The notes beneath the pieces are model-generated. The model was not told the origin of the DNA, searched no databases, and worked only from the letters and a program-made list of their open reading frames with translations. Both the position numbers and the translations under genes were made by a program. A stretch of DNA of 64,000 nt from Candidatus Latescibacterota bacterium (lineage in GTDB: Bacteria > Latescibacterota > UBA2968 > UBA8231). Each line of letters begins with the position of its first letter. Position 1 is the first letter of the stretch. Positions 1-64,000 of this stretch are shown piece after piece. Where the stretch lies: contig OZ220089.1 of the NCBI GenBank assembly GCA_964291625.2, positions 1,728,001-1,792,000 of the forward strand, read 5' to 3'.

Positions 1-1
1 G

Positions 2-934
2 AAGCTGAGCCTGGTGCCCCTGATCTTCGGCACCGCCAAGGGCACGCTCTACGCCATGCTCTTCGCCCTGCCCCTGGCGGTGCTGGCGGCGATCTACACC
101 GCCGAGTTCGCCACGCCGGCGGTGCGCAACACCGTCAAGCCCACGGTGGAGATCATGGCCTCGCTGCCGAGCGTGATCCTGGGGTTCCTCGCCGGCCTGT
201 GGCTGGCGCCCCGGCTCGAGCACCACGTCGTCGGCACCGCCCTGGCCCTCCTCTGCGTGCCGCTCCTCGTCGTGGCCGGCGCCTGGGGGTGGCGCCGGCT
301 GCCGCGCAGGGTCCGCGTCCACCTGCCTTCGAAGGCCGAGCTGATCGCCCTGCTGCTGCTGACCGCCGGCGGCGCCGCCCTGGCCCTGTGGCTCGGCCCC
401 GCCCTCGAGCGAGCCCTCTTCGAGGGCGGCCTGGCGCGCTGGCTGTCGGCCGCGACCGATCTGCGCTACGACCAGCGCAACTGCCTGGTCATCGGCTTCG
501 CCATGGGGTTCGCCGTGATCCCCCTGATCTTCAGCATCTGCGAGGACGCCCTGGCGAGCGTGCCGGCGAGCCTCAGGGCCGGTTCCCTGGCCCTCGGCGC
601 CACCCGCTGGCAGACGGCGACCCGGGTGGTCCTGCCCATGGCCCTGCCCGGCGTGTTCTCGGCGGCGATGATCGGTTTCGGCCGCGCCGTGGGCGAGACC
701 ATGATCGTGCTCATGGCCACGGGCAACACGCCGGTCATGGAGTGGAGCATCTTCACCGGCATGCGCACGATCTCGGCGAACATCGCCGTGGAGCTGCCGG
801 AGGCGCCCCACCAGGACACGCTCTACCGCGTGCTCTTCCTCAGCGGCCTGCTGCTGTTCCTCGTGACCTTCGCGGTCAACACCGCGGCCGAGGAGATCCG
901 CCTGCGGCTGCGCGAGAAGTACCGACGGGTATGA
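2..934 (+). CDS. pstC: Phosphate ABC transporter permease PstC (5'-truncated by window edge)
   Basis: Frame is open from the window start (KLSLVPLIFGT...). Motifs ASLPSVILG, EDAL..VP..LR.GSLALGATRWQT, GFGRAVGETMIVLMATGN. First gene of the pst-pho run. Confidence 0.93.
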   Translation, partial: KLSLVPLIFGTAKGTLYAMLFALPLAVLAAIYTAEFATPAVRNTVKPTVEIMASLPSVILGFLAGLWLAPRLEHHVVGTALALLCVPLLVVAGAWGWRRLPRRVRVHLPSKAELIALLLLTAGGAALALWLGPALERALFEGGLARWLSAATDLRYDQRNCLVIGFAMGFAVIPLIFSICEDALASVPASLRAGSLALGATRWQTATRVVLPMALPGVFSAAMIGFGRAVGETMIVLMATGNTPVMEWSIFTGMRTISANIAVELPEAPHQDTLYRVLFLSGLLLFLVTFAVNTAAEEIRLRLREKYRRV

Positions 935-2529
935 GAGGCTTCTTCCGGTCGGGCGATCCCTTCATCTGGCTGGCGGGCAGCGCCCTGGCCCTGTGCCTGG
1001 TGATGATCGGCGGGCTGGTGCTGGTGGTGATCGTCAACGGTCTGGGGTTCTTCTGGCCGAGCGATCTGGACCGTCTCGAGCTGGCCGACGGCCAGGTCCT
1101 CCTGGCCCGGACCATCGACCGCCAGGAGATCCCCGGCCGGCCGGGGGCCTTCCGGGTGCAGGCCAAGGTCGGCAACCGCGACCTCTACGGCCTCGACTTC
1201 CGCTGGATCGACGAGGCGGCCATCGCCCGACGGGAGCGGCCGGCCGCGGCGGCCGTCTTCGAGCGCCTGGAGTGGGGCGACGCCCACGGCTACCTGCGCC
1301 GGGTCGAGAGAGCGGGGGTCACCCTCGGGGAAGGCGGCCGCGCCTGGGAGGCGCTGGACCGGGCGCGGACGGAGACGGCGGCGCTGCGGGAGCGGATCGA
1401 GGCGTTGGAGGCCGGCGAGCTCGGGGCGGTCAACGCCGAGATCGAAGCCCTGCGCCTCGAGCGCCGGCGACTGGAGATGTCGGGAGCCCCGGCCGAGGCC
1501 CTCGCCGAAGTCGACAGGCGCCGCGACCACCTCTGGGAGCGCTACGAAGAGCTGGCCGCGGACCTGGCCGGCCTGCGGGATCGGAGCGAGCGCTACGTGG
1601 CCTTTCTCCAGATCGACGGCGGCGCCGAGCGCCCCCTCAAGGTGGCCCACGTGGTGCGCGCCTATCGTCCCAACGACATGGGCCTGGCCTCGAAGACCGG
1701 TCTCTACGCCGAGAAGGTCTGGGAGTTCCTCGCCGGCGAGCCCCGCGAGTCGAACACCGAAGGGGGGATCTTCCCGGCCCTCTTCGGCACGGTGATGATG
1801 GTCCTGCTCATGACCCTGGCGGTGGTGCCCTTCGGCGTGCTGGCGGCCCTCTACCTTCGCGAGTACGCCCGCCAGGGCCTCCTCGTGCGCGCCGTGCGCA
1901 TCGCCGTGAACAACCTCGCCGGCGTGCCCTCCATCGTCTTCGGCATGTTCGGCCTCGGGTTCTTCGTGTACGGCGTGGGCGGCACCATCGACCTCATCTT
2001 CTATCCGGAGTCGCTGCCGACGCCGACCTTCGGCACCGGCGGCATCCTGTGGGCCTCGCTGACCCTCGCCCTGCTGACCCTCCCCGTGGTGATCGTGGCC
2101 ACGGAGGAAGCCCTGGCCTCGGTGCCCATGGGCCTGCGCGAGGGCTCCCTGGCCCTGGGCTCCACGAAGCTGCAGATGATCTGGCGGGTGGTGCTGCCCA
2201 GCGCCCTGCCCGGGATCCTCACGGGGGTGATCCTGGCCACGGCGCGAGGGGCGGGCGAGGTGGCGCCCCTGATGATCACGGGTGTGGTGAAGCTGGCGCC
2301 GGACCTGCCTCTGGACGGTATCTTCCCGTATCTGCATCTGGAACGGAAGTTCATGCACCTCGGCTTCCACATCTACGACGTCGGTTTCCAGTCGCCCAAC
2401 GTCGAGGCGGCGCGGCCCATGGTCTACACCACCACCTTCCTCCTCCTCGTGGTCGTCCTCATCCTCAACCTCGCGGCGATCGTCGTGCGCAGCAGGCTGC
2501 GGAAGCGATACGCCATGGCCGCGTTCTGA
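931..2529 (+). CDS. pstA: Phosphate ABC transporter permease PstA, long form with N-terminal extracytoplasmic insertion
   Basis: ATG at 931 overlaps the pstC stop (ATGA). Motifs [41 protein letters not shown]. Confidence 0.93.
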
Positions 2530-2536
2530 GGGCGGG

Positions 2537-3337
2537 ATGCCGCGGATTCCCGAGATCCCGGAGACGGCGACGGTGGCGATCGACAGCCCCGTGGTCACGG
2601 TGCGCGACCTGAGCCTGCACTACGGTTCGACCCAGGCCCTGTTCGACGTCGGCCTCGACGTGCCCGAGAGACAGGTGACCGCCCTGATCGGCCCGTCGGG
2701 GTGCGGCAAGTCGACCCTCCTGCGCTGTCTCAACCGGCTGAACGACCTGATCGACGGGGTCACCATCTCCGGCCGGGTGACGCTGCAGGGCGACGACATC
2801 TACCACCCCGCCTACGACGTGATCGAGCTCAGACGCCGGGTGGGGATGGTCTTCCAGAAGTCGAACCCCTTCCCCAAGTCGATCTACGAGAACGTCGCCT
2901 ACGGCCTGCGCATCGCCGGCGAGACCGACCGCCGCGTCCTGGACGAGGCGGTGGAGAGCGGCCTCCGTTCCGCGGCCCTGTGGGACGAGGTGAAGGACCG
3001 CCTGCAGGAGAGCGCCATCGACCTCTCCGGCGGCCAGCAGCAGCGCCTGTGCATCGCCCGGGCCCTGGCCGTCTCCCCTTCGGTGGTGCTCATGGACGAG
3101 CCCTGCTCGGCCCTGGATCCGACCGCCACCTCGAGGGTGGAGGAGACGATCGCCGAGCTGAAGGAGCGCTACACCATCGTCATCGTCACCCACAACATGC
3201 AGCAGGCCTCCCGGGTCTCCGACTACACGGCCTTCTTCTACCTCGGCCGGCTCGTGGAGATGGATCACACCGAGCGCGTCTTCACCAACCCCAGACTGCG
3301 CCAGACCGAGGACTACGTCTCCGGGCGCTTCGGCTGA
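2537..3337 (+). CDS. pstB: Phosphate ABC transporter ATP-binding protein PstB
   Basis: Walker [55 protein letters not shown]-terminal [10 protein letters not shown]. Confidence 0.97.
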
Positions 3338-3348
3338 TCGAGGTGAAC

Positions 3349-4014
3349 ATGGAACGGCAGCTTGACCACCAGCTCGACGAGCTCCGCGGCGAGTTCCTCC
3401 GCATGGGCGCCGCCGTGGAGGAGTCGATCGCGCAATCGATCCTCGCCCTCACGGAGCGCAGCGACGACGTCGCCCGCGAGGCGATCGCCAGCAACGACCG
3501 GATCGACGCCTGGGAGGTGGAGATCGAGGAGAAGCTCCTCGCCCTGCTGGCCACCCACCAGCCGGTGGCCAGCGATCTGAGGCTGGTGGCGACGATGATG
3601 AAGATCAACTACGACCTGGAGCGGATGAACGACCAGGCGGTGAACATCGCCGAGCGGGCCCTGGAGCTGAACCAGGTTCCCCTGCTCAAGCCCCTGATCG
3701 ACATCCCCCGCATGGCCGACATCGCCCAGGGCATGGTGAAGGACGCCCTCGACGCCTTCGTCAAGCTCGACGCGGAGCTGGCCCGGCAGGTCTGCCGGCG
3801 CGACGACGAGCTCGACCTGCTGCGGGACCAGGTCTTCCGCGAGCTGCTGACCTACATGCGCGGAGGCCAGCCGGACACGGTGGACCGGGCCATCCACCTG
3901 ATCCTCGTGTCGCGGCACCTCGAGCGCATCGGCGACCACAGCTCCAACATCTCGGAGAACACGGTCTTCCTGGCCGAGGGACGGATCATCCGTCACCAGA
4001 AGGACACCCTTTGA
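3349..4014 (+). CDS. phoU: Phosphate signalling protein PhoU
   Basis: ATG at 3349 after GAGG. Motifs HQPVASDLR, DLERMNDQAVNIAE, RHLERIGDHSSNISE. Confidence 0.95.
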   Translation: MERQLDHQLDELRGEFLRMGAAVEESIAQSILALTERSDDVAREAIASNDRIDAWEVEIEEKLLALLATHQPVASDLRLVATMMKINYDLERMNDQAVNIAERALELNQVPLLKPLIDIPRMADIAQGMVKDALDAFVKLDAELARQVCRRDDELDLLRDQVFRELLTYMRGGQPDTVDRAIHLILVSRHLERIGDHSSNISENTVFLAEGRIIRHQKDTL

Positions 4015-4032
4015 CACGGGAGGGCATGGAGA

Positions 4033-4734
4033 GTGACTGAACGGATCCTCGTCGTGGAGGACGAGCCCGACATCGTCGAGGTCGTCTCCTACAACCTGCG
4101 GCAGGAGGGCATGGCGGTGGAGGCCGCCGAGGACGGGGAGGCCGCCCTCGAGATGGCGGAGCGAAGCCAGCCGCACCTGATCATCCTCGACCTGATGCTG
4201 CCCGGAATGGACGGCCTCGAGGTCTGCCGGCTGCTGAAGCAGCGGGTCTCGGTGCGCGGCATCCCCGTCCTCATGCTGACCTCGAAGGCGGAGGAAGTGG
4301 ACCGCATCGTCGGCCTCGAGCTGGGGGCCGACGACTATGTCGTGAAGCCCTTCTCGCCCCGGGAGCTCGTCCTGCGGGTGAAGGCGATCCTGAGACGCTC
4401 CCGGGGGGCGGCGGCGGAGGCGGCGGGCTCGGAGGACCGCATCACCGCCGGGCCGCTGACCGTCGATCCCGAGGGCCATCACGCCTTCGTCGAGGGCCGG
4501 CCCCTGAGTCTGACCGCCACCGAGTTCAAGCTGCTCTCGATCCTTCTTCAGCGGCGCGGCCGCGTACAGAGCCGCCAGGAGCTGCTGAACGTGGTGTGGG
4601 GGTACCAGTACTCGGGATACGGCCGCACCGTGGACACCCACATCCGCAGGCTTCGCGAGAAGCTCGGCGACGCCCATGTCCTGGTGGAGACCGTTCGAGG
4701 CGTGGGCTACCGGTTCCGCCGGGACCTGGGCTGA
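4033..4734 (+). CDS. phoB: OmpR-family response regulator, PhoB-like
   Basis: Receiver domain (VVEDE, LDLMLPG, GADDYVVKPFSPREL) plus winged helix (RTVDTHIRRLREKL, ETVRGVGY). Lies between phoU and a kinase. Confidence 0.88.
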   Translation: MTERILVVEDEPDIVEVVSYNLRQEGMAVEAAEDGEAALEMAERSQPHLIILDLMLPGMDGLEVCRLLKQRVSVRGIPVLMLTSKAEEVDRIVGLELGADDYVVKPFSPRELVLRVKAILRRSRGAAAEAAGSEDRITAGPLTVDPEGHHAFVEGRPLSLTATEFKLLSILLQRRGRVQSRQELLNVVWGYQYSGYGRTVDTHIRRLREKLGDAHVLVETVRGVGYRFRRDLG

Positions 4735-4758
4735 CCCCTGCCGCCGGGAGCGCGGAAC

Positions 4759-6225
4759 GTGGGTGTGCGACTGCACTGGCACCTGGCCATGGGCGGCGCC
4801 GTCCTGGCCGTGGGCGTGCTCCTCCTCTGCCACCTCTACGCCGGGCCGGCCGGCCGCAACCGGCTCACCGATCCCCTCTTCATCCTCTGCATCGTCGCCG
4901 CCGGCGGGGGCGGCGGCCTGGCCATGGGCGTCGTCCTGGCGCGCCCCCTGCGCCGCTTGGCGGCCGCCGTGCGGACCATGGCCGACGGCGGCCCGGACGC
5001 CTGGACGACCCCCCGGCTGCCATCGACGGAGCTGTTGGAGCTGCAGCGGGCCGTCGGCGAGCTCAACGCCCGGCAGGGACGGGACACCTCGGAGTTGCGC
5101 GGCGAGATCGAACGGCTCGAGGTCATCCTCGACAGCATCACCGAGGGCATCCTGGTCACCGACGGCGACGGCCGCGTGCTCATGGCGAACCGCGCCCTGC
5201 GCAACCTCTACGGCCTGACCCGGCCCCTCCTGGGCCGCAGGATGGTCGAGGCGGTGCGCAACGCCGACGTCAGCGACGCCGTCGAAGGCGCCCTCGCCGG
5301 CCGCGGCCCCACCTCCTGCGAGATCGCCGAGGGCACGGGGCCGCCCCGCTACCTCGAGGTCCACACGGCGCCGATCCCCGGACCGGAGGGGGTCTCCGGC
5401 ACGGTGACCGTGTTCTACGAGATCACCCACCTGCGCCGCCTGGAGCGCATGCGCCAGGACTTCGTGGCCAACGTCTCCCACGAGCTGCGCACGCCGCTGA
5501 CCTCGATCAAGGGCTGCGCCGAGACCCTGGCCGAGGGCGCCCTGCGCGACCCCGGGGCGGCGCAGCGCTTCGTCGCCGTCATCAACAGCAACGCCGACCG
5601 CCTGACGACCCTGCTGAACGATCTCCTCGACCTGGCCCGCCTCGAGTCCGAGGAGACGACGCCGGAGCCGGCCGAGGTCGAGATGGAGCGGCTGATCGAG
5701 GCGACCCGGGACGCGGTCTCGGAGGCCGCCGCCCACAAGGAGATCCGCATCGAGTCGGCGGTGCCGGCCGGCCTGGCGGCGCGCTGCGACCGCCGGCTCA
5801 TCGAGCAGGCCCTCATCAACCTCGTGGACAACGCCGTCAAGTACACCTCCGAGGGCGACACCGTGCGCATATCCGCCCGCCGGCTCCCCCGGGCGCGGGC
5901 GGGGGCCGAGCTCGACGGCCGCGGCTGGAGCAGCCCGGCCGCGAACCGGACGGACGGCGAGGCCAACCTCGATGCCGTGGTGGTCGAGGTGGCGGACACG
6001 GGCATCGGCATCCCCTCGGACCAGGTGGAGCGCGTCTTCGAGCGGTTCTACCGGGTGGACAAGGGGCGCTCCCGCGTCCTCGGCGGCACCGGTCTCGGCC
6101 TGTCGATCGTGCGCCACGCCCTCGAGCTCCACGGCGAGCGCGTCTTCGTCGACACCGAGCTGGGCCGCGGATCGACCTTCGGGTTCACCTTGACGGCCGC
6201 CCCGGACCCGCCGCCAGGCCGGTAG
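4759..6225 (+). CDS. phoR: Sensor histidine kinase PhoR-like (TM-HAMP-PAS-HisKA-HATPase)
   Basis: H-box DFVANVSHELRTPLTSIKG, N-box NLVDNAVKY, DTGIGI, FERFYRVDKGRSR, GGTGLGL. Confidence 0.9.
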   Translation: MGVRLHWHLAMGGAVLAVGVLLLCHLYAGPAGRNRLTDPLFILCIVAAGGGGGLAMGVVLARPLRRLAAAVRTMADGGPDAWTTPRLPSTELLELQRAVGELNARQGRDTSELRGEIERLEVILDSITEGILVTDGDGRVLMANRALRNLYGLTRPLLGRRMVEAVRNADVSDAVEGALAGRGPTSCEIAEGTGPPRYLEVHTAPIPGPEGVSGTVTVFYEITHLRRLERMRQDFVANVSHELRTPLTSIKGCAETLAEGALRDPGAAQRFVAVINSNADRLTTLLNDLLDLARLESEETTPEPAEVEMERLIEATRDAVSEAAAHKEIRIESAVPAGLAARCDRRLIEQALINLVDNAVKYTSEGDTVRISARRLPRARAGAELDGRGWSSPAANRTDGEANLDAVVVEVADTGIGIPSDQVERVFERFYRVDKGRSRVLGGTGLGLSIVRHALELHGERVFVDTELGRGSTFGFTLTAAPDPPPGR

Positions 6226-6298
6226 ACGGGCCGTTTCCGCTCTCCTATCTTCTCCGCCTTCGTTCCACCGAGCCCCTCCCCCGCTCCGAGCCCCTGCC

Positions 6299-7102
6299 TT
6301 GTCCTCGACCTTCGCCGTCGTCCTGCCCTACTACAACGAGCAGGAGTTCCTGCCCCGCACCCTGAGGTCGTGGCTGGGCCAGAGCCGCCGCCCCGATCAG
6401 CTGATCCTCGTCGACAACGGATCGACCGACCGATCGGCCGAGATCTGCCGCCGGGTGGTCGGTCTCCCCGACGACATGGAGGTCGTCTACGCGAGGGAGG
6501 ACCGGGCCGGGAAGACCAACGCCCTCGAGACCGGCTGCGCCCGAGTCACCTCCGACTTCGCCGTCCTCTCCGACGCCGACACCTGGTACCCGCCCCACTA
6601 CATCGAGACTTGCGCCCGCCTGGCCGCCGAAGCCGCGCCCGGCGTGGTCTGCCTCATGGCCCTGCCCGCCAACGGCGACCCCCGCGGCGCCTCGTCGCGG
6701 GTCCGGCGCGGCGTCCGCGTGGCCCTGTCCCGGGTCTTCAGCCGCCAGGGCTTCGTCGGCGGCTACGGCCAGGTGATGCGCGCCGAAGCGCTGCGCAGGG
6801 CCGGCGGCTTCTCCACCCGCCACTGGAACTACGTCCTCCTCGACCACGAGATCCTGAACCGCATCTTCCGCTACGGCCACAGCCTCTATCACATGGACCT
6901 CTGGTGCGTCCCCTCCCTCCGGCGGAGCGATCGCCGGCGGGTGCGCTGGAACCTCTTCGAACGCTGCCTCTACCACCTGACCCCCTACCGCCTGCAGGAC
7001 TGGTACTTCTACGGCTTCCTCGGCCCCCGGTTCGAACGCCGGAACCTGAGCCAGCTCAACCTCCGCGAACAGCCCTGGCAGACATCCGGCGCCCCCCTGT
7101 AG
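6299..7102 (+). CDS. Glycosyltransferase family 2
   Basis: VVLPYYNE, LVDNGSTD, GKTNAL and DAD motifs. TTG start is uncertain. Confidence 0.85.
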   Translation: MSSTFAVVLPYYNEQEFLPRTLRSWLGQSRRPDQLILVDNGSTDRSAEICRRVVGLPDDMEVVYAREDRAGKTNALETGCARVTSDFAVLSDADTWYPPHYIETCARLAAEAAPGVVCLMALPANGDPRGASSRVRRGVRVALSRVFSRQGFVGGYGQVMRAEALRRAGGFSTRHWNYVLLDHEILNRIFRYGHSLYHMDLWCVPSLRRSDRRRVRWNLFERCLYHLTPYRLQDWYFYGFLGPRFERRNLSQLNLREQPWQTSGAPL

Positions 7103-7117
7103 GCTGGCCGCCCTGAC

Positions 7118-9628
7118 GTGCTCGAACGCCTCTTCGACTCGCTGAGGCCGTTCATCCGGTGGGTCATGCGGCGGCCCGGCCTGGTGCTGACGGCCTGCGG
7201 CCTGCTGACGGCGGCCTCCCTGCGCTTCACCCTCCAGCTCGGCATCGACGCCGAGCTGGCGAACCTGATCCCCCGGGACTACCCCAGCGTCATCGCCCTC
7301 GACCGGCTGCGCCAGGTGGTCGGCGGCGAGGACCGCGTCGACATCGCCGTGGAGAGTCCCTCCTTCGAGGCCAACCAGGCCTGGGCCGAGGAGTTCCTGG
7401 CGCGGGCCATGGACCTGCGCTGCCGCGGCGGAGCGCCCTGCTTCGAGCGCGTCGAGTACCGCCGGGACGCCGACTTCCTGCGGCGCAACGCCCTCTACTT
7501 CGCCACCGACGGCGAGCTCGACCGCCTGGAGGGCTACCTGGAGGAGCGCATCGAGGAGGCGCGGCTGGCGGCCAACCCACTCTACTTCGGTCTCGACGAG
7601 GAGCTGGGAGAAGAGGACCGCCGGCAGGAGGAGGAGCGGGAGCTGCGCGGCATCTACGACGCCATCGTCGTCCGCGAGTACCCGGTCTCCCCCGACAGCA
7701 CCACCCTGGTCCTGCGCTTCCACCCGGCGGGGTCTCAGACCGACCTGGGGATGATCGCCGACCTCTACGGCTCGGTCGATTCTCTGGCCGCCGCGGTGGG
7801 GACCACCGCCTGGCACCCGCAGCTGGAGGTGACCTCGGCGGGCCGGCTGCTGCGCCGTCTCACGGAGGTGCGCACGATCACCGGGGACGTGCGGCGCTCC
7901 TTCGGCGCCGGGGTGACCGCCGTCCTCCTCGTGGTGGTGGCCTACTTCGCCTGGAAGTCGTACCGCGCCCGCTCCCGGGGGCGGCACAGCCTGCGCCTGG
8001 CCCTGGCCACGGCGGCGCGCATGCCGGTCATGGCCGTCCTCATCGGGCTGCCCTTCCTCATGAGCCTCTCCTGGACCTTCGCCCTGGCCCGCCTCGTCCA
8101 CGGCGACCTGAACCTGATGACGTCGACCCTGGGGCTGGTCCTCTTCGGCCTCGGCATCGACTACGGCATCCACTTCTACGCCCGCTACACCGAGGAGCGG
8201 GGCGCGGGACGGGACGCCGTGAGCGCGGCGGAGATCACCTTCACGAGCACGGGCCAGGCGATCGCCGTGAGCGCCCTGACCACGGCGGGGGCCCTGCTCG
8301 TGCTCATGGCGTGCAGCTTCAAGGGCTTCAGTCAGTTCGGGTTCATCGCCGGCGCCGGCATCCTCTTCGCGCTCTTCGCCATGATCGTCATCCTGCCGGC
8401 GCTGGTCTCGCTCTTCGAGGGCTGGTCGCTGCTGCGCTTCGACGCGGGCGCCGGCGGCGGGGCGCTGGAGGCCGGCCGCGGCGGCCGCTTCCCCCTGGCG
8501 CGGACCGTGATCGCCGCCGGGCTCCTCTCGGTGGCCGCCGCCATCGTCATGGCGCCCGGGAAGGTGCGCTTCGAGTACCGCTTCGGGGAGCTGGAGCCGA
8601 CCTACTCGGAGTACAACGCCCGGCGCGAGAAGGTCCGCGCCGTGTACCCGCCCGACGGCCGACGCAACGCCGCCTACATCGTCACCGATACCCCCGCCCA
8701 CGTGCCCGCCGTGGCCGCGGCCCTGCGCCGCCGGGCGGCGGAGGACACCCTGTCGCCGACGATCGCCGAGGTCGTGACGATCCAGGACCGCTTCCCCATG
8801 GACGCGGCGGCCCAGGGCGCCAGACTCGACCGGATCGCGCGCATCCGCGCCCTGCTGGACGATCCCCTGCTCGAGGGCGTGGAGTCGGAGGACCTGCGCC
8901 GCCTGCGGCAGGCCTCGCAGACGCGCGCGGCGATCACCCTCGACCAGGTACCGGGATCGCTGCGCGACCCCTTCCTGAGCAAGTCCGGAGAGGCGGGCAA
9001 CTTCCTGCGCATCTACCCCTCGGTGGGGCTCTCCGACGGCCGCAACTCGATCGCCTTCGCCGAGGACGTGTCGCGCATCGAGGTGGAGGGCCGCACCTAC
9101 CACGCGGCGTCGCCCACCATCGTCGCCGCCGACGTGCTGCGCCTGGTGCAGCGGGAGTCGCCGTGGATGGTGCTGGCCACGGCGGTCCTGGTCTTCCTGC
9201 TGATGTGGCTGAACTTCGGGAAGCTGCGCTGGGGCCTGCTGGCCTGCCTGCCCCTGGTGGTGGGCGTGCTGTGGATGCTGCTGCTCATGGAGCTGCTGCA
9301 GATCCGGCTCAACTTCTACAACATGATCGTCCTGCCCGCGGTCCTCGGCATCGGCAACGACGCCGGCGCCCACCTCGTGCACCGCTACCGGCAGGAGGGC
9401 CGCGGCTCGATCCTGCCGGTGCTGCGCTCCACGGGCGAGCACATCACCGTCGGCTCCCTGACCACGGCGATCGGGTTCTCGGGGCCCCTGTTGAGCTTCC
9501 ACCCGGGGATCGAGACGATCGGCGTCCTCGCCATCGTCGGCATCGGCTCCACCTGGCTGGCGGCGGTGCTGTTCACGCCGGCGCTGCTGCAGTGGCTGGA
9601 GGACCGCGGCAGCGGCCCCTCGGGGTGA
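7118..9628 (+). CDS. MMPL/RND-superfamily lipid exporter
   Basis: Two-repeat topology with large periplasmic loops. Motifs FGLGIDYGIHF, SALTTAG, LGIGNDAGAHL, GSLTTAIGF. Confidence 0.9.
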   Translation: MLERLFDSLRPFIRWVMRRPGLVLTACGLLTAASLRFTLQLGIDAELANLIPRDYPSVIALDRLRQVVGGEDRVDIAVESPSFEANQAWAEEFLARAMDLRCRGGAPCFERVEYRRDADFLRRNALYFATDGELDRLEGYLEERIEEARLAANPLYFGLDEELGEEDRRQEEERELRGIYDAIVVREYPVSPDSTTLVLRFHPAGSQTDLGMIADLYGSVDSLAAAVGTTAWHPQLEVTSAGRLLRRLTEVRTITGDVRRSFGAGVTAVLLVVVAYFAWKSYRARSRGRHSLRLALATAARMPVMAVLIGLPFLMSLSWTFALARLVHGDLNLMTSTLGLVLFGLGIDYGIHFYARYTEERGAGRDAVSAAEITFTSTGQAIAVSALTTAGALLVLMACSFKGFSQFGFIAGAGILFALFAMIVILPALVSLFEGWSLLRFDAGAGGGALEAGRGGRFPLARTVIAAGLLSVAAAIVMAPGKVRFEYRFGELEPTYSEYNARREKVRAVYPPDGRRNAAYIVTDTPAHVPAVAAALRRRAAEDTLSPTIAEVVTIQDRFPMDAAAQGARLDRIARIRALLDDPLLEGVESEDLRRLRQASQTRAAITLDQVPGSLRDPFLSKSGEAGNFLRIYPSVGLSDGRNSIAFAEDVSRIEVEGRTYHAASPTIVAADVLRLVQRESPWMVLATAVLVFLLMWLNFGKLRWGLLACLPLVVGVLWMLLLMELLQIRLNFYNMIVLPAVLGIGNDAGAHLVHRYRQEGRGSILPVLRSTGEHITVGSLTTAIGFSGPLLSFHPGIETIGVLAIVGIGSTWLAAVLFTPALLQWLEDRGSGPSG

Positions 9629-9631
9629 GGG

Positions 9632-11878
9632 TCAGCCGGTGGTTCGCGAGCCTCGCGCCAGGGACCGCATGAGCTCCACGTAGCGGTCGGCCACCACCGG
9701 CCACCGGAACCGACGAGTGTGCTCCACGGCGCGGCCCCGTACCGCCTCGAGGATCGACCGGTCCTCCACGTAGCGCATGATGGCCCTGCGGAACCCGTCG
9801 GCGCACCCGCTGGTGACGAGGTGGCCGTTCTCCGACTCCGAGATCACGTCCTGGATCCCCTCCAGGCGCGAGGCGATCGTCGGCAGCCCGCACGAGCCCG
9901 CCTCCAGCATGACCACGCCGAAACCCTCCATGGTGCCCGGCACGGCGATGTTGGGCATGATGAACAGGTCGGAGTTGCGGTAGAGCAGGCCCAGGTGCTC
10001 CTCCGTGACCGGGCCGAGGAGCCGCAGACGCTCGTCGAGTCCGCGGCGGCTGGCGGCGGCGCGGATCTCCCCGGTCTGGGGGCCGCTGCCGGCCAGCCAG
10101 TAGTGGACCTGGTCGGGGAGGGTGGGCATGACCTCGTCGACGAACCAGGCGAAGCCCTTGCGCGGGACCTGGCGTCCGACGCTGCACAACAGGAAGGCGT
10201 CGTCCTCCAGGCGCCGGGCCGATGCGTCGAGGGCGGCGAGCCGGTCGCCGCGGGAGGCGCTCTCCGGGTCGGCCTCCGGGAAGCGGTCCTCGCGGATGCC
10301 GTTGGGGATCACGTGCAGCCGGGCCGGGTCGAGGCCGCGGTCGGTGCAGGCGCGGCCGGTGGCGCGGCTCACGGAGACGACGGCGTCGAGGCCGTCGAAG
10401 ACGCGGCGCAGGCGCCGCTGGTACGGCCCCAGGGAAAAGGTGACGTCGTCGCCGTGGGCTACGGCGGCGGTGCGCACGCCGCACTCGCGCAGGGTGCGGT
10501 GCAGCGGAAAGCTGACGAGGACGGCGGGGAGGACCGAGGAGAACAGGACGACGTCGATCTCGCCGCGGCGGGCCAGCCCCTCGATGTGGCGGTAGAGGCG
10601 CGCCAGGTACGGCGGCGTGCGCAGGTAGATCCAGCGCCACGAGCTGCGCAGGACCCGGGTGCTCACGGTCACCTCCGGATGCTGCAGCAGGGCCTCGTGC
10701 AGGTCGGTGGCCACCCGCTGCATGCCGCCCACGCTCGACAGCGGGCGACCCGCCGGGGGGAAGGTGTGCGAGACGAAGAGGACGCGCACCGGAGGCTGGA
10801 GGACGGCGTCGGAGAGGCTCATGGGGAGGGGGCCAAATCTCGCTTCGGCTCCACCGAAGGGCAACGGCGCCCCGGAGCGGTTCCGCCGGACCGCGGCGCC
10901 CTCGGGGGCCTGGCGCGGCGACCGCCGCGGCCGGGCCGCGGCGCGGATCGGGCGCCACCACCTGCACAGCAGGTAGAGGACGAGGTTGAGGCCGCGGTCG
11001 AGGACCGCCGTGGTGAGCAGGATGCTCGCCACCGTGGCCGACTCGAGGCTGAGGTACCCGGACAGGCCGAGTCCGGCGCCGACGAAGAGGAGATCGCGGC
11101 CGGGCAGGAAGGGGATCCGCGTCAGCACGATCTGGGCCGCCAGCAGGGTCAGCCACGAGGTCAGCGGCACCGAGGGCTCGACCACGGCCCAGAGGGCCAC
11201 CTGCAGCACGTGCACGGCGGCCTGGCGGAGCAGGTGGGCGGCGCCCACGACGGCCGCCACCGGCGGCGGAGCCGACAGCAGGCGGCGGCGCATGGCCCGG
11301 GCCGCGGCGAACAGGGCGCCGAGGACGAGGGGAGCGGCCAGCAGCCACCCCCAGCGCCCGGAGAGGGCGCCCGCCTCCAGGACCAGCCAGCCTCCGGCGG
11401 CCAGAACGCCGAGGACGGCCGCCGCGAACAGGGTCGACACGACGGAGGAGAGGATGACGTTGTCCTTGATGCCGTGGACGATGCGGCGATGGGGCAGGTC
11501 CGTGCGGCGGCGCGCCCACAGGTAGAGCCAGGCCTCCCCCGAATAGTCGATGAGGTGGCCCGAGTAGAGCCGCCGCATCAGCATCGCCGGCCACAGCCCC
11601 GGGACGGCCCCCCAGAGCCGGCGGAAGACGAAGACCTCCGACAGGGGCGGTACCAGGTACATCCCCGCGAAGATCAGGTAGAACCACGGGGTCGCCGGCA
11701 GCGAGTCGGCCACCTGGCGCCACCCCACCTCGGTGATCTGGTGGATCACCCACCCGGCGACGCCCGCCGTGAACAGGACACCGGCGGCGCGCAGCGCCGG
11801 CCGCCCGCGGAGGCGGCCGGCCCGGGGAGCGGCGCCCGGGCGGAACGGCGTCTCCGGATCAGCGTTGGACAAGGACAA
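9632..11878 (-). CDS. Flippase-like multi-TM domain fused in frame to a GT4 glycosyltransferase (GT4 part may start separately at ATG 10822)
   Basis: N-terminal ~320 aa is multi-TM. C-terminal part has GT4 motifs (VSHTFPP..GGMQ, SVGRQVPRKG, EGFGVVMLEAGSCGLP). No stop between them. Confidence 0.75.
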   Translation of the reverse strand: MSLSNADPETPFRPGAAPRAGRLRGRPALRAAGVLFTAGVAGWVIHQITEVGWRQVADSLPATPWFYLIFAGMYLVPPLSEVFVFRRLWGAVPGLWPAMLMRRLYSGHLIDYSGEAWLYLWARRRTDLPHRRIVHGIKDNVILSSVVSTLFAAAVLGVLAAGGWLVLEAGALSGRWGWLLAAPLVLGALFAAARAMRRRLLSAPPPVAAVVGAAHLLRQAAVHVLQVALWAVVEPSVPLTSWLTLLAAQIVLTRIPFLPGRDLLFVGAGLGLSGYLSLESATVASILLTTAVLDRGLNLVLYLLCRWWRPIRAAARPRRSPRQAPEGAAVRRNRSGAPLPFGGAEARFGPLPMSLSDAVLQPPVRVLFVSHTFPPAGRPLSSVGGMQRVATDLHEALLQHPEVTVSTRVLRSSWRWIYLRTPPYLARLYRHIEGLARRGEIDVVLFSSVLPAVLVSFPLHRTLRECGVRTAAVAHGDDVTFSLGPYQRRLRRVFDGLDAVVSVSRATGRACTDRGLDPARLHVIPNGIREDRFPEADPESASRGDRLAALDASARRLEDDAFLLCSVGRQVPRKGFAWFVDEVMPTLPDQVHYWLAGSGPQTGEIRAAASRRGLDERLRLLGPVTEEHLGLLYRNSDLFIMPNIAVPGTMEGFGVVMLEAGSCGLPTIASRLEGIQDVISESENGHLVTSGCADGFRRAIMRYVEDRSILEAVRGRAVEHTRRFRWPVVADRYVELMRSLARGSRTTG

Positions 11879-12209
11879 CCGGGGTCATGTGCCGGGAAGG
11901 TGGAGGCCCCTGGCCGATGCGGCCCTGGCGGCGGCCGGTTCGGCCTCTTCGCCTGAACCGCGCCGTGTCAGAAGGGTCCCATGCTTTGAGTGGTCGCTGC
12001 ATCTCCGGACGCACGCCCACGAGGTCGGGTTCCTGGCGGCGATGGCCGCCCGGCCTCCGCATCTGGCCCGAGTGGGCCGGTTTGACGACGTTCTCCTGTG
12101 CGTGGCCCGGCCGCCGCCGCCGGCCCGGTCCTGCCCGGCCATCGGCCCGCCGGGGATCTTTCGGCGAGGCCCGGCCGTCTGTGCTTGAAGACTCCGAAGA
12201 GCTGACCAC

Positions 12210-12845
12210 TTGGAACTGACCCTCGGCAAGACCCTGACCGGACGGCCGTTCTCGCGCTCTGCCGCCAGGGCCGAGAGACTGGCGCGGTGGGTCTCGGGCA
12301 CCCTGACCCCGCCCATGTGCGCCGCCGCCGCCGCCGCCGCCGTGGCCGCCCACGGGGGAACCGCCGCCGCCTGGGGTTGGGCGGCGCTGCTCATCGCCGT
12401 CGGCGTGCTGCTCCCCACCGGCTACACCGTGTACCTCCACCGCAGCGGACAGCTCAGCGACCTGCACATGAACGTGCGCCGGGAGCGCCGGCGGCCCCTC
12501 GCCGCCGCGGCGGCTTCCGCGGCCATGGCCCTGGGGCTGCTGTGGGCCGGCGGCGCCGGACCCCTGCCGATCGTCGTGGCCGCCGTGTGGACGGTGCAGT
12601 CGCTCCTGTTCTTCGGCGTCACCCTGCGCTGGAAGATCAGCGCCCACTGCGCCGGCTGCGCCGGACTGGCCGTCCTCTGCGGGTGGCTCTACGGGTCCGG
12701 GGCCCTGGTGCTGCTCGCCCTCGTTCCGGTGGTCGCCTGGTCCCGCGTCTTCCTGCGCCGGCACACCCTGGGACAGACCCTGGCCGGCACAGCCGCCGGC
12801 TGCGCTACGTGGCTGCCGGCACTCGCCGGGCTTCCCGCTCTCTGA
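12210..12845 (+). CDS. PAP2-like membrane protein (phosphoesterase superfamily)
   Basis: Hydrophobic, with WKISAH and [14 protein letters not shown] resembling PAP2 C2/C3 motifs. Start uncertain. Confidence 0.65.
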
Positions 12846-12898
12846 GGCGCCGCCGGCGCCTCTGGCACGGCACCGGCCGCCGGGCGGCCGCCTCCCCC

Positions 12899-14017
12899 AT
12901 GCGCATCGCCCTCTTCACCGAGACCTTCCTGCCCAAGATCGACGGCATCGTCAACACTCTCTGCCGCCTCCTCCACCACCTCGAGGAGAGGGGGCATCCG
13001 TCGATCCTCTTCGCGCCCCGCGGCGGCCCCGAACGCTATGCCGCCACCGAGGTCGTCGGCCTCGGCGGCCTCCCCCTGCCCCTCTACCCCGAGCTCAAGG
13101 TCGTCAATCCCCTCACCGACGTCGGCGGCCGTCTGGACGCCTTCCGGCCCGACCTGGTCCACGTCCTCAATCCGTTCTTCCTCGGCGTCGCCGGGGTCCG
13201 CTACGCGCGCCGCGCCGGGGCGCCCCTGGTCGCCTCCTATCACACCGACATCCCCGGCTACTCGCGCCGCTACGGCTTCGGGTTCCTGGAGGGGACGCTC
13301 TGGCGTTACATCCGCTGGCTTCACAACCAGGCCGCCCTGAACCTGTGCCCCTCCAGCGTCACCCGCCGGGAGTTGGAGGAGCGCCAGGTGCGCAACGCCC
13401 GCGTCTGGACCCGCGGCGTCGACACCGGCCGGTTCTCGCCGGAGTGGCGTTCGGCCGAGATGCGCGGGTTCCTCTCCGGCGGCCATCCGGAGGCTCCCCT
13501 GCTGCTCTACGTCGGCCGCGTCGCCCCCGAGAAGCGGGTGGACTGGCTCGCCGACGCCCTCGAGGGCGTGCCGGGGGCGCGCCTGGCGGTGGTGGGCGGC
13601 GGCCCGGGGCTGGAGAAACTCCGCGCCCGGCTCGAGGGCACGCCGACGGTCTTCGCCGGGTACCTGCGGGGAGCGGAGCTGGCCAAGGCGTACGCCAGCA
13701 GCGACCTCTTCGCCTTCCCCTCGGCCAACGAGACCTTCGGCAATGTCGTCCTCGAGGCCTGCGCCTCCGGCCTGCCGGTGGTCACCGCCGATTCCGGGGG
13801 TGTGCTCGACATCATCCGCCACGAGGAGAACGGTCTGCTCTTCGACGCCGAGTCGCGCCCCGGGTTCGTGGCCGCCGCGCGGCGACTCGTGGAGGATCCG
13901 GAGCTGGCCCGCGGCCTGGGCCGGCGGGGCCGGGAGACCGCCCTCGGCCGCACCTGGACCGCCGTCCTCGACGGCCTGATCGAGGACTACGCCCGCGTCG
14001 CCCGGCCGGCGGACTGA
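12899..14017 (+). CDS. GT4 glycosyltransferase, MgtA/SqdX-like (probable glycolipid synthase)
   Basis: [61 protein letters not shown]. Confidence 0.88.
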
Positions 14018-14244
14018 CCGCCGGGCCGGGCCGGTCCTCCGGTGGGACGCGTTCCGTGCCGCGGCGGCGCCCGGCGCGGCCCCTCGACGATCCGGGCTCG
14101 CGACGGCTGACCGCGGAGACAGCCGCGGCGAGATCCCCACTGATGGCCGGGGGCCGCATCCCCCGGGCCGTATCTCCGGGACCCCTCCACGGTTCCAGCC
14201 GTATCTTTGCCTGCAAGCTTCAGACCGCCCGAACGAGTGAGACC

Positions 14245-15033
14245 ATGCCCGAAGCACGGTTCCCGATGGTGAGCATGCCGACCCGGCCCGGGAGGTCCAC
14301 CAAAACCTGCGCCTGCCCTCGCCGCCCCTGGCGCGGCCTGATACCCGTTCTCCTCGCCGCAGCCGCCATCGGCGGCCCGGGCCACCCCCCCGCGGCGGCG
14401 GGCCCCGGCCGGATCCTCATCGACGACTTCGAGAGCTACCGCGGCGGCGATCTGCCGGCCTGGCGCATCGGCCGCAAGATGCATCCCTTCGGCCCCCGCT
14501 TCATCGACGAGGACGAGTACTTCGTGGTCCGCGAGGAGGCGGGAGGCCGCTTCCTGCGCGGCTTCACCCGCGCCGAGGCGATCTGGATCGGCCTGCCCAA
14601 CGGCGAGGGCTACGAGTGGGACCTGGCCACCCATCCGCGGCTGCGCTGGGACTGGCGCGTCCACCAGCTCCCCGAGGGAGCGAGAGAGGACAGGAAGAGC
14701 CGCAACGACGCCGGCGCCGCCGTCTACGTGATCTTCTCCCGGGACTGGAAGGGCCGCACCAAGGGCCTCAAGTACACCTACAGTTCCTCCCTGCCCCCGG
14801 GCACCTTGGCCGAGTACGGACCGCTCAAGGTCCTCGTCGTGGCCTCCGGCCTCGGGCAGCGCGGCAACTGGCAGTCCGTCGAGCGCGACGTCGCCGCCGA
14901 CTACCGCCGCGCCTTCGGCAAGGCGCCCCCGGACCGCCCGCGCACCATCGCCCTGTGGAGCGACTCGGACTCGACGAAGGAGTCGGCCGAGGTCGACTTC
15001 GACAACCTCCTCCTGCTGCCGGCGGCGGACTGA
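14245..15033 (+). CDS. DUF3047-like exported protein
   Basis: Signal-like segment, then HPRLRWDWRV, NDAGAAVYVIF, LKYTYSS, WQSVERDVAADY, WSDSDST. Start uncertain. Confidence 0.7.
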   Translation: MPEARFPMVSMPTRPGRSTKTCACPRRPWRGLIPVLLAAAAIGGPGHPPAAAGPGRILIDDFESYRGGDLPAWRIGRKMHPFGPRFIDEDEYFVVREEAGGRFLRGFTRAEAIWIGLPNGEGYEWDLATHPRLRWDWRVHQLPEGAREDRKSRNDAGAAVYVIFSRDWKGRTKGLKYTYSSSLPPGTLAEYGPLKVLVVASGLGQRGNWQSVERDVAADYRRAFGKAPPDRPRTIALWSDSDSTKESAEVDFDNLLLLPAAD

Positions 15034-15038
15034 ACCTC

Positions 15039-15533
15039 GTGGGGTTCAAGGGGCGCGCCACCCGGGTCCTGGCCCTCTGCCTCGCAGGCTACGTCCTCCT
15101 CGTGGCCGCCAACGAGGGCGAGTTCTGGCCGGCCAGCATCTATCCCATGTTCTCCATCGCCGGCCGGCCCTGGACGCGGGCCCTCGTGCGCGACGTGGAG
15201 GCCCTGCCCGACTCGGCCCGCTGGCGGGTGACCGATCTCGACGGCCTGCCCGGCCGTCCCGTGGTGCTGCCCGAGATCGGCATCGATCCCATCGACTTCG
15301 CCAACTTCCTGTCGAAGACGCGGGTCTGGGACGAGGACCGCGTCGGCGGCCTGCGGTCGCTCTTCACCGAGGATCTGCTGCGGTCGCGCCAGCTCATGGT
15401 CTACAAGGTCCGGGGACATCTCGCCGCGGGCGACTCCGTCGTCGTCGAGGCCACCCCCTTCCTGCTGCTCACCGGCGGCGGCACGGCCCGCAACCCGGAA
15501 CTGCCGCCGGCGGCCTACGCGCGGGACCTGTGA
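15039..15533 (+). CDS. Hypothetical membrane-anchored protein with FWPASIYPMFS motif
   Basis: GTG start just after the previous stop, N-terminal TM segment, typical codon usage. Stop overlaps the next start (GTGA). Confidence 0.7.
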   Translation: MGFKGRATRVLALCLAGYVLLVAANEGEFWPASIYPMFSIAGRPWTRALVRDVEALPDSARWRVTDLDGLPGRPVVLPEIGIDPIDFANFLSKTRVWDEDRVGGLRSLFTEDLLRSRQLMVYKVRGHLAAGDSVVVEATPFLLLTGGGTARNPELPPAAYARDL

Positions 15534-16426
15534 GAGGGATCCTCGACAACCTCTTCGACTTCGACCGCGCCCGCGACGAGACGCCGGGCGAGGCCCTGCA
15601 CTTCCGCATCTGGGAGCTGTTCATCGGCTTCCAGGCGGTCCGCTACGCCTGGCTCTGGGGCTGGGAGAGCCTGCGCATCACCGACATCGTCCTGCCCCTC
15701 GGCATCGCCCGCTACATCGACATCGGCCACCTGATCGGCGGTCCCCTGCCCCTGGTCAACGCCGGGCTCCTCACGGCGCTGGTGGTCCTCGGCTTCCTGC
15801 GCCTCGGGTCGCGGTGGCCCTACGCCGCGGCCATGGCCCTCCTGCACCTGCAGTACGCCACCCGCTTCTGCCTGGGGGAGATCCCCCACAGCTCGAACCT
15901 CGTCGGCATGGGCCTGCTCTCCCTGGCCGTCGGCGGCGCCTGCTTCCGCGACGCGGCGGCGCAGCGCCGGTTCGTGTGGGGCAGCGTCTGGTTCTTCACC
16001 GGCCTCGGCTACGCCTCGGCGGGGGTCTGCAAGCTCGCGGCCACCGGCCCGGGGTGGATCGACGGCCGCCACCTGTGGCTGTGGATGGCGGAGAAGGCCT
16101 CCGACACGATCTCGAAGACCGGCGGTTACGAGCCCAACCTGCTGCAGAGCCTGGCCGCCGACCACTGGATCGCGGCCACGGCCGTTCTCGGCATCGGCCT
16201 GGGGACCGAGCTGATCGGGGTCCTGCTGTGGTGGCGGCGCACCCGCCCGTGGGCCACCGCCGCCCTCATCGCCATGCACTTCGGGATCGGCTGGACGATG
16301 AACATCTTCTTCACGGTCTTCATGGCCGAGCTGGTCATCATCGGTTTCGCCTGGGGCGGGTGGCTCGACCGGCTGCGGCCGGGGCGTCTGCCCGAGGCCT
16401 TCCTGAGGCTGCGGGGCGCCTTCTGA
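15530..16426 (+). CDS. HTTM-like integral membrane protein
   Basis: Multi-TM, with GEIPHSSNL, Y..AG.CKL...GPGW..G and MHFGI..TMNI motifs resembling HTTM domains. Confidence 0.65.
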   Translation: MRGILDNLFDFDRARDETPGEALHFRIWELFIGFQAVRYAWLWGWESLRITDIVLPLGIARYIDIGHLIGGPLPLVNAGLLTALVVLGFLRLGSRWPYAAAMALLHLQYATRFCLGEIPHSSNLVGMGLLSLAVGGACFRDAAAQRRFVWGSVWFFTGLGYASAGVCKLAATGPGWIDGRHLWLWMAEKASDTISKTGGYEPNLLQSLAADHWIAATAVLGIGLGTELIGVLLWWRRTRPWATAALIAMHFGIGWTMNIFFTVFMAELVIIGFAWGGWLDRLRPGRLPEAFLRLRGAF

Positions 16427-16433
16427 TCGGGTC

Positions 16434-17183
16434 ATGGGCCGGTCTCCCCGCCAGCTGCAGAGCGACCAGTACCGCTTCCCCTACCACTACCTCGTCGACC
16501 TCGAGGAGCGCCGGTTCTCCGCCCACCTGGGCTGGGGCCTCGACTACGCCGCCTACATGGGACGGGCCCTCGCCCTCCTCGAGACCCATCACCGCGGCGG
16601 AGACGTCCTCGACGTCGGCTGCGGAGACGGCTTCCTCCTCAACCACTTCGCCCGGGGGCCGGCCTTCGACGGCGCCTTCAGGGCCCTCGGGATCGACCCG
16701 GACGCCCGGGCGATCCGCTTCGCCCGCGCCTTCGCCCCGGAGGCGGAGGGCCTCGAGTTCCGCTGCCGGGACGTGGCGGAGCTGGAGACCGGGGCCTTCT
16801 CCACCGTCACCGTGGTCGAAGTCCTGGAGCACGTCCCGGACGAGGCCCTGCCGGCGTTCACCGGGCACGTGGACCGGGTCCTGGCTCCGGGCGGCACCCT
16901 GATCCTGACGGCGCCGTCTACCAACCTGCCCCTCGTCGCCAAGCACCACCGGCACTACACGGCCGAGGCCCTGGCCGCCCACTTCCCCGGCTGCGAGGTG
17001 CTGGAGCGGCACTTCCTCACCCGCCGCTCCGCCCTCTACCACCTGCTCTCCTTCCTGCTCTGCCGCCTCGACATCGGACCCGGGCCGCTGCGCCGGCTGC
17101 TGCTGGCCGCCTTCGACCGGCGGGTCTGCGAGGCCACGGAGAGCACGGGCTCGCGGGTGATCCTGGTCCTGCGCAAGCCCTGA
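16434..17183 (+). CDS. Class I SAM-dependent methyltransferase
   Basis: VLDVGCGDG, GIDPD, EVLEHVPD, LAPGGTLILTAP. Confidence 0.9.
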   Translation: MGRSPRQLQSDQYRFPYHYLVDLEERRFSAHLGWGLDYAAYMGRALALLETHHRGGDVLDVGCGDGFLLNHFARGPAFDGAFRALGIDPDARAIRFARAFAPEAEGLEFRCRDVAELETGAFSTVTVVEVLEHVPDEALPAFTGHVDRVLAPGGTLILTAPSTNLPLVAKHHRHYTAEALAAHFPGCEVLERHFLTRRSALYHLLSFLLCRLDIGPGPLRRLLLAAFDRRVCEATESTGSRVILVLRKP

Positions 17184-17275
17184 GGCCCTGGCCGGACCTC
17201 GAGCGAGGCCGGGGATCCCGGTCCCTCGCGGACACCCGAGGCCGGGGGCTCCCGCCGACGGGCGGACCGGACCCC

Positions 17276-18790
17276 TCAGCGCAGGTACTTCAAGCTGAGC
17301 CAGTCCCGCAGGTGCCCGCGGTCCTCGCGGCTGATGACGCCGCTGACGGAACCGACGACGAGGAAGACCACGCCGTAGGCCACGACCGTCGCCGCCATGC
17401 GGGGGATCTCCTCGAGGGGCAGGACGCGCAGCAGGCGCAGGCCCCAGGTGGCGCCGGCGCTCACCAGGGCCACGGCCAGGACCCGGCCGTAGTAGCCGAA
17501 GGGCAGGACCCGGTGCGCCGGCAGCTGCATGTGGCGCGAGAGGATGGCGAGGATGTGGAAGAGGTTGAGGAAGCTGGCCAGGGCGGTGGCCGCCGCCGTG
17601 CCGACCGTCCCCCACCAGAGGGTGAAGGGGATGGTGAGGACGACGTTGCCGGCGAACCGGGAGAGGGCGACCCAGAGGACGGCGCGGGTGTCGCCGAAGG
17701 ACTGGAGGATGCTGGAGAACGAGGCGACCCGCAGGAGCAGCACCGTGGTGCAGATCTGGAAGGGCCGGATCGAGGCCTCGTAGTTCTCGCGGCCGAAGAC
17801 CAGGGGGATCGCCTCCGGGGCGATGGCGATGAGCAGCACCGTGACGGGCACCACGAAGAGAGACATCTTGCGGATGCCCTGGTACCACAGCTCCAGCAGC
17901 TCCCGCCGGCGGTCGTCCTTCACCAGCCGGACGTAGCGGGTGATGAGCACCGTGCCCACGGCGTAGGGGAGGACCGCCACCAGGGGGATCTCCTGGGAGG
18001 CGATGTTGTACTCCGCCAGGGCCGCGGGGGTGAGCATGGCGCCGACGACGAGCTTGTCCGCGTAGCGGTTCATGCGGTTCACGAGGAGGGAGCTGCCGAG
18101 GGGAATGGCGAAGCGGATCTGGTCCCTCAGCAGGCCGCGGTGGCGCTCCCCCGTGGACGCCGGCAGGACCAGCGAGACCCAGGTCACGGAGACGAGCAGC
18201 CGCACCGCGGCGTAGACGGCCAGACCGATCAGGGCGTAGCGCAGGGAGTAGCCGAGGGCCAGCGGGCCGATGAGGCCGGCGAAGGTGAGGACGCTGAAGA
18301 GGACCTCGTAGAGGGCGGCGTGGCGGTGCCGGCCCGAGGCGAGGAGCACGTTCATCGCCGGCCACGTGGGGATCTCCAGGACCGCCACGAGGGCGAGCCA
18401 GGGCAGGAAGCGCTGCAGGTCCTGGACGTTGCCGCCGGTCCACTCGCCGCTGACGAGATGGGGGACGGCGTGGGCGGAAAGCAGGAGGAGACCGCCGGCG
18501 CCGGCGGCGGTGGCCGCCAGGACGAGGAAGGTCTGCAGGCAGAAGGCGCGGCGGGCGGAGCCGGAGAGGCGCTCGAAGAAGTAGAAGACGCTGTCGGGGA
18601 AGCCCATCATCGCCAGGTAGCGCAGCACCTGGTAGAGGACCAGCAGGTAGCTGAGGACGGCGAAGTCGGTCTTGCTGAGGAGCCGGGCCGTGGCCACGGC
18701 GGTGGCGATGTCGACGAGGGTGCTGGTGATGCGCGCCGCCACGACCACGCCCACCTGTTGCGACAGGCGCCGCTCCGGGGCCTCGGTCAT
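17276..18790 (-). CDS. Wzx/MOP-family oligosaccharide flippase
   Basis: Many TM segments, with FAIPLG, YADKLVVG..L....LAEY and ILQSFGDTR patterns. ATG overlaps the upstream GT stop. Confidence 0.85.
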   Translation of the reverse strand: MTEAPERRLSQQVGVVVAARITSTLVDIATAVATARLLSKTDFAVLSYLLVLYQVLRYLAMMGFPDSVFYFFERLSGSARRAFCLQTFLVLAATAAGAGGLLLLSAHAVPHLVSGEWTGGNVQDLQRFLPWLALVAVLEIPTWPAMNVLLASGRHRHAALYEVLFSVLTFAGLIGPLALGYSLRYALIGLAVYAAVRLLVSVTWVSLVLPASTGERHRGLLRDQIRFAIPLGSSLLVNRMNRYADKLVVGAMLTPAALAEYNIASQEIPLVAVLPYAVGTVLITRYVRLVKDDRRRELLELWYQGIRKMSLFVVPVTVLLIAIAPEAIPLVFGRENYEASIRPFQICTTVLLLRVASFSSILQSFGDTRAVLWVALSRFAGNVVLTIPFTLWWGTVGTAAATALASFLNLFHILAILSRHMQLPAHRVLPFGYYGRVLAVALVSAGATWGLRLLRVLPLEEIPRMAATVVAYGVVFLVVGSVSGVISREDRGHLRDWLSLKYLR

Positions 18791-20064
18791 CGGGCGATGG
18801 AGTCCAGGAGGTCGGCGAGCTGGCGGGTCGTGGCCCGGGCCTCGTAGGCGGCGATCCGCTCCCGGTCGCGGGCGCAGGGAATCGGCAGCGGGTCTCCCTG
18901 CTGTTTCGCGCCGGCGCAGCGGAGCAGCAGGTCGGCGAGTCCCGCGGCGTCGTCCACCGGCAGCTGCACGCCCGTCCCGGTCTCCTCCAGGATCCGCGCC
19001 ACCTCGGGGTTCGGCGACAGGGACAGGATCGGACGGCCGACCGCCAGGTATTCCAGCAGCTTGGCGGGGATGATCTCGTCGCGGTCCGGGTGGGTGCTCA
19101 GCAGGAGGACGTCGAAGCGCCGCAGCGCCGACAGGGCCTGCTCCAGGGGTACCGCCTCCTCGGCGTGGAAGCGGTCCGCCAGGCCGCGGGCCCCGGCGCG
19201 GGACCGGTCCTCGGCGTTGAGGGGCCCGAAGGAGTGGACGTGAACCGCCGCGGCGAGCTGCGGGTCCCGGCGTCCGGCCTCGGCGAGGGCCTCGATCACG
19301 GGGCCGGCCGGAGACATCTCCCGGAAGCGTCCGAAGAAGCCGATGCGCAGCCGGCCGCCCGGCCCCGCCGGCGGGGCTCCCCCCTCCAGCACCGGGTCGG
19401 CGAGGAGGGCCTCGTCGAAGCTGTTGGTGATCGTCGTCGTGCGCAGACCCAGTTCCGCGAAGCGCTCCCGGTAGCGGCGCTCGGTCTCGGTGGCCTGGAA
19501 GAGGACGGCATCCGCCCCCCGCAGGACGCGGCCCTCGAAGCGCCGGTCCAGGGCCCGCACGATCGGCCCTCGGCCCTGTGAGCGCACCCGGCAGATCGTC
19601 CAGGGATCGCGGAAGTCGGCGATCCAGGGGATGCCCAGGCGCCGGCAGAGCATCTCGGTGATCACCAGGCCCGACCACGGGTCGCCCGTGCTCCACACGG
19701 CGTCGGGGTTGATGCGCCGCACCTCCCGGAGGATCCGCCGGTACGACCACAGGAAGAAGGGCAGCCAGCCGTCCACCGGGAGGCGCAGCCGCAGCAGTCC
19801 CCGCGCCGCCGGCCGCCGGCCCGGCCCCTCCCCCAGCTGGCTCTCCGAGCCTCCCGTGAGATCGAAGGGCGGGCTCAGTTCGACGACGGGGATCCCCTTC
19901 AGGAGCCCCGCCTCGCGCGGCGTCAGGGACCCGCGGGAGGCGATGGTCATGACCACCGGGTCCCAGCCGAACTCGCGCAGGTGAATGGCGAACCGCAGCG
20001 GCCGCATGGCGCCGACGCGCCGGCGGGGCAGGAAGTAGGGTGCGACGAGAAGGACGGTCGGCAT
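18787..20064 (-). CDS. GT4-family glycosyltransferase
   Basis: VAPYFLP...GAMRPLRFA..L.EFGW, WIADFRDPW, IPAKLLEYLA.GRPIL. Confidence 0.87.
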   Translation of the reverse strand: MPTVLLVAPYFLPRRRVGAMRPLRFAIHLREFGWDPVVMTIASRGSLTPREAGLLKGIPVVELSPPFDLTGGSESQLGEGPGRRPAARGLLRLRLPVDGWLPFFLWSYRRILREVRRINPDAVWSTGDPWSGLVITEMLCRRLGIPWIADFRDPWTICRVRSQGRGPIVRALDRRFEGRVLRGADAVLFQATETERRYRERFAELGLRTTTITNSFDEALLADPVLEGGAPPAGPGGRLRIGFFGRFREMSPAGPVIEALAEAGRRDPQLAAAVHVHSFGPLNAEDRSRAGARGLADRFHAEEAVPLEQALSALRRFDVLLLSTHPDRDEIIPAKLLEYLAVGRPILSLSPNPEVARILEETGTGVQLPVDDAAGLADLLLRCAGAKQQGDPLPIPCARDRERIAAYEARATTRQLADLLDSIAR

Positions 20065-20648
20065 GCTCGCTCGCGGATTCTCCGGGCGCCGGCTCGGGCC
20101 ATGGGCCGGTTGCCCGGGGTCATGGAACGATACCGCCCCGCGGCGCGGCCGGCGACCGGCGGCAGGGCTATCGACCGAGCCGCCAGGACCGGACGTCGAC
20201 GGCGGCGGCGCGGTATCCCGGCGATCGTCGCCCAGGCTTCGCCGCCAGGATCTGCGGCGGCGGCGGCCCGGGTCTCGAGAGCGCCGCACAGGCCTCCCCC
20301 GAGGCGCCACCCGGAGCCTCGGCCGCGACAGGGCACGGGGGCTCGCGATCGTCGCTTGGCCATCGTCTGAAGCCGCCGCCGGGAGGCGCACGGCGGCAGG
20401 GACGCGGCGGCAGGGACCCGGGATCCCGCGCGCCGGGACCCGCGGCCGGGGGACTCCGGGTCTCGCGAGCACCGCACAGGCCTTTCCCGACCGCCCGGAG
20501 CCGTGCGGCCGCCGGAGGACCGGGACCCTGCGCCGGGACGGGTTGGTTGACCGGTACTCCGTCCCCCGGGTAACGTAGGCCGCCTCGACCCCCTTCCACC
20601 GGCGGCCTGACCCGCCGGGAGAAGCCCACCGCAGCCCAGGATGATCCC

Positions 20649-22286
20649 ATGACCTCGCCCACCGCCGACTGGTCCGCCTTTCCCCAGGGGTACAGCCTGC
20701 TGCTGAACGAGAAGGCCCAGTTCCCACAGGACCTCCAGTCCTGGCGCACCCGGATCGACGGCTCCCATCAGCTCTTCGCCGACACCTTCTGGATCGCCCG
20801 CGGCACCAACCTCGAGCGGCGCCTGCACGAGGTGCGCAAGCATCCGGCCAACCCGCTCGTGGAGGACCTCTGGGCCTGCTGGGTGCACCCCGAGCCGGAG
20901 GGCGGCTACCGCCTCTTCGCCAACGGCTGGCGGGGCCGGCTCGCCGGGGCGCCGGAGCCCGCCGAGGCCCGCGAGCGGATCGTGTGGACGGCCCGCTCCG
21001 ACGACGGCCTCGGCTGGCGGTTCGACCCCGATCCGGTCCAGGCCCGCGACCATGCGTCCGCCCCCTGGCGGCCCATGCAGGGCCAGCTCCACGGGTTGCT
21101 CTTCGAGCCCTGGGAGTCCGATCCCGAGCGCCGCTGGAAGATGATCATCCTCGACCGCGCCAGGCCCCGCCAGCCGCCGGGAGAGACGCCGTTCACCGGG
21201 CCCACCGTCTCCATCTCTCTCTACACCTCGCCGGACGGACTGCGCTGGACCTGGCGGGCCGACACGTCCCTGTTGCGCAAGGGCACCTCGGGCCTCCGCC
21301 ACACCGGCCCCGAGGACCCCTTCCCCGAGGGCCTCGGCGACGTGCTGCAGGTGCGCTGGGACCCGGTCCTCGAGAAGTACGTGGCCCACACCAAGCACAC
21401 GGTCGGTCCGGACCCGCGCTTCCCCTTCTTCCTCCACGACCGGGACGGGGGCTCGACGGGCCGCTACGAGGCACGCGTCGCCGGCTGGGCCGAGAGCGAC
21501 GACCTGGTCCACTGGAGCGCCCCCCGGATCTACGCCTACCCCGACGCCGAGGACGCGCGCATGCCGGGGATGTACGGGATCTACGAGGCCGACGGGTTCC
21601 CCTACGAGGATATGTGGCTCGGCTGTCTCTCCATGACCGCCAACATCCCGGACCCGTCCTGCGAGGCGACACCGAGGCACGCCGGCGGCTTCAAGCGCAA
21701 CTGGATCCGGCTGGCCGGCAGCCGCGACGGGAGGCACTGGTACTACCTGGGCGACCGCCGGCCCCTGATCCCCGTCGGCCCCGACGACGGCTGGGACGCC
21801 CACTACCTGCGCATGGCCCAGAGAACGACCGTCGCCGGCCCGGTGATCGCGCAGGACGAGGTGCGGCTCTACTACCACGGGCACTACGGCGGCGTCCCCG
21901 GCTGCAAGGGGCTGACCCTGCCCAAGGACACCTGGCAGTCCGCCCTGGGGCTCGGGGTCGTGGACCGCGACCGCTTCGTCTCCCTCGAGGCCGGCGAAGA
22001 GCCCGGCGAGGTGATCACCCGGCCCCTGGTCTTCAGCGGCGCCGGAACCCTGTGCGTCAACGCCCGCGCCGACCGGGGCGGGTCGGTGCGAGCCGCGGTC
22101 CTTGAGGAGGACGGCACGCCGATCGCCGGTCTCGGCTTCGCCGACTGCGCTCCCCTGGACGGCGACAGCCTGCGGGCGCCCGTGTCGTGGTCGGGCGGCG
22201 ATTCCCTGGGGCCCCTGAAGGACCGCTACGTGCGCCTCGCCTTCCGCCTCGAGCGCGCCGGGATCTACTCCTTCTGGATCGAGTGA
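20649..22286 (+). CDS. Five-bladed beta-propeller glycoside hydrolase-like protein (GH32/43 clan-like) with C-terminal beta domain
   Basis: Asp-box-like repeats SDDGLGW, SPDGLRW, SDDLVHW, SRDGRHW. Also KHPANPL, RLYYHG and RDRFVSLEAG...TRPL. Confidence 0.65.
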   Translation: MTSPTADWSAFPQGYSLLLNEKAQFPQDLQSWRTRIDGSHQLFADTFWIARGTNLERRLHEVRKHPANPLVEDLWACWVHPEPEGGYRLFANGWRGRLAGAPEPAEARERIVWTARSDDGLGWRFDPDPVQARDHASAPWRPMQGQLHGLLFEPWESDPERRWKMIILDRARPRQPPGETPFTGPTVSISLYTSPDGLRWTWRADTSLLRKGTSGLRHTGPEDPFPEGLGDVLQVRWDPVLEKYVAHTKHTVGPDPRFPFFLHDRDGGSTGRYEARVAGWAESDDLVHWSAPRIYAYPDAEDARMPGMYGIYEADGFPYEDMWLGCLSMTANIPDPSCEATPRHAGGFKRNWIRLAGSRDGRHWYYLGDRRPLIPVGPDDGWDAHYLRMAQRTTVAGPVIAQDEVRLYYHGHYGGVPGCKGLTLPKDTWQSALGLGVVDRDRFVSLEAGEEPGEVITRPLVFSGAGTLCVNARADRGGSVRAAVLEEDGTPIAGLGFADCAPLDGDSLRAPVSWSGGDSLGPLKDRYVRLAFRLERAGIYSFWIE

Positions 22287-22396
22287 GGTGACCCGCGCCG
22301 GAGGCCCCGCCCTTGGGTGGCGCCGATGCAGGCCCCTATGATTCCGGGCTCCGTAGCCGGCCTTCGCCGGCCACCCTGCTGACCAAGGAGAGCCCC

Positions 22397-24495
22397 ATGG
22401 CGGACGGCACCTTCGTCGATCTGCGCACCCACTGGCTCGGCCGCATCGGGACCGCGGCCGTCCACTTCGCCCGCCACCAGGGCGGCGTCCTGCACGTGGC
22501 CCGGGACACCGGGGAAGTCCCCGAGCCCCCGGCGCCGGGGGAGGCGCCCGCCCACCTCGTGCGCCTGGGGACGCGCCTGCGCCTGCGGTCCCGCTCCGGC
22601 GGCGGCACCCGCCTCGTGCGCCAGGAGAACGACCCGGCGCCGAAGTTCCACTTCCTCGAGGAGGGGCCGGTGCGCCTCGGCATGCGGGTCGCCTTCGACC
22701 TGCTCGACGAGGACGGACGCTACCACGGCGACGGCCGCCAGGACGTGTGGATCTACCCCGAGGGCGACCTCCACGTGACTTGGGCCCTGCAGACCGTCGA
22801 TCCGGTGGGCCACGGCCCCGTGGAGGCGGTCTGGGCCGAGGTCGACGGCGACGCCGGGTATCGCCGGGTGAGCCTGGGGGACGCCGACTTGAGCGAGTCC
22901 GGGACGAGCGCGCGCCGGGCCTTCGGAGAGGAGCTGGCCTCCCGCCGGATCCTGCTCTCGGGCGCGGGACGGCCCCCGCTGGGCCTCTACTGGCAGCGCG
23001 ACGAGGGAGAGGCCCTGACCATGGGCTACGACCACGGGGTCGTGCCGCCCTTCTACGCCTCGCGCTGGCCCACGGGGATGCAGCAGTGGGCCCGGGGCAA
23101 CCTCGGCTGGAAGCGCTCCCCGTCGGCGGCGGTGGACGCGAGCCTCTGCGGCGAGGGGCCGCGGGTGCGGCTCTGCTGGCTCGAGGACGGCGCCGAGCCG
23201 GACATCACCCACGCCGCCACCCTGGTCCTCTCCGTGGCCGCGGACGAGGCGGACCTGGAGCGCCGCATCGCCGCCGTGCAGGAGCCGCTGACCCCCGAGG
23301 TCCACGGCGGCGGCTTCCGCAGCTACACCCCCGAGGACGGCACCTACGAGATCGGCCAGGGAGACCCGGCCTCAACGCGGATCACCTTCCCCCCGACGAG
23401 CACGAGCGCACCGTGCGCCTGCGCCACTACCGGCGCAAGACCGACCCGCGCCACCGCGGCGGCGTGGTGGCCACCGTCGACGGGCAGGTCACGCGGGCGC
23501 AGCTGATGTCGGAGGGGGAGCTCACCGACGACATCTGCGTGGTCATGGAGATGAGCCACCGCAACGACTCGGTGGACGACGTCATCGTCAGCGCCGTCCT
23601 CAAGGCGGACGGGCCGACGACGATCGGGATCGACAAGGTCCCGGGCATCCAGGCGACCTACCAGAGCGAGATCGCCGGCCTCGACCTGCAGCGCCGCGCC
23701 GGCAACCGCCGCGACGTGGCCGTCTGGAGCAGCCGCAACAAGGAGCGCCCCGAGCTGGAGCTCGACCTCTTCAGCGGCGCCGTGCACCGCTGGACCAACC
23801 ACGGGCAGACCGACCCGGTCCTGTGGGAGATGCCCATGGCCTGGTTCCTCTCGTGCGGCATCTCCCGCCACCACTACTGCAACACCAACGACACCTTCGA
23901 GGTGCTGGAGAACGGAGCGGAGCGGGTGCGGCTCCATTTCAGCGGCACCAACCCCAACCGAAGGGCGCGCTCCAGGACCTGGCTGACGATCCCCGGCGGC
24001 CACCCGCGGCCACGGATCGAGGTGCGCATGCGCATGGAGGTGGAGGAGCAGTGGGAGGGCGCCAACGTCGAGTTCTCCGACATCTTCCCCTACCCCTCGC
24101 GGCTGGTGGAGACCTGGCTCCACGACGCCGTGCTGTTCATGACCCGGGGCGGCTCGACCCTGATCTACAACCTGCGCCCGGACTGCAGCGCCCACAGCCC
24201 CGCCAAGGGCGACCCGGGACCGCACCTGTTCTACGGGCTCTTCGCCGCCGACCACGGCAACGTCCTGGCCTTCTTCGAGAACCCCCAACACCCGCAGATC
24301 CCCCTTCACTACTCCGTGTGCGGCAACTACATCGACGTGCACGTCAACCTCCACCCCGAGCGGGACCCGGTGCCGGCCGGCACGGTCTTCGAGGTGAGCT
24401 ACGCGGCCGAGCTCTACGGCGACGGCGGCACGAGCGCCGACGAGGTTCGCGCCATCGGCGAGCGCAGCCTCGAAGCCGGGACCCTGGTGATCTGA
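22397..24495 (+). pseudogene. Hypothetical ~700 aa protein split by a 1-nt frameshift at a C6 run (23389-23394), or a sequencing error
   Basis: Protein-like sequence runs MADGTF...ITFP in one frame and continues PDEHERTVRLRH...GTLVI in another. One extra C joins them. AAGGAG RBS lies upstream of 22397. Confidence 0.75.
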
Positions 24496-24503
24496 AGGAA
24501 GAG

Positions 24504-27026
24504 ATGACGATGGAACCGATTCGACTGACGGTGACGGCCCGCGACGGCCAGGAGCGCTCGAGCTGGCCGCTGACCCGCGGCGTGACCCTCCCCGAGGGGG
24601 CCGTTGGCGATGCCGGCGAGCTGACGCTGGCCGGACCGGATGGCGCGGTCCCGGTACAGCTCCGGCCCCTGGCGCGCTGGCCGGACGGCTCCCTCAAGTG
24701 GGTGCTGGCCGACTTCCAGGCCCGCGTCGAGGGCGGCGGGACCCCCGTCTACCACCTGCGGGCCGGTGAGCCCGCCGCGGTCTCCCCGGAAGAGGCGGTC
24801 GAGGTGACAGAGACGGAGGAGGCCGTGGTCGTGTGCACCGGACCGCTGCGCTTCTCCCTCTCCCGGCTGCGCCCCGGGCTCTTCGAGGAGGTCGCGACCG
24901 GCCGCCGCGTCGACGGCGTCTTCCAGCCGGAGGCCGACCTGTCCGGGGACGGCGGCGAGCTGTGGGCCCGAATCCGCGAGGGCGAGTTCCTCGGCGGCAC
25001 CCGCCGCCGGATCTACGGCATGGGCGGCGAGTGCCTGGCCAGCCTGGCGCCGGAGGAGTGGTCGGTGGAGGTGGAGGAGGCCGGCCCCCTGCGTACGGTC
25101 GTCACCTGCCGGGGCGCCCTGGAGCAGCGGGCGCCGATGCACCACTACACCGGCTACCGGCCCCTGCGCTTCGTGGTGCGCATCCACGCCTTCGCCGGCC
25201 AACCCTTCCTGCGCCTCCAGCACACCGTGGTCTTCACCCTCAACCCGCGGGAGACGCAGGTCGCCGAGATCGGCCTACGCCTGCCCCTGCCCGATGGCGG
25301 CGAGGGGGTCCTCTGCCGCTCGGCGGCGGAGCCCCACCGCGCCGTGGGCCTGCCCGCCGGCGGCGAGCTGCTCCTGGCCCAGCAGGAGGACGCCCACTTC
25401 CGCCAGATCGAGACCGGCGGCGAAGGGCGGGTCAGCGAGGGGGAGCGCACCGAGGGCTGGCTCACGGCGGAGAGCGGAGCCGGCGGCCTGGGCCTGGCCA
25501 TGCGCCACATGGCCGAGCAGCATCCCACGGCGCTGCGGGTCTCCGGCGGCGGCCTCGCCGCCATGCCCTGGCACCACCCCGAGGGCCGGCTCCTGAGCCT
25601 GGAGCGCTACTCGGAGGAGGTCGCCTGGCACGAGGGCGAGGGGGTCTACTCCGACGGCACGGGCGCGGCCCGGACCAGCGAGATCTTCGCCGCCTGGTTC
25701 GCCTCAGGCGACTCGGAGAGCGCCGTCGACAACCTGCGGGGCCTGCTGAATCCGCCCCACGCGGCGGTCGACCCCGGGCACCTGGCGCGGTGCCGGGCCA
25801 CCGGCGGGTTCGCCCCGGCCGGCGGCGCCTTCCCGCGCTCGGACCGCATGCTCGCCGGCTTCATGGAGTGGATGCAGCGGCAGATCGAGATCGGCCGCTG
25901 GTACGGCTTCTTCGACTACGGCGACGCCCTCGTGGCCTGGGACGAGGCCGATGACGACTGGCGCTTCACCGGCCGCTGGGGCTGGTGCAACAGCGAGTGG
26001 GACCCGCGCCACGGCGTCTGGATCGAGTACCTCCGGACCGGCGACCCCGGTTGGTTCGACCTCGGCGAGGCGATGACCCGCCACTCCACCGACGTCGACA
26101 CCTGCCACTGGCACCCCTTCCGCCCCTACTTCGTGGGCGGCTGCTACCGCCACAGCACCGACCACTTCGGCGACGAGCCCTGCGCCTCCCACACCTTCAT
26201 CGACAACTGGGTCGACCACTACTACCTCACCGGCGACCTGCGCACCCTGGAGGTCCTGCGCGAGGCCGGGGGCTTCCTGCACCGCTTCCACTGGACCGAG
26301 GACGCCCAGTACAGCTTCAGCCTGCGCGGCATCGGCAACGCCTTCCGCGGCCTCCTCTACCTCTACGAGGTGACTGGGGAGGAGTCCTTCCTGCGGCGGG
26401 CCGAGGAGGTCTGGGAGGTCATCGCCCGGGGGCAGAACGACGACGGCAGCTGGCACAAGCGCTTCCAGGTGTCGACGCCGGACCGGCTGGCCCTGCAGAA
26501 CCCCTACGGCATGGCCTCCGAGGGCACGACCCTGGCCGTGGAGCTGGGGGCGCCCCCCTTCAGCGACGAGGAGCACCTGGAGCTGCGGGGGCGGGACCGG
26601 CCGATCGTGCGGGTCATGCCCTACGAGGAGCAGAAGGGCTACCAGACCCACTACCTGCTCATCGGCGTCGAGCTGCTGCACCGGCTCACCGGGAGGGAGG
26701 ACGTAGGCGCCGCCTACGTGCGGGCCGTGGACTGGTTCTGCGGGGGGCCGGGGTCCACGGAGCCGGAGTTCGCCCTGTCGCAGCACTACTACGGGATCGT
26801 CTGCCGGCACCTGGCCTACGCCTGGCGCCTCACGGGGCACCGGCCCTACCTGGAGATCGGTCGGGCCGTCCTCGAGCGGCTCATGCGGATGCAGGACTGG
26901 AGCGACGACCCCAAGAGGCGGGGCTCCGTGGGCATGAGCCCCATGGGGCTCAGCCTGCTGTTCTTCGGGGTGCCGTACCTGCTGGAGGCGCTGGCCGAGT
27001 CGGGGATGGAGGAGCCGGGGGGCTGA
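24504..27026 (+). CDS. Exo-rhamnogalacturonan-lyase (PcRGLX/YetA)-like protein
   Basis: N-terminus WPLTRGVTLPEG...PVQLRPLARWPDGSLKWVLADF. Helical region RWYGFFDYGD, WCNSEWD, YLRTGD, MTRHSTDVD. Confidence 0.7.
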   Translation: MTMEPIRLTVTARDGQERSSWPLTRGVTLPEGAVGDAGELTLAGPDGAVPVQLRPLARWPDGSLKWVLADFQARVEGGGTPVYHLRAGEPAAVSPEEAVEVTETEEAVVVCTGPLRFSLSRLRPGLFEEVATGRRVDGVFQPEADLSGDGGELWARIREGEFLGGTRRRIYGMGGECLASLAPEEWSVEVEEAGPLRTVVTCRGALEQRAPMHHYTGYRPLRFVVRIHAFAGQPFLRLQHTVVFTLNPRETQVAEIGLRLPLPDGGEGVLCRSAAEPHRAVGLPAGGELLLAQQEDAHFRQIETGGEGRVSEGERTEGWLTAESGAGGLGLAMRHMAEQHPTALRVSGGGLAAMPWHHPEGRLLSLERYSEEVAWHEGEGVYSDGTGAARTSEIFAAWFASGDSESAVDNLRGLLNPPHAAVDPGHLARCRATGGFAPAGGAFPRSDRMLAGFMEWMQRQIEIGRWYGFFDYGDALVAWDEADDDWRFTGRWGWCNSEWDPRHGVWIEYLRTGDPGWFDLGEAMTRHSTDVDTCHWHPFRPYFVGGCYRHSTDHFGDEPCASHTFIDNWVDHYYLTGDLRTLEVLREAGGFLHRFHWTEDAQYSFSLRGIGNAFRGLLYLYEVTGEESFLRRAEEVWEVIARGQNDDGSWHKRFQVSTPDRLALQNPYGMASEGTTLAVELGAPPFSDEEHLELRGRDRPIVRVMPYEEQKGYQTHYLLIGVELLHRLTGREDVGAAYVRAVDWFCGGPGSTEPEFALSQHYYGIVCRHLAYAWRLTGHRPYLEIGRAVLERLMRMQDWSDDPKRRGSVGMSPMGLSLLFFGVPYLLEALAESGMEEPGG

Positions 27027-27029
27027 GCC

Positions 27030-29483
27030 TCAGGGGACCGGCTGCGTGGCCGGCGGAGCCTCGTCGACGCGGACGTCCCAGCCCTGCACGTCGACGCCGC
27101 CGTTGCGGTTCTGGACGCGGATCGTCACCGTGTGGGTGCTCACGTCGGCCGGCCCGGGGGCCAGGGTCATGACCCCCGTCTCCCGGTCGAGGCTGATGAA
27201 GGGCGGGGCCTCGTCGAGGATGAACAGCAGCTCGTCGCCGTCCCGGAAGGCCGCCTGGTAGCGCCCGCCGGCCCCCGGGTCCTCCTGCTTCTCCGGATCG
27301 GTGATCGCGCGCAGATCGCCGATGGAGCGGATCGCCCTCACCCGGTACTGGAGGCGTTCACCGGCCGCCATGGCCGTCGGCGGGGTCGAGTAGATGAACG
27401 GCCGCGGTGCCTCCACGTAGTCCGAGGGGCCGCTGCGGACGCCGTCGGCGTCGACGGCGACGACCCGGTAGAAGCCGCGGTTGCCGGCCTCCGGCGAAAT
27501 CCCGGCGCCGGCGACGACGATCGACGTGTCGCCGCTGGCCGCCAGCCGGTTGCCCGGGACATGCCGGGACTCGGCGCCGTCGAAGACGGCGTAGGAGTCG
27601 GCGCTGGCCGTGAAGCCGCGCTCGTCGCTGCCGTAGATCTCGTAGCTCCGGGGCGGCGTCCCCTCTTCGGCGGGGCGCCAGCGAAGGGTGATCGACCGCG
27701 CCTCCCAGTCGGTGGCCAGCTCCAGGTCCCGGGGCACGCCCGGCGCCCTCGGGGTGAAGCTCCAGACCTCGCTCCAGGGGCCCCAGAGGCCATCGGCGCT
27801 GCGCGCCCGGACCCGCCAGTAGTAGCGCTCGCCCGCGTTCAGCAGCCCCTCGAAGGGGACCTGCCAGCGGGCCTCGCCCGCGGCCGGAGTCTTCGACGAG
27901 AGCTTCTCGAAGACGGGCGACAGGATGCGGCGCATGTCGGGATGGCGGGACAGCTCGAAGTGGTAGTCCTCGGCCTCCGGCACCGGCTCCCAGCGGAACT
28001 CGACCTGCGTTCCCGCCACCTCGGCGCCCGCCAGCGGATGAAGGGCCTTCGCCGGAGGCGGGGGAGGCGCCAGGTCGTGCCGCTCCTGCCAGGCGTGGAC
28101 GACGCGCACCCGGCGCGGGCCCGGGCTCTCGTCGGTGTAGACGATCTCGTTGGCCCCCAGCTCGAGGGCCGGCAGCGACAGGGGCGCCATCTGCAGGTCG
28201 GACTCGATCTCGAGGGAGGCGATGCCGCCGCCGGAACCGCGCAGCCGCAGGCGGTAGTCGTAGCACGCCTCTAGCCGCGGCAAGCCGTCCTCGAGGGCGA
28301 ACTCGCCGTCCCCGCGGATGTCCGCCAGGTGGGTCCAGCCCTCCTCGCCCTCGCGGGCCAGCTCCAGGCTCCAGGGGCCGCTCTCCGGCGCCATCTGCAG
28401 GCGCACGCGCCCTCCCACGAAGACGTAGGGGCTGCGCAGGCGGTAGACGACGCTCCCCTCCTCCTGCGGGTCGAGGACCCTCAGCCCGTCGTCCCCGGCC
28501 TCCAGGTTCGCCGACGCCTCCGTCCAGCGCCCGAAGGCGGAGTCCAGCCGCGGCCGGTAGTGCAGGCGGCCGTTGGCCAGCCGCGGCGGCGGCCGCTCGG
28601 AGAGTCCGTGGTAGCGCCCCCGGTCGGCCCACTCCCAGCGCAGCCCCTCGCCCGGCCGCAGGGTGATCTCCATGCGGTGGCCGCCGATGTAGGGCCGGCC
28701 TCCCGACCGCGGTCCGAGGTAGCAGAACAGGGAGGCGGAGAACTCGTTCGTCCGGCGGTCCTCGGCGGCCAGGATGCCGTAGGCGTGGGAGCGCTTCATC
28801 AGGTCGTGGTCGCGCGAGATCTCGGCCTCGCCGGCCACCGTGCGGTTGTCGCGCATGAGCACCAGCAGGTGCTCGTCGCTGTCGAGGAGGTGGTAGGCGC
28901 CGTCGAAGAACACCTCGGTGGTGCAGTGGCCGTGGGGCAGGCCGCGGCGGATCTTCAGCCCCGCCCGCTGCCACAGGTTGGACATGGTGTAGGCCGCGTC
29001 CCAGCACAGGGTGTAGCCGTAGACGTTGAGCATCTTCACCGTGTCCTTCACCTCGTCCGTGCCCGGCGTCGAGTGGTAGCGCCGCCGCCGGGCGAACTCC
29101 CAGATGGCGCGCGCCTTCTGCGCCTCCGTCATCTCCGGCTCGAGGATCCCCGAGAGGATGTGGTCCATCGAGCGCCAGTCGCGCCGGCCGTCGACGAGGA
29201 CCCAGGGATTCACGACCTCGTCGTCGCCCACGTTCTCCATCAGGACGTAGCGGTTCGGCTCCCACGCCTGTCCGTAGACGCCGTAGCCGACGGGGTCGCG
29301 GGTGTTGGCCCCGTCCACGGTGCCGCCCATGTCGATGCGCCAGGCCTGGCGCGCCCGGGTCACGATCTGCTCTTGCTCGAAGTCGAGGGGCCCCGCCTCG
29401 CCGCTCGCCCCGGCGGCGACACCGAGGGCCACGGCCGAGGCCACCAGGCCGGGGGCCTTGGGGTCGGTCTGCGACTCTCTCAT
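27030..29483 (-). CDS. Secreted protein with transglutaminase-like domain, FN3-like repeats and C-terminal Ig-like domain
   Basis: Signal-like N-terminus, GYTLCWD...GHCTTEVFFDGAYHLLDSD (Cys-His-Asp), YYWRVRA...GPWSEVWSF, FYRVVAVD..G.RSGPS. Confidence 0.65.
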   Translation of the reverse strand: MRESQTDPKAPGLVASAVALGVAAGASGEAGPLDFEQEQIVTRARQAWRIDMGGTVDGANTRDPVGYGVYGQAWEPNRYVLMENVGDDEVVNPWVLVDGRRDWRSMDHILSGILEPEMTEAQKARAIWEFARRRRYHSTPGTDEVKDTVKMLNVYGYTLCWDAAYTMSNLWQRAGLKIRRGLPHGHCTTEVFFDGAYHLLDSDEHLLVLMRDNRTVAGEAEISRDHDLMKRSHAYGILAAEDRRTNEFSASLFCYLGPRSGGRPYIGGHRMEITLRPGEGLRWEWADRGRYHGLSERPPPRLANGRLHYRPRLDSAFGRWTEASANLEAGDDGLRVLDPQEEGSVVYRLRSPYVFVGGRVRLQMAPESGPWSLELAREGEEGWTHLADIRGDGEFALEDGLPRLEACYDYRLRLRGSGGGIASLEIESDLQMAPLSLPALELGANEIVYTDESPGPRRVRVVHAWQERHDLAPPPPPAKALHPLAGAEVAGTQVEFRWEPVPEAEDYHFELSRHPDMRRILSPVFEKLSSKTPAAGEARWQVPFEGLLNAGERYYWRVRARSADGLWGPWSEVWSFTPRAPGVPRDLELATDWEARSITLRWRPAEEGTPPRSYEIYGSDERGFTASADSYAVFDGAESRHVPGNRLAASGDTSIVVAGAGISPEAGNRGFYRVVAVDADGVRSGPSDYVEAPRPFIYSTPPTAMAAGERLQYRVRAIRSIGDLRAITDPEKQEDPGAGGRYQAAFRDGDELLFILDEAPPFISLDRETGVMTLAPGPADVSTHTVTIRVQNRNGGVDVQGWDVRVDEAPPATQPVP

Positions 29484-31630
29484 CAGTAGGCCACGGCGAT
29501 GGCGCCGGAGTGAACGCGGGTCGACGCGTCCGTCTCGAGGTGGATCCGGAAGAGGTAGAGTCCCGGCGGCACCATCCGGCCGTCGTCGTCGCGTCCGTCC
29601 CACTCGGGCTCGGGGATGCTCCTCCCGGAGAGTCCCCGGCGGACCTCGCGCTCCTCGAGCCGGCGCACGAGGCGGCCCCCCAGGTCGTGGATGTCGACGG
29701 TGAGCCGGCGCGGCACCGTCAGCTCGTGGACGCGGAACTGCAGATGGGCGACGTCGTTGATCCCGTCGCCGTTCGGGCTGAAGGGATTCGGCGAGGCCCG
29801 CACCACGGCGAGGGGGGAGGCGCCCAGATCCGAGGTCCGCACGCCGAGGGTGTTGCCGGGATAGGCCACGGTGGCGTCGCCCTCGGTCACCTGCTGGCGC
29901 ACGCCGCCGCCCTCGGTGTCGAAGATCCAGCCGTCGAACCGGGTGCCGTAGCGCACGACCTGGGAATCGAACTCCACCTCGATGAGCTTGAAGCTGTCCC
30001 GGGCGTCTCGCAGGGGGGGCAGGCTGACGAGGAACCCGTCGTCGGCGATCTCCACGGCGCCGGTCAGGTCGATGGCGGCGCCGTCGACGCGCACGGCGCG
30101 GACCGAGTCGACCCGGGTCAGGGTGAAGACCTCGAGCCGGTCGAATCCCTGGCCGTCCTCCAGCGTCGGGAGGACGCTGTAGGTGAAGGTCGTCGCCTCG
30201 GTCCTCGGCACGTCGAGGGGCCAGATCTCGGCGACCACCCGGGCCGCCGAGGGGCGGCCGAACTGGATCTCCAGGTCCCGCAGCCGCACCGTCTGCTGCA
30301 GGGGTGACTCGAAGACCATGTGCAGCTGCAGGAAACGGGCCGGACCGGGGGAGCGGATCGGCGTTCCGTCGAGCCACGATTCGGCGCTCACCGTGGTGTC
30401 CCGCAGGCCCTCCTCCCAGGAGTACGGCGCCGACCAGTAGCTCCAGCGCTCGTCGAGGGTGGTGAAGCGATTGACGATGTCGGCCCGGTCGAACTGCTCG
30501 CGGGTCAGTTCCTCGTCGACCCCGAGGACCTCTGTCGGGATCCAGTAGCGGTCCGGGTCGGAGTCGGATCCGGAACGGGTGCGGACGATGATCCGCGCAT
30601 TCGGGTCGTGGTCGCCGCGCCAGCGCATCCGGCCCCAGGCCATGGGCTCGCCGAAGTCGAGGACGGCGGTGGTGTACACCGCCCGCGGCACGAAGCCCTC
30701 GCCGAAGACCTGGAACTCGGCCATCTCCCAGTTGGCGATGGGGTCCACGGGCCGGAAGGCGATCCACTGCAGCGGACGGGTCGGGAAACGGAGGTCGACG
30801 ACGACGTCGAAGTTCTCCCGCTCCAGGCGCAGGAGGGTGAGCTGTGGATCGGACTGCGGGTTCGACCAGCGGATGTACTGAAACCAAGGCTGGCCGCCGC
30901 CCCGCCAGAAGCAGTGGCCGGCGAAGTTGGCGGAGTTGGGCGCCACGGAGATCTCGTACCAGGGGAGGGTGTTGAGGGAGAAGTCCTGGTCGCCGAGGTC
31001 CTCCGGCTTCAGGCGCGGGGGATCCATATCGGCCAGGATCTGTTCGAGCTTGGGGTTCTCCCGGCCGATGCGCGGGAAGAAGCGGACGCGGTTGATGGGG
31101 AAGTCGGCGCCCAGATCGACGATCGTGTTCTGCACGTAGAACTGGGCCCTGACGTTCGGGTCCTCGCTGGCGCTGGCGCGGAAGAAGGCGGCCGTCTTCG
31201 GGTCGCCGTCGAAGATGGGCCGCACCACGACGACGGCGGAGACGATGTTGTTGCAGCCGCTGATGGCGATGTTGTGCAGGATGCCGTGCTTGATGCGGTC
31301 GCGCACGCCGTCCTGGGCCAGATTCAGAGTGTCGGGCAGGAAGAAGGGGCGCAGCCACTGGCCGCCGGTGCTGTCGACGGATACGGCCAGGGTCTCGCGC
31401 CACGTGGGGTACGAGGTCTGGGTGCCCACGGCCACCCGGCGGGTGCCCAGGCCGTCGCGGCCGGCGACGATGTAGTCGCCCGGCTCGGAGGAGACCGCCG
31501 CGCTCCACGGGTTGGGCTGCTCCCCCCCGAGGCCGTAGACGTTGTAGCCGTGGGCGGGGACCCCGGAAACCAGGACGGCGGCGGCGAGCAGCCAGGCGCC
31601 CGCGCTCCGTTGGCAGAGTGTCCCGAACAT
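29483..31630 (-). CDS. Secreted IAVAY-tail protein 1 (discoidin-like core, FlgD-Ig/CTD-like C-terminus)
   Basis: Signal peptide (VPAHG), IVDLG..FPINRVRFFPR, PNPFSPNGDGIND, WDGRDDDG..VPPGLY, ends IAVAY. Start uncertain. Confidence 0.85.
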   Translation of the reverse strand: MFGTLCQRSAGAWLLAAAVLVSGVPAHGYNVYGLGGEQPNPWSAAVSSEPGDYIVAGRDGLGTRRVAVGTQTSYPTWRETLAVSVDSTGGQWLRPFFLPDTLNLAQDGVRDRIKHGILHNIAISGCNNIVSAVVVVRPIFDGDPKTAAFFRASASEDPNVRAQFYVQNTIVDLGADFPINRVRFFPRIGRENPKLEQILADMDPPRLKPEDLGDQDFSLNTLPWYEISVAPNSANFAGHCFWRGGGQPWFQYIRWSNPQSDPQLTLLRLERENFDVVVDLRFPTRPLQWIAFRPVDPIANWEMAEFQVFGEGFVPRAVYTTAVLDFGEPMAWGRMRWRGDHDPNARIIVRTRSGSDSDPDRYWIPTEVLGVDEELTREQFDRADIVNRFTTLDERWSYWSAPYSWEEGLRDTTVSAESWLDGTPIRSPGPARFLQLHMVFESPLQQTVRLRDLEIQFGRPSAARVVAEIWPLDVPRTEATTFTYSVLPTLEDGQGFDRLEVFTLTRVDSVRAVRVDGAAIDLTGAVEIADDGFLVSLPPLRDARDSFKLIEVEFDSQVVRYGTRFDGWIFDTEGGGVRQQVTEGDATVAYPGNTLGVRTSDLGASPLAVVRASPNPFSPNGDGINDVAHLQFRVHELTVPRRLTVDIHDLGGRLVRRLEEREVRRGLSGRSIPEPEWDGRDDDGRMVPPGLYLFRIHLETDASTRVHSGAIAVAY

Positions 31631-31714
31631 GACGGAGTTAGGGTACGAACCCCCCGAAGCGGCCCGCAACCGGATCGCCGCGGTCCCGCTCGAGGTCCGC
31701 CGCCCCGGCCGGTC

Positions 31715-33673
31715 TCACCAGCTCATGACCGGGTTGCCGCTGGTGCCGGTGAAGTGGTCGATGACGTACCACACCCCGGCGGTGACGAACTGCCCCAGGA
31801 TGAGGCCGAGGAAGAAGGGCCGGGTGCGCAGGTACAGCCCCGGACCGCCGTATCGCAGGACCACCGTCTTGAACAGCCAGGCGAGGAAGACGGAGAAGAA
31901 CATGGTGCCGAAGACGGCGCTGATGGGGAAGCCGAGGTGGTGGAAGGGCCACCACAGCCAGTGGTGGCGGGCCCACATGAGGAAGCCCATGAGGCCGCCG
32001 CCGACGGCGGTGTAGATCCAGTTCTCCCAGTGCGGCCCATCGAGGCTCTGGATGCGCGCCGCGGCATTGTCGAAGGGATAGCGGGCGGCGCCGCCGAAGA
32101 AGAACTGGTCGGTGTTGATCCCCCCGTACTCGTAGGCGAGCTGGAGGATCGACCAGATCGAGCTGGCCAGGGTGAGGACGATGGCGATCAGCATCGCCCA
32201 GAACACCAGCCGCCGCCGCCGGTGGATCGCCTCCTGCACCAGCTTGAGGCCGTTGGCGGCCGAGGCCATGACGAAGGTCAGGATGTCGCTGGCCCAGATG
32301 TAGGTGAAGGCGAGGGCGACGACGCCGCTCGATCCCAGGGCGCGGGTGCCGAAGTTGGCGGCCACGAAGTCGGAGGCGATCATGGGCGCGAAGATGTGGG
32401 CCAGCCCGCCCTCGGCGACGACCCGGGTGATGCCGAGGAAGAGGACGAAGGCGAGGAACAGGTAGACGAGGGTGAGCCACGGCAGCAGCCCCGACTGCCA
32501 CAGCCACACGCCCATGAAGGCCAGGCTGAAGAACAGCAGCACCACCGCCGCGCGGTACGACAGGATCTCGTCGGAGTCGTCGACGGCGGCATCGCCGGTG
32601 AGGGCCTTGCGGGCGACCTCGCGCAGGTGGCCGCGGGCCGTCCACAGGCCGTAGAGGACGAGGACGATGATGGCGCCGAACCCCTGGTGGACGATGATCG
32701 AGCCCGTGTAGGCGCTGTAGACGCCGAGGACGGGGTCGATCTTCTGCAGTCCGAGGATGTTGAAGATCCCCTGCTGGCAGGTGTTGAGGAGGAAGAAGAA
32801 GCAGAGGCCGAAGGCGATGTCGCGATTGACGAAGTAGGTGAAGCCCAGCATCTGGAAGCTGAGGCGGATGGGGACCGACACGCTCTCGCGGAAGAGGGGG
32901 ATCGACGCGTCGAGGCGCACCGTGGGGATGTAAGGGAAGTAGTGGTTCAGGCCGTTGAGGGACTGCACCACGGCGGGCACCAGGAACCCGATCCACATGA
33001 GCCGGCTGCGGAAGAACGGCTTGATCAGGGACGGGCGTTCCTCGTCCTCCTCGATCATCGACAGGGGCACCTGCACCAGGGGGTAGACGAGCCGTTCCCG
33101 CTCCACCCACTGCTTCCGCAGGATGGCCATGCTGCTGATCATGGCCACGTAGAGAGCCAGGATGAAGGGGATCCACATGGCCAGGGGCCGCAGCCAGAGG
33201 CCCCAGGGGATGCCCATGCCCTCGGGGGCGCCCTCGTAGAAGCTGCGCACCGCCTCCATCTCGTGGTGGGGGATGATCCAGTCCGGCACCGAGGGCACCA
33301 GGACGTCGTTCCAGGCGTTCTCGGGCGTGGCGTAGTAGATCAGGGAGGTGATGTCGGGCAGCAGGAAGGCCGTCAGCCCCCACTCGGGGATCGCCGTGGC
33401 CACGATCCACATGATGTAGACCAGGGCCAGCTCGCCGCGGTTGAGCATCCAGCCGCGCCGCATCAGGCCGATGGCGGTGTTGACGAAGAGGACCAGGAAG
33501 AAGAACAGGATGATCGCCGCCGGGGTGTTGAAGTAGGAGGCGATCCGCGACCCGTGGAGCACCATGTTGCAGTAGGGCACCCCGGCGCCGATGGCGATCG
33601 ATCCGGCGGCGCCCACGAGGAGGGCGCGCAGCCCGGGCGCGGAGGTCTTCCCTGGGTCGGGTGATGTCTTCAC
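31715..33673 (-). CDS. DUF6785/DUF6784-like polytopic membrane protein (putative transporter)
   Basis: LNRGELALVY, W..W..PL..W, LRKQWVERERLVYPLVQVP, TRVVAEGG, WWPFHHLG, LRYGG..LY...RPFFLGLILG. Start uncertain. Confidence 0.78.
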   Translation of the reverse strand: MKTSPDPGKTSAPGLRALLVGAAGSIAIGAGVPYCNMVLHGSRIASYFNTPAAIILFFFLVLFVNTAIGLMRRGWMLNRGELALVYIMWIVATAIPEWGLTAFLLPDITSLIYYATPENAWNDVLVPSVPDWIIPHHEMEAVRSFYEGAPEGMGIPWGLWLRPLAMWIPFILALYVAMISSMAILRKQWVERERLVYPLVQVPLSMIEEDEERPSLIKPFFRSRLMWIGFLVPAVVQSLNGLNHYFPYIPTVRLDASIPLFRESVSVPIRLSFQMLGFTYFVNRDIAFGLCFFFLLNTCQQGIFNILGLQKIDPVLGVYSAYTGSIIVHQGFGAIIVLVLYGLWTARGHLREVARKALTGDAAVDDSDEILSYRAAVVLLFFSLAFMGVWLWQSGLLPWLTLVYLFLAFVLFLGITRVVAEGGLAHIFAPMIASDFVAANFGTRALGSSGVVALAFTYIWASDILTFVMASAANGLKLVQEAIHRRRRLVFWAMLIAIVLTLASSIWSILQLAYEYGGINTDQFFFGGAARYPFDNAAARIQSLDGPHWENWIYTAVGGGLMGFLMWARHHWLWWPFHHLGFPISAVFGTMFFSVFLAWLFKTVVLRYGGPGLYLRTRPFFLGLILGQFVTAGVWYVIDHFTGTSGNPVMSW

Positions 33674-33731
33674 GGGAGTCGGCCGGCGCAACGTAGGCAG
33701 GGGCCCTTCGGCCCGCAAACGGAGACGGGCC

Positions 33732-35447
33732 TCACGGCTGGCGGACCCGCACGACGCGGTCGGCCGCCATCGGGCCCAGCCTCTGCGATCCGCCGCCGGG
33801 CCAGCGCACCTCCACGGCGTCCACCGTGGCCCGCGGCCCCAGGCCGAAGTGGGCCCGGGTATCGTTGTGGGAGAGGTAGCTGCCGCCGGCGGCGATCTCC
33901 ACCGTCCTCGAGAGATCGCCGGCGGTCACCGTCACGAGAGCGCCGACGCCGTCGCGGTTGGCCGCCGTGCCCCGCAGATCGACGATGAGCCAGTGCCCCG
34001 CCGCAGGACCGTCGTTGCGCAGCAGCGCCGGCCGGTCGTCGAGGCGCATGGCCACCAGGTCGACGTCGCCGTCCTCGTCCCAGTCGCCCTTCATCAGGCC
34101 GCGGGTGACGCCGGGCCGGGCGAGATCCCCCCCCGGCGCCGGCTCGAAGCGGTGTCCCGCCGCGGCGCCGAGGTTGAGCAGCAGCAGATCGGGCTGCGCG
34201 TAGCGGGGCCCGTCGAGGAGACGGACCTGCGGGTAGACGTGCCCCTGGCCGACGGCCAGGTCGAGATCGCCGTCGTTGTCGGCGTCGAGGAAGCAGGTGC
34301 CGAAGGCGAGGCCCGGCAGGCCCACCTGGGCCAGACCGGCTTCGTGGGATGCGACGGTGAAGCGGCCGCCGCCGTCGTTGCGGTAGAGGGTGTTGTAGTC
34401 GTCCTCGAAGTGGGTGACGAAGAGATCGCCGTCGCCGTCGCCGTCGTAGTCGCCGCTGGCGATGCCCATGCCGGCCTGGGCCGTGCCCTCGGCGCTGAAG
34501 GCGGCGCGGGCTTCCCAGGCCGCCTCCCGGAACCGCGGTCCGCCGCCGCCCTCGTTGCGGAACAGGTAGTTGGGCGCCGAGTCGTTGGCCACGTAGATGT
34601 CCGGGTCGCCGTCACCGTCGTAGTCGGTGAAGACGACCCCGAGGCCGTACGTCGGGTCCACCCCGGCCACTCCCGCGGACCGGCCGACCTCCGCGAAGCG
34701 GCCCCCGTCGTTTCGCAGCAGGGCATCGGCGTGGCCGGGCAGCCCCATGGGGCCGGCGAAGACCATCAGACCCTTCCACATCCCGGCCCGCGGCGGGATG
34801 GCGTCGACGTCGAAGTCGACGTAGCGGGCGACGTAGAGGTCGAGGTCGCCGTCCAGGTCGTAGTCGCCGAAGGCGGCGCCCGTGCACCAGCCGCCGAGGT
34901 CCAGGGAACCGTCCTCGGCGTAGAGCACCCCCTCCGCGCCGAGGTTCCGGTAGAGGCCGGCCCCGTCGAGACGCGTGACTACGAGGTCGGCGTCGCCGTC
35001 GTTGTCGACGTCGGCCGCCGAGGCCCCCATGCCCCAGCCTTCCCCGGCCGCGGCGGGCAGGCCCGTCTCGGCAAAGGTGCCGTCCCGCCGGTTGAGGTAG
35101 AGGGCGTCGGACGAGGCGGCGGGATCGTCCTCCTCCAGGGTGCCGCCGTTCACGAGGTAGAGGTCGAGCCAGCCGTCCCCGTCGGCGTCGAAGAGGGCGC
35201 CGCCGCCGCCCTTCGCCTCCACGATGTAGTCCTTGACCCCGCCCCCGGCGCGGTGGCGGAAGCGGATCCCGGCCTCCTCGGTGACGTCCGTGAAGCGGGG
35301 GCCGGCGCCGACCTCCCCCTCGGCCTCCGCGCCCGCGGCGGGGGCGGCCTCCTGCGGCGGCCGGGAGGCGTCTCCCGTGCAGGCGGCGAGACAGGCCGCC
35401 ATGGCCGCCGCCCGGCGCAGGACCGCCGCCCGCCTGCCGCTACTCAC
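33732..35447 (-). CDS. CRTAC1/ASPIC-UnbV family FG-GAP repeat protein
   Basis: Repeated DxDGDGxxDLYV blades, MGIASGDYDGDG, C-terminal GGSYLSHND...HFGLG....VEVRWPGG. Lipobox-like CLAAC. Confidence 0.92.
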   Translation of the reverse strand: MSSGRRAAVLRRAAAMAACLAACTGDASRPPQEAAPAAGAEAEGEVGAGPRFTDVTEEAGIRFRHRAGGGVKDYIVEAKGGGGALFDADGDGWLDLYLVNGGTLEEDDPAASSDALYLNRRDGTFAETGLPAAAGEGWGMGASAADVDNDGDADLVVTRLDGAGLYRNLGAEGVLYAEDGSLDLGGWCTGAAFGDYDLDGDLDLYVARYVDFDVDAIPPRAGMWKGLMVFAGPMGLPGHADALLRNDGGRFAEVGRSAGVAGVDPTYGLGVVFTDYDGDGDPDIYVANDSAPNYLFRNEGGGGPRFREAAWEARAAFSAEGTAQAGMGIASGDYDGDGDGDLFVTHFEDDYNTLYRNDGGGRFTVASHEAGLAQVGLPGLAFGTCFLDADNDGDLDLAVGQGHVYPQVRLLDGPRYAQPDLLLLNLGAAAGHRFEPAPGGDLARPGVTRGLMKGDWDEDGDVDLVAMRLDDRPALLRNDGPAAGHWLIVDLRGTAANRDGVGALVTVTAGDLSRTVEIAAGGSYLSHNDTRAHFGLGPRATVDAVEVRWPGGGSQRLGPMAADRVVRVRQP

Positions 35448-38323
35448 CGGCCTGCAGCCGGCGGTGGACGGCCCGGTAGTGGAGCACGTCCTGGAGCTCC
35501 CAGTAGCGGCTCAGTCCCAGGGCCCGTCCGCGGAAGTCGTCGGCCAGGATGCAGGCCTCCATCACCTGCCGGGCCTTGTCGAGGAAGGCCGCGTCCCCCG
35601 TGACCTCGTAGCCCCAGAACAGGGGCAGCACGTCCTGCAGGGCGTAAGCCACCAGGTGGACGTGCTGCAGGGGGTCGTTGCCGTGGATGAAGCCCGGTTC
35701 GGTGGGCGACATCCAGCTGTATGCCATGTTGTGGGCGAGTTGCGACACGGCCCGCCCCGCCGCCTCGGCGCCGGTGGCCCGCCAGTAGCGCATCAGGCCC
35801 GCCGTCAGGATGGCGTTCATCCCCGGGATCCCGCCCCGGTAGTGCCAGGTGGCGGGGGGCTCGCTGAAGTGGCCGAGACGGGGATGGAGCTGTCCCAGGG
35901 CCGCTCCGGCCAGGCCGGCGGCGAACTCGAGGTAGCGGTCGCGGCCGGTGTGCTCCCAGGCGATGACGGCGCTGCGCAGGGGCCACCCCGCGGCGCGCCC
36001 CGATCCGGCGCGGACGCCGATCTCCTCCTTCACCAGCCAGTCGGCGATTCCGGCGGCGGCGGCGAAGGCGTCCTCGTCGCCGGTGAGGGACCAGAGCAGG
36101 AAGAGGCCCGCCACCGGCGCGTTGAGGGCGTACGGGCGGCTGCCGGTGTGATAGGGAGCGATGCCGTAGCTGGCCCCCACGAATTGCGGGTCCGGGTGGT
36201 AGTGGCAGATGTCCAGGTCGATGAAGTGGCGCTGGTAGGCCTCGGCGTAGTCGAGGAAGTCCCGCCGCCCCGACAGGAGGGAGACGGCCAGGGACCCGTA
36301 GTCGACCTCCTGGTACATGTTCCCCCAGGTGCCCCGGTACGCCGAGTAGACCGAGTCGGAGTAGTGGTCCGGCCAGTTGCGCAGGCCCAGGGGCTGGGTG
36401 CAGGCCAGGCCCGGGGCGCCGACGGCGGCGATCAGCTCGTGGAGGGGCGCGTCCGAGGCGGCCGTCAGGGGCGCCCCGAGGCCGAGGGCGCCGTTGCCGG
36501 CGTACCACTCGGGCGAGAACAGCGCCGGCGGCCGGGCGAAGGCCTCGAAGGCGGGCAGGTGGGGCTCCAGGCCTCCCTCGTAGAAGCAGAGCAGCAACTC
36601 GTGCCGGCGCGCCTCCCCGCGGGACATGACGTACTGCTCGTACTCGATGGTGGGGGTGAACAGGTCGAAGACCAGCTGGCCCCCCTGGCCGGCCCACATG
36701 CGCTTGGGATAGAGCTGGCGGAAGTGCCTCACCCGGCCCGCCACCCCGAGGCCCCCGGCCTCGATGGCCATGGGCGCCTCCCAGTGGGTGCCCCGCTCCT
36801 TGCGCCCGTCGTCGCCCCCGAAGACCTCGAAGCCGTCGGCGCGGTGCTGGCGCACCAGCAGGCGCTCCATCTCCGACGCGCCGGTGGGCGACCGGTGCGA
36901 GCCGGCCACCGCCTCCCCGTCCTTCAGGGTGGTCTGCAGTCTCAGGGAGATCTCCTCCACCAGCTGCGCCGGGGCGGCGGTGTCGTTGAAGATCCGGAAG
37001 AACAGGCGGATCCAGGGCCGGCCGCGGTAGGCGTGCACGCGCAGGGTGAACCGCCCCAGGCTGCGGTCGGCGGCGGCCAGCCTCCCCTTGGCGAGCACCG
37101 CCACCCGCTCGGACCCGGCCTCCTCCACCGACACCGAATCGGCCACCGCCCGCCAGCGGGTGCGTTCCCAGCCGTCGCGGGTGACGACGCGGCCCACGAA
37201 TCCCTCCACGAGGCGGCGGCCCCCCAGATCCACCGCCTCGATCAGGGTCTCCGCGCCGCGGCTGACCCGGAAGCTCAGGACCCCCGTGTCGACGCGAATC
37301 CCCTGGCCGTCGGCGGCGGCGGTGAGTCCCGCAGCCGGAGGCCGCGGCTCCACCGCCGCGCCGTACCCCAGGGTGAGGCCGCTCTCGCGGTCTTGCGCCC
37401 GGGCCGGGAAGTCGAGGAGGAGCCAGCGCACGCTGCCGTCGTCCCAGCGCGTCAGCACCCGCCCCTGCAGGGGGATCGCTTCTCCATCGGCCCCCGCCAG
37501 GCGCACCCGGGCCGGGTCGGGGAGGCGGCCGCGGGCGAAGGGCACTCCCCAGGTCGCCGGGTAGCCTTCGGGCGGCAGGCCTCCCGGCGCGTCCAGCCGG
37601 AAGGTGTGCCGGCCCTCGGCGGCCGGACCCGCCGGAGCGGGCCTCACGGGGGCGAAGGGGACCGGCCGGCGGGCGGGGTTGCGCTCCCACGGCAGCGGTT
37701 CGGCGCTCAGGGCCGCGTCGCCGAAGAATGAGCGCGTGTAGAACTTCCGCCGCGCCGCCTCCGGGTCGGCGAGTCCGTCCCAGCTCCACACGCCGAGGTA
37801 GAACTCGTCGCCCGGCAGCCGCTCGGCGGAGGCCACCCGGTCGAAGATGCGCAGGGTCAGGTCGAACTCGTCCCCCGGCGCCAGCTCGCCGAGGTCGACG
37901 TGGACGTAGCTGCCGGCGCCCTCGGCGTCGCCCACGTCGCGCTCCCAGACGAGGCGCCCGTCCACGAGGACCTGCTTGAACCGGTGGCCGGCGAAGTGGT
38001 GGGCCGAGGCGTAGGTGTGGGTCCACCCGGCCCGGGCCTGGTCCCAACCCTCACCGACGTACGTGTCCTCGGCGAAGAGGTTGAGCCAGACCGGCCCCTG
38101 CCAGTGGGCGGGCAGGCGCACGCGGGTGGTCAGGGATCCGTAGTCGCCGGCCTCCGCCTCCGCCCACGGATGGAAGATCTGGCGCAGGCCGCGCGGATCG
38201 GCGACCTCCAGGTAGCGGCCCCGGCTCTCGAAGCGCCACTCCACCCCGTCGAAGCCGAGATCGATCACCTCCGCCGCCCCGGGGGAGAGGGCGGAGAGCA
38301 GGAGCCCCGTGAGGGCGCCGATC

Positions 38324-39146
<823 letters not shown>

Positions 39147-39163
<17 letters not shown>

Positions 39164-41318
39164 TCGTGCCCAGCCGCTGTTCCTCGCCGGAGTCGGTCTC
39201 GAGGACGATCCGGTAGAGGTAGACCCCCGCCGGCACGGCGGCATCGTTCTCGTCGCGGCCGTCCCAGCCCAGGACGCCGGCCCCGGCCTCTCCGAAGATC
39301 CCGCGCACGACAGCCGTGTCTCTCAGGCGCCGCACCAGGCGGCCCGACAGGTCGTGGAGGGAGACCTCCAGGATCCTGGGATCGGAGAGCTCGTGCACCT
39401 GGAAGCGGAAGTAGACCTCGTCGTTGACGCCGTCTCCGTTGGGGGTGAACGGACTCGGCCCCGCCTCCACGCCGGTGATCAGGCCCGATCCGACCTCCCC
39501 CGTGCGCACCCCCAGGACGTTGCCGGGATAGCTGATGTTGGCCTCGCCGGCCACGATCTGCTGCCTGACGCCGGTGGAGCCGGAGTCGAAGACCCACCCG
39601 GCGAACTCGGTGCCGTAGCGCACGACCCTGGTATCGAACTCCACCTCGATGAGCTTGAAGGCGTCGCCCGGACCCCGAAGCTCTGGCAGGGAGAGGAGGA
39701 TCCGGTCCTCCTGGATCTCCGGCCTGAACTCGCCGGTGAGGTCGATCTCCACGGCGTCGACCCGCACCGCCCGCACCGTGTCGGCCCGGGTGAGGGTGAA
39801 GATCTCCAGCCGGTCGAAGCCCTGCTCCTCGGTCTCGAAGTCCGGCAGGACGCTGTAGGTGAAGCGGGTCGATCCCAGGCGCTCGGCGTCGACGGGCCAG
39901 ACCTCGCCCAGGACCAGGCTCGCGGCGGGGTCGGAGAACTGGATCTCGATCTCTCTCAGCCTGGCGGCGTCGTTCGTCCTGGAGAGGAAGACCATCTGCA
40001 CCTGCAGGTAGCGGGCCGGCCCGGGAGACCGGATCGGCGCGCCGTCGGTCCAGGCGTCGGGATCGGCGTCGGGATCGACGAGGGACTCCTCCCAATCGTA
40101 CGGGGAGGACCAGAAGCTCCAGTTTTCCGCGTCGAGGGTGACCCGGCGCGCGGTGATGTCGGACCGCTCCCACTGCTGGCGGTCGATCTGCTGGAACTCC
40201 CCCGGGATCGTGCTCGGCTCCCAGTATAGGTTGGGGTCGGGATCCTGGCCGGTGCGGGTGCGCAGCAGCAGCCGCGCCTCCGGATCCCTGGCGCCGTCCC
40301 AGCGGATCTTCCCCAGGGCCATCGGCTGCCCCAGGTCGAGGACGGAGGTGGTGTAGACCGCCCGGGGGACGAAGCCCTCCCCGAAGACCTCGAACTCGGC
40401 GATCTCCCAGTTTCGGATCGGGTGCAGGGGCCGGAAGGTGATCCACTGGTACATCCGTGTCGGGAACCGCAGGTCCACGACGATCTCCTGGTTCTCCGTC
40501 TCGGAGGCGATGATGTCCCAGCGGGAATCGGACTGCGCACTGGCGGTGTACTGGATGCGCCGGAAGAAGGGGCTGGTGCTGGTGCGCCAGTAGCAGTTGC
40601 CGGCGAAGTTGTGGATCGCGTGGGCCCCCGCCACCTCGAACCAGGGCAGGAAGTTCCCGGAGAAGTCCTCCTCCAGGAGGGCCTCGGGATCGAGCCCGGG
40701 CTCATCCATCGCCTCGAGGATCTCGTCGAACCTGACGTTCTCGCTGCCGATGCGCGGGTAGAAGCGGACGCGGTTGACAGGGTAGTTGAGGCCGAGGTCG
40801 ATGATCGTGTTCTGGATGTAGAAACCGCGCCGCACATCCGGACTGTCCGAGGCGTTGGCGGTGTAGAAGGCCGCCGTCGTCGGATCTCCGTCGAACATGG
40901 GCCGCGCCTTGGTCACCTGCGAGATGTTGTTGTAGCACGTCCCGCTGGTGATGATGTTGTTGGAGATGCCCCGGCTGATGCGGTCCCGGACCCCGTCCCG
41001 GGCAAGGTTGAGGTTGGGGGATATGTAGAACGGCTGCAGCCACACGCCGCCGAGGCTGTCCACCAGGGCGGTCAGGGTGTCGCCCCAGGTGGGGAAGTCC
41101 TGGATCGTCGACAGGCTCCGGGTGCGGATCACCTGTCCGTCCGCGTCCAGAACCTGCGAGACCCCGGGCTCGAAGGAGATGGGCGTCCCCCAGGGATTGC
41201 CGTCTTCCCCTCCGATTCCGTACACGTCGAAGGCGGCCCCGGGGTCCGGGTTCCAGAGGGCCCACGAGATCGCGAAAAGCGCCTGCGGGATGCGGCCAGC
41301 CGGGCGGCGGCGGGTCAT
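39147..41318 (-). CDS. Secreted IAVAY-tail protein 2 (closest paralog of protein 1)
   Basis: Colinear with 29483-31630 (NLARDGVRDRI, FDGDP.TAAF, QNTIIDLG, EGFVPRAVYTT). Has SPFTPNGDGVND and ends IAVAY. Confidence 0.87.
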
Positions 41319-41361
41319 GCTCTCCCCCTCTCAAACGGGGCTCGTCAGCGAGAAAGGAATG

Positions 41362-41374
41362 TGCTACAATATCA
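41362..41374. promoter_or_regulatory. Overlapping divergent extended -10 candidates (TGcTACAAT on +, TGaTATTGT on -)
   Basis: Only AT-rich patch in the 117-bp gap between divergent IAVAY genes. Confidence 0.45.
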
Positions 41375-41380
41375 TTCAGC

Positions 41381-41414
41381 CGGCCCGGGGAATCAATCTG
41401 CCTTCCCCGGGCCG
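41381..41414. repeat. Perfect 12-bp inverted repeat CGGCCCGGGGAA-N10-TTCCCCGGGCCG
   Basis: Read directly from the sequence. Lies between the promoter patch and the GGAGG RBS of 41436. Confidence 0.75.
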
Positions 41415-41435
41415 ATCGCCACTGGAGGCTGAGCC

Positions 41436-44141
41436 ATGACCCTTGGAAGAGCGTGGCTTCCCGCGTTGGCCTGCGTCCTGGCCGCGGCGGTTCCCGCCAT
41501 GTCGCTGGACACCCTGCGCGTGGGCATGTCCGGCAACGTGTCCTGGTCCGGGGAGTCCTTTCTCGAGGGCGTCACCACCATCCCGCCCGAGTACAAGGTC
41601 GAGCGCCAACTCACCGAGGTCGGAAGCACCCCGGGGAACCTCATCGACCTGGAACGCCTCCGGGATACGGCGCCCCGGCTGCTCGTCAAGACCGTCATCG
41701 ACGCCGCCGACCGCGACCTCGCCCGGTTGACGGAGCGTACCTCCTCCACACTGCTCCCCGCCCTCGAGCAGATGCCAGGCGTCGAGGATACCGAGATCGT
41801 CACCGGCGGAAACCTCTTCGCCGTCATCCTCCGCCTGGAGCCGGGCACCGACCTGCTGTCGGCTGCCGAGGCCCTGGACGAGGCCCTCGAAGAGGTGCGG
41901 CAGCCAGGCATCAACCCGGTGGTGCTTCCCGTCGCCCTGGCGCCGGACCACTTGGCCCGGGGGCAGAACGTGGCCCAGCTGGCCCTCGGCTGGGGAGGAC
42001 GCATCGAGGCGCCTGCGGTCAAGGACGTCCCCCGGGCCGAGCTGGAGGAAGTCCTGCTCGAGCTGATCACGCCCGAAGGCTCGGAGGACGCCTTCCAGCG
42101 CAAGGGAGAACGCGGGGCCCTGGGGACCTTCGTCGTCCTCGACCTCGGCGCCCCCATCGGCGTCAACCGGATCCGCTTCTACCCCCGCAACACCGTTCAG
42201 CCGGCTCCCAACTATCCCTTCCAGAACGACTTCCTGCGGCAGTTCGAGCTGATGCTGCACGGCGGCCAGAACCTGGTGCTGGACGGCACCGGCCGCCTCG
42301 TTCCCCAGCTGCAGGACTACGAGGTGCTGCGGCGCACCGTGGACAACCAGGACGCCGTGGTCGATATCGCCGTATCCCCCGCGCGGCTCGTGCGCTTCGT
42401 GCGCCTCAAGGCGATCTCCTCCTTCCCCTACGAGCTCGACGAGATCGAGGTCTTCGGCCAGGGCTTCATCTCCGAGGCCCGCTACCTGTCTCCGGTCTAC
42501 GACCTCGGCTCCGTGGCGACCTGGGGCAACATCAGCTGGATCGAGCGCTTCATCGACCGGCGCCTGGACACCGGCGAGGGCGCCCAGGAGACGGACGACA
42601 ACTGCCAGGTCTTCGAGAAGGAGTTCGCCACCGCCGAGGAAGTGACGGAGACCTGGGGTGACTGCGAGACCGTCGGGGAGAACCGTCCCGGAACCGGATA
42701 CATCACGGTGTGGAACTGCGCGCAGACGGTCTGCCGCGACGACCTCGGCGGTCAGACCGTGACCCCCGGACGAGCCAAGAGGGTGGCTGGTCCCGCCGCC
42801 CGACCGGCCCAGCTCGACTCGGGGGAGGAGGTTTCCCAGGTCCTGGTGCGCACGCGCACGGGGAGCGATGCCTCGCCCCTGCTCTATTGGCGCCGCAACG
42901 TGGAGCGCATCAGCGACCCCGAGCGCTCCGAGTCGCTCGCCGATCCAACCCAGCCGCTGGGCCGCGACGAGTATCTGGGTCTGAGCCCGAACCTCGAGGC
43001 GGTCCCTCCCGAGGTGTGGGACAAGGGTGAGATCACCGACGACCTTGGCCGGTGGAGCCCCTGGTCGGCGCCCTATCGGACCGGGCATCTCCCCGGCGGC
43101 GAGCCGATCCTGTCACCCGGCCCGCGGCGCTTCATCCAGTTCTCCGTGGAGTTCAGGAACCAGGCCATCGACGCCACCAAGGTGATCGAGCAGCTGTCGA
43201 TCGAGTACCTCTCCCCGCCGATCGCCGACGACCTGATCGCCGAGATCTACCCCCGCGACGTGGAGGCCTTCGAGGCCGTGCCTTTCACCTACGCCGTTCG
43301 CGCCCTCATGGACATCCCCGGGATCAAGGGCTTCGACCGCTTCGAGGTCTCCACCCCGACGCGGGTGTTGGGGATCGACCGCATCCGGATCATCGACGGC
43401 TCGCCGGAGGAGAACGTGCTCCTCGAGGCCGGGATCAACGCCGACATCAGCTCCGGCGAGGTGCCGGAAGTGGTGCTGGCCGACGGCAGCCGGCATTCGA
43501 TCCCGTACATCGTGACCTCGGCCGAGGGAGACACCTTCGGCGTCGAATCGGTGACCGACCAGGGCTTCGCCGTCCGCTTTCCACCTGTCCAGCGGCCCTC
43601 CACCGGCGGCCAGCGGCTGGTCAAGATCGACTTCCGCAGCCGGGTCCTGCTATACAGCACCGTCTTCCGCGGGGCCGCGGGGTTCGCCGCGGAGGCCGGG
43701 ACGGTGCAGCGCATCACGCCGGGGAACGCCGCCTTCCTCGGCGAGGGCGACCTGCCCACCGCATCGGGGATCACGGTGCTGAGCCCCTCGATCACCGAGA
43801 GCAGCCTGGTGGGCGCGATCCAGCTGGCTCCGAACCCCTTCACGCCCAACGGCGACGGCATCAACGACGCCCTCGAGGTCGCCTACGACATCACCGCCGT
43901 CACTCGTCCGGCGGAGGTGTCGATCGTCCTCTTCGACCTGTCCGGACGGCAGGTGCGGGAGCTCTACGAGAGTGCCGACCTGAGCGGACACTACGACTCG
44001 GGCTCGCAACCCCGGCTGAGCTGGGACGGCCGCGACGACGACGGCAATCCCGTGCCCCCCGGGATCTACATCCTCCGGGCCTCCGTCGCCGGAGACGCTC
44101 GCACCAGCGAGCAGGTGCGCACCATCGCGGTGGCCTACTGA
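41436..44141 (+). CDS. Secreted IAVAY-tail protein 3
   Basis: Signal peptide, VLDLGAPIGVNRIRFYPR, EVFGQGF, WSPWSAPY, SPGPRRFIQ, PNPFTPNGDGIND, ends IAVAY. GGAGG RBS. Confidence 0.88.
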   Translation: MTLGRAWLPALACVLAAAVPAMSLDTLRVGMSGNVSWSGESFLEGVTTIPPEYKVERQLTEVGSTPGNLIDLERLRDTAPRLLVKTVIDAADRDLARLTERTSSTLLPALEQMPGVEDTEIVTGGNLFAVILRLEPGTDLLSAAEALDEALEEVRQPGINPVVLPVALAPDHLARGQNVAQLALGWGGRIEAPAVKDVPRAELEEVLLELITPEGSEDAFQRKGERGALGTFVVLDLGAPIGVNRIRFYPRNTVQPAPNYPFQNDFLRQFELMLHGGQNLVLDGTGRLVPQLQDYEVLRRTVDNQDAVVDIAVSPARLVRFVRLKAISSFPYELDEIEVFGQGFISEARYLSPVYDLGSVATWGNISWIERFIDRRLDTGEGAQETDDNCQVFEKEFATAEEVTETWGDCETVGENRPGTGYITVWNCAQTVCRDDLGGQTVTPGRAKRVAGPAARPAQLDSGEEVSQVLVRTRTGSDASPLLYWRRNVERISDPERSESLADPTQPLGRDEYLGLSPNLEAVPPEVWDKGEITDDLGRWSPWSAPYRTGHLPGGEPILSPGPRRFIQFSVEFRNQAIDATKVIEQLSIEYLSPPIADDLIAEIYPRDVEAFEAVPFTYAVRALMDIPGIKGFDRFEVSTPTRVLGIDRIRIIDGSPEENVLLEAGINADISSGEVPEVVLADGSRHSIPYIVTSAEGDTFGVESVTDQGFAVRFPPVQRPSTGGQRLVKIDFRSRVLLYSTVFRGAAGFAAEAGTVQRITPGNAAFLGEGDLPTASGITVLSPSITESSLVGAIQLAPNPFTPNGDGINDALEVAYDITAVTRPAEVSIVLFDLSGRQVRELYESADLSGHYDSGSQPRLSWDGRDDDGNPVPPGIYILRASVAGDARTSEQVRTIAVAY

Positions 44142-44162
44142 GCGCCCGGCGGCGTCAGGCGC

Positions 44163-46460
44163 TCAGCGCAACCCCTCCATCATCTCCCGCAGGTCCTGCT
44201 TGAGGCTCTCGGCAAAGTCCTGGTGGCGGCGGTCCGTGTGCAGCCGCTTCAGGCGCTCGATGTAGGCCGCCCCCACCCGGCTGTCCCCTACCACCTGGTG
44301 GAGATGGCCGGCGACCCAGGTGGCCCCGATGTGGTCGGGGTCGACCGCCAGGATCGCCTCCGCCTGCTCCAGGGCCTCGGCGCCGCGGTGCTCGACGATG
44401 AGCTGCGCCGCCAGCATCCACCGGGCCTCCACCGCCCCCGGGCGATGCTCGATCGCCCGCAACAGGCGCGACTTGGCCTCCGCGGGGCGGTCTTCCCGGA
44501 ACATCAGTCGGGCCAGCCGCAGACTGGCCTCCACCCGGGCCGGGTCCCGCCGCAGGATCGCGTCGTATTGCTTCTCCGACTCCGCGTACCGCCCCTGCTC
44601 CTCCAGCACCATGCCGAGCTGGAGGCGGGCGTCGAGGGAATCCGGCGCCAGCTCCAGGAGGGACCGGTAGGCGGTCACGGCCTCCGCGAGCCGGCCCAGC
44701 CGGGCGTACGTCGCCGCCAGGCGGCCATTGATCTCCACGGGACCGGCGGCCATGGCGCCGCTCTCGCGGGCCTTGGACAGGCCGGGGTGGTGCAGCAGTT
44801 CCTCGTATGCTTCCAGGGCGGGCTCGTGCCGGCCGGCGCGCAGGCTGGCATCGCCCAGGGCCAGCAGGCCCTGCGGGTCCTCCGGGAAGCGCTCCACGTA
44901 GGCCTCGAACTCCCCTGCGGCGCGCTCGAACCGCCCCTGCTCGGCGTACAGGGCCCCCAGGTTGTAGCGGGCTGCCCGGATCGAGGGGTCCAGCTGCAGG
45001 GCGCGGCGGTAGTGGCGCAGGGCGTTGGCCCCCATCCCCTTCTGCTGATAGACGAACCCCAGCCTGTGCTGGGTCCCGGCGCCTCCCTCGGGGTCCATGA
45101 CCGGGGCGTCGGTGTTGCACAGGGCGCCGAAGGCGAGCAGGACCCCTGCGGGCAGCGCCGCCTGCCTCCAGCCGAGACGCACCCGCGCCGCCAGTTCCCA
45201 GGCGCCGAGGGCGGCCAGCAGCAGCAGCACGGGCACCACGGGGAGCCGGTAGCGGGAGGCCGGGAAGAAGGCGATCACCGTGCCCCCGTAGACCGCCAGG
45301 AACCACAGCAGGAGGCGCGCCTCCGGGCGCCGGAACCAACCCCCCCGCCATCCCAGCAGGACCCCCAGCAGGGCCAGGGGCATGGCCAGCCCCATGGGGA
45401 AGGCCAGCCAGTGGCTCCAGAGCAGGACCGACAGCAGCCCCGACCAGGTCCGCGCCTGGTACAGGTCGAGGTTGCGGCCGGCCTCGGCGCCGTGGAGGAA
45501 GTCCTGGGCCTTGTGAACGACGAGCCTCAGCCAGGGCCCGGGTTCGGTGACCGCGAACTCCACGGCGCGGCCGAGGAACCACCGCGACTGGTCCGACGGG
45601 GTCACGGCTCCGGCCTCCCGCCGCGGCAGGGAGACCAGCTCCACCCACTCCGGTCCGGGCTGGATCTCCACGGTGCGCTCGAAGTCGGGGTTGTTGCCTA
45701 TGAAGGCGTTGACCCCGGCGTTGGAGGAGATCAGCACGAGGTCGTGGCCGACCAGGAGGTTGCGCGCCGTCACCGGGGCGATGGCCAGGGCGGCCCCGAG
45801 AAGCAGCAAGGCCGGGGCCAGCCACGGGGACGCGTCCGCCGAGGGCCGGCGCCTGAGCCACGCGGCGGCCACGGGCGCGAAGGCCAACACGTTGGCCACG
45901 CACAGCGCCGCCGCCCCCATGGCAGCCCCGGCGAGCAGGGAGCCGCGGGCCCTCGCCCCGGGAGAAGGCGCCTCGGCGGCGCGCAGCAGCAGCAGCAGCG
46001 CCGCCAGGTCCAGGGGGACGGCGAGGACAGCCGGCAGCAGCTCCCCTCCGAACAGCACCAGGGGGCCCCAGAGGGCGGCCGCCAGGGCCGCCGCCAGCCC
46101 GAGAGCCGGCGTCAGGGTGCGGCACCCCAGCCGCCAGAGGAGAACGCAGGTCAGCGCCCCGATGAAGGCCTGGAGCACCCGGGGAGCGGTCCAGTCGACC
46201 CCGGTGAGGGCCCAGACCGCCCCCAGGAAGTATGGGTAGAGGGGAGGCTGCCAGAAGGGCGCCGGCGGCCCGAGCCAGGCGCCGGCGGCCAACTCCCGCG
46301 CCGCGTCGGCGTAGGTACGGGCGTCGACGACGGGCGCGTCGTAGAAGGGGCTGTCGCCGATCCCGCCCAGGTAGGCGAGACGGATGGCGAGGGCCAGGGT
46401 GAAGACCGCCGCCGCCCCCGGCCCGCCGCGCCAGCGGAAGCCGGTCAGGAGCGCCCGCAC
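44163..46460 (-). CDS. GT-C (ArnT/PMT-like) glycosyltransferase with C-terminal TPR repeats
   Basis: VVDARTY, PFWQPPLYPYFLG, NAGVNAFIGNN and SRYRLP in the TM region, followed by multiple TPRs (ARYNLGALYAEQGRFERA). Confidence 0.8.
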   Translation of the reverse strand: MRALLTGFRWRGGPGAAAVFTLALAIRLAYLGGIGDSPFYDAPVVDARTYADAARELAAGAWLGPPAPFWQPPLYPYFLGAVWALTGVDWTAPRVLQAFIGALTCVLLWRLGCRTLTPALGLAAALAAALWGPLVLFGGELLPAVLAVPLDLAALLLLLRAAEAPSPGARARGSLLAGAAMGAAALCVANVLAFAPVAAAWLRRRPSADASPWLAPALLLLGAALAIAPVTARNLLVGHDLVLISSNAGVNAFIGNNPDFERTVEIQPGPEWVELVSLPRREAGAVTPSDQSRWFLGRAVEFAVTEPGPWLRLVVHKAQDFLHGAEAGRNLDLYQARTWSGLLSVLLWSHWLAFPMGLAMPLALLGVLLGWRGGWFRRPEARLLLWFLAVYGGTVIAFFPASRYRLPVVPVLLLLAALGAWELAARVRLGWRQAALPAGVLLAFGALCNTDAPVMDPEGGAGTQHRLGFVYQQKGMGANALRHYRRALQLDPSIRAARYNLGALYAEQGRFERAAGEFEAYVERFPEDPQGLLALGDASLRAGRHEPALEAYEELLHHPGLSKARESGAMAAGPVEINGRLAATYARLGRLAEAVTAYRSLLELAPDSLDARLQLGMVLEEQGRYAESEKQYDAILRRDPARVEASLRLARLMFREDRPAEAKSRLLRAIEHRPGAVEARWMLAAQLIVEHRGAEALEQAEAILAVDPDHIGATWVAGHLHQVVGDSRVGAAYIERLKRLHTDRRHQDFAESLKQDLREMMEGLR

Positions 46461-46494
46461 GCCTCCTGGCCGCCGCCGTGCCGTGGGAGGGGCT

Positions 46495-49212
46495 TCAGGT
46501 GCCCAGACCCGCGTAGACGGTGATGAAGCCGGAGGTGATGGACTTGGTCCTCACCGAGGGATCCTCGAAATCCCGCAGGTCGTGCTTGAGACCGACCTGC
46601 GTGGTCAGCTCATAACCCTGGTAGGCGGAGACATTGGTCAACTGTCCGGCGACGATGAAGGACTGGAAGTCGTTCAGGTCGCTGTCCAGATCGCTGAAAC
46701 GCACATACTCGAGCCCCGCCGAAACGACGGAATGACTGAGCATGGGGAACTCGACGATGGTGCCGACGATCTCGGTGAGCTCGCGGCGCTCGCGGTTGGA
46801 GAACAGGTCGAAGGTCTGGTTGCGGAACTCGCTCTTCCAACGGGGCTCGATCTGCGCGCGGCCCAGGTCGAATCGATACTCCGCCTTGTTGATCAGGCCG
46901 ACGAAGAACTCGCTGGCTCCCAGGCCCAGGGGCTGTCGCTCCTCGGCGCTCAATCGCTGGTTCCACAGATCCCACTTGAAGCTGTTCTTCACGCGCAAGC
47001 CGGGCAGGGGCTCCACCGAGTGGGCCACGGCGATGGTGTTGGCGAAGGTGTCGCGGCCGAGGAGGGGATCGAGAACCTCCACGTTGCGGTCGTTGCGCAG
47101 GGTGTTGCGGTTGTCCCACTGCAGGATGTCGTCGGGCAGGTCATCCCGTATGCTCTTGACCATTTTGAAGATGCGCAGCCGCCCCCAGCGAGGATGGTCG
47201 GCATCGACGTTTACCAGGGCATAGGAGGTCTCGTTGCTCCGGTCGGAGGTGATCTCATCCTCCTCGAGACGCCCGGCAGCGACGCGAACCTCGGGGGTCA
47301 GGAAGAGACCGGCATAGGCGTTCCATCCGCGCCGGTTCCTCTTGTAGGGCAGATCGGGGTCGTTGTCGTTCTCGAACCGATCGACCCAGGTGTTGTTGTT
47401 GGCGTCGATGCCGTAGAGGAACTCCGGCCGGTCCACGTGCTGGCGCAGGAAGGGCTCCTCGTAGTCGGGGATCAGGTTGATGATGCGGCCGTTGTCGTTC
47501 TGGTTGAAGTCGGGGATGAAATCATTGTTCTCATCCCAGCCGGGAAAAACGGCGTAGTCCGTGGCCAGGGCGTCGTTGCGGCCCCAGTCCGGGGTCCGGT
47601 CCTGATCGTCGTTGTCCTCGATGAACTCGTAGACGAACCGCTCGATGCGCCCGGGCTGGCCGCGCTGGTAGTAGCCCGAGGTGTAGTCGATCGTGCCGTC
47701 CTGCTCCGTTACCCAGATGCTGGTGGCGTACTGCGGGTCGATCTCGAAGGCCTCGCCGTAGGCGAAGAACGGATACTCCTTCTTGTCGGCGTGGACCATC
47801 CATGCGCTGGCGGAGGGACGCTGGTCGGTCCCGGATGACGACGAGTGATCCGTGTTGCCCTGATCGTTGCTGGGGTACGGATACTTGCGGTAGACGCGAC
47901 TGTTGTCCCACTCGCCGTAGACGTTCACCCCCTTGACGTCGGTGAGCTCCACGGTGAAGCCGAAGATGCTGGTCGCCGTGGGCAGGCCGTACTCGAAGGT
48001 GATGAGGGAGAGGTTGGTGTTGTCCTTGACGTTGCCGCGGGCCTGGGCCACGAGGAGGAAGACGGGGTCGCTGGCGCTTCCCTGCTGGCGGTTGGAGGTG
48101 TACTGCACTTTGTAGTCGTTGCCGAGGACGAGCTCGAACTCGACCTTGCGAATCTGGGTCTTGTCCTGGGAGGCGGTGAGCAGGAAGTCGGGGCTCTCGA
48201 AGTCGTAGCGGAGGGTGATCTGCTCCTCCCCGTCGGCCGACACGAAGCCCTCCTGGGGGAAGCCGCCTTCCACGGTCGGCGCGAAGCCGATCTCCTTGCC
48301 CTCGTCGACGGACCCGTCGAGGTAGGTGATGATGATGTCGGAGCCGGCCGGGAAGAACGCTGCCCCCCCCTCGCCATCGCCGGGGGAATCGTCGCTCAGC
48401 AGGACCTCGATCCAGCTGATCGGCTCCGCCTTCTGATCGACGGTCAGCTCTCCGGCCAGCGGGTTGCCCTGAAAGCCGTCGATGAGGGTGTTGGACTGGT
48501 GGGCGTTGACGAAGTTGACCCCCAGGGTGGTGAAGTCCCCCACCTGCACCGTGCTGCGGCCACCCATCAGCGTGGTGTTGTTGGTGCGGTTGATGCCCTC
48601 GGCGAAGGTGTTGCTGCCGCCCGACTCGCTCACTCTCGAGTAGAGGGCGGTGGCCATGTACTTGTCGGTGGCCAGGTCGAACTGGACGCCGTCGAAATCG
48701 GGCTTGGAGAATGTCAGCGGGGTCAGGGTGGTGCGCAGGCCGTTGGCGATGGTGATGGAGTAGTGGTATTCCCCCTTGCTGTCGGAAGATACGACCACGC
48801 TGTTGAAGAAATTGCCGAAGCGGCCATCCTTGAACAACTGACTGCCGCGCTGCTCGGGCTGACGCTGCACGTTGTTGTAGATCAGCCACCCGCGGGTGAC
48901 GTAGTTGCCGAAGAAGTCGTAGAAGTAGTCTCCTTCGAGGCTTGTGCTCACGTAACGCTGGTACTCCCGGCGGGCGTAGTTGGAATACTCCCATTGCCGC
49001 CAGCGATAGTCGTTGTAGAGCTCCTGGGGGACGTACCACTTCCGCAGGGCCGGATCGAGGGCGTCAAAGATCACCCCCGGCCCACGGGGCGCGTAGTCGA
49101 CCTCCCCTCCCCGCTGAACCCCGAGCCTCGTGCCGTAGTCGATGGCCTCTACCGACACCCCGGTGAGCACCCACGCCACGGCGGCCAACCCCACTCCGAG
49201 AAACCGCTTCAT
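46495..49212 (-). CDS. Large secreted hypothetical protein with Asp/Asn-rich Ca-binding-like segment and beta-strand-rich C-terminus (putative outer-membrane protein)
   Basis: Signal peptide MKRFLG...VEA and GGAGG RBS. Motifs EDNDDQD, DENNDFIPD, DANNNTWVD. Amphipathic strands end GFITVYAGLGT. Confidence 0.75.
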   Translation of the reverse strand: MKRFLGVGLAAVAWVLTGVSVEAIDYGTRLGVQRGGEVDYAPRGPGVIFDALDPALRKWYVPQELYNDYRWRQWEYSNYARREYQRYVSTSLEGDYFYDFFGNYVTRGWLIYNNVQRQPEQRGSQLFKDGRFGNFFNSVVVSSDSKGEYHYSITIANGLRTTLTPLTFSKPDFDGVQFDLATDKYMATALYSRVSESGGSNTFAEGINRTNNTTLMGGRSTVQVGDFTTLGVNFVNAHQSNTLIDGFQGNPLAGELTVDQKAEPISWIEVLLSDDSPGDGEGGAAFFPAGSDIIITYLDGSVDEGKEIGFAPTVEGGFPQEGFVSADGEEQITLRYDFESPDFLLTASQDKTQIRKVEFELVLGNDYKVQYTSNRQQGSASDPVFLLVAQARGNVKDNTNLSLITFEYGLPTATSIFGFTVELTDVKGVNVYGEWDNSRVYRKYPYPSNDQGNTDHSSSSGTDQRPSASAWMVHADKKEYPFFAYGEAFEIDPQYATSIWVTEQDGTIDYTSGYYQRGQPGRIERFVYEFIEDNDDQDRTPDWGRNDALATDYAVFPGWDENNDFIPDFNQNDNGRIINLIPDYEEPFLRQHVDRPEFLYGIDANNNTWVDRFENDNDPDLPYKRNRRGWNAYAGLFLTPEVRVAAGRLEEDEITSDRSNETSYALVNVDADHPRWGRLRIFKMVKSIRDDLPDDILQWDNRNTLRNDRNVEVLDPLLGRDTFANTIAVAHSVEPLPGLRVKNSFKWDLWNQRLSAEERQPLGLGASEFFVGLINKAEYRFDLGRAQIEPRWKSEFRNQTFDLFSNRERRELTEIVGTIVEFPMLSHSVVSAGLEYVRFSDLDSDLNDFQSFIVAGQLTNVSAYQGYELTTQVGLKHDLRDFEDPSVRTKSITSGFITVYAGLGT

Positions 49213-49241
49213 CGCTCTGCCTCCCCCGAAGGCCTCCATAG

Positions 49242-49278
49242 AAAAAGGGGGCGATGGGTCGTGCTCCCCATCGCCCCC
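49242..49278 (-). terminator. Intrinsic terminator downstream of the WGRIK-tail gene
   Basis: On the minus strand: GGGGGCGATGGG-N8-CCCATCGCCCCC followed by TTTTT (perfect 12-bp stem). Confidence 0.8.
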
Positions 49279-49358
49279 CATCCACTCGGGTAGATCGGTG
49301 GGATCCCGGTCGCGCCGACGTTCGCCGGACGGCGAAGAGAGGATTCCCCCGCTGCTCG

Positions 49359-50252
49359 CTACTCGACGAACTGGGACTTGATGCGGCCCCAGGAGTCGCC
49401 CTCGACAGCCGATCGCATCTGCGTACCCCAGTCGATGCTGTCGTCGGCCTCGCTCATGACCATGTCGTTGGTGGCCTGGCAGCAGGACTCGGGAGAGACC
49501 GACCAGAAGCCCTGGTAGACCGTCCCGGGCTCGTCGAAGTCGCCGAAGGTCCAGCTCATGGCGATGACCTGGCCCTCGAAGAGATCGGTCTCCTCCGCCG
49601 CCTCGCGGTCGCCGTCGTCGGGGATGAAGTCGAGGGGCTGGATCCACATCTCGTAGTAGTAGGTGCTCTCGCCGAACTCCTCACCCGTGAAGGTGTACTC
49701 CATCTTCCAGGTGTCGTCGTTGAAGGGGTCGACGCGCCACTCGAAGTCGGGCAGGTTCTGTCCCCAGTTTCCACCCACAGGGGGCATGGCGAAGTTGAAG
49801 GACTGCTTGGTGATGCCGCCGTTGCCGGCCGCGTAGGGACCGCCGGTGACGTCGTCGGGGTGGGTCGGGGCGATGTAGATCTCCCAGGCGTCGTCGGTCC
49901 AGAACTGGCCCGGATCCTCGCGGTCCGAGTTGTGGACGTTGTCGAAGACCTCGGCCATCAGGTAGAGGCGGTTGTTGTTGTCGTTCCAGCCGACGATCTG
50001 GCGGACGCTGAGGTCGGAGACGTCGATCTCGCCGCGGTTTCCGCTGCCGAAGGCGGAATCACTGTACATGTCGTTGCCGTACTCGTAGGGAATCTGGGGA
50101 ACGACTTCCCAGTCCGACAGATCCCCGTCCACGGTGGGCACGTTGGCATCGGGGAACTGCACGGCGAAGAGGAACTCACCCTCGGGTGAGTGCGCCCAGG
50201 CGCCCGATGTTGCCAGGGCGGCCAGGGTCAGGATCGAAAGCAGTCTGCGCAT
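49359..50252 (-). CDS. Secreted acidic CBM9/DOMON-like sugar-binding protein with C-terminal AVEGDSWGRIK tail
   Basis: Signal peptide (AWA-H), PTVDGDLSDW, GWNDNNNRLY...VFDN, DAWEIY. GGAG RBS. Confidence 0.72.
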   Translation of the reverse strand: MRRLLSILTLAALATSGAWAHSPEGEFLFAVQFPDANVPTVDGDLSDWEVVPQIPYEYGNDMYSDSAFGSGNRGEIDVSDLSVRQIVGWNDNNNRLYLMAEVFDNVHNSDREDPGQFWTDDAWEIYIAPTHPDDVTGGPYAAGNGGITKQSFNFAMPPVGGNWGQNLPDFEWRVDPFNDDTWKMEYTFTGEEFGESTYYYEMWIQPLDFIPDDGDREAAEETDLFEGQVIAMSWTFGDFDEPGTVYQGFWSVSPESCCQATNDMVMSEADDSIDWGTQMRSAVEGDSWGRIKSQFVE

Positions 50253-50359
50253 GGTGCCTTCTCCAGGCTGGGTGTGGTGCTGCGTCGGAGGGTTGTCTGG
50301 GCCGGCCTGCAGCCGGTCGCCGGAAACGGGGGAATAGATAGGGAATCACCCCCGTCCGG

Positions 50360-52156
50360 TCAAGGAGAAAATCGGCCCTCCGGGGACCCTCCGGAGCCCC
50401 CCTTTCCGTCTCCCTTTCGGGACGGCGCGGCCAGGAGCCTGCGGGCATAGTCGTCGAAAGTGCGCACGAATTCCGGGTCCACGGTGGGGAGCACCAGGCC
50501 GGCTCGCCGGACGGCCTCCTCCACCTCGGCGCGCTGCTCCCGCGTGAGGCGGCCGTCCTGCAGGTAGAGGCGGCACCGGCCCAGCCGCAGGGACGGCCAC
50601 AGGTCTCCCCAGGCGGTGAAGGGGACCTCCCGCACCGCGGCCCGGTAGTGCTCGGCGGCCTCCGCGAACCTGCGGCCCCCGAACAGCTGGTCGGCCACGG
50701 GCAGGACCAGGGGCGGACGCCGGCCCATCTTCTCCCAGGCGCGGTAGCCTCTGCGCTCCTGCTCACCGAGTCCGGACCGGATCTCCCCCGCCTGCCGGCG
50801 CAGCCGCTCGGCGGCGTCCGGCTGCCGGAGCGGTGGCCCGGACAGGAGACGGGCCCCCGCCTCGGCCAGGGCGAGCGCTTCGATGGGCAGGTCCCCGTGG
50901 GCCTCCAGCAGGGCCGCGTCCCCGGGGGCCCTGGACTCCCAGTCGGCGGGCACGTCCCAAGGAGCCGGGGAGCCGACGAGGGCGGCGACGACCGAGCGCG
51001 CCAGCAGGGCGTGTCCCCGGGCCGTGGGATGGACGTGGTCCACCATCAGGCCCCACCCGGGCGCGGCGCCGGCGGCCGCCGCGGCCAGCCGCCCCTCGGC
51101 GTCGGCCAGAGCCACCCGGTGGCGGGCGGCGGCCTCGCGGACCGTGCGCACCAGATCCAGAGGCGCGCGCCACGGCGCCGGGTCGGCCGCCCGGGCCGCG
51201 GCGAAGACCCGCGCCGCTTCCGCCAGGCGCCCGGCGGCGGCCAGCTCGCGCCCACGGTCCGCCGCCGCCGCCGCCCGGCGGCCTCCCTCCGAGGTGGTGT
51301 CGGGCTGGAACCCGGCGTCGTTGGCGGCCGGCGCGCACACCACCAGCCGGCTCCCCGCCTTGCGGCACGCGGCGGCGATCTCCTCGAGGCTGAACCGCAG
51401 CTGCCGGACGGCCTAGTCCCGCGCCGGGTCTCCCGGCGGCACCGGCCCCGCCGAACCCATGGCCGCCAGCAGGTTCATCTCCGGCGCCGGCCCCTGCCGG
51501 ACCTGCCCGGCGAGCCAGCGCACGAGACCGGTGAGCCGCAGTCCCATCAGGCGATAGTGGAGGTGGCGGATCCAGGGGCTGGAGCCGCCCTGGCGCAGGG
51601 AGGAGACACCGTACACGCCGTAGAACTCGTTGTGGCCCGTGTAGACCACGACCAGGTCCGGCTGCAGGCTCTCGAGGGCGTCGACGACGACGCGGGCCAC
51701 GGCGAAGCTCGCCAGTGAGGTGATGCCCAGGTTCAGGACCTGCACGGGGCGCTCGAGGGCCCCGGAGAGCAGCGTCTCCAGGAGGGCCGGGGCCGCGAGA
51801 CGGGCCGGATGGGGGTACCCCTGGACCGTGGACGCGCCGGCGACGACCACGCGCAGCGCCGAATCCGGGGGCGGATCGACGAAGCGATGCGCCGCCAGGC
51901 GCACGCCCCCCAGATCGAACCCGCCCATGGAGCCGGCGAAGAACCGCCTCGGATAGAGGGGGTTGAGCTGGCGCAGGGCCCGCCCCGATCCGACCTCCTC
52001 GGCGAGGGTGAGCACCAGGGGCGGCGGGCGGAACCCCGGCACCAGATGGAGCGCGGCTTCGACGCCGGCGACGAGAACCACCCCGCCCGCCAGGGCCGGC
52101 AGCCGGACCCGCCAGCGGCTCGGTGCGTCGGGCCTGCCCTCCCCCCCGGCGGTCAA
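50360..52156 (-). pseudogene. SGNH/GDSL-like protein with TPR-like segments, interrupted by an in-frame TAG at 51413-51415
   Basis: ORFs 51413-52156 and 50360-51343 are in the same frame. GASTVQGYP, NLGITS and GHNEFYG lie before the stop, DHVHPTARGH after it. Colinear with the intact paralog at 58973-60547. Confidence 0.8.
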
Positions 52157-53778
52157 GGTCCCCCCCCGTGGGCGCCGCCGTCCTGCAGGCGATCCAGCCC
52201 TTCCGCCGCCGCGGCGTGGCCGGGGGCCAGGGAGAGGAGACCGCGGTAGTCGGCGGCGGCGGCCTCGAGGCGGCCCATCGCCTCGAAGACGCGGGCCCTC
52301 GCCAACAGGGCGTCGCGGCGGCCGGGGCTCAGGCTCAGGGCGGCGGTGAAGGCGACGGCGGCCTCCGGCAGCTGCCCCCGCCGCGCCTCCAGGAGCCCGA
52401 GGTTGACCAGGGCCCGCGGGTTCTCCGGCCGCACCACCAGGGCCTCCCGGTACAGGCCGACGGCGGACTCCAGGTCTCCCTGGCGGGCCTTCCAGTGACC
52501 CAGGTTCTCCAGGGCCCGCGCGTTTCTCGGAAACCGCTCGCTCACGGCGGCGAACAGGGTCCCGTCGTCACGCCAGTCGCGGCTCCGGTCCGCCGCGCGG
52601 AGGATCCACAGACCGGCCACGAGGGACAGTCCCGCCATGGCCGCACGACGCCGGGCGGGCCTCCCCTCCAGCAGCCGGGCCGCGGCCGATCCCGCGGCCA
52701 GGGCGACGGCCCAGCCCCCGGCGTAGACGTACCGTTCCGCCATGGCGCTCGGAGCCAGCACGAGCAGGTTCGACACCGGCAGCCAGGCCAGCAGGAAGCC
52801 GCCTGCAGCCAGGGAGGACACGCCTTGCTGGCGGTGGACGGCGAGGGCCAGGACCACCACGACCGCGAGGCCGGCGTAGAGCCACGGGTCGCGGACCCCG
52901 CTGAGGGGGATCGAGTCGAAGGAGTAGTCCGCCGACAGGCGCAGGGGGAAAGCCAGGAGCGAGGCGTAGCGCCCCAGGATCGCGATCGCAGTCGCCCAGC
53001 GGTCGGCGATCCCCGCCGCGGCCAGGAAGTTGGCGCTCGCCGGCGGCTCCCCGCCCCCGGAGACGACCAGGGTGCGCAGGACGAGGGCCGCCGCCAGGGC
53101 GGCGAGGCAGCCGGCGTGTCCGCGCGCCCAGGCGAGTCCGTGGCGCACCAGGGGGTCCCGCCCACCGGGTGCCGAACGGCAGCGGTCGAGCCACCAGGCG
53201 GCGGCGGGCAGGACGACGCCGGTCTCCTTGGCGAGGGGCGCCAGGGCGCAACAGCCGATGGTGAGCCACCTCCAGCCGCCGGCGCGCCTTCCCTCCTGCC
53301 CGGCTCGCAGGTGGGCGCCCAGCCCGAGGACCACCAGTCCGGCGGAGAGCAGGTCGGCGCGGGCCGAGATCCAGCAGACGACGGCCGACTGCAGCGGGTG
53401 CAGCCCGAAGACCAGGGCCGCCGCCAGCGCGGCGGAGGGTCCCGCGAGGGGGCGGACCAACCACCACACCAGCCAGGTCACGCCTCCATGGAGAACGACG
53501 TTGGTGAGGTGGAAGCCGGCGGCGCGCTCGCCCCAGAGGGCGTGATCGGCGGCGATGGAGACCAGGGTCAGGGGCCGGTAGAGATCGAGTCCGGCCCAGT
53601 TGCCCAGCACCAGGCCGCGCAGGTCGAAGTCCCGGACCGCCTGGCTGCCGAGGTAGGCGGAGTCGTCGAAGACGAAACCGTTCTCCAGGCTGCCGGCGTA
53701 GACGAGACAGGTCAGGACGGCGGCGCCGGCCGGTGCGGCGGCGGTTGAGAGTCCCCGGAGGCCCCGTATATTCGTCAT
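52153..53778 (-). CDS. TMTC/DUF1736-like GT-C glycosyltransferase with TPR repeats
   Basis: GFVFDD, YRPLT..S, FHLTNVVLH, HPLQ..VV.WISARADLL, AKETG, LSADYS, AERYVY, WRDDGTLF, then TPRs. Confidence 0.85.
   Translation of the reverse strand: MTNIRGLRGLSTAAAPAGAAVLTCLVYAGSLENGFVFDDSAYLGSQAVRDFDLRGLVLGNWAGLDLYRPLTLVSIAADHALWGERAAGFHLTNVVLHGGVTWLVWWLVRPLAGPSAALAAALVFGLHPLQSAVVCWISARADLLSAGLVVLGLGAHLRAGQEGRRAGGWRWLTIGCCALAPLAKETGVVLPAAAWWLDRCRSAPGGRDPLVRHGLAWARGHAGCLAALAAALVLRTLVVSGGGEPPASANFLAAAGIADRWATAIAILGRYASLLAFPLRLSADYSFDSIPLSGVRDPWLYAGLAVVVVLALAVHRQQGVSSLAAGGFLLAWLPVSNLLVLAPSAMAERYVYAGGWAVALAAGSAAARLLEGRPARRRAAMAGLSLVAGLWILRAADRSRDWRDDGTLFAAVSERFPRNARALENLGHWKARQGDLESAVGLYREALVVRPENPRALVNLGLLEARRGQLPEAAVAFTAALSLSPGRRDALLARARVFEAMGRLEAAAADYRGLLSLAPGHAAAAEGLDRLQDGGAHGGGP
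53745..53772 (+). promoter_or_regulatory. Candidate sigma70 promoter TTGAGA-N16-TATATT for the foldase gene
   Basis: Sequence match about 30 nt upstream of ATG 53804. Overlaps the start of the divergent gene. Confidence 0.4.
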
Positions 53779-53803
53779 TCCTCTTTCAGGATAGAGCCGC
53801 GGA

Positions 53804-55501
53804 ATGACCATGCAAAGAGCCGGAGGACCCCTTGCGGCGCTGATCGCCGGCGTCATCGGAGCCGCTTTCGTCGGCTGTGGCGGCGGGGGGCCCGCCGTCG
53901 TCGCCGAGGTCGCGGGGCGGCCGATCGACGAGGAGTCCCTGCGGCGCCTCGTGATGACCCTGCCCCCAGGGCTGAGGACCGCCAAGAAGGGGCAGGAGGC
54001 CCGCCGCGACTATCTGCAGACGCTCATCGATCGGGAGCTCATGCTGCTGGAGGCCGAAGCGCGGGGCCTGCAGGAGGATCCGGAGCTGCTCGGCCGGCTG
54101 CAGCGCAAGGTGGAGGACCGGGTCCTCTCCCTCTACCGCCAGCGGGAGATCCCGGCCGTCGAGGTGACCGCCGAAGAGGTGGAGACGCACATCCGGGAGT
54201 TGGGGCTGCACCGGGAGCGGCTGGCGGAGGCGATCCCGGCGGAGTCGGAGGAGGAGGCGCAGCGGCTTCTCGGCGAGCTCGCCGGCGGACGGCCCTTCGA
54301 GGAGCTGGCGGCCGCACGGCCCGGCTCCCGCGGCAGCGTGGTGGGCTACCTCAACCGCCTCACGGCCCCGCGGGCGGGCGTCCCGGCGCCGGTCTTCGAT
54401 ACCCTGGCCGTGGGCGAGGTCTCCCGGCCCCTGCCCCTGGGCGGCGGCTGGCGCCTGGTGCGCTTCATCGACGACCGCACCTCCACCGACCCCGTCCTGC
54501 GAGACCGCGTGCGCCAGCGCCTCGTCCGCGAGGCCCGCCAGGAGATCGAGGACCAGAAGGTCGAGTTGCTCGCCCGCGAGCTGGACTGGGCGCCCGATAG
54601 CGAAGGCCTGGCCTTTCTCGCCGGCCTCGACACCGGAAGCCGCCGCCTTCGGGAGCTGACCCCCTCCGAGGCCCGGATGCCGCTGTTCACCTTCGAGGGC
54701 GGCGCCGTGACCGTCGATGAATACCTGAACGCGGTCCGCGAGCACAGGGTACGCACCGCCCGGGCCCTGTCGGACAGCGCCTTCGCCTCGGCCCTCGGGC
54801 AGCGCCTCCTCCAGGCCCGCGCCCTGCTCCTGGTCGCCGCCGACCGCCTCGGCATCCCCGAAGAGCCCGGGGTCGTCGACTGGCGGGACCAGGTGCATCC
54901 CGAGATGCTCCTGCGGAGCCTTCGCGCCCAGGTGATCCGGGGCGCCGACTCGATGGCCACCGAGGTGCGGGTGCGCGCCTATTATGATGAACGCCAGGAG
55001 AGCTTCCGCCTGCCCGAGGAGGTCTGCTTCGACGAGATCCTCTTCCGCACCCGCCAGGAGGCCGAGCAGGCCCTTGGCGAGATCGACGACGACGCGCAGC
55101 TCCTCGAGCTCTCCCGCCGGCGCGGCAACAAGGTCCGCAGGCGCCGGCCGGACGGCCTGCTGTGCGCCAACAGCGCGTCCCGTCAGGTGCTGCCCGAGCT
55201 CTGGGCCGTCCTCGAGCAGGCGCCGCCGGGGGTGGTGACGGGTCCGGTATCGCTGCAGGACAAGGCGTACGTGCTGATCAAGGTCGTCCGCCGGGAGCCG
55301 GAGAGACTCCAGACCTTCGACGAGGCCCGAGGCCGCGCCAGGGCTTCCCTCGTGGCCGGCTTCCAGCAACGGCTCTTCGAGGACTGGCTGGCGGGCGTGC
55401 GGGAAGATCGGCAGGGGGAGGTCCGGGTCTTCGAGGACCTCCTCGAGGCCGCCCTCCCCGAGGCCCTGCTGGCCGGGGTCGTCCTCGAGAACGAGACGTG
55501 A
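53804..55501 (+). CDS. PrsA/SurA-like parvulin (PpiC) foldase lipoprotein with tandem domains
   Basis: Lipobox FVGC, VVAEVAG..I, LQTLIDRELMLLEA...GL, G.PFEELA, L.VGEVS.P, VRAYYDERQESF..PEEV, TFDEAR. Confidence 0.82.
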   Translation: MTMQRAGGPLAALIAGVIGAAFVGCGGGGPAVVAEVAGRPIDEESLRRLVMTLPPGLRTAKKGQEARRDYLQTLIDRELMLLEAEARGLQEDPELLGRLQRKVEDRVLSLYRQREIPAVEVTAEEVETHIRELGLHRERLAEAIPAESEEEAQRLLGELAGGRPFEELAAARPGSRGSVVGYLNRLTAPRAGVPAPVFDTLAVGEVSRPLPLGGGWRLVRFIDDRTSTDPVLRDRVRQRLVREARQEIEDQKVELLARELDWAPDSEGLAFLAGLDTGSRRLRELTPSEARMPLFTFEGGAVTVDEYLNAVREHRVRTARALSDSAFASALGQRLLQARALLLVAADRLGIPEEPGVVDWRDQVHPEMLLRSLRAQVIRGADSMATEVRVRAYYDERQESFRLPEEVCFDEILFRTRQEAEQALGEIDDDAQLLELSRRRGNKVRRRRPDGLLCANSASRQVLPELWAVLEQAPPGVVTGPVSLQDKAYVLIKVVRREPERLQTFDEARGRARASLVAGFQQRLFEDWLAGVREDRQGEVRVFEDLLEAALPEALLAGVVLENET

Positions 55502-55589
55502 CCGAGGGGCTCCCCCGCGCTACATTGGGGACGCTTCCGGCCACCGCCGCGCCGGCGTGCCCCGGTGCGGCCAAGGAGGATGGTTGCCG

Positions 55590-58500
55590 ATGAATCGAAC
55601 CTTCGGATGTTGGGGCTGGTTGGGGGTCATCGCCGCGGGTGCCGGCCTCGGTGCCGCCGACACGGCGGACGCCGCGGACGGGTTCCGCATGAGCGGCGAC
55701 CGGATCGTCATCGACCGGGCGGAGGACTGGAGCCAGTGGCGGCGTCCCTCCCACGCCACCGAGATCGACGCGGACGGCGGGTTCGTGCGTCCCCTGCTGG
55801 TGCGCAGGGAGATCAACGCCATTCCCGGCATGGACCAGTTCACGAGTCTCATCGGCGATCAGAGGGCCCTCGACAAGCTGGTCAAGGACGTCGACCGGGA
55901 GGGCGGGGCCATGCCCATGAACATCCGCTCCCAGGCGGCCTCGGTGGCGGGCGTCCCCATCGTGCACCTCAAGGACAACGAGAAGAAGGGAATCAAGGCG
56001 GGGGACCCGATCGAGTGGTTCTACTACTTCGGCGGTATCCGCCACACACCGCGCAGCGCCGAGTCGGCGTCCAACATTCTGGACGGCGATCCCTCCAGCT
56101 ATTGGGAGCCCACGACCCTGGTCACCGAGGGGGAGTGGCTGGACCTGCCCGAGGCCAGGCGCGGACCCAAGATCTTTCTCGCTCCCGATGCGGCGGGCGA
56201 TCTTGCCCGGGTGGACTCGCTGGCCTGGCTGTCGGCGCCCACCAACGAGCGGCAGGTGGAGTACCACAGCCATGACCTCTCCGAGTGGTATGTCGACATC
56301 GAGCTCGGGCGTGTCCTGCCCGTGCGGTTCATCGTTCTCCGCTTCGCCGACCCCGAGGTGGGCGAGCCCTTCCGCCAGTTCCGCATCCTCGGCACCGCCT
56401 CGCACCTGCGCGACGCCCCCCTGGGGCTGATCGCGCGCACCAACACGCCGAACGAGGACCACCAGGTCGTCAGCTTCGAGCTCGGATCGGGACCAGCCAC
56501 CCCGAGCGTCGGCTCCGAGGCGGTGATCGACTTCGACACTCCCGGCGGCTACCAGCAGCTCCACCGCCTGCGCATCGCCGTCACCGACAGCCGCTTCGAC
56601 CGCTTCCGCCGGCTGGCCTCCGAGGAGGAGTACCTGGCCCTGCCGCTGCAGGACCGCGGCAGCATCGAGTACCACATCGTCAATGCCGCCGGGACCGAGA
56701 CCCGCGTGGACAGGGAGGTCTACGACAAGGTCGACGACGATCGCAAGGGCTCCCGCGTCTACTACCAGCGCGAGCGTCCGCGCCTGGCCGATATCGAGGT
56801 CTGGACCCAGGGGGACAACATCTCCCTAGGCGTGATCGACGGCGGCGGCAGCGTCGACCTGACGGGGGCCCGCGTCGGCGACCCGGGCTTCGACGGCCTC
56901 TACGAGACCAACTACCTGCAGCTCGTGTGGTCCTCGGACGCGCGCTACTCCAACCGGGGCATCATGAACCTCGACCTGGGGGCCCGCTTCTGGCTCGACT
57001 TCTTCCGCATGGTGGGCTGGTTCAACGGCGTCGACGAGATCGTCACCTGGGTCTCCGACGGCAGCCGCGACCCCAACGGCAACCTGCGCTTCACCGAGAT
57101 CGACCGCGACCCGAGCGGACAGGGGCGCAGCGACATCGAGATCTCCCTTGAGGAGCCCATGCCGGTGCGCTACCTGCGCACACAGATCTTCTCCGACGCA
57201 CCCGGGCGGGCGGGCGGATACAACACCGGCGACCGCATCCGGGAGTTCCAGATCTTCGGCGACGGCTACCCCTCCCAGGTCACCCTCTCCTCCCCGATCA
57301 TCGAGCTGCCGGGAGCCACCTTCCTCGGCGCCATCACCTGGGACGCGGACGTTCCGAACCCGGATCTCGCGGACGTCGAGATCCGCACGCGCACCGGCGA
57401 CCGCCTGGTGGACGTGACCGAGTACTACGGCAGCGGCGGCGAGCCCAAGACCGAGGCCGAGTACAACAAGCTGCCTACCAGCTTCAAGGGCCCCGTCGTG
57501 CCCCGGCGGGTCCCCGGGGGCGGCTGGAGCTCCTGGAGCCAGCGCTACCTGGTCCCGGGCCAGCGCGTGACCTCCCCGAGCCCGCGGAGGTATCTGCAGA
57601 TCCAGGCGCGGCTGCTGTCGTTGACGCCGGACCTCGCCGCCACCCTGCGCTCCATCGAGGTGGAGCTGCTGCCGCCGGCGGCCGCCAGCTCCCTGGCCGA
57701 GGTGTGGCCCTCGGAGGCGACGCCGGGCCACATGGAGGTCTTCGATCTCTTCGTGCGGCCCACCTTCATCGAGGAGGATCCGGACGGCGAGCCGAGCAGC
57801 CGCTTCGACGAGATCCTGGTCGACGCCGACCCCATCCAGGAGTTCGAGCTGCTCCACATCGCCATCGGTGCCGAAGGGGACATGGAGGACGGCGGCACGG
57901 CCCAGCGGTTCTCCGAGCCGGCGTCGCGGACCGACCCGGATACAGGGGCTCCGACGAACTGGTTCGAGGGCGACGACGGCCCCTTCCTGGCCCTCCTCGA
58001 CCCGTCCTCGGGCGACACCCTCAAGGTGCTGCAGGGAGGCCTGCCGGGGATCGCCGCGCCGGAGCCGGATGAGGCTTCCCGGGTGCTGTTGAGGCTGCCC
58101 AGGAGGGTGGCCCCCCTGCCCGCGGGCGACGGCGACCGGCTCTTCCACCGCAAGATCCTCGAGGTCGAGGAAGAGGTGCCGGTGGACGAGGACGGCCGCA
58201 TCCTGAACGAGCTGACCTACCTCGGCCTTCCCATGGAGCAGCAGGGGAGGATCCTGTATTTCGAGATCACCGGGCGCACCGACGCGGGCGGTCCCCTGCA
58301 GGAGCAGGTGGAAGAGTTCGACTACCGAGCCCTGCCGGACTCCGCCAAGGGCGAGATCCGCTACTTCCGCAAGCTCGTCGGCTCCGGAGGGGAGTTCCCC
58401 TACGACCGCGAGGGGGTGCCCCTCACCGAAGCCGCGTACAACCAGTTGCCCCAGGCCGAGCGAGGCCGCGTGCAGGCTGCCGGCGAGCTGGTCCGCATCG

Positions 58501-58976
58501 CTTTCCGCGCCAAGGTGCTGCTCAACGGAACCACCCTCGACGTGGCCATCCGCGACTCCGAGGGCGGGAGCGGCTGGCAACAGGTCGACCCGGGGAACGC
58601 AACGCTCCTGCAGCCGGGTGACGGCCTCAGCATCGCCGTTCCCATCAGCCGGCAGGTGGTGCGCGGCATCCAGGTCGAGCCGAGGACGTTCACCCCCAAC
58701 GGCGACGGCATCAACGACCTCACCGAGGTCCGGTTCTCGGTGGGCAACGTCAACGTGGCGCGTCCCGTGGAGCTGCGGATCCACGACCTCAGCGGACGCC
58801 TGGTGTGGCGCGAGGAGCGCCTGACCTTCGGCGACCAGAGCTTCCAGTGGGACGGTTCGGACGGCTCCGGCAACCTCGTGGCTCCGGGCCTGTACCTGTG
58901 CCGCGTGGTGGTCGATGTCGACGACGCCGGCGCCTCGAGAAGGGCCGACCAACGGCTCATCGCCGTCGCTTACTGA
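55590..58976 (+). CDS. Secreted IAVAY-tail protein 4 (largest, with internal short repeats)
   Basis: Signal peptide, two discoidin-like units (ILDGDPSSYW, IELGR, LDLGARF), FQIFGDGY, WSSWS, SPSPRRYLQ, TFTPNGDGIND, ends IAVAY. Confidence 0.88.
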   Translation: MNRTFGCWGWLGVIAAGAGLGAADTADAADGFRMSGDRIVIDRAEDWSQWRRPSHATEIDADGGFVRPLLVRREINAIPGMDQFTSLIGDQRALDKLVKDVDREGGAMPMNIRSQAASVAGVPIVHLKDNEKKGIKAGDPIEWFYYFGGIRHTPRSAESASNILDGDPSSYWEPTTLVTEGEWLDLPEARRGPKIFLAPDAAGDLARVDSLAWLSAPTNERQVEYHSHDLSEWYVDIELGRVLPVRFIVLRFADPEVGEPFRQFRILGTASHLRDAPLGLIARTNTPNEDHQVVSFELGSGPATPSVGSEAVIDFDTPGGYQQLHRLRIAVTDSRFDRFRRLASEEEYLALPLQDRGSIEYHIVNAAGTETRVDREVYDKVDDDRKGSRVYYQRERPRLADIEVWTQGDNISLGVIDGGGSVDLTGARVGDPGFDGLYETNYLQLVWSSDARYSNRGIMNLDLGARFWLDFFRMVGWFNGVDEIVTWVSDGSRDPNGNLRFTEIDRDPSGQGRSDIEISLEEPMPVRYLRTQIFSDAPGRAGGYNTGDRIREFQIFGDGYPSQVTLSSPIIELPGATFLGAITWDADVPNPDLADVEIRTRTGDRLVDVTEYYGSGGEPKTEAEYNKLPTSFKGPVVPRRVPGGGWSSWSQRYLVPGQRVTSPSPRRYLQIQARLLSLTPDLAATLRSIEVELLPPAAASSLAEVWPSEATPGHMEVFDLFVRPTFIEEDPDGEPSSRFDEILVDADPIQEFELLHIAIGAEGDMEDGGTAQRFSEPASRTDPDTGAPTNWFEGDDGPFLALLDPSSGDTLKVLQGGLPGIAAPEPDEASRVLLRLPRRVAPLPAGDGDRLFHRKILEVEEEVPVDEDGRILNELTYLGLPMEQQGRILYFEITGRTDAGGPLQEQVEEFDYRALPDSAKGEIRYFRKLVGSGGEFPYDREGVPLTEAAYNQLPQAERGRVQAAGELVRIAFRAKVLLNGTTLDVAIRDSEGGSGWQQVDPGNATLLQPGDGLSIAVPISRQVVRGIQVEPRTFTPNGDGINDLTEVRFSVGNVNVARPVELRIHDLSGRLVWREERLTFGDQSFQWDGSDGSGNLVAPGLYLCRVVVDVDDAGASRRADQRLIAVAY

Positions 58977-60547
58977 TCCCCCGGCTCTCCCGGGCCAACC
59001 TGCTGGCCTTGCTGGGGGGCTTCGGCGTCATCGGGCTGGCCGAGTTGGCCCTTTGGGCGGTCGGCTACGGGCCGCCGAACCGTCTCTTCCTGCTCGACAA
59101 GACCGCGGGATCCTACACGGCCAACCCCGAGGTCACGCACCGCTTCTTCCCGCCACACCTGCGCCGCCGGCCGGTGGCCCTCGACTTCGCCGCCCGCAAG
59201 CCGCCCGACACGGTGCGCATCTTCGCCCTCGGCGGCTCCACCCTCGTGGGGTTTCCCAACGCTCCCGGCCTCGACTTCCCGCGCTTCCTGCAGCTCATGC
59301 TCGCCGATGCCTTCCCGGACCGCAGGTTCGAAGTCGTCAACTGCGGGATCACCGCGGTCAACAGCCACTGCGTCCTCGACTTCGGGCGCGAGGTCCTCGA
59401 CTACGAGCCCGATCTGCTCGTCGTCTACATGGGCCACAATGAGTTCGTGGGACCCTACGGGCCGACGACGCCCTTCGTCCGCCTGGGCCAGAGACGCCCG
59501 CTGATCCGGGCGCACATGCAGCTGCAGAGATCCAGGCTCCTCCACGGCGCCAAGGAGGTGTTCTTCGGCCTGTCCTCGCTGGCCGGGGGGGAGCCTCCCC
59601 GCTTCGGCCTCCACCTGGTGACCGGCGAGATCGACTGGACCGACGCCAGCTACGGGAGCACCGTGGACAACTACCGCGCCAACCTCGACGACCTGGCGCA
59701 GGCGGCCGCCGACAGGGGCGTCCCGGTCCTGCTGGGGACCCTGGCGTCCAACCTCGGCGGTTTCTACCCCCTGAGGTCGGACTGCGGCGGCGGTCTCGCC
59801 GGCCCGGAGCTGGCGGCCGCGGCGGACGACCTCCTCCGTCAGGGCCGGCCGGAGCGGGTGCGGTCCCTGGCCAGGGAATCGCTCAGGAGTGACCCCTACT
59901 GCGCCGCCGCCCACTTCGAGCTGGCCCGCCTGCAGAGGATGGAGGGCAGAGACCGCGAGGCCCAGGCCTCCTTTGCTCTCGCCCGCGACCAGGACCGCGT
60001 GCCCTTCCGGGCGCCGTCGGTCTTCAACGAGGTCGTGCGCGAGACCGGCCGCCGCCACGCCAACGTGATCGTCGCCGACGTGGAGGCCGCCCTTGCCGCC
60101 GCCTCTCCGGGGGGCATCGTCGGGGACGAGCTGATGACCGACTACCTCCACCCCACCGTCTACGGCCACTACCTGCTGGCCCGGACCCTGATCGAGCAGA
60201 TGGCCGGCCGCCCTCCGGCCTCGGCCTGGGGAACCCCGCGGCCGGCGGACGGCTTCGAGTCCTGCCGGGACCGCCTCGGGTACACTCGCTTCGCCGACGC
60301 CCTCGCCCGCAACGACCTGATCTACTTCCTGCGCAGCATGCCCTACCTCTCGCCGCCGCCGTTGCTGCGCGAGCGCGTGGCCGGGCTGGTCCGGCAGCAG
60401 CTGGATCTCTACGCGCGCCTGACCCCCGTCGACCGGGAGCGCTTCCGCCGCGCCGGGGGGCTCGCCTTCCTGCGCAAGGCGGTCTCCTTCGCCCCGCCGC
60501 GGCGCATCCCGGACCTTGACGCGGCGCTGCGGCGCCTGGGGGCCTGA
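58973..60547 (+). CDS. SGNH/GDSL-like membrane-anchored protein with TPR-like segment
   Basis: RIFALGGST..GFP, EVVNCGIT..NS, PDLLVVYMGHNEFVG, DYLHPTVYGH. Start uncertain (CTG 58973 or TTG 59009). Confidence 0.82.
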   Translation: MIPRLSRANLLALLGGFGVIGLAELALWAVGYGPPNRLFLLDKTAGSYTANPEVTHRFFPPHLRRRPVALDFAARKPPDTVRIFALGGSTLVGFPNAPGLDFPRFLQLMLADAFPDRRFEVVNCGITAVNSHCVLDFGREVLDYEPDLLVVYMGHNEFVGPYGPTTPFVRLGQRRPLIRAHMQLQRSRLLHGAKEVFFGLSSLAGGEPPRFGLHLVTGEIDWTDASYGSTVDNYRANLDDLAQAAADRGVPVLLGTLASNLGGFYPLRSDCGGGLAGPELAAAADDLLRQGRPERVRSLARESLRSDPYCAAAHFELARLQRMEGRDREAQASFALARDQDRVPFRAPSVFNEVVRETGRRHANVIVADVEAALAAASPGGIVGDELMTDYLHPTVYGHYLLARTLIEQMAGRPPASAWGTPRPADGFESCRDRLGYTRFADALARNDLIYFLRSMPYLSPPPLLRERVAGLVRQQLDLYARLTPVDRERFRRAGGLAFLRKAVSFAPPRRIPDLDAALRRLGA

Positions 60548-60611
60548 AGGCGGCCCTCGCGAGTCTCCGGACGCGCGTCCCGGGCCCTCGAACGCGCGCC
60601 CACGGCGCCCC

Positions 60612-60640
60612 TTGCCCCTCGGATAGGGTCGGTGTATACT
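60612..60640 (+). promoter_or_regulatory. Candidate sigma70 promoter TTGCCC-N17-TATACT
   Basis: Canonical 17-bp spacing in an intergenic gap, about 50 nt upstream of ATG 60690. Confidence 0.6.
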
Positions 60641-60689
60641 GGCGAAGATCGTCTGACCAAGGCCCTCGCCCCTCGCCGGAGGACGGAAG

Positions 60690-61421
60690 ATGAGACGCCT
60701 CGGAGCCGCCCTGCCCCTCTTTCTGCTCACCCTCGGCTGCGGCTACTCCTACTACTCCGAACCCCTTCAGCCCCTCGGATCGCAGGCCCCCCACCTGCAG
60801 GTGCAGGACGACGGGGGCGTCCACTTCACCCAGGGCCGGCTGGAGGTCCGCGTGCGGCCCATGACCGAGGACGAGCTCAACCGGCGGTTCCAGTCGGCCT
60901 CGGTCCACGGCGTCCACTCGACCAATCCCTACACCTTCGGTAACGCCGAGCGGCCCGAGCAGGAGTCGGAGGACCGGTTCACCGTCTTCCTCCTGAGCGT
61001 CAAGAACTACGAGTATCCCAAGGTCCTCATCGATCCGATGAAGATCGCCCTCTACGCCGACAACGGACGCGAGTACTGGTCTCTCGACATCCTGCAGCTG
61101 ACCAACTACTACCGCGCCTACGCCCAGGGTTACCGGGGCAACGAGTACGGCCGCTTCCGCGAGCGCCAGGACCTGCTCAACCGCACCATGTTCCCCAAGG
61201 AGATGATCTTCAGCGGCCAGGAGCTGGAGGGGTTTCTCGTCTTCCGCAGCCTGCACTCGGACGTGGCCAACCTGACGCTGACCATCCACGGCGCCGTGAC
61301 CCGCTTCGACTACCGCGACGAGCCCGTGGAGAAGGTCGACATCTCCTACCGGTTCGGACGCGAGGTGGGGCGGCTCTACCCCGGAGGCCGCCGCCAGCCG
61401 AGCACCGCCTCGGCCTCCTGA
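60690..61421 (+). CDS. Hypothetical lipoprotein
   Basis: Lipobox LTLGC, beta-rich and Tyr-rich body, GGAGG upstream. Confidence 0.8.
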   Translation: MRRLGAALPLFLLTLGCGYSYYSEPLQPLGSQAPHLQVQDDGGVHFTQGRLEVRVRPMTEDELNRRFQSASVHGVHSTNPYTFGNAERPEQESEDRFTVFLLSVKNYEYPKVLIDPMKIALYADNGREYWSLDILQLTNYYRAYAQGYRGNEYGRFRERQDLLNRTMFPKEMIFSGQELEGFLVFRSLHSDVANLTLTIHGAVTRFDYRDEPVEKVDISYRFGREVGRLYPGGRRQPSTASAS

Positions 61422-61532
61422 ACACCCTGATCCGGCACCCCGCCGGAGTCCGTTTCTCCCGAGTCCCGCACCGCCTTGCCGGCCGCTTTCCGCCCGCTCC
61501 CGCCGGGCGTCCGCCCGAACCCCGCCGGATCG

Positions 61533-63251
61533 TCAGGGCCCCTCGCCGGCGTTCTGCGGAGTCGCCACGTTGAGGGGACAGCGGTCCCGGTACGAGGGTT
61601 CCATCCGGTCCCACAACTCTTCGAGGGCGTGCTGGTTCCAGTCGTGGAAGCGGGAGGCGCCGATCTCGTCGGCCAGGCCGGTGCTCTCGAGGACCTGGTA
61701 GACCCCGTGCTTGACACGGGTCACGTGGACCTCCACCCCGACGCCCCGCAACTCCTCGACGGCGCGGCGCAGAGCCTCGACTCCGGTGACATCGATCTCG
61801 TTGATGCCCCCCGCATCGAAGACGAGATAGCGCAGTTGCGGCAGCCGCGACAGCGCCTCGAGCACCTTGTCCTCGAACCAGCCGGCGTCGCCGAAGTAGA
61901 GACCGCCGTCGAATCGCAGGATGGCGATGCGCTGACCGAGGGCCAGGCCGTGGGCGTCAGCGTCGACGAGATGGCCCTCCGGGTGGCGGGCGAGGTAGGC
62001 CACGTGGGGACGCATCGTGCGGCGCAGGAACTGCAGCAGGGAGAGGGCGACGCCGATGAGGATGCCCCAGTGAAGGGCGGGGGCCAGGGCGAGGGTGGCG
62101 GCGAAGGTGATGGCGGCGATGAGGGCGCCGGTGCGCGACACCCTCCAGGCGCGGCGGACCGGCTTGATGCCGACCAGGCCGGCCACGGCGGCGACGATGA
62201 TGACCGCCAGCGTCGCCCGGGGCAGATGGTGGAAGAGTGGGGTGAGGACCAGGAGGGTGAGGAGGACGGCGGCGGAGGTCACGGCGGAGGCGAAGCCCGT
62301 GACCGCGCCGTTGGTGAAGTTGACCATCGACCGCGAGAACGAGCCGGAGACGGCGTACGATCCGAAGAGGCTGCCCGCCACGTTGGCCAGGCCCTGCCCG
62401 ACGAGCTCCTGGTCGACGTCGATGTGGTGCTTGCTGCGCGCCGCGATCGTCTTGGCGATCGACATCGCCTCCATGAGGCCGATGAGGGTCAGCACCGCGG
62501 CGCCGGGCAGCAGTTGCAGGACCAGGCCGGGGTCGACCGCCGGCAGCTCGAAGGCGGGCAGGCCCCTCGGGACGTGGCCCACCACCTCGCCGTCGAAGCC
62601 GGCCGCCCAGGAGAGGGCGGTGGTGACGGCCACGGCGGCGAGGACCTTCTCGAAGCGGTGCCGCAGCAGGATGAGGACGGCGGCGGCCAGGGCCGCCATG
62701 CCGACCGTCGTCCAGCGGAGGTCCGCGGCGGAGGCCAGGACGCGCCACACCGTCTCCACATGGAACGACCCGGCCTCGGCGTCCACGCCGAGGAGGTGGT
62801 GCAGCTGCGAGCTGGCGATGATCAGGGCGGCGGCGTTGGTGAAGCCGGCGATGACCGGCACGGAGAGCAGGTTGACGAGCATCCCCAGCCTCAGCGCCCC
62901 GAGGGCCAGCCGCAGGACCCCGACCATCAGGGCCAGCAGGATCGAGCAGGAGACGTAGGCCTCGGTGCCCGCCGCGGCCACCGACCCCACGGTGGCGGCG
63001 CTGATCAGGGAGGCCATGGCCACCGGTCCCGTGGCCAGGTGCCGGGAGGATCCCCAGAAGGCGGCGATCACCGGCGGCAGGAAGGCGGCGTAGAGGCCGT
63101 AGACCGAGGGCAGCCCCGCCAGCTCGGCATAGGCCATCGCCTGGGGCACCAGCACCGCGGCCACCGTCACGCCGGCGACCAGGTCCCGCCGCAGGACGCC
63201 GGGCCGGCGCAGCTCGGGGAGCCAGCGGAGGAAGGGAAGGAGTCGGTCCAT
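61533..63251 (-). CDS. SulP/SLC26 anion permease with STAS domain
   Basis: DLVAGVTVA.VLVPQAMAYAELAGLP..YGLY, GSSRHLATGPVA, GSFSRS, STAS LRFDGGLYFG...IDVTG. Confidence 0.95.
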   Translation of the reverse strand: MDRLLPFLRWLPELRRPGVLRRDLVAGVTVAAVLVPQAMAYAELAGLPSVYGLYAAFLPPVIAAFWGSSRHLATGPVAMASLISAATVGSVAAAGTEAYVSCSILLALMVGVLRLALGALRLGMLVNLLSVPVIAGFTNAAALIIASSQLHHLLGVDAEAGSFHVETVWRVLASAADLRWTTVGMAALAAAVLILLRHRFEKVLAAVAVTTALSWAAGFDGEVVGHVPRGLPAFELPAVDPGLVLQLLPGAAVLTLIGLMEAMSIAKTIAARSKHHIDVDQELVGQGLANVAGSLFGSYAVSGSFSRSMVNFTNGAVTGFASAVTSAAVLLTLLVLTPLFHHLPRATLAVIIVAAVAGLVGIKPVRRAWRVSRTGALIAAITFAATLALAPALHWGILIGVALSLLQFLRRTMRPHVAYLARHPEGHLVDADAHGLALGQRIAILRFDGGLYFGDAGWFEDKVLEALSRLPQLRYLVFDAGGINEIDVTGVEALRRAVEELRGVGVEVHVTRVKHGVYQVLESTGLADEIGASRFHDWNQHALEELWDRMEPSYRDRCPLNVATPQNAGEGP

Positions 63252-63324
63252 GAACACTATTCTATACTGATTTCCAGCCCCTCCACGCACACACGGGGGC
63301 CGGGAGCCCCCCCGGAGAAGAGAA

Positions 63325-64000
63325 ATGGCGAAGACCTCGGCGATCGTCGTAGGCACCGGCGGCATGGCCCGCCACCACATGAGCGTCATGCTCGACATGT
63401 CCAACACCCGCATCTGCGGCCTCGTCGAGGTCGCCGATGACCAGCGGCAGCAGACCCGTGACCTGTTCGAGAGCCGGGGCAGGAGGTGCCCGCCCTTCTA
63501 CGACACGATCAAGGCACTCATCGCGGCCCAGGGCGCGCCCGACACGGCTTTCATCGCCACGCCGCACAAGTACCACCTGGAGAACGCCCGGGACTGCCTG
63601 CGGGCCGGCGTCGACGTCCTGCTCGAGAAGCCGATGGTGATCAACGCCTCCGAGGCGAGGCGCCTGATCAAGGTCCGCGACGAAGTCGGGAAGCTGCTCG
63701 TCGTCGCCTTCCCGGGCAGCCTGTCGCCGGCGGTCAGGAAAGCCAGGCAGATGATCGCGGGCGGAAAGCTCGGCCACGTAACGTCCGTCTCCGCCTACGC
63801 GCACCAGAACTGGAAGGCGATGACCGTCGGCCAGTGGCGGCAGGACCCGGAGATCTCCGGAGGGGGCTTTCTCTTCGACACGGGATCGCACATGGTCAAC
63901 ACGGTCGTCGATCTCATCGACCAGGACGTGGTCGAGGTCTGCGCCCTCATGGATGACTGCGGCACCCCCGTCGACATCAATTCGACCGTCAGCGGCCGCT
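63325..64000 (+). CDS. Gfo/Idh/MocA-family oxidoreductase (3'-truncated, absent from ORF track)
   Basis: My translation: MAKTSAIVVGTGGMARHH...IATPHKYH...DVLLEKPM...WRQDPEISGGGFLFDTGSH, open to the window end. Confidence 0.92.
   Translation, partial: MAKTSAIVVGTGGMARHHMSVMLDMSNTRICGLVEVADDQRQQTRDLFESRGRRCPPFYDTIKALIAAQGAPDTAFIATPHKYHLENARDCLRAGVDVLLEKPMVINASEARRLIKVRDEVGKLLVVAFPGSLSPAVRKARQMIAGGKLGHVTSVSAYAHQNWKAMTVGQWRQDPEISGGGFLFDTGSHMVNTVVDLIDQDVVEVCALMDDCGTPVDINSTVSGR

Follow-up and report, generated by a model that had tools for sequence, protein, structure and literature searches.

A recurrent and apparently undescribed Latescibacterota surface kit: tyrosine-tailed T9SS-type proteins encoded beside a giant outer-membrane barrel

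The stretch of DNA considered here (the 'window', 64 kb from the genome of a Candidatus Latescibacterota bacterium) carries four genes for proteins with related C-terminal domains (CTDs) that end in tyrosine (the 'Tyr-tail' proteins), together with a series of envelope-type neighbours. The features, in window coordinates, are as follows.

29483..31630, minus strand: Tyr-tail CTD protein, gamma subfamily, 715 aa; recent paralog of 39147-41318
31715..33616, minus strand: polytopic membrane protein (DUF6785+DUF6784), candidate inner-membrane transporter, with function inferred
33732..35402, minus strand: FG-GAP/ASPIC-UnbV propeller protein, a recurrent cassette neighbour (10/16 paralogs near Tyr-tail genes)
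35440..38268, minus strand: PcRGLX-like/GH127-like enzyme, possibly a substrate-processing passenger
38324..39025, minus strand: FGE-sulfatase-domain protein
39147..41318, minus strand: Tyr-tail CTD protein, gamma subfamily, 723 aa; structure model and fold matches
41436..44141, plus strand: Tyr-tail CTD protein, beta subfamily, 901 aa
44163..46460, minus strand: membrane glycosyltransferase-like protein, GT-C (PMT_2) + TPR (61/61 full related loci)
46495..49212, minus strand: unannotated outer-membrane beta-barrel of ~900 aa (905 aa), with two large loop inserts, one of them Asp/Asn-rich
49359..50252, minus strand: CBM9-like secreted protein with a SWGxIK C-terminal motif
50360..52156, minus strand: SGNH/TPR gene with an in-frame TAG at 51413-51415; orthologs uninterrupted
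52153..53778, minus strand: GT-C (TMTC-like) + TPR protein (25/61 full related loci)
53804..55501, plus strand: parvulin/SurA-like foldase with a lipobox-like Cys (7/7 paralogs in Tyr-tail loci; 59/61 related loci)
55590..58976, plus strand: Tyr-tail CTD protein, alpha subfamily, 1128 aa
59009..60547, plus strand: SGNH hydrolase + TPR protein (20/61 related loci)
60690..61421, plus strand: orphan lipoprotein, found also after ExbD in core loci

One sequencing run contains 0.97 of the window's sequence words and may be its source run; the word shares of other runs (0.06-0.15, two of them RNA) give no evidence of habitat or expression.

The four open reading frames singled out by the original prediction (715, 723, 901 and 1128 aa) are present as claimed and end in IAVAY-stop, and each starts with a Sec-type N-terminus (a basic-hydrophobic-AxA start, read by eye). 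The motifs said to unite them hold for the most part: the ordered core, F[TS]PNGDG[IV]ND and DLxGRxV are found in all four, while AE[IV][WY]P, like the strict form of the C-terminal WDG..G..V..G.Y pattern, is found in three. Strong divergence, claimed for all four, does not extend to the gamma proteins 29483-31630 and 39147-41318, which are 55% identical across 698 residues. The product of 39147-41318 (AF2 model, pLDDT 90) is composed of a signal peptide, a CBM32/F5-8-like head (Z 13.2 against a CBM32 in a fold comparison of the model), a stalk, an Ig domain and the CTD, in that order; the heads of Tyr-tail proteins have lectin folds, and fold comparison revealed no catalytic domain among them. 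A likeness of the stalk to phage tails (Z 9.8) was discarded, the viral library having given it no backing.

The assignment of the C-terminal domain to the sorting type is borne out. CHU_C (PF13585) matches the C-terminus at 28.9, 28.4 and 30.1 bits in three of the four proteins and at 26.8 bits in the other (cut-off 27), and the CTD of 39147-41318 is an Ig-like beta-sandwich that aligns with the PorU CTD (Z 11.7, rmsd 2.7, 99 residues) and with PorZ (Z 10.1, rmsd 2.6, 90 residues); TIGR04131 does not reach its cut-off of 35 in any of the four (18.1-19.9 bits). What did not survive is the invariant pentapeptide as a recognition signal. The genome-wide count with a CTD profile, proposed as a check, recovered 29 Tyr-tail paralogs, the four window genes among them, every one of which ends in Tyr and five of which keep IAVAY; of the 195 complete CTDs in 77 related loci (kin, not independent samples), 193 have Tyr as their last residue and 40 have the full IAVAY, and orthologs of the window genes carry the tails IGVAY, VGVAY, ISLVY and LSLAY. 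The exact word was rejected as a signal because so few paralogs and orthologs carry it: what stays the same is that a T9SS CTD of type-B-like kind closes with Tyr, and the 29 Tyr-tail CTDs form a class distinct from the genome's 102 type-A-like CTDs, whose ends differ. Four IAVAY ends in one locus would have a chance probability of 2e-4 if taken alone, for a locus that was chosen for that trait. The greater likeness of tails within than between loci (p 0.004) falls to p 0.095 over the seven loci left when the window locus is excluded, so a locus-specific tail code was dropped; a search for locus-specific co-variation of the CTDs found none.

The accessory genes named in the original prediction (a parvulin, two GT-C/TPR proteins, SGNH proteins, an orphan outer-membrane protein and a lipoprotein) are likewise present, one of the SGNH proteins (50360-52156) coming from a single gene broken by its in-frame TAG. 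Their predicted co-occurrence is far above chance and extends across the phylum: none of the 25 paralogs of the giant barrel in this genome, spread over 12 loci, is farther than 5.6 kb from a Tyr-tail ORF (background: 6.5% of genes within 15 kb), all seven parvulins lie in Tyr-tail loci, and the gene sets are conserved over 61 full related loci. A single alpha, beta and gamma protein per locus is clear in 6/8 such loci of this genome and in 53 of those 61. DUF6785 genes stand within 15 kb of a Tyr-tail gene in 10/27 paralogs and are present in 44/61 full related loci, and Tyr-tail genes are near 10/11 paralogs of the CBM9-like protein (whose SWGxIK motif is conserved in the alignment) and 8/11 of the orphan lipoprotein. 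The DUF6785 and CBM9-like profiles found no significant match in the PDB, Pfam, NCBIfam and further searches gave no family for the lipoprotein, and atlas searches for barrel and lipoprotein returned unnamed clusters only, with DUF6029 (0.89) and DUF4352 (0.79) as leads. The barrel and Tyr-tail families share their distribution (93 and 92 of 153 phylum genomes), and the sole genome with a barrel outside the Tyr-tail count carries a divergent Tyr-tail gene. Literature searches showed no description of the cassette among the papers listed. The window carries one copy of this repeated and apparently undescribed surface kit of the Latescibacterota.

The giant barrel of the window has no match in Pfam or NCBIfam and no sequence relative in the PDB. 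Its model (pLDDT 67, pTM 0.69) has 23 strands, with a 24th inferred, and does not resolve the N-terminal 118 residues. Fold searches returned generic barrels only, with Deinococcus SlpA at the top (Z 12.4, rmsd 6.1, 335 residues) and FimD (Z 10.6, rmsd 4.6, 297 residues) ranking level with numerous unrelated barrels; SlpA_C (PF21620) matches weakly in 11 of 44 relatives, always below its cut-off (best 30.2 versus 35). Several identities were tried and rejected: a PorP/SprF or PorV shuttle (905 aa against ~300-400, no PF11751 or PF19572, PorV profile probability 0.4%), a SprA homolog (profiles show no similarity) and a TonB-dependent receptor (no PF07715 plug or PF00593 barrel match in Pfam, and probabilities of 0.1-1.1% in hhalign profile comparison with the genome's 20 such receptors). 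Replacement of those receptors by the barrel family was also rejected, since four genomes, some having the cassette and some lacking it, encode 22-24 plugs each, and a small one encodes 5. The predicted complex of barrel and alpha CTD (score 0.00, mark 0.32) speaks neither way. Each type-1 locus has three barrel subtypes, kept across families, which suggests trimers.

Barrels also occur alone. In relatives G017 and G036, 15/16 and 10/11 of the barrel stretches lack a Tyr-tail gene ('solo' barrels) and have DUF4159, DUF6785, CBM9-like or catabolic genes as neighbours, and for this reason a transporter role fits better than that of a CTD anchor. Catabolic genes are common throughout these genomes. 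Other barrel clades have expanded, one to 17 copies and one to 43 or more, and for the most part they stand alone, with no CTD protein as partner. The solo barrels fall outside the clade of the window's barrel, in which a Tyr-tail gene is present in 61/61 full loci, so that this clade may be a true anchor.

The notion of a self-contained export machine in the window found no support. SprA, two PorU and PorV are encoded elsewhere in the genome, above curated cut-offs, the best candidate for a tail receptor also lies outside, and the giant barrel has been amplified without CTD proteins in two relatives. In the suggested survey of T9SS core genes, PorP/SprF was not found in the genome, and for the PorKLMN motor there was no GldL, GldM or GldN match and a sub-cut-off GldK, in a search whose controls were equally silent for L, M and N. 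The FGE-sulfatase gene 38324..39025 was rejected as PorK, since its 97.5 bits fall far short of the 350 required. SprA was detected in 151 of the 153 phylum genomes; one cassette genome, 96% complete and in 60 contigs, gave no SprA match, and a cassette operating without T9SS was rejected, as PorU and type-A CTDs are present in both SprA-less genomes, whose assemblies are fragmented. Within the family, PF11751 (PorP/SprF) matched 0/69 genomes, while the same search matched in 29 others.

That candidate receptor is a PorV-like barrel of the 'core' loci. All 14 of 14 loci from other families run from the Tyr-tail gene through a PorV-like small barrel to the giant barrel; four of them seeded the PorV-like profile and ten did not. 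The PorV-like gene stands beside a big TPR gene in 13/16 loci of the window genome's own family, and was not found in two large cassette-free families (0/31 and 0/22). With 36-85 bits these genes stay below the cut-off of 90, and they give weak matches to the FadL/BamG models as well; in relative G035 the linked gene exceeds the PF11751 cut-off (24.1 versus 22.3). The three core loci that were read from end to end continue with TPR, ExbB, ExbD and ExbD, and DUF4159 genes lie inside or adjoin core loci. The DUF4159 proteins have one N-terminal hydrophobic segment and, in several, SxxLH, which we take to be a TonB-like motif; one has an AgmX/TonB C-terminal domain above cut-off. This ExbB/ExbD/TonB-like energiser is linked to the giant barrel in core loci only; ExbBD, DUF4159 and PorV-like genes are absent from the 64-kb window, and energising in trans is assumed on that account.

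Four known systems invite comparison. The SusC/SusD polysaccharide utilisation loci (PULs) and utilisomes of Bacteroidota are present in numerous divergent copies in a genome; every locus has a large outer-membrane barrel, surface binding proteins and membrane transporters, and a few encode the energiser. The cassette resembles them in all of these respects, and differs in that sequence does not place its barrel among the TonB-dependent receptors, its binding proteins belong to the T9SS-type cargo and not to the lipoproteins, a DUF4159 protein occupies the place of plain TonB, and import is putative. The barrel of Deinococcus SlpA has 30 strands. This and the OmpM trimeric barrels (PF21620; PDB 7zgx, 8ae1) are the best generic fold match, with weak profile matches in one stretch, but those matches are sub-cut-off, the model here has ~24 strands, SLH is lacking and the genes are multi-copy. 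Chaperone-usher pili (FimD, PapC) share a ~24-strand barrel, a periplasmic chaperone and a fixed set of Ig-type lectin subunits, and differ in their usher and PapD families, which gave no match here; the present subunits have a complete T9SS-type CTD and the beta-sandwich insert of the giant barrel reads as an outer loop. Finally, T9SS type B cargo with PorP/SprF shuttle-anchors (SprB-SprF and PG1035-PorP-PorE; PMC12618676, PMC9143113) is like the Tyr-tail proteins in its signal peptide and PNGDG-type CTD of PorU-CTD fold, in forming a second CTD class next to many type A cargo in a genome with SprA, and in the small shuttle-family barrel gene that directly follows the cargo gene in Latescibacterota core loci. 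It differs in that the Latescibacterota tail ends in Tyr and misses the TIGR04131 cut-off, that the linked small barrel is PorV/PorQ-like rather than PF11751, that one or few shuttle copies serve up to 29 cargo, and that PorKLMN was not found while a giant barrel, ExbBD2, DUF4159 and a TPR module are added.

A working scheme may be drawn. The Tyr-tail proteins would be exported by Sec and then by the SprA translocon that the genome encodes, forming a second T9SS cargo class of type-B-like character (by homology), the signal probably being the folded CTD whose last strand ends in Tyr rather than the word IAVAY. They would leave SprA on a dedicated shuttle of the PorV/PorQ superfamily, which gene order suggests takes the place of PorP/SprF, and which, encoded in core loci, would serve all copies. 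An alpha, a beta and a gamma protein (a stoichiometry of one each, taken from gene content), each a carbohydrate-binding-like head on a common stalk, may then assemble into a set that binds ligands at the giant barrel of the locus, either on it or next to it; the barrel is itself a putative gated importer or receptor. Energy would be supplied in trans by the core-locus ExbB-ExbD-ExbD, the TonB-like DUF4159 protein and the large TPR scaffold, with DUF6785 as a presumed inner-membrane partner, the parvulin folding and the GT-C/TPR proteins glycosylating surface parts. The role of the kit is most likely the capture and import of food molecules. That it combines T9SS-delivered surface binding proteins with an ExbBD-energised importer, PUL-like but from new parts, and that the dedicated PorV-like shuttle rather than the giant barrel reads the tail, is a reading from sequence to which we give even chances; that the window is a satellite copy of such a multi-copy capture and import kit is judged about equally balanced. 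A bolder formulation is more doubtful: a new class of proton-driven outer-membrane machine, with trimers of an unrelated ~24-strand barrel that bear a fixed, T9SS-delivered lectin hetero-trio as a cap and connect by way of a giant TPR scaffold to an ExbB-ExbD2-DUF4159 motor, which might be the Latescibacterota counterpart of SusC/SusD in tens of copies, supplied by a T9SS with SprA, PorU and many PorV-like shuttles and no gliding-type motor.

Other explanations account for parts of the same evidence. One is the dedicated export machine of the original prediction, here given an usher-like form: the ~24-strand barrel would translocate alpha, beta and gamma and build a short fibre or a tip from them, the parvulin acting as chaperone and ExbBD driving the process. 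Pilin C-termini have a terminal Tyr on an alternating hydrophobic strand, which the Tyr tails resemble by analogy, and the fixed set of three subunits, one each, the usher-sized barrel with its FimD alignment, the parvulin in 7/7 such loci and the 96%-complete cassette genome without a SprA match all point the same way. We nevertheless consider it improbable: the CTD folds as a complete Ig domain, as in PorU, the usher and PapD-chaperone Pfam families are absent from the 20 window proteins scanned, the FimD match shares its rank with unrelated barrels, the SprA-less genome retains PorU and many type-A CTDs in its 60 contigs, and solo barrels would have no subunits to assemble. Somewhat better placed, though still unlikely, is adhesin display, whereby the giant barrel would serve as cognate anchor, an oversized analogue of PorP/SprF, and hold the T9SS-secreted lectin trio on the surface for attachment to host or particle glycans, and ExbBD/TPR tether or move the complex without import. 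The constant Tyr-tail neighbours of the window's barrel clade, the lectin-fold heads lacking a visible catalytic domain, the 0/69 count for PorP/SprF and the anchoring of Bacteroidota type-B cargo by cognate linked barrels (PMC9143113, PMC12618676) would suit it; the small PorV-like barrel that already follows the Tyr-tail gene in other families, the copy numbers of mostly partnerless barrel clades and the missing CTD co-variation argue against it.

Less probable again is a structural envelope complex, a surface layer of trimeric SlpA/OmpM-like porins decorated with glycoproteins. The top fold match, the SlpA_C hits, the three conserved barrel subtypes and the GT-C genes of almost every locus are consistent with it, but every one of those hits is sub-cut-off, neither SLH nor a coiled-coil stalk was found, and tens of diverged copies linked to ExbBD and DUF6785 better match substrate-specific work. 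The most ordinary explanation, routine CHU_C/FlgD-Ig-tailed T9SS cargo in an accidental cluster of envelope genes, can draw on the database label of relatives ('gliding motility-associated C-terminal domain'), on the SprA, PorU and PorV encoded elsewhere, and on the streptococcal C5a peptidase, which has a PNGDG/WDG Ig domain without T9SS. It is very improbable, and largely refuted already by the linkage of barrels and parvulins against background, to which the conserved gene sets and the matching distributions across 153 genomes may be added.

If the capture and import kit is real, it would bring to light a family of large outer-membrane barrels that has no annotated or solved relative; in a poorly understood phylum, 93 of the 153 genomes sampled carry it, some of them with tens of copies. 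It would also add a second class of T9SS cargo from beyond the Bacteroidota, served by a PorV-like shuttle of its own. It has been proposed that the T9SS arose within the Bacteroidota gliding machinery (PMC12635249), and a SprA without a detected PorKLMN would bear on that origin. In a phylum in which SprA is nearly universal (151/153) and that motor goes undetected, the kit would offer a handle on T9SS function.

The four open reading frames noted in the window lie where they were placed (29483-31630, 39147-41318, 41436-44141 and 55590-58976), each ending in IAVAY-stop, and their shared motifs keep the order described, two of them occurring under a strict pattern in only three of the four proteins. 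The idea of an invariant terminal pentapeptide acting as a recognition signal did not survive a wider search. A C-terminal domain (CTD) profile run against the host genome (5.9 Mb, two contigs, C1 and C2; the window is C1:1728001-1792000, and its relatives are labelled Candidatus Latescibacterota, some of them Gemmatimonadota) returned 29 strong members, every one Tyr-terminal (hence ‘Tyr-tail’), with endings that include IAVAY (5), VHVAY (5), VSVVY (3) and others. Across 77 loci that surround relatives of the window’s giant barrel (a predicted outer-membrane protein), 193 of 195 complete CTDs were Tyr-terminal and 40 ended in IAVAY. Tails within a locus resembled one another above chance only with the window included (p 0.004; p 0.095 with it left out), and whole-CTD likeness within loci was not significant. 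Because the Tyr end is near-constant, IAVAY is a minor form and the likeness is window-dependent, what is conserved is a class of CTDs marked by a terminal Tyr and a hydrophobic final strand, and the pentapeptide is incidental.

Pfam CHU_C was passed by three of the four window proteins, and the TIGR04131 cut-off by none. A second, weaker CTD class in the same genome comprises 102 domains that lack PNGD and are mostly Arg- or Lys-terminal, with Lys or Arg six residues before the end in 86; one scanned protein of this class passed the type A model TIGR04183. A third sorting tail is probably represented by [ST]W[GA]x[IVL]K, found within 25 residues of the stop in 54 called genes (including window 49359-50252) with very diverse N-terminal domains, most of them remote from Tyr-tail loci.

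Regarding the core secretion genes, the search found SprA, PorU and PorV, but PF11751 (PorP/SprF) and GldL, GldM and GldN gave no match in the host genome; for the three Gld proteins the controls were equally silent, so that this silence does not show absence. Two PorU genes over cut-off and 14 PorV-like barrels are encoded there, the PorU-related loci being:

C1:1099923-1104840, porU-porV pair
C1:4476450-4480130, second PorU, over cut-off
C1:2247186-2252693, longer PorU-like gene

GldK matched below its cut-off. SprA exceeded its cut-off in 151 of 153 sampled genomes of the phylum, PF11751 was matched in 0 of 69 genomes of the host’s family, and GldM_4th in 0 of 153, with controls silent too; the phylum apparently has a T9SS without a gliding-type motor.

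The 39147-41318 product, modelled without its signal peptide (pLDDT 90), consists of a galactose-binding-like head (Z 13.2 against a CBM32, rmsd 2.5 over 125 residues), a stalk, an Ig domain and a CTD (Z 11.7 against PorU, rmsd 2.7 over 99 residues), with no recognised catalytic domain. A quick tree of 28 of the 29 Tyr-tail members (one frameshifted fragment omitted) resolved subfamilies alpha, beta, gamma and delta. Single alpha, beta and gamma members are clear in six of eight type 2 loci of the genome, the other two having unplaced members; gamma is duplicated in the window, and the four type 1 loci hold one delta apiece. When the full-length related loci, which are kin, were typed by their best BLAST matches, 53 of 61 proved to carry exactly alpha, beta and gamma. 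An alpha paralog (C1:302499-304959) and a barrel paralog (C1:4213527-4216405) are each split over two frames, by lesion or assembly error; an alpha-barrel pair also lies on a 4.7-kb contig labelled Bryobacterales, reflecting mis-binning or transfer. In each type 1 locus a type A CTD protein (at 2074-3987 of locus L088, with three paralogs) directly precedes the delta gene, and its relatives also accompany solo barrels in the phylum genome G017.

The giant barrel of the window (46495-49212) matched no Pfam or NCBIfam family and no PDB sequence, and its neighbours in an Atlas search were all unnamed. Its model (pLDDT 67, pTM 0.69) has 23 long strands, short turns alternating with long loops, and two inserts, one a beta-sandwich and one Asp/Asn-rich; a 24th strand is inferred within the first 118 residues, which are not resolved in the model. 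Fold searches returned generic barrels (top, SlpA, Z 12.4, rmsd 6.1), and profile comparison gave no kinship to PorV, SprA or TonB-dependent receptors. Type 1 loci contain three barrel subtypes retained across families, which hints at trimers. The barrel family occurs in 93 of the 153 genomes, 92 of which also have the Tyr-tail family; four families (60 genomes) lack both, and all 60 have SprA. Among stretches chosen from the top barrel matches, a Tyr-tail gene was present in 1 of 11 in genome G036 (17 matches) and 1 of 16 in G017 (at least 43). Such solo barrels form clades distinct from that of the window barrel and adjoin DUF4159, DUF6785, CBM9-like and catabolic genes.

In three other genomes (G054, G046, G036), core loci run Tyr-tail, small PorV-like barrel, giant barrel(s), large TPR, ExbB, ExbD, ExbD. 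The small barrels score 36-85 bits against NF033709, below the cut-off of 90; their best host matches, C1:289072-289998 and C2:448672-449604, are near-identical, the latter without cassette neighbours. A profile built from five PorV-like genes matched 88 of 153 genomes, two small cassette-free families weakly, and 0 of 53 genomes of two large cassette-free families. Among its 30 best loci, all 14 from other families (four seeded the profile, the remaining ten are one family) keep the order Tyr-tail, PorV-like, giant barrel; of the 16 own-family loci, 13 place the PorV-like gene beside a large TPR gene and the other three are without a cassette neighbour inside 1.5 kb. The N-terminus of the DUF4159 proteins bears a hydrophobic segment, in several of them with SxxLH, which we take to be a TonB-like motif; one of these proteins carries an AgmX/TonB domain at its C-terminus.

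Most of the accessory genes proposed as partners do co-occur with the Tyr-tail genes, as linkage in the host genome and the contents of related loci attest. Of the 4,695 genes in the host genome (our own calls), 6.5% have a Tyr-tail gene no more than 15 kb away; against that background, the counts were 25/25 for paralogs of the window barrel, 7/7 for parvulins, 10/11 for CBM9-like proteins, 8/11 for lipoproteins, 6/8 for the first kind of GT-C/TPR protein, 10/16 for ASPIC and 10/27 for DUF6785; the second GT-C (1/2) and SGNH (2/3) are small families. The 61 full related loci hold Tyr-tail (61), GT-C/TPR (61), parvulin (59), CBM9-like (49), DUF6785 (44), SGNH (20) and lipoprotein (3) genes.

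Within the window, an in-frame TAG (51413-51415) splits the SGNH gene, by lesion or assembly error. PcRGLX-like genes (rhamnogalacturonan lyase-like, GH127-like; 24510-27026 and 35440-38268) flank the first Tyr-tail gene and are a possible clue to substrate. A SulP sulfate permease (61533-63257) lies directly past the cassette. By eye, the translations of 1-6225 resemble PhoU, a two-component pair and a phosphate ABC transporter, and in 6299-20064 genes of glycosyltransferase-like, RND/MMPL-like and flippase-like kinds lie clustered together.

Gene content, linkage, distribution and domain folds are what was observed, and the reading they suggest, a T9SS-delivered binding set with barrel import energised in trans, has in our estimation an even chance of being correct as a whole. 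Tyr-tail proteins would be exported by Sec and then SprA and handed to a dedicated PorV-like shuttle; alpha, beta and gamma would form a binding set at the giant barrel, the ExbBD/DUF4159/TPR module of the core loci would power import in trans, and the surface parts would be folded by the parvulin and glycosylated by the GT-C proteins. Against this reading stand the lack of plug homology in the giant barrel, the lack of energiser and shuttle genes in the window, and the fact that Tyr-tail genes are never missing from full loci of the window barrel’s clade.

A role for the giant barrel as the CTD anchor is less favoured because core loci contain a PorV-like gene and solo barrels occur without Tyr-tail genes; that the cassette encodes adhesins anchored on the barrel is unlikely, if the foremost of the alternatives. 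An usher-like machine is less probable still, a structural porin layer would be surprising, and an accidental gene cluster, considered alongside the linkage counts, is scarcely credible.

Type B CTD/shuttle pairs have been defined in Bacteroidota, in the portions consulted of the relevant papers (PMC12618676, PMC9143113, PMC10994853, PMC12635249, PMC12204202); ‘Latescibacter’ is absent from the main text of the last two. The literature listings searched, mostly outside subscription journals and without supplements (where a phylum-wide T9SS table may exist), gave no account of the cassette. The cassette around the Tyr-tail genes is real, conserved and multi-copy, and is built on a barrel family without a known relative; in its Tyr-ended sorting tail the T9SS type B signal takes a new form.
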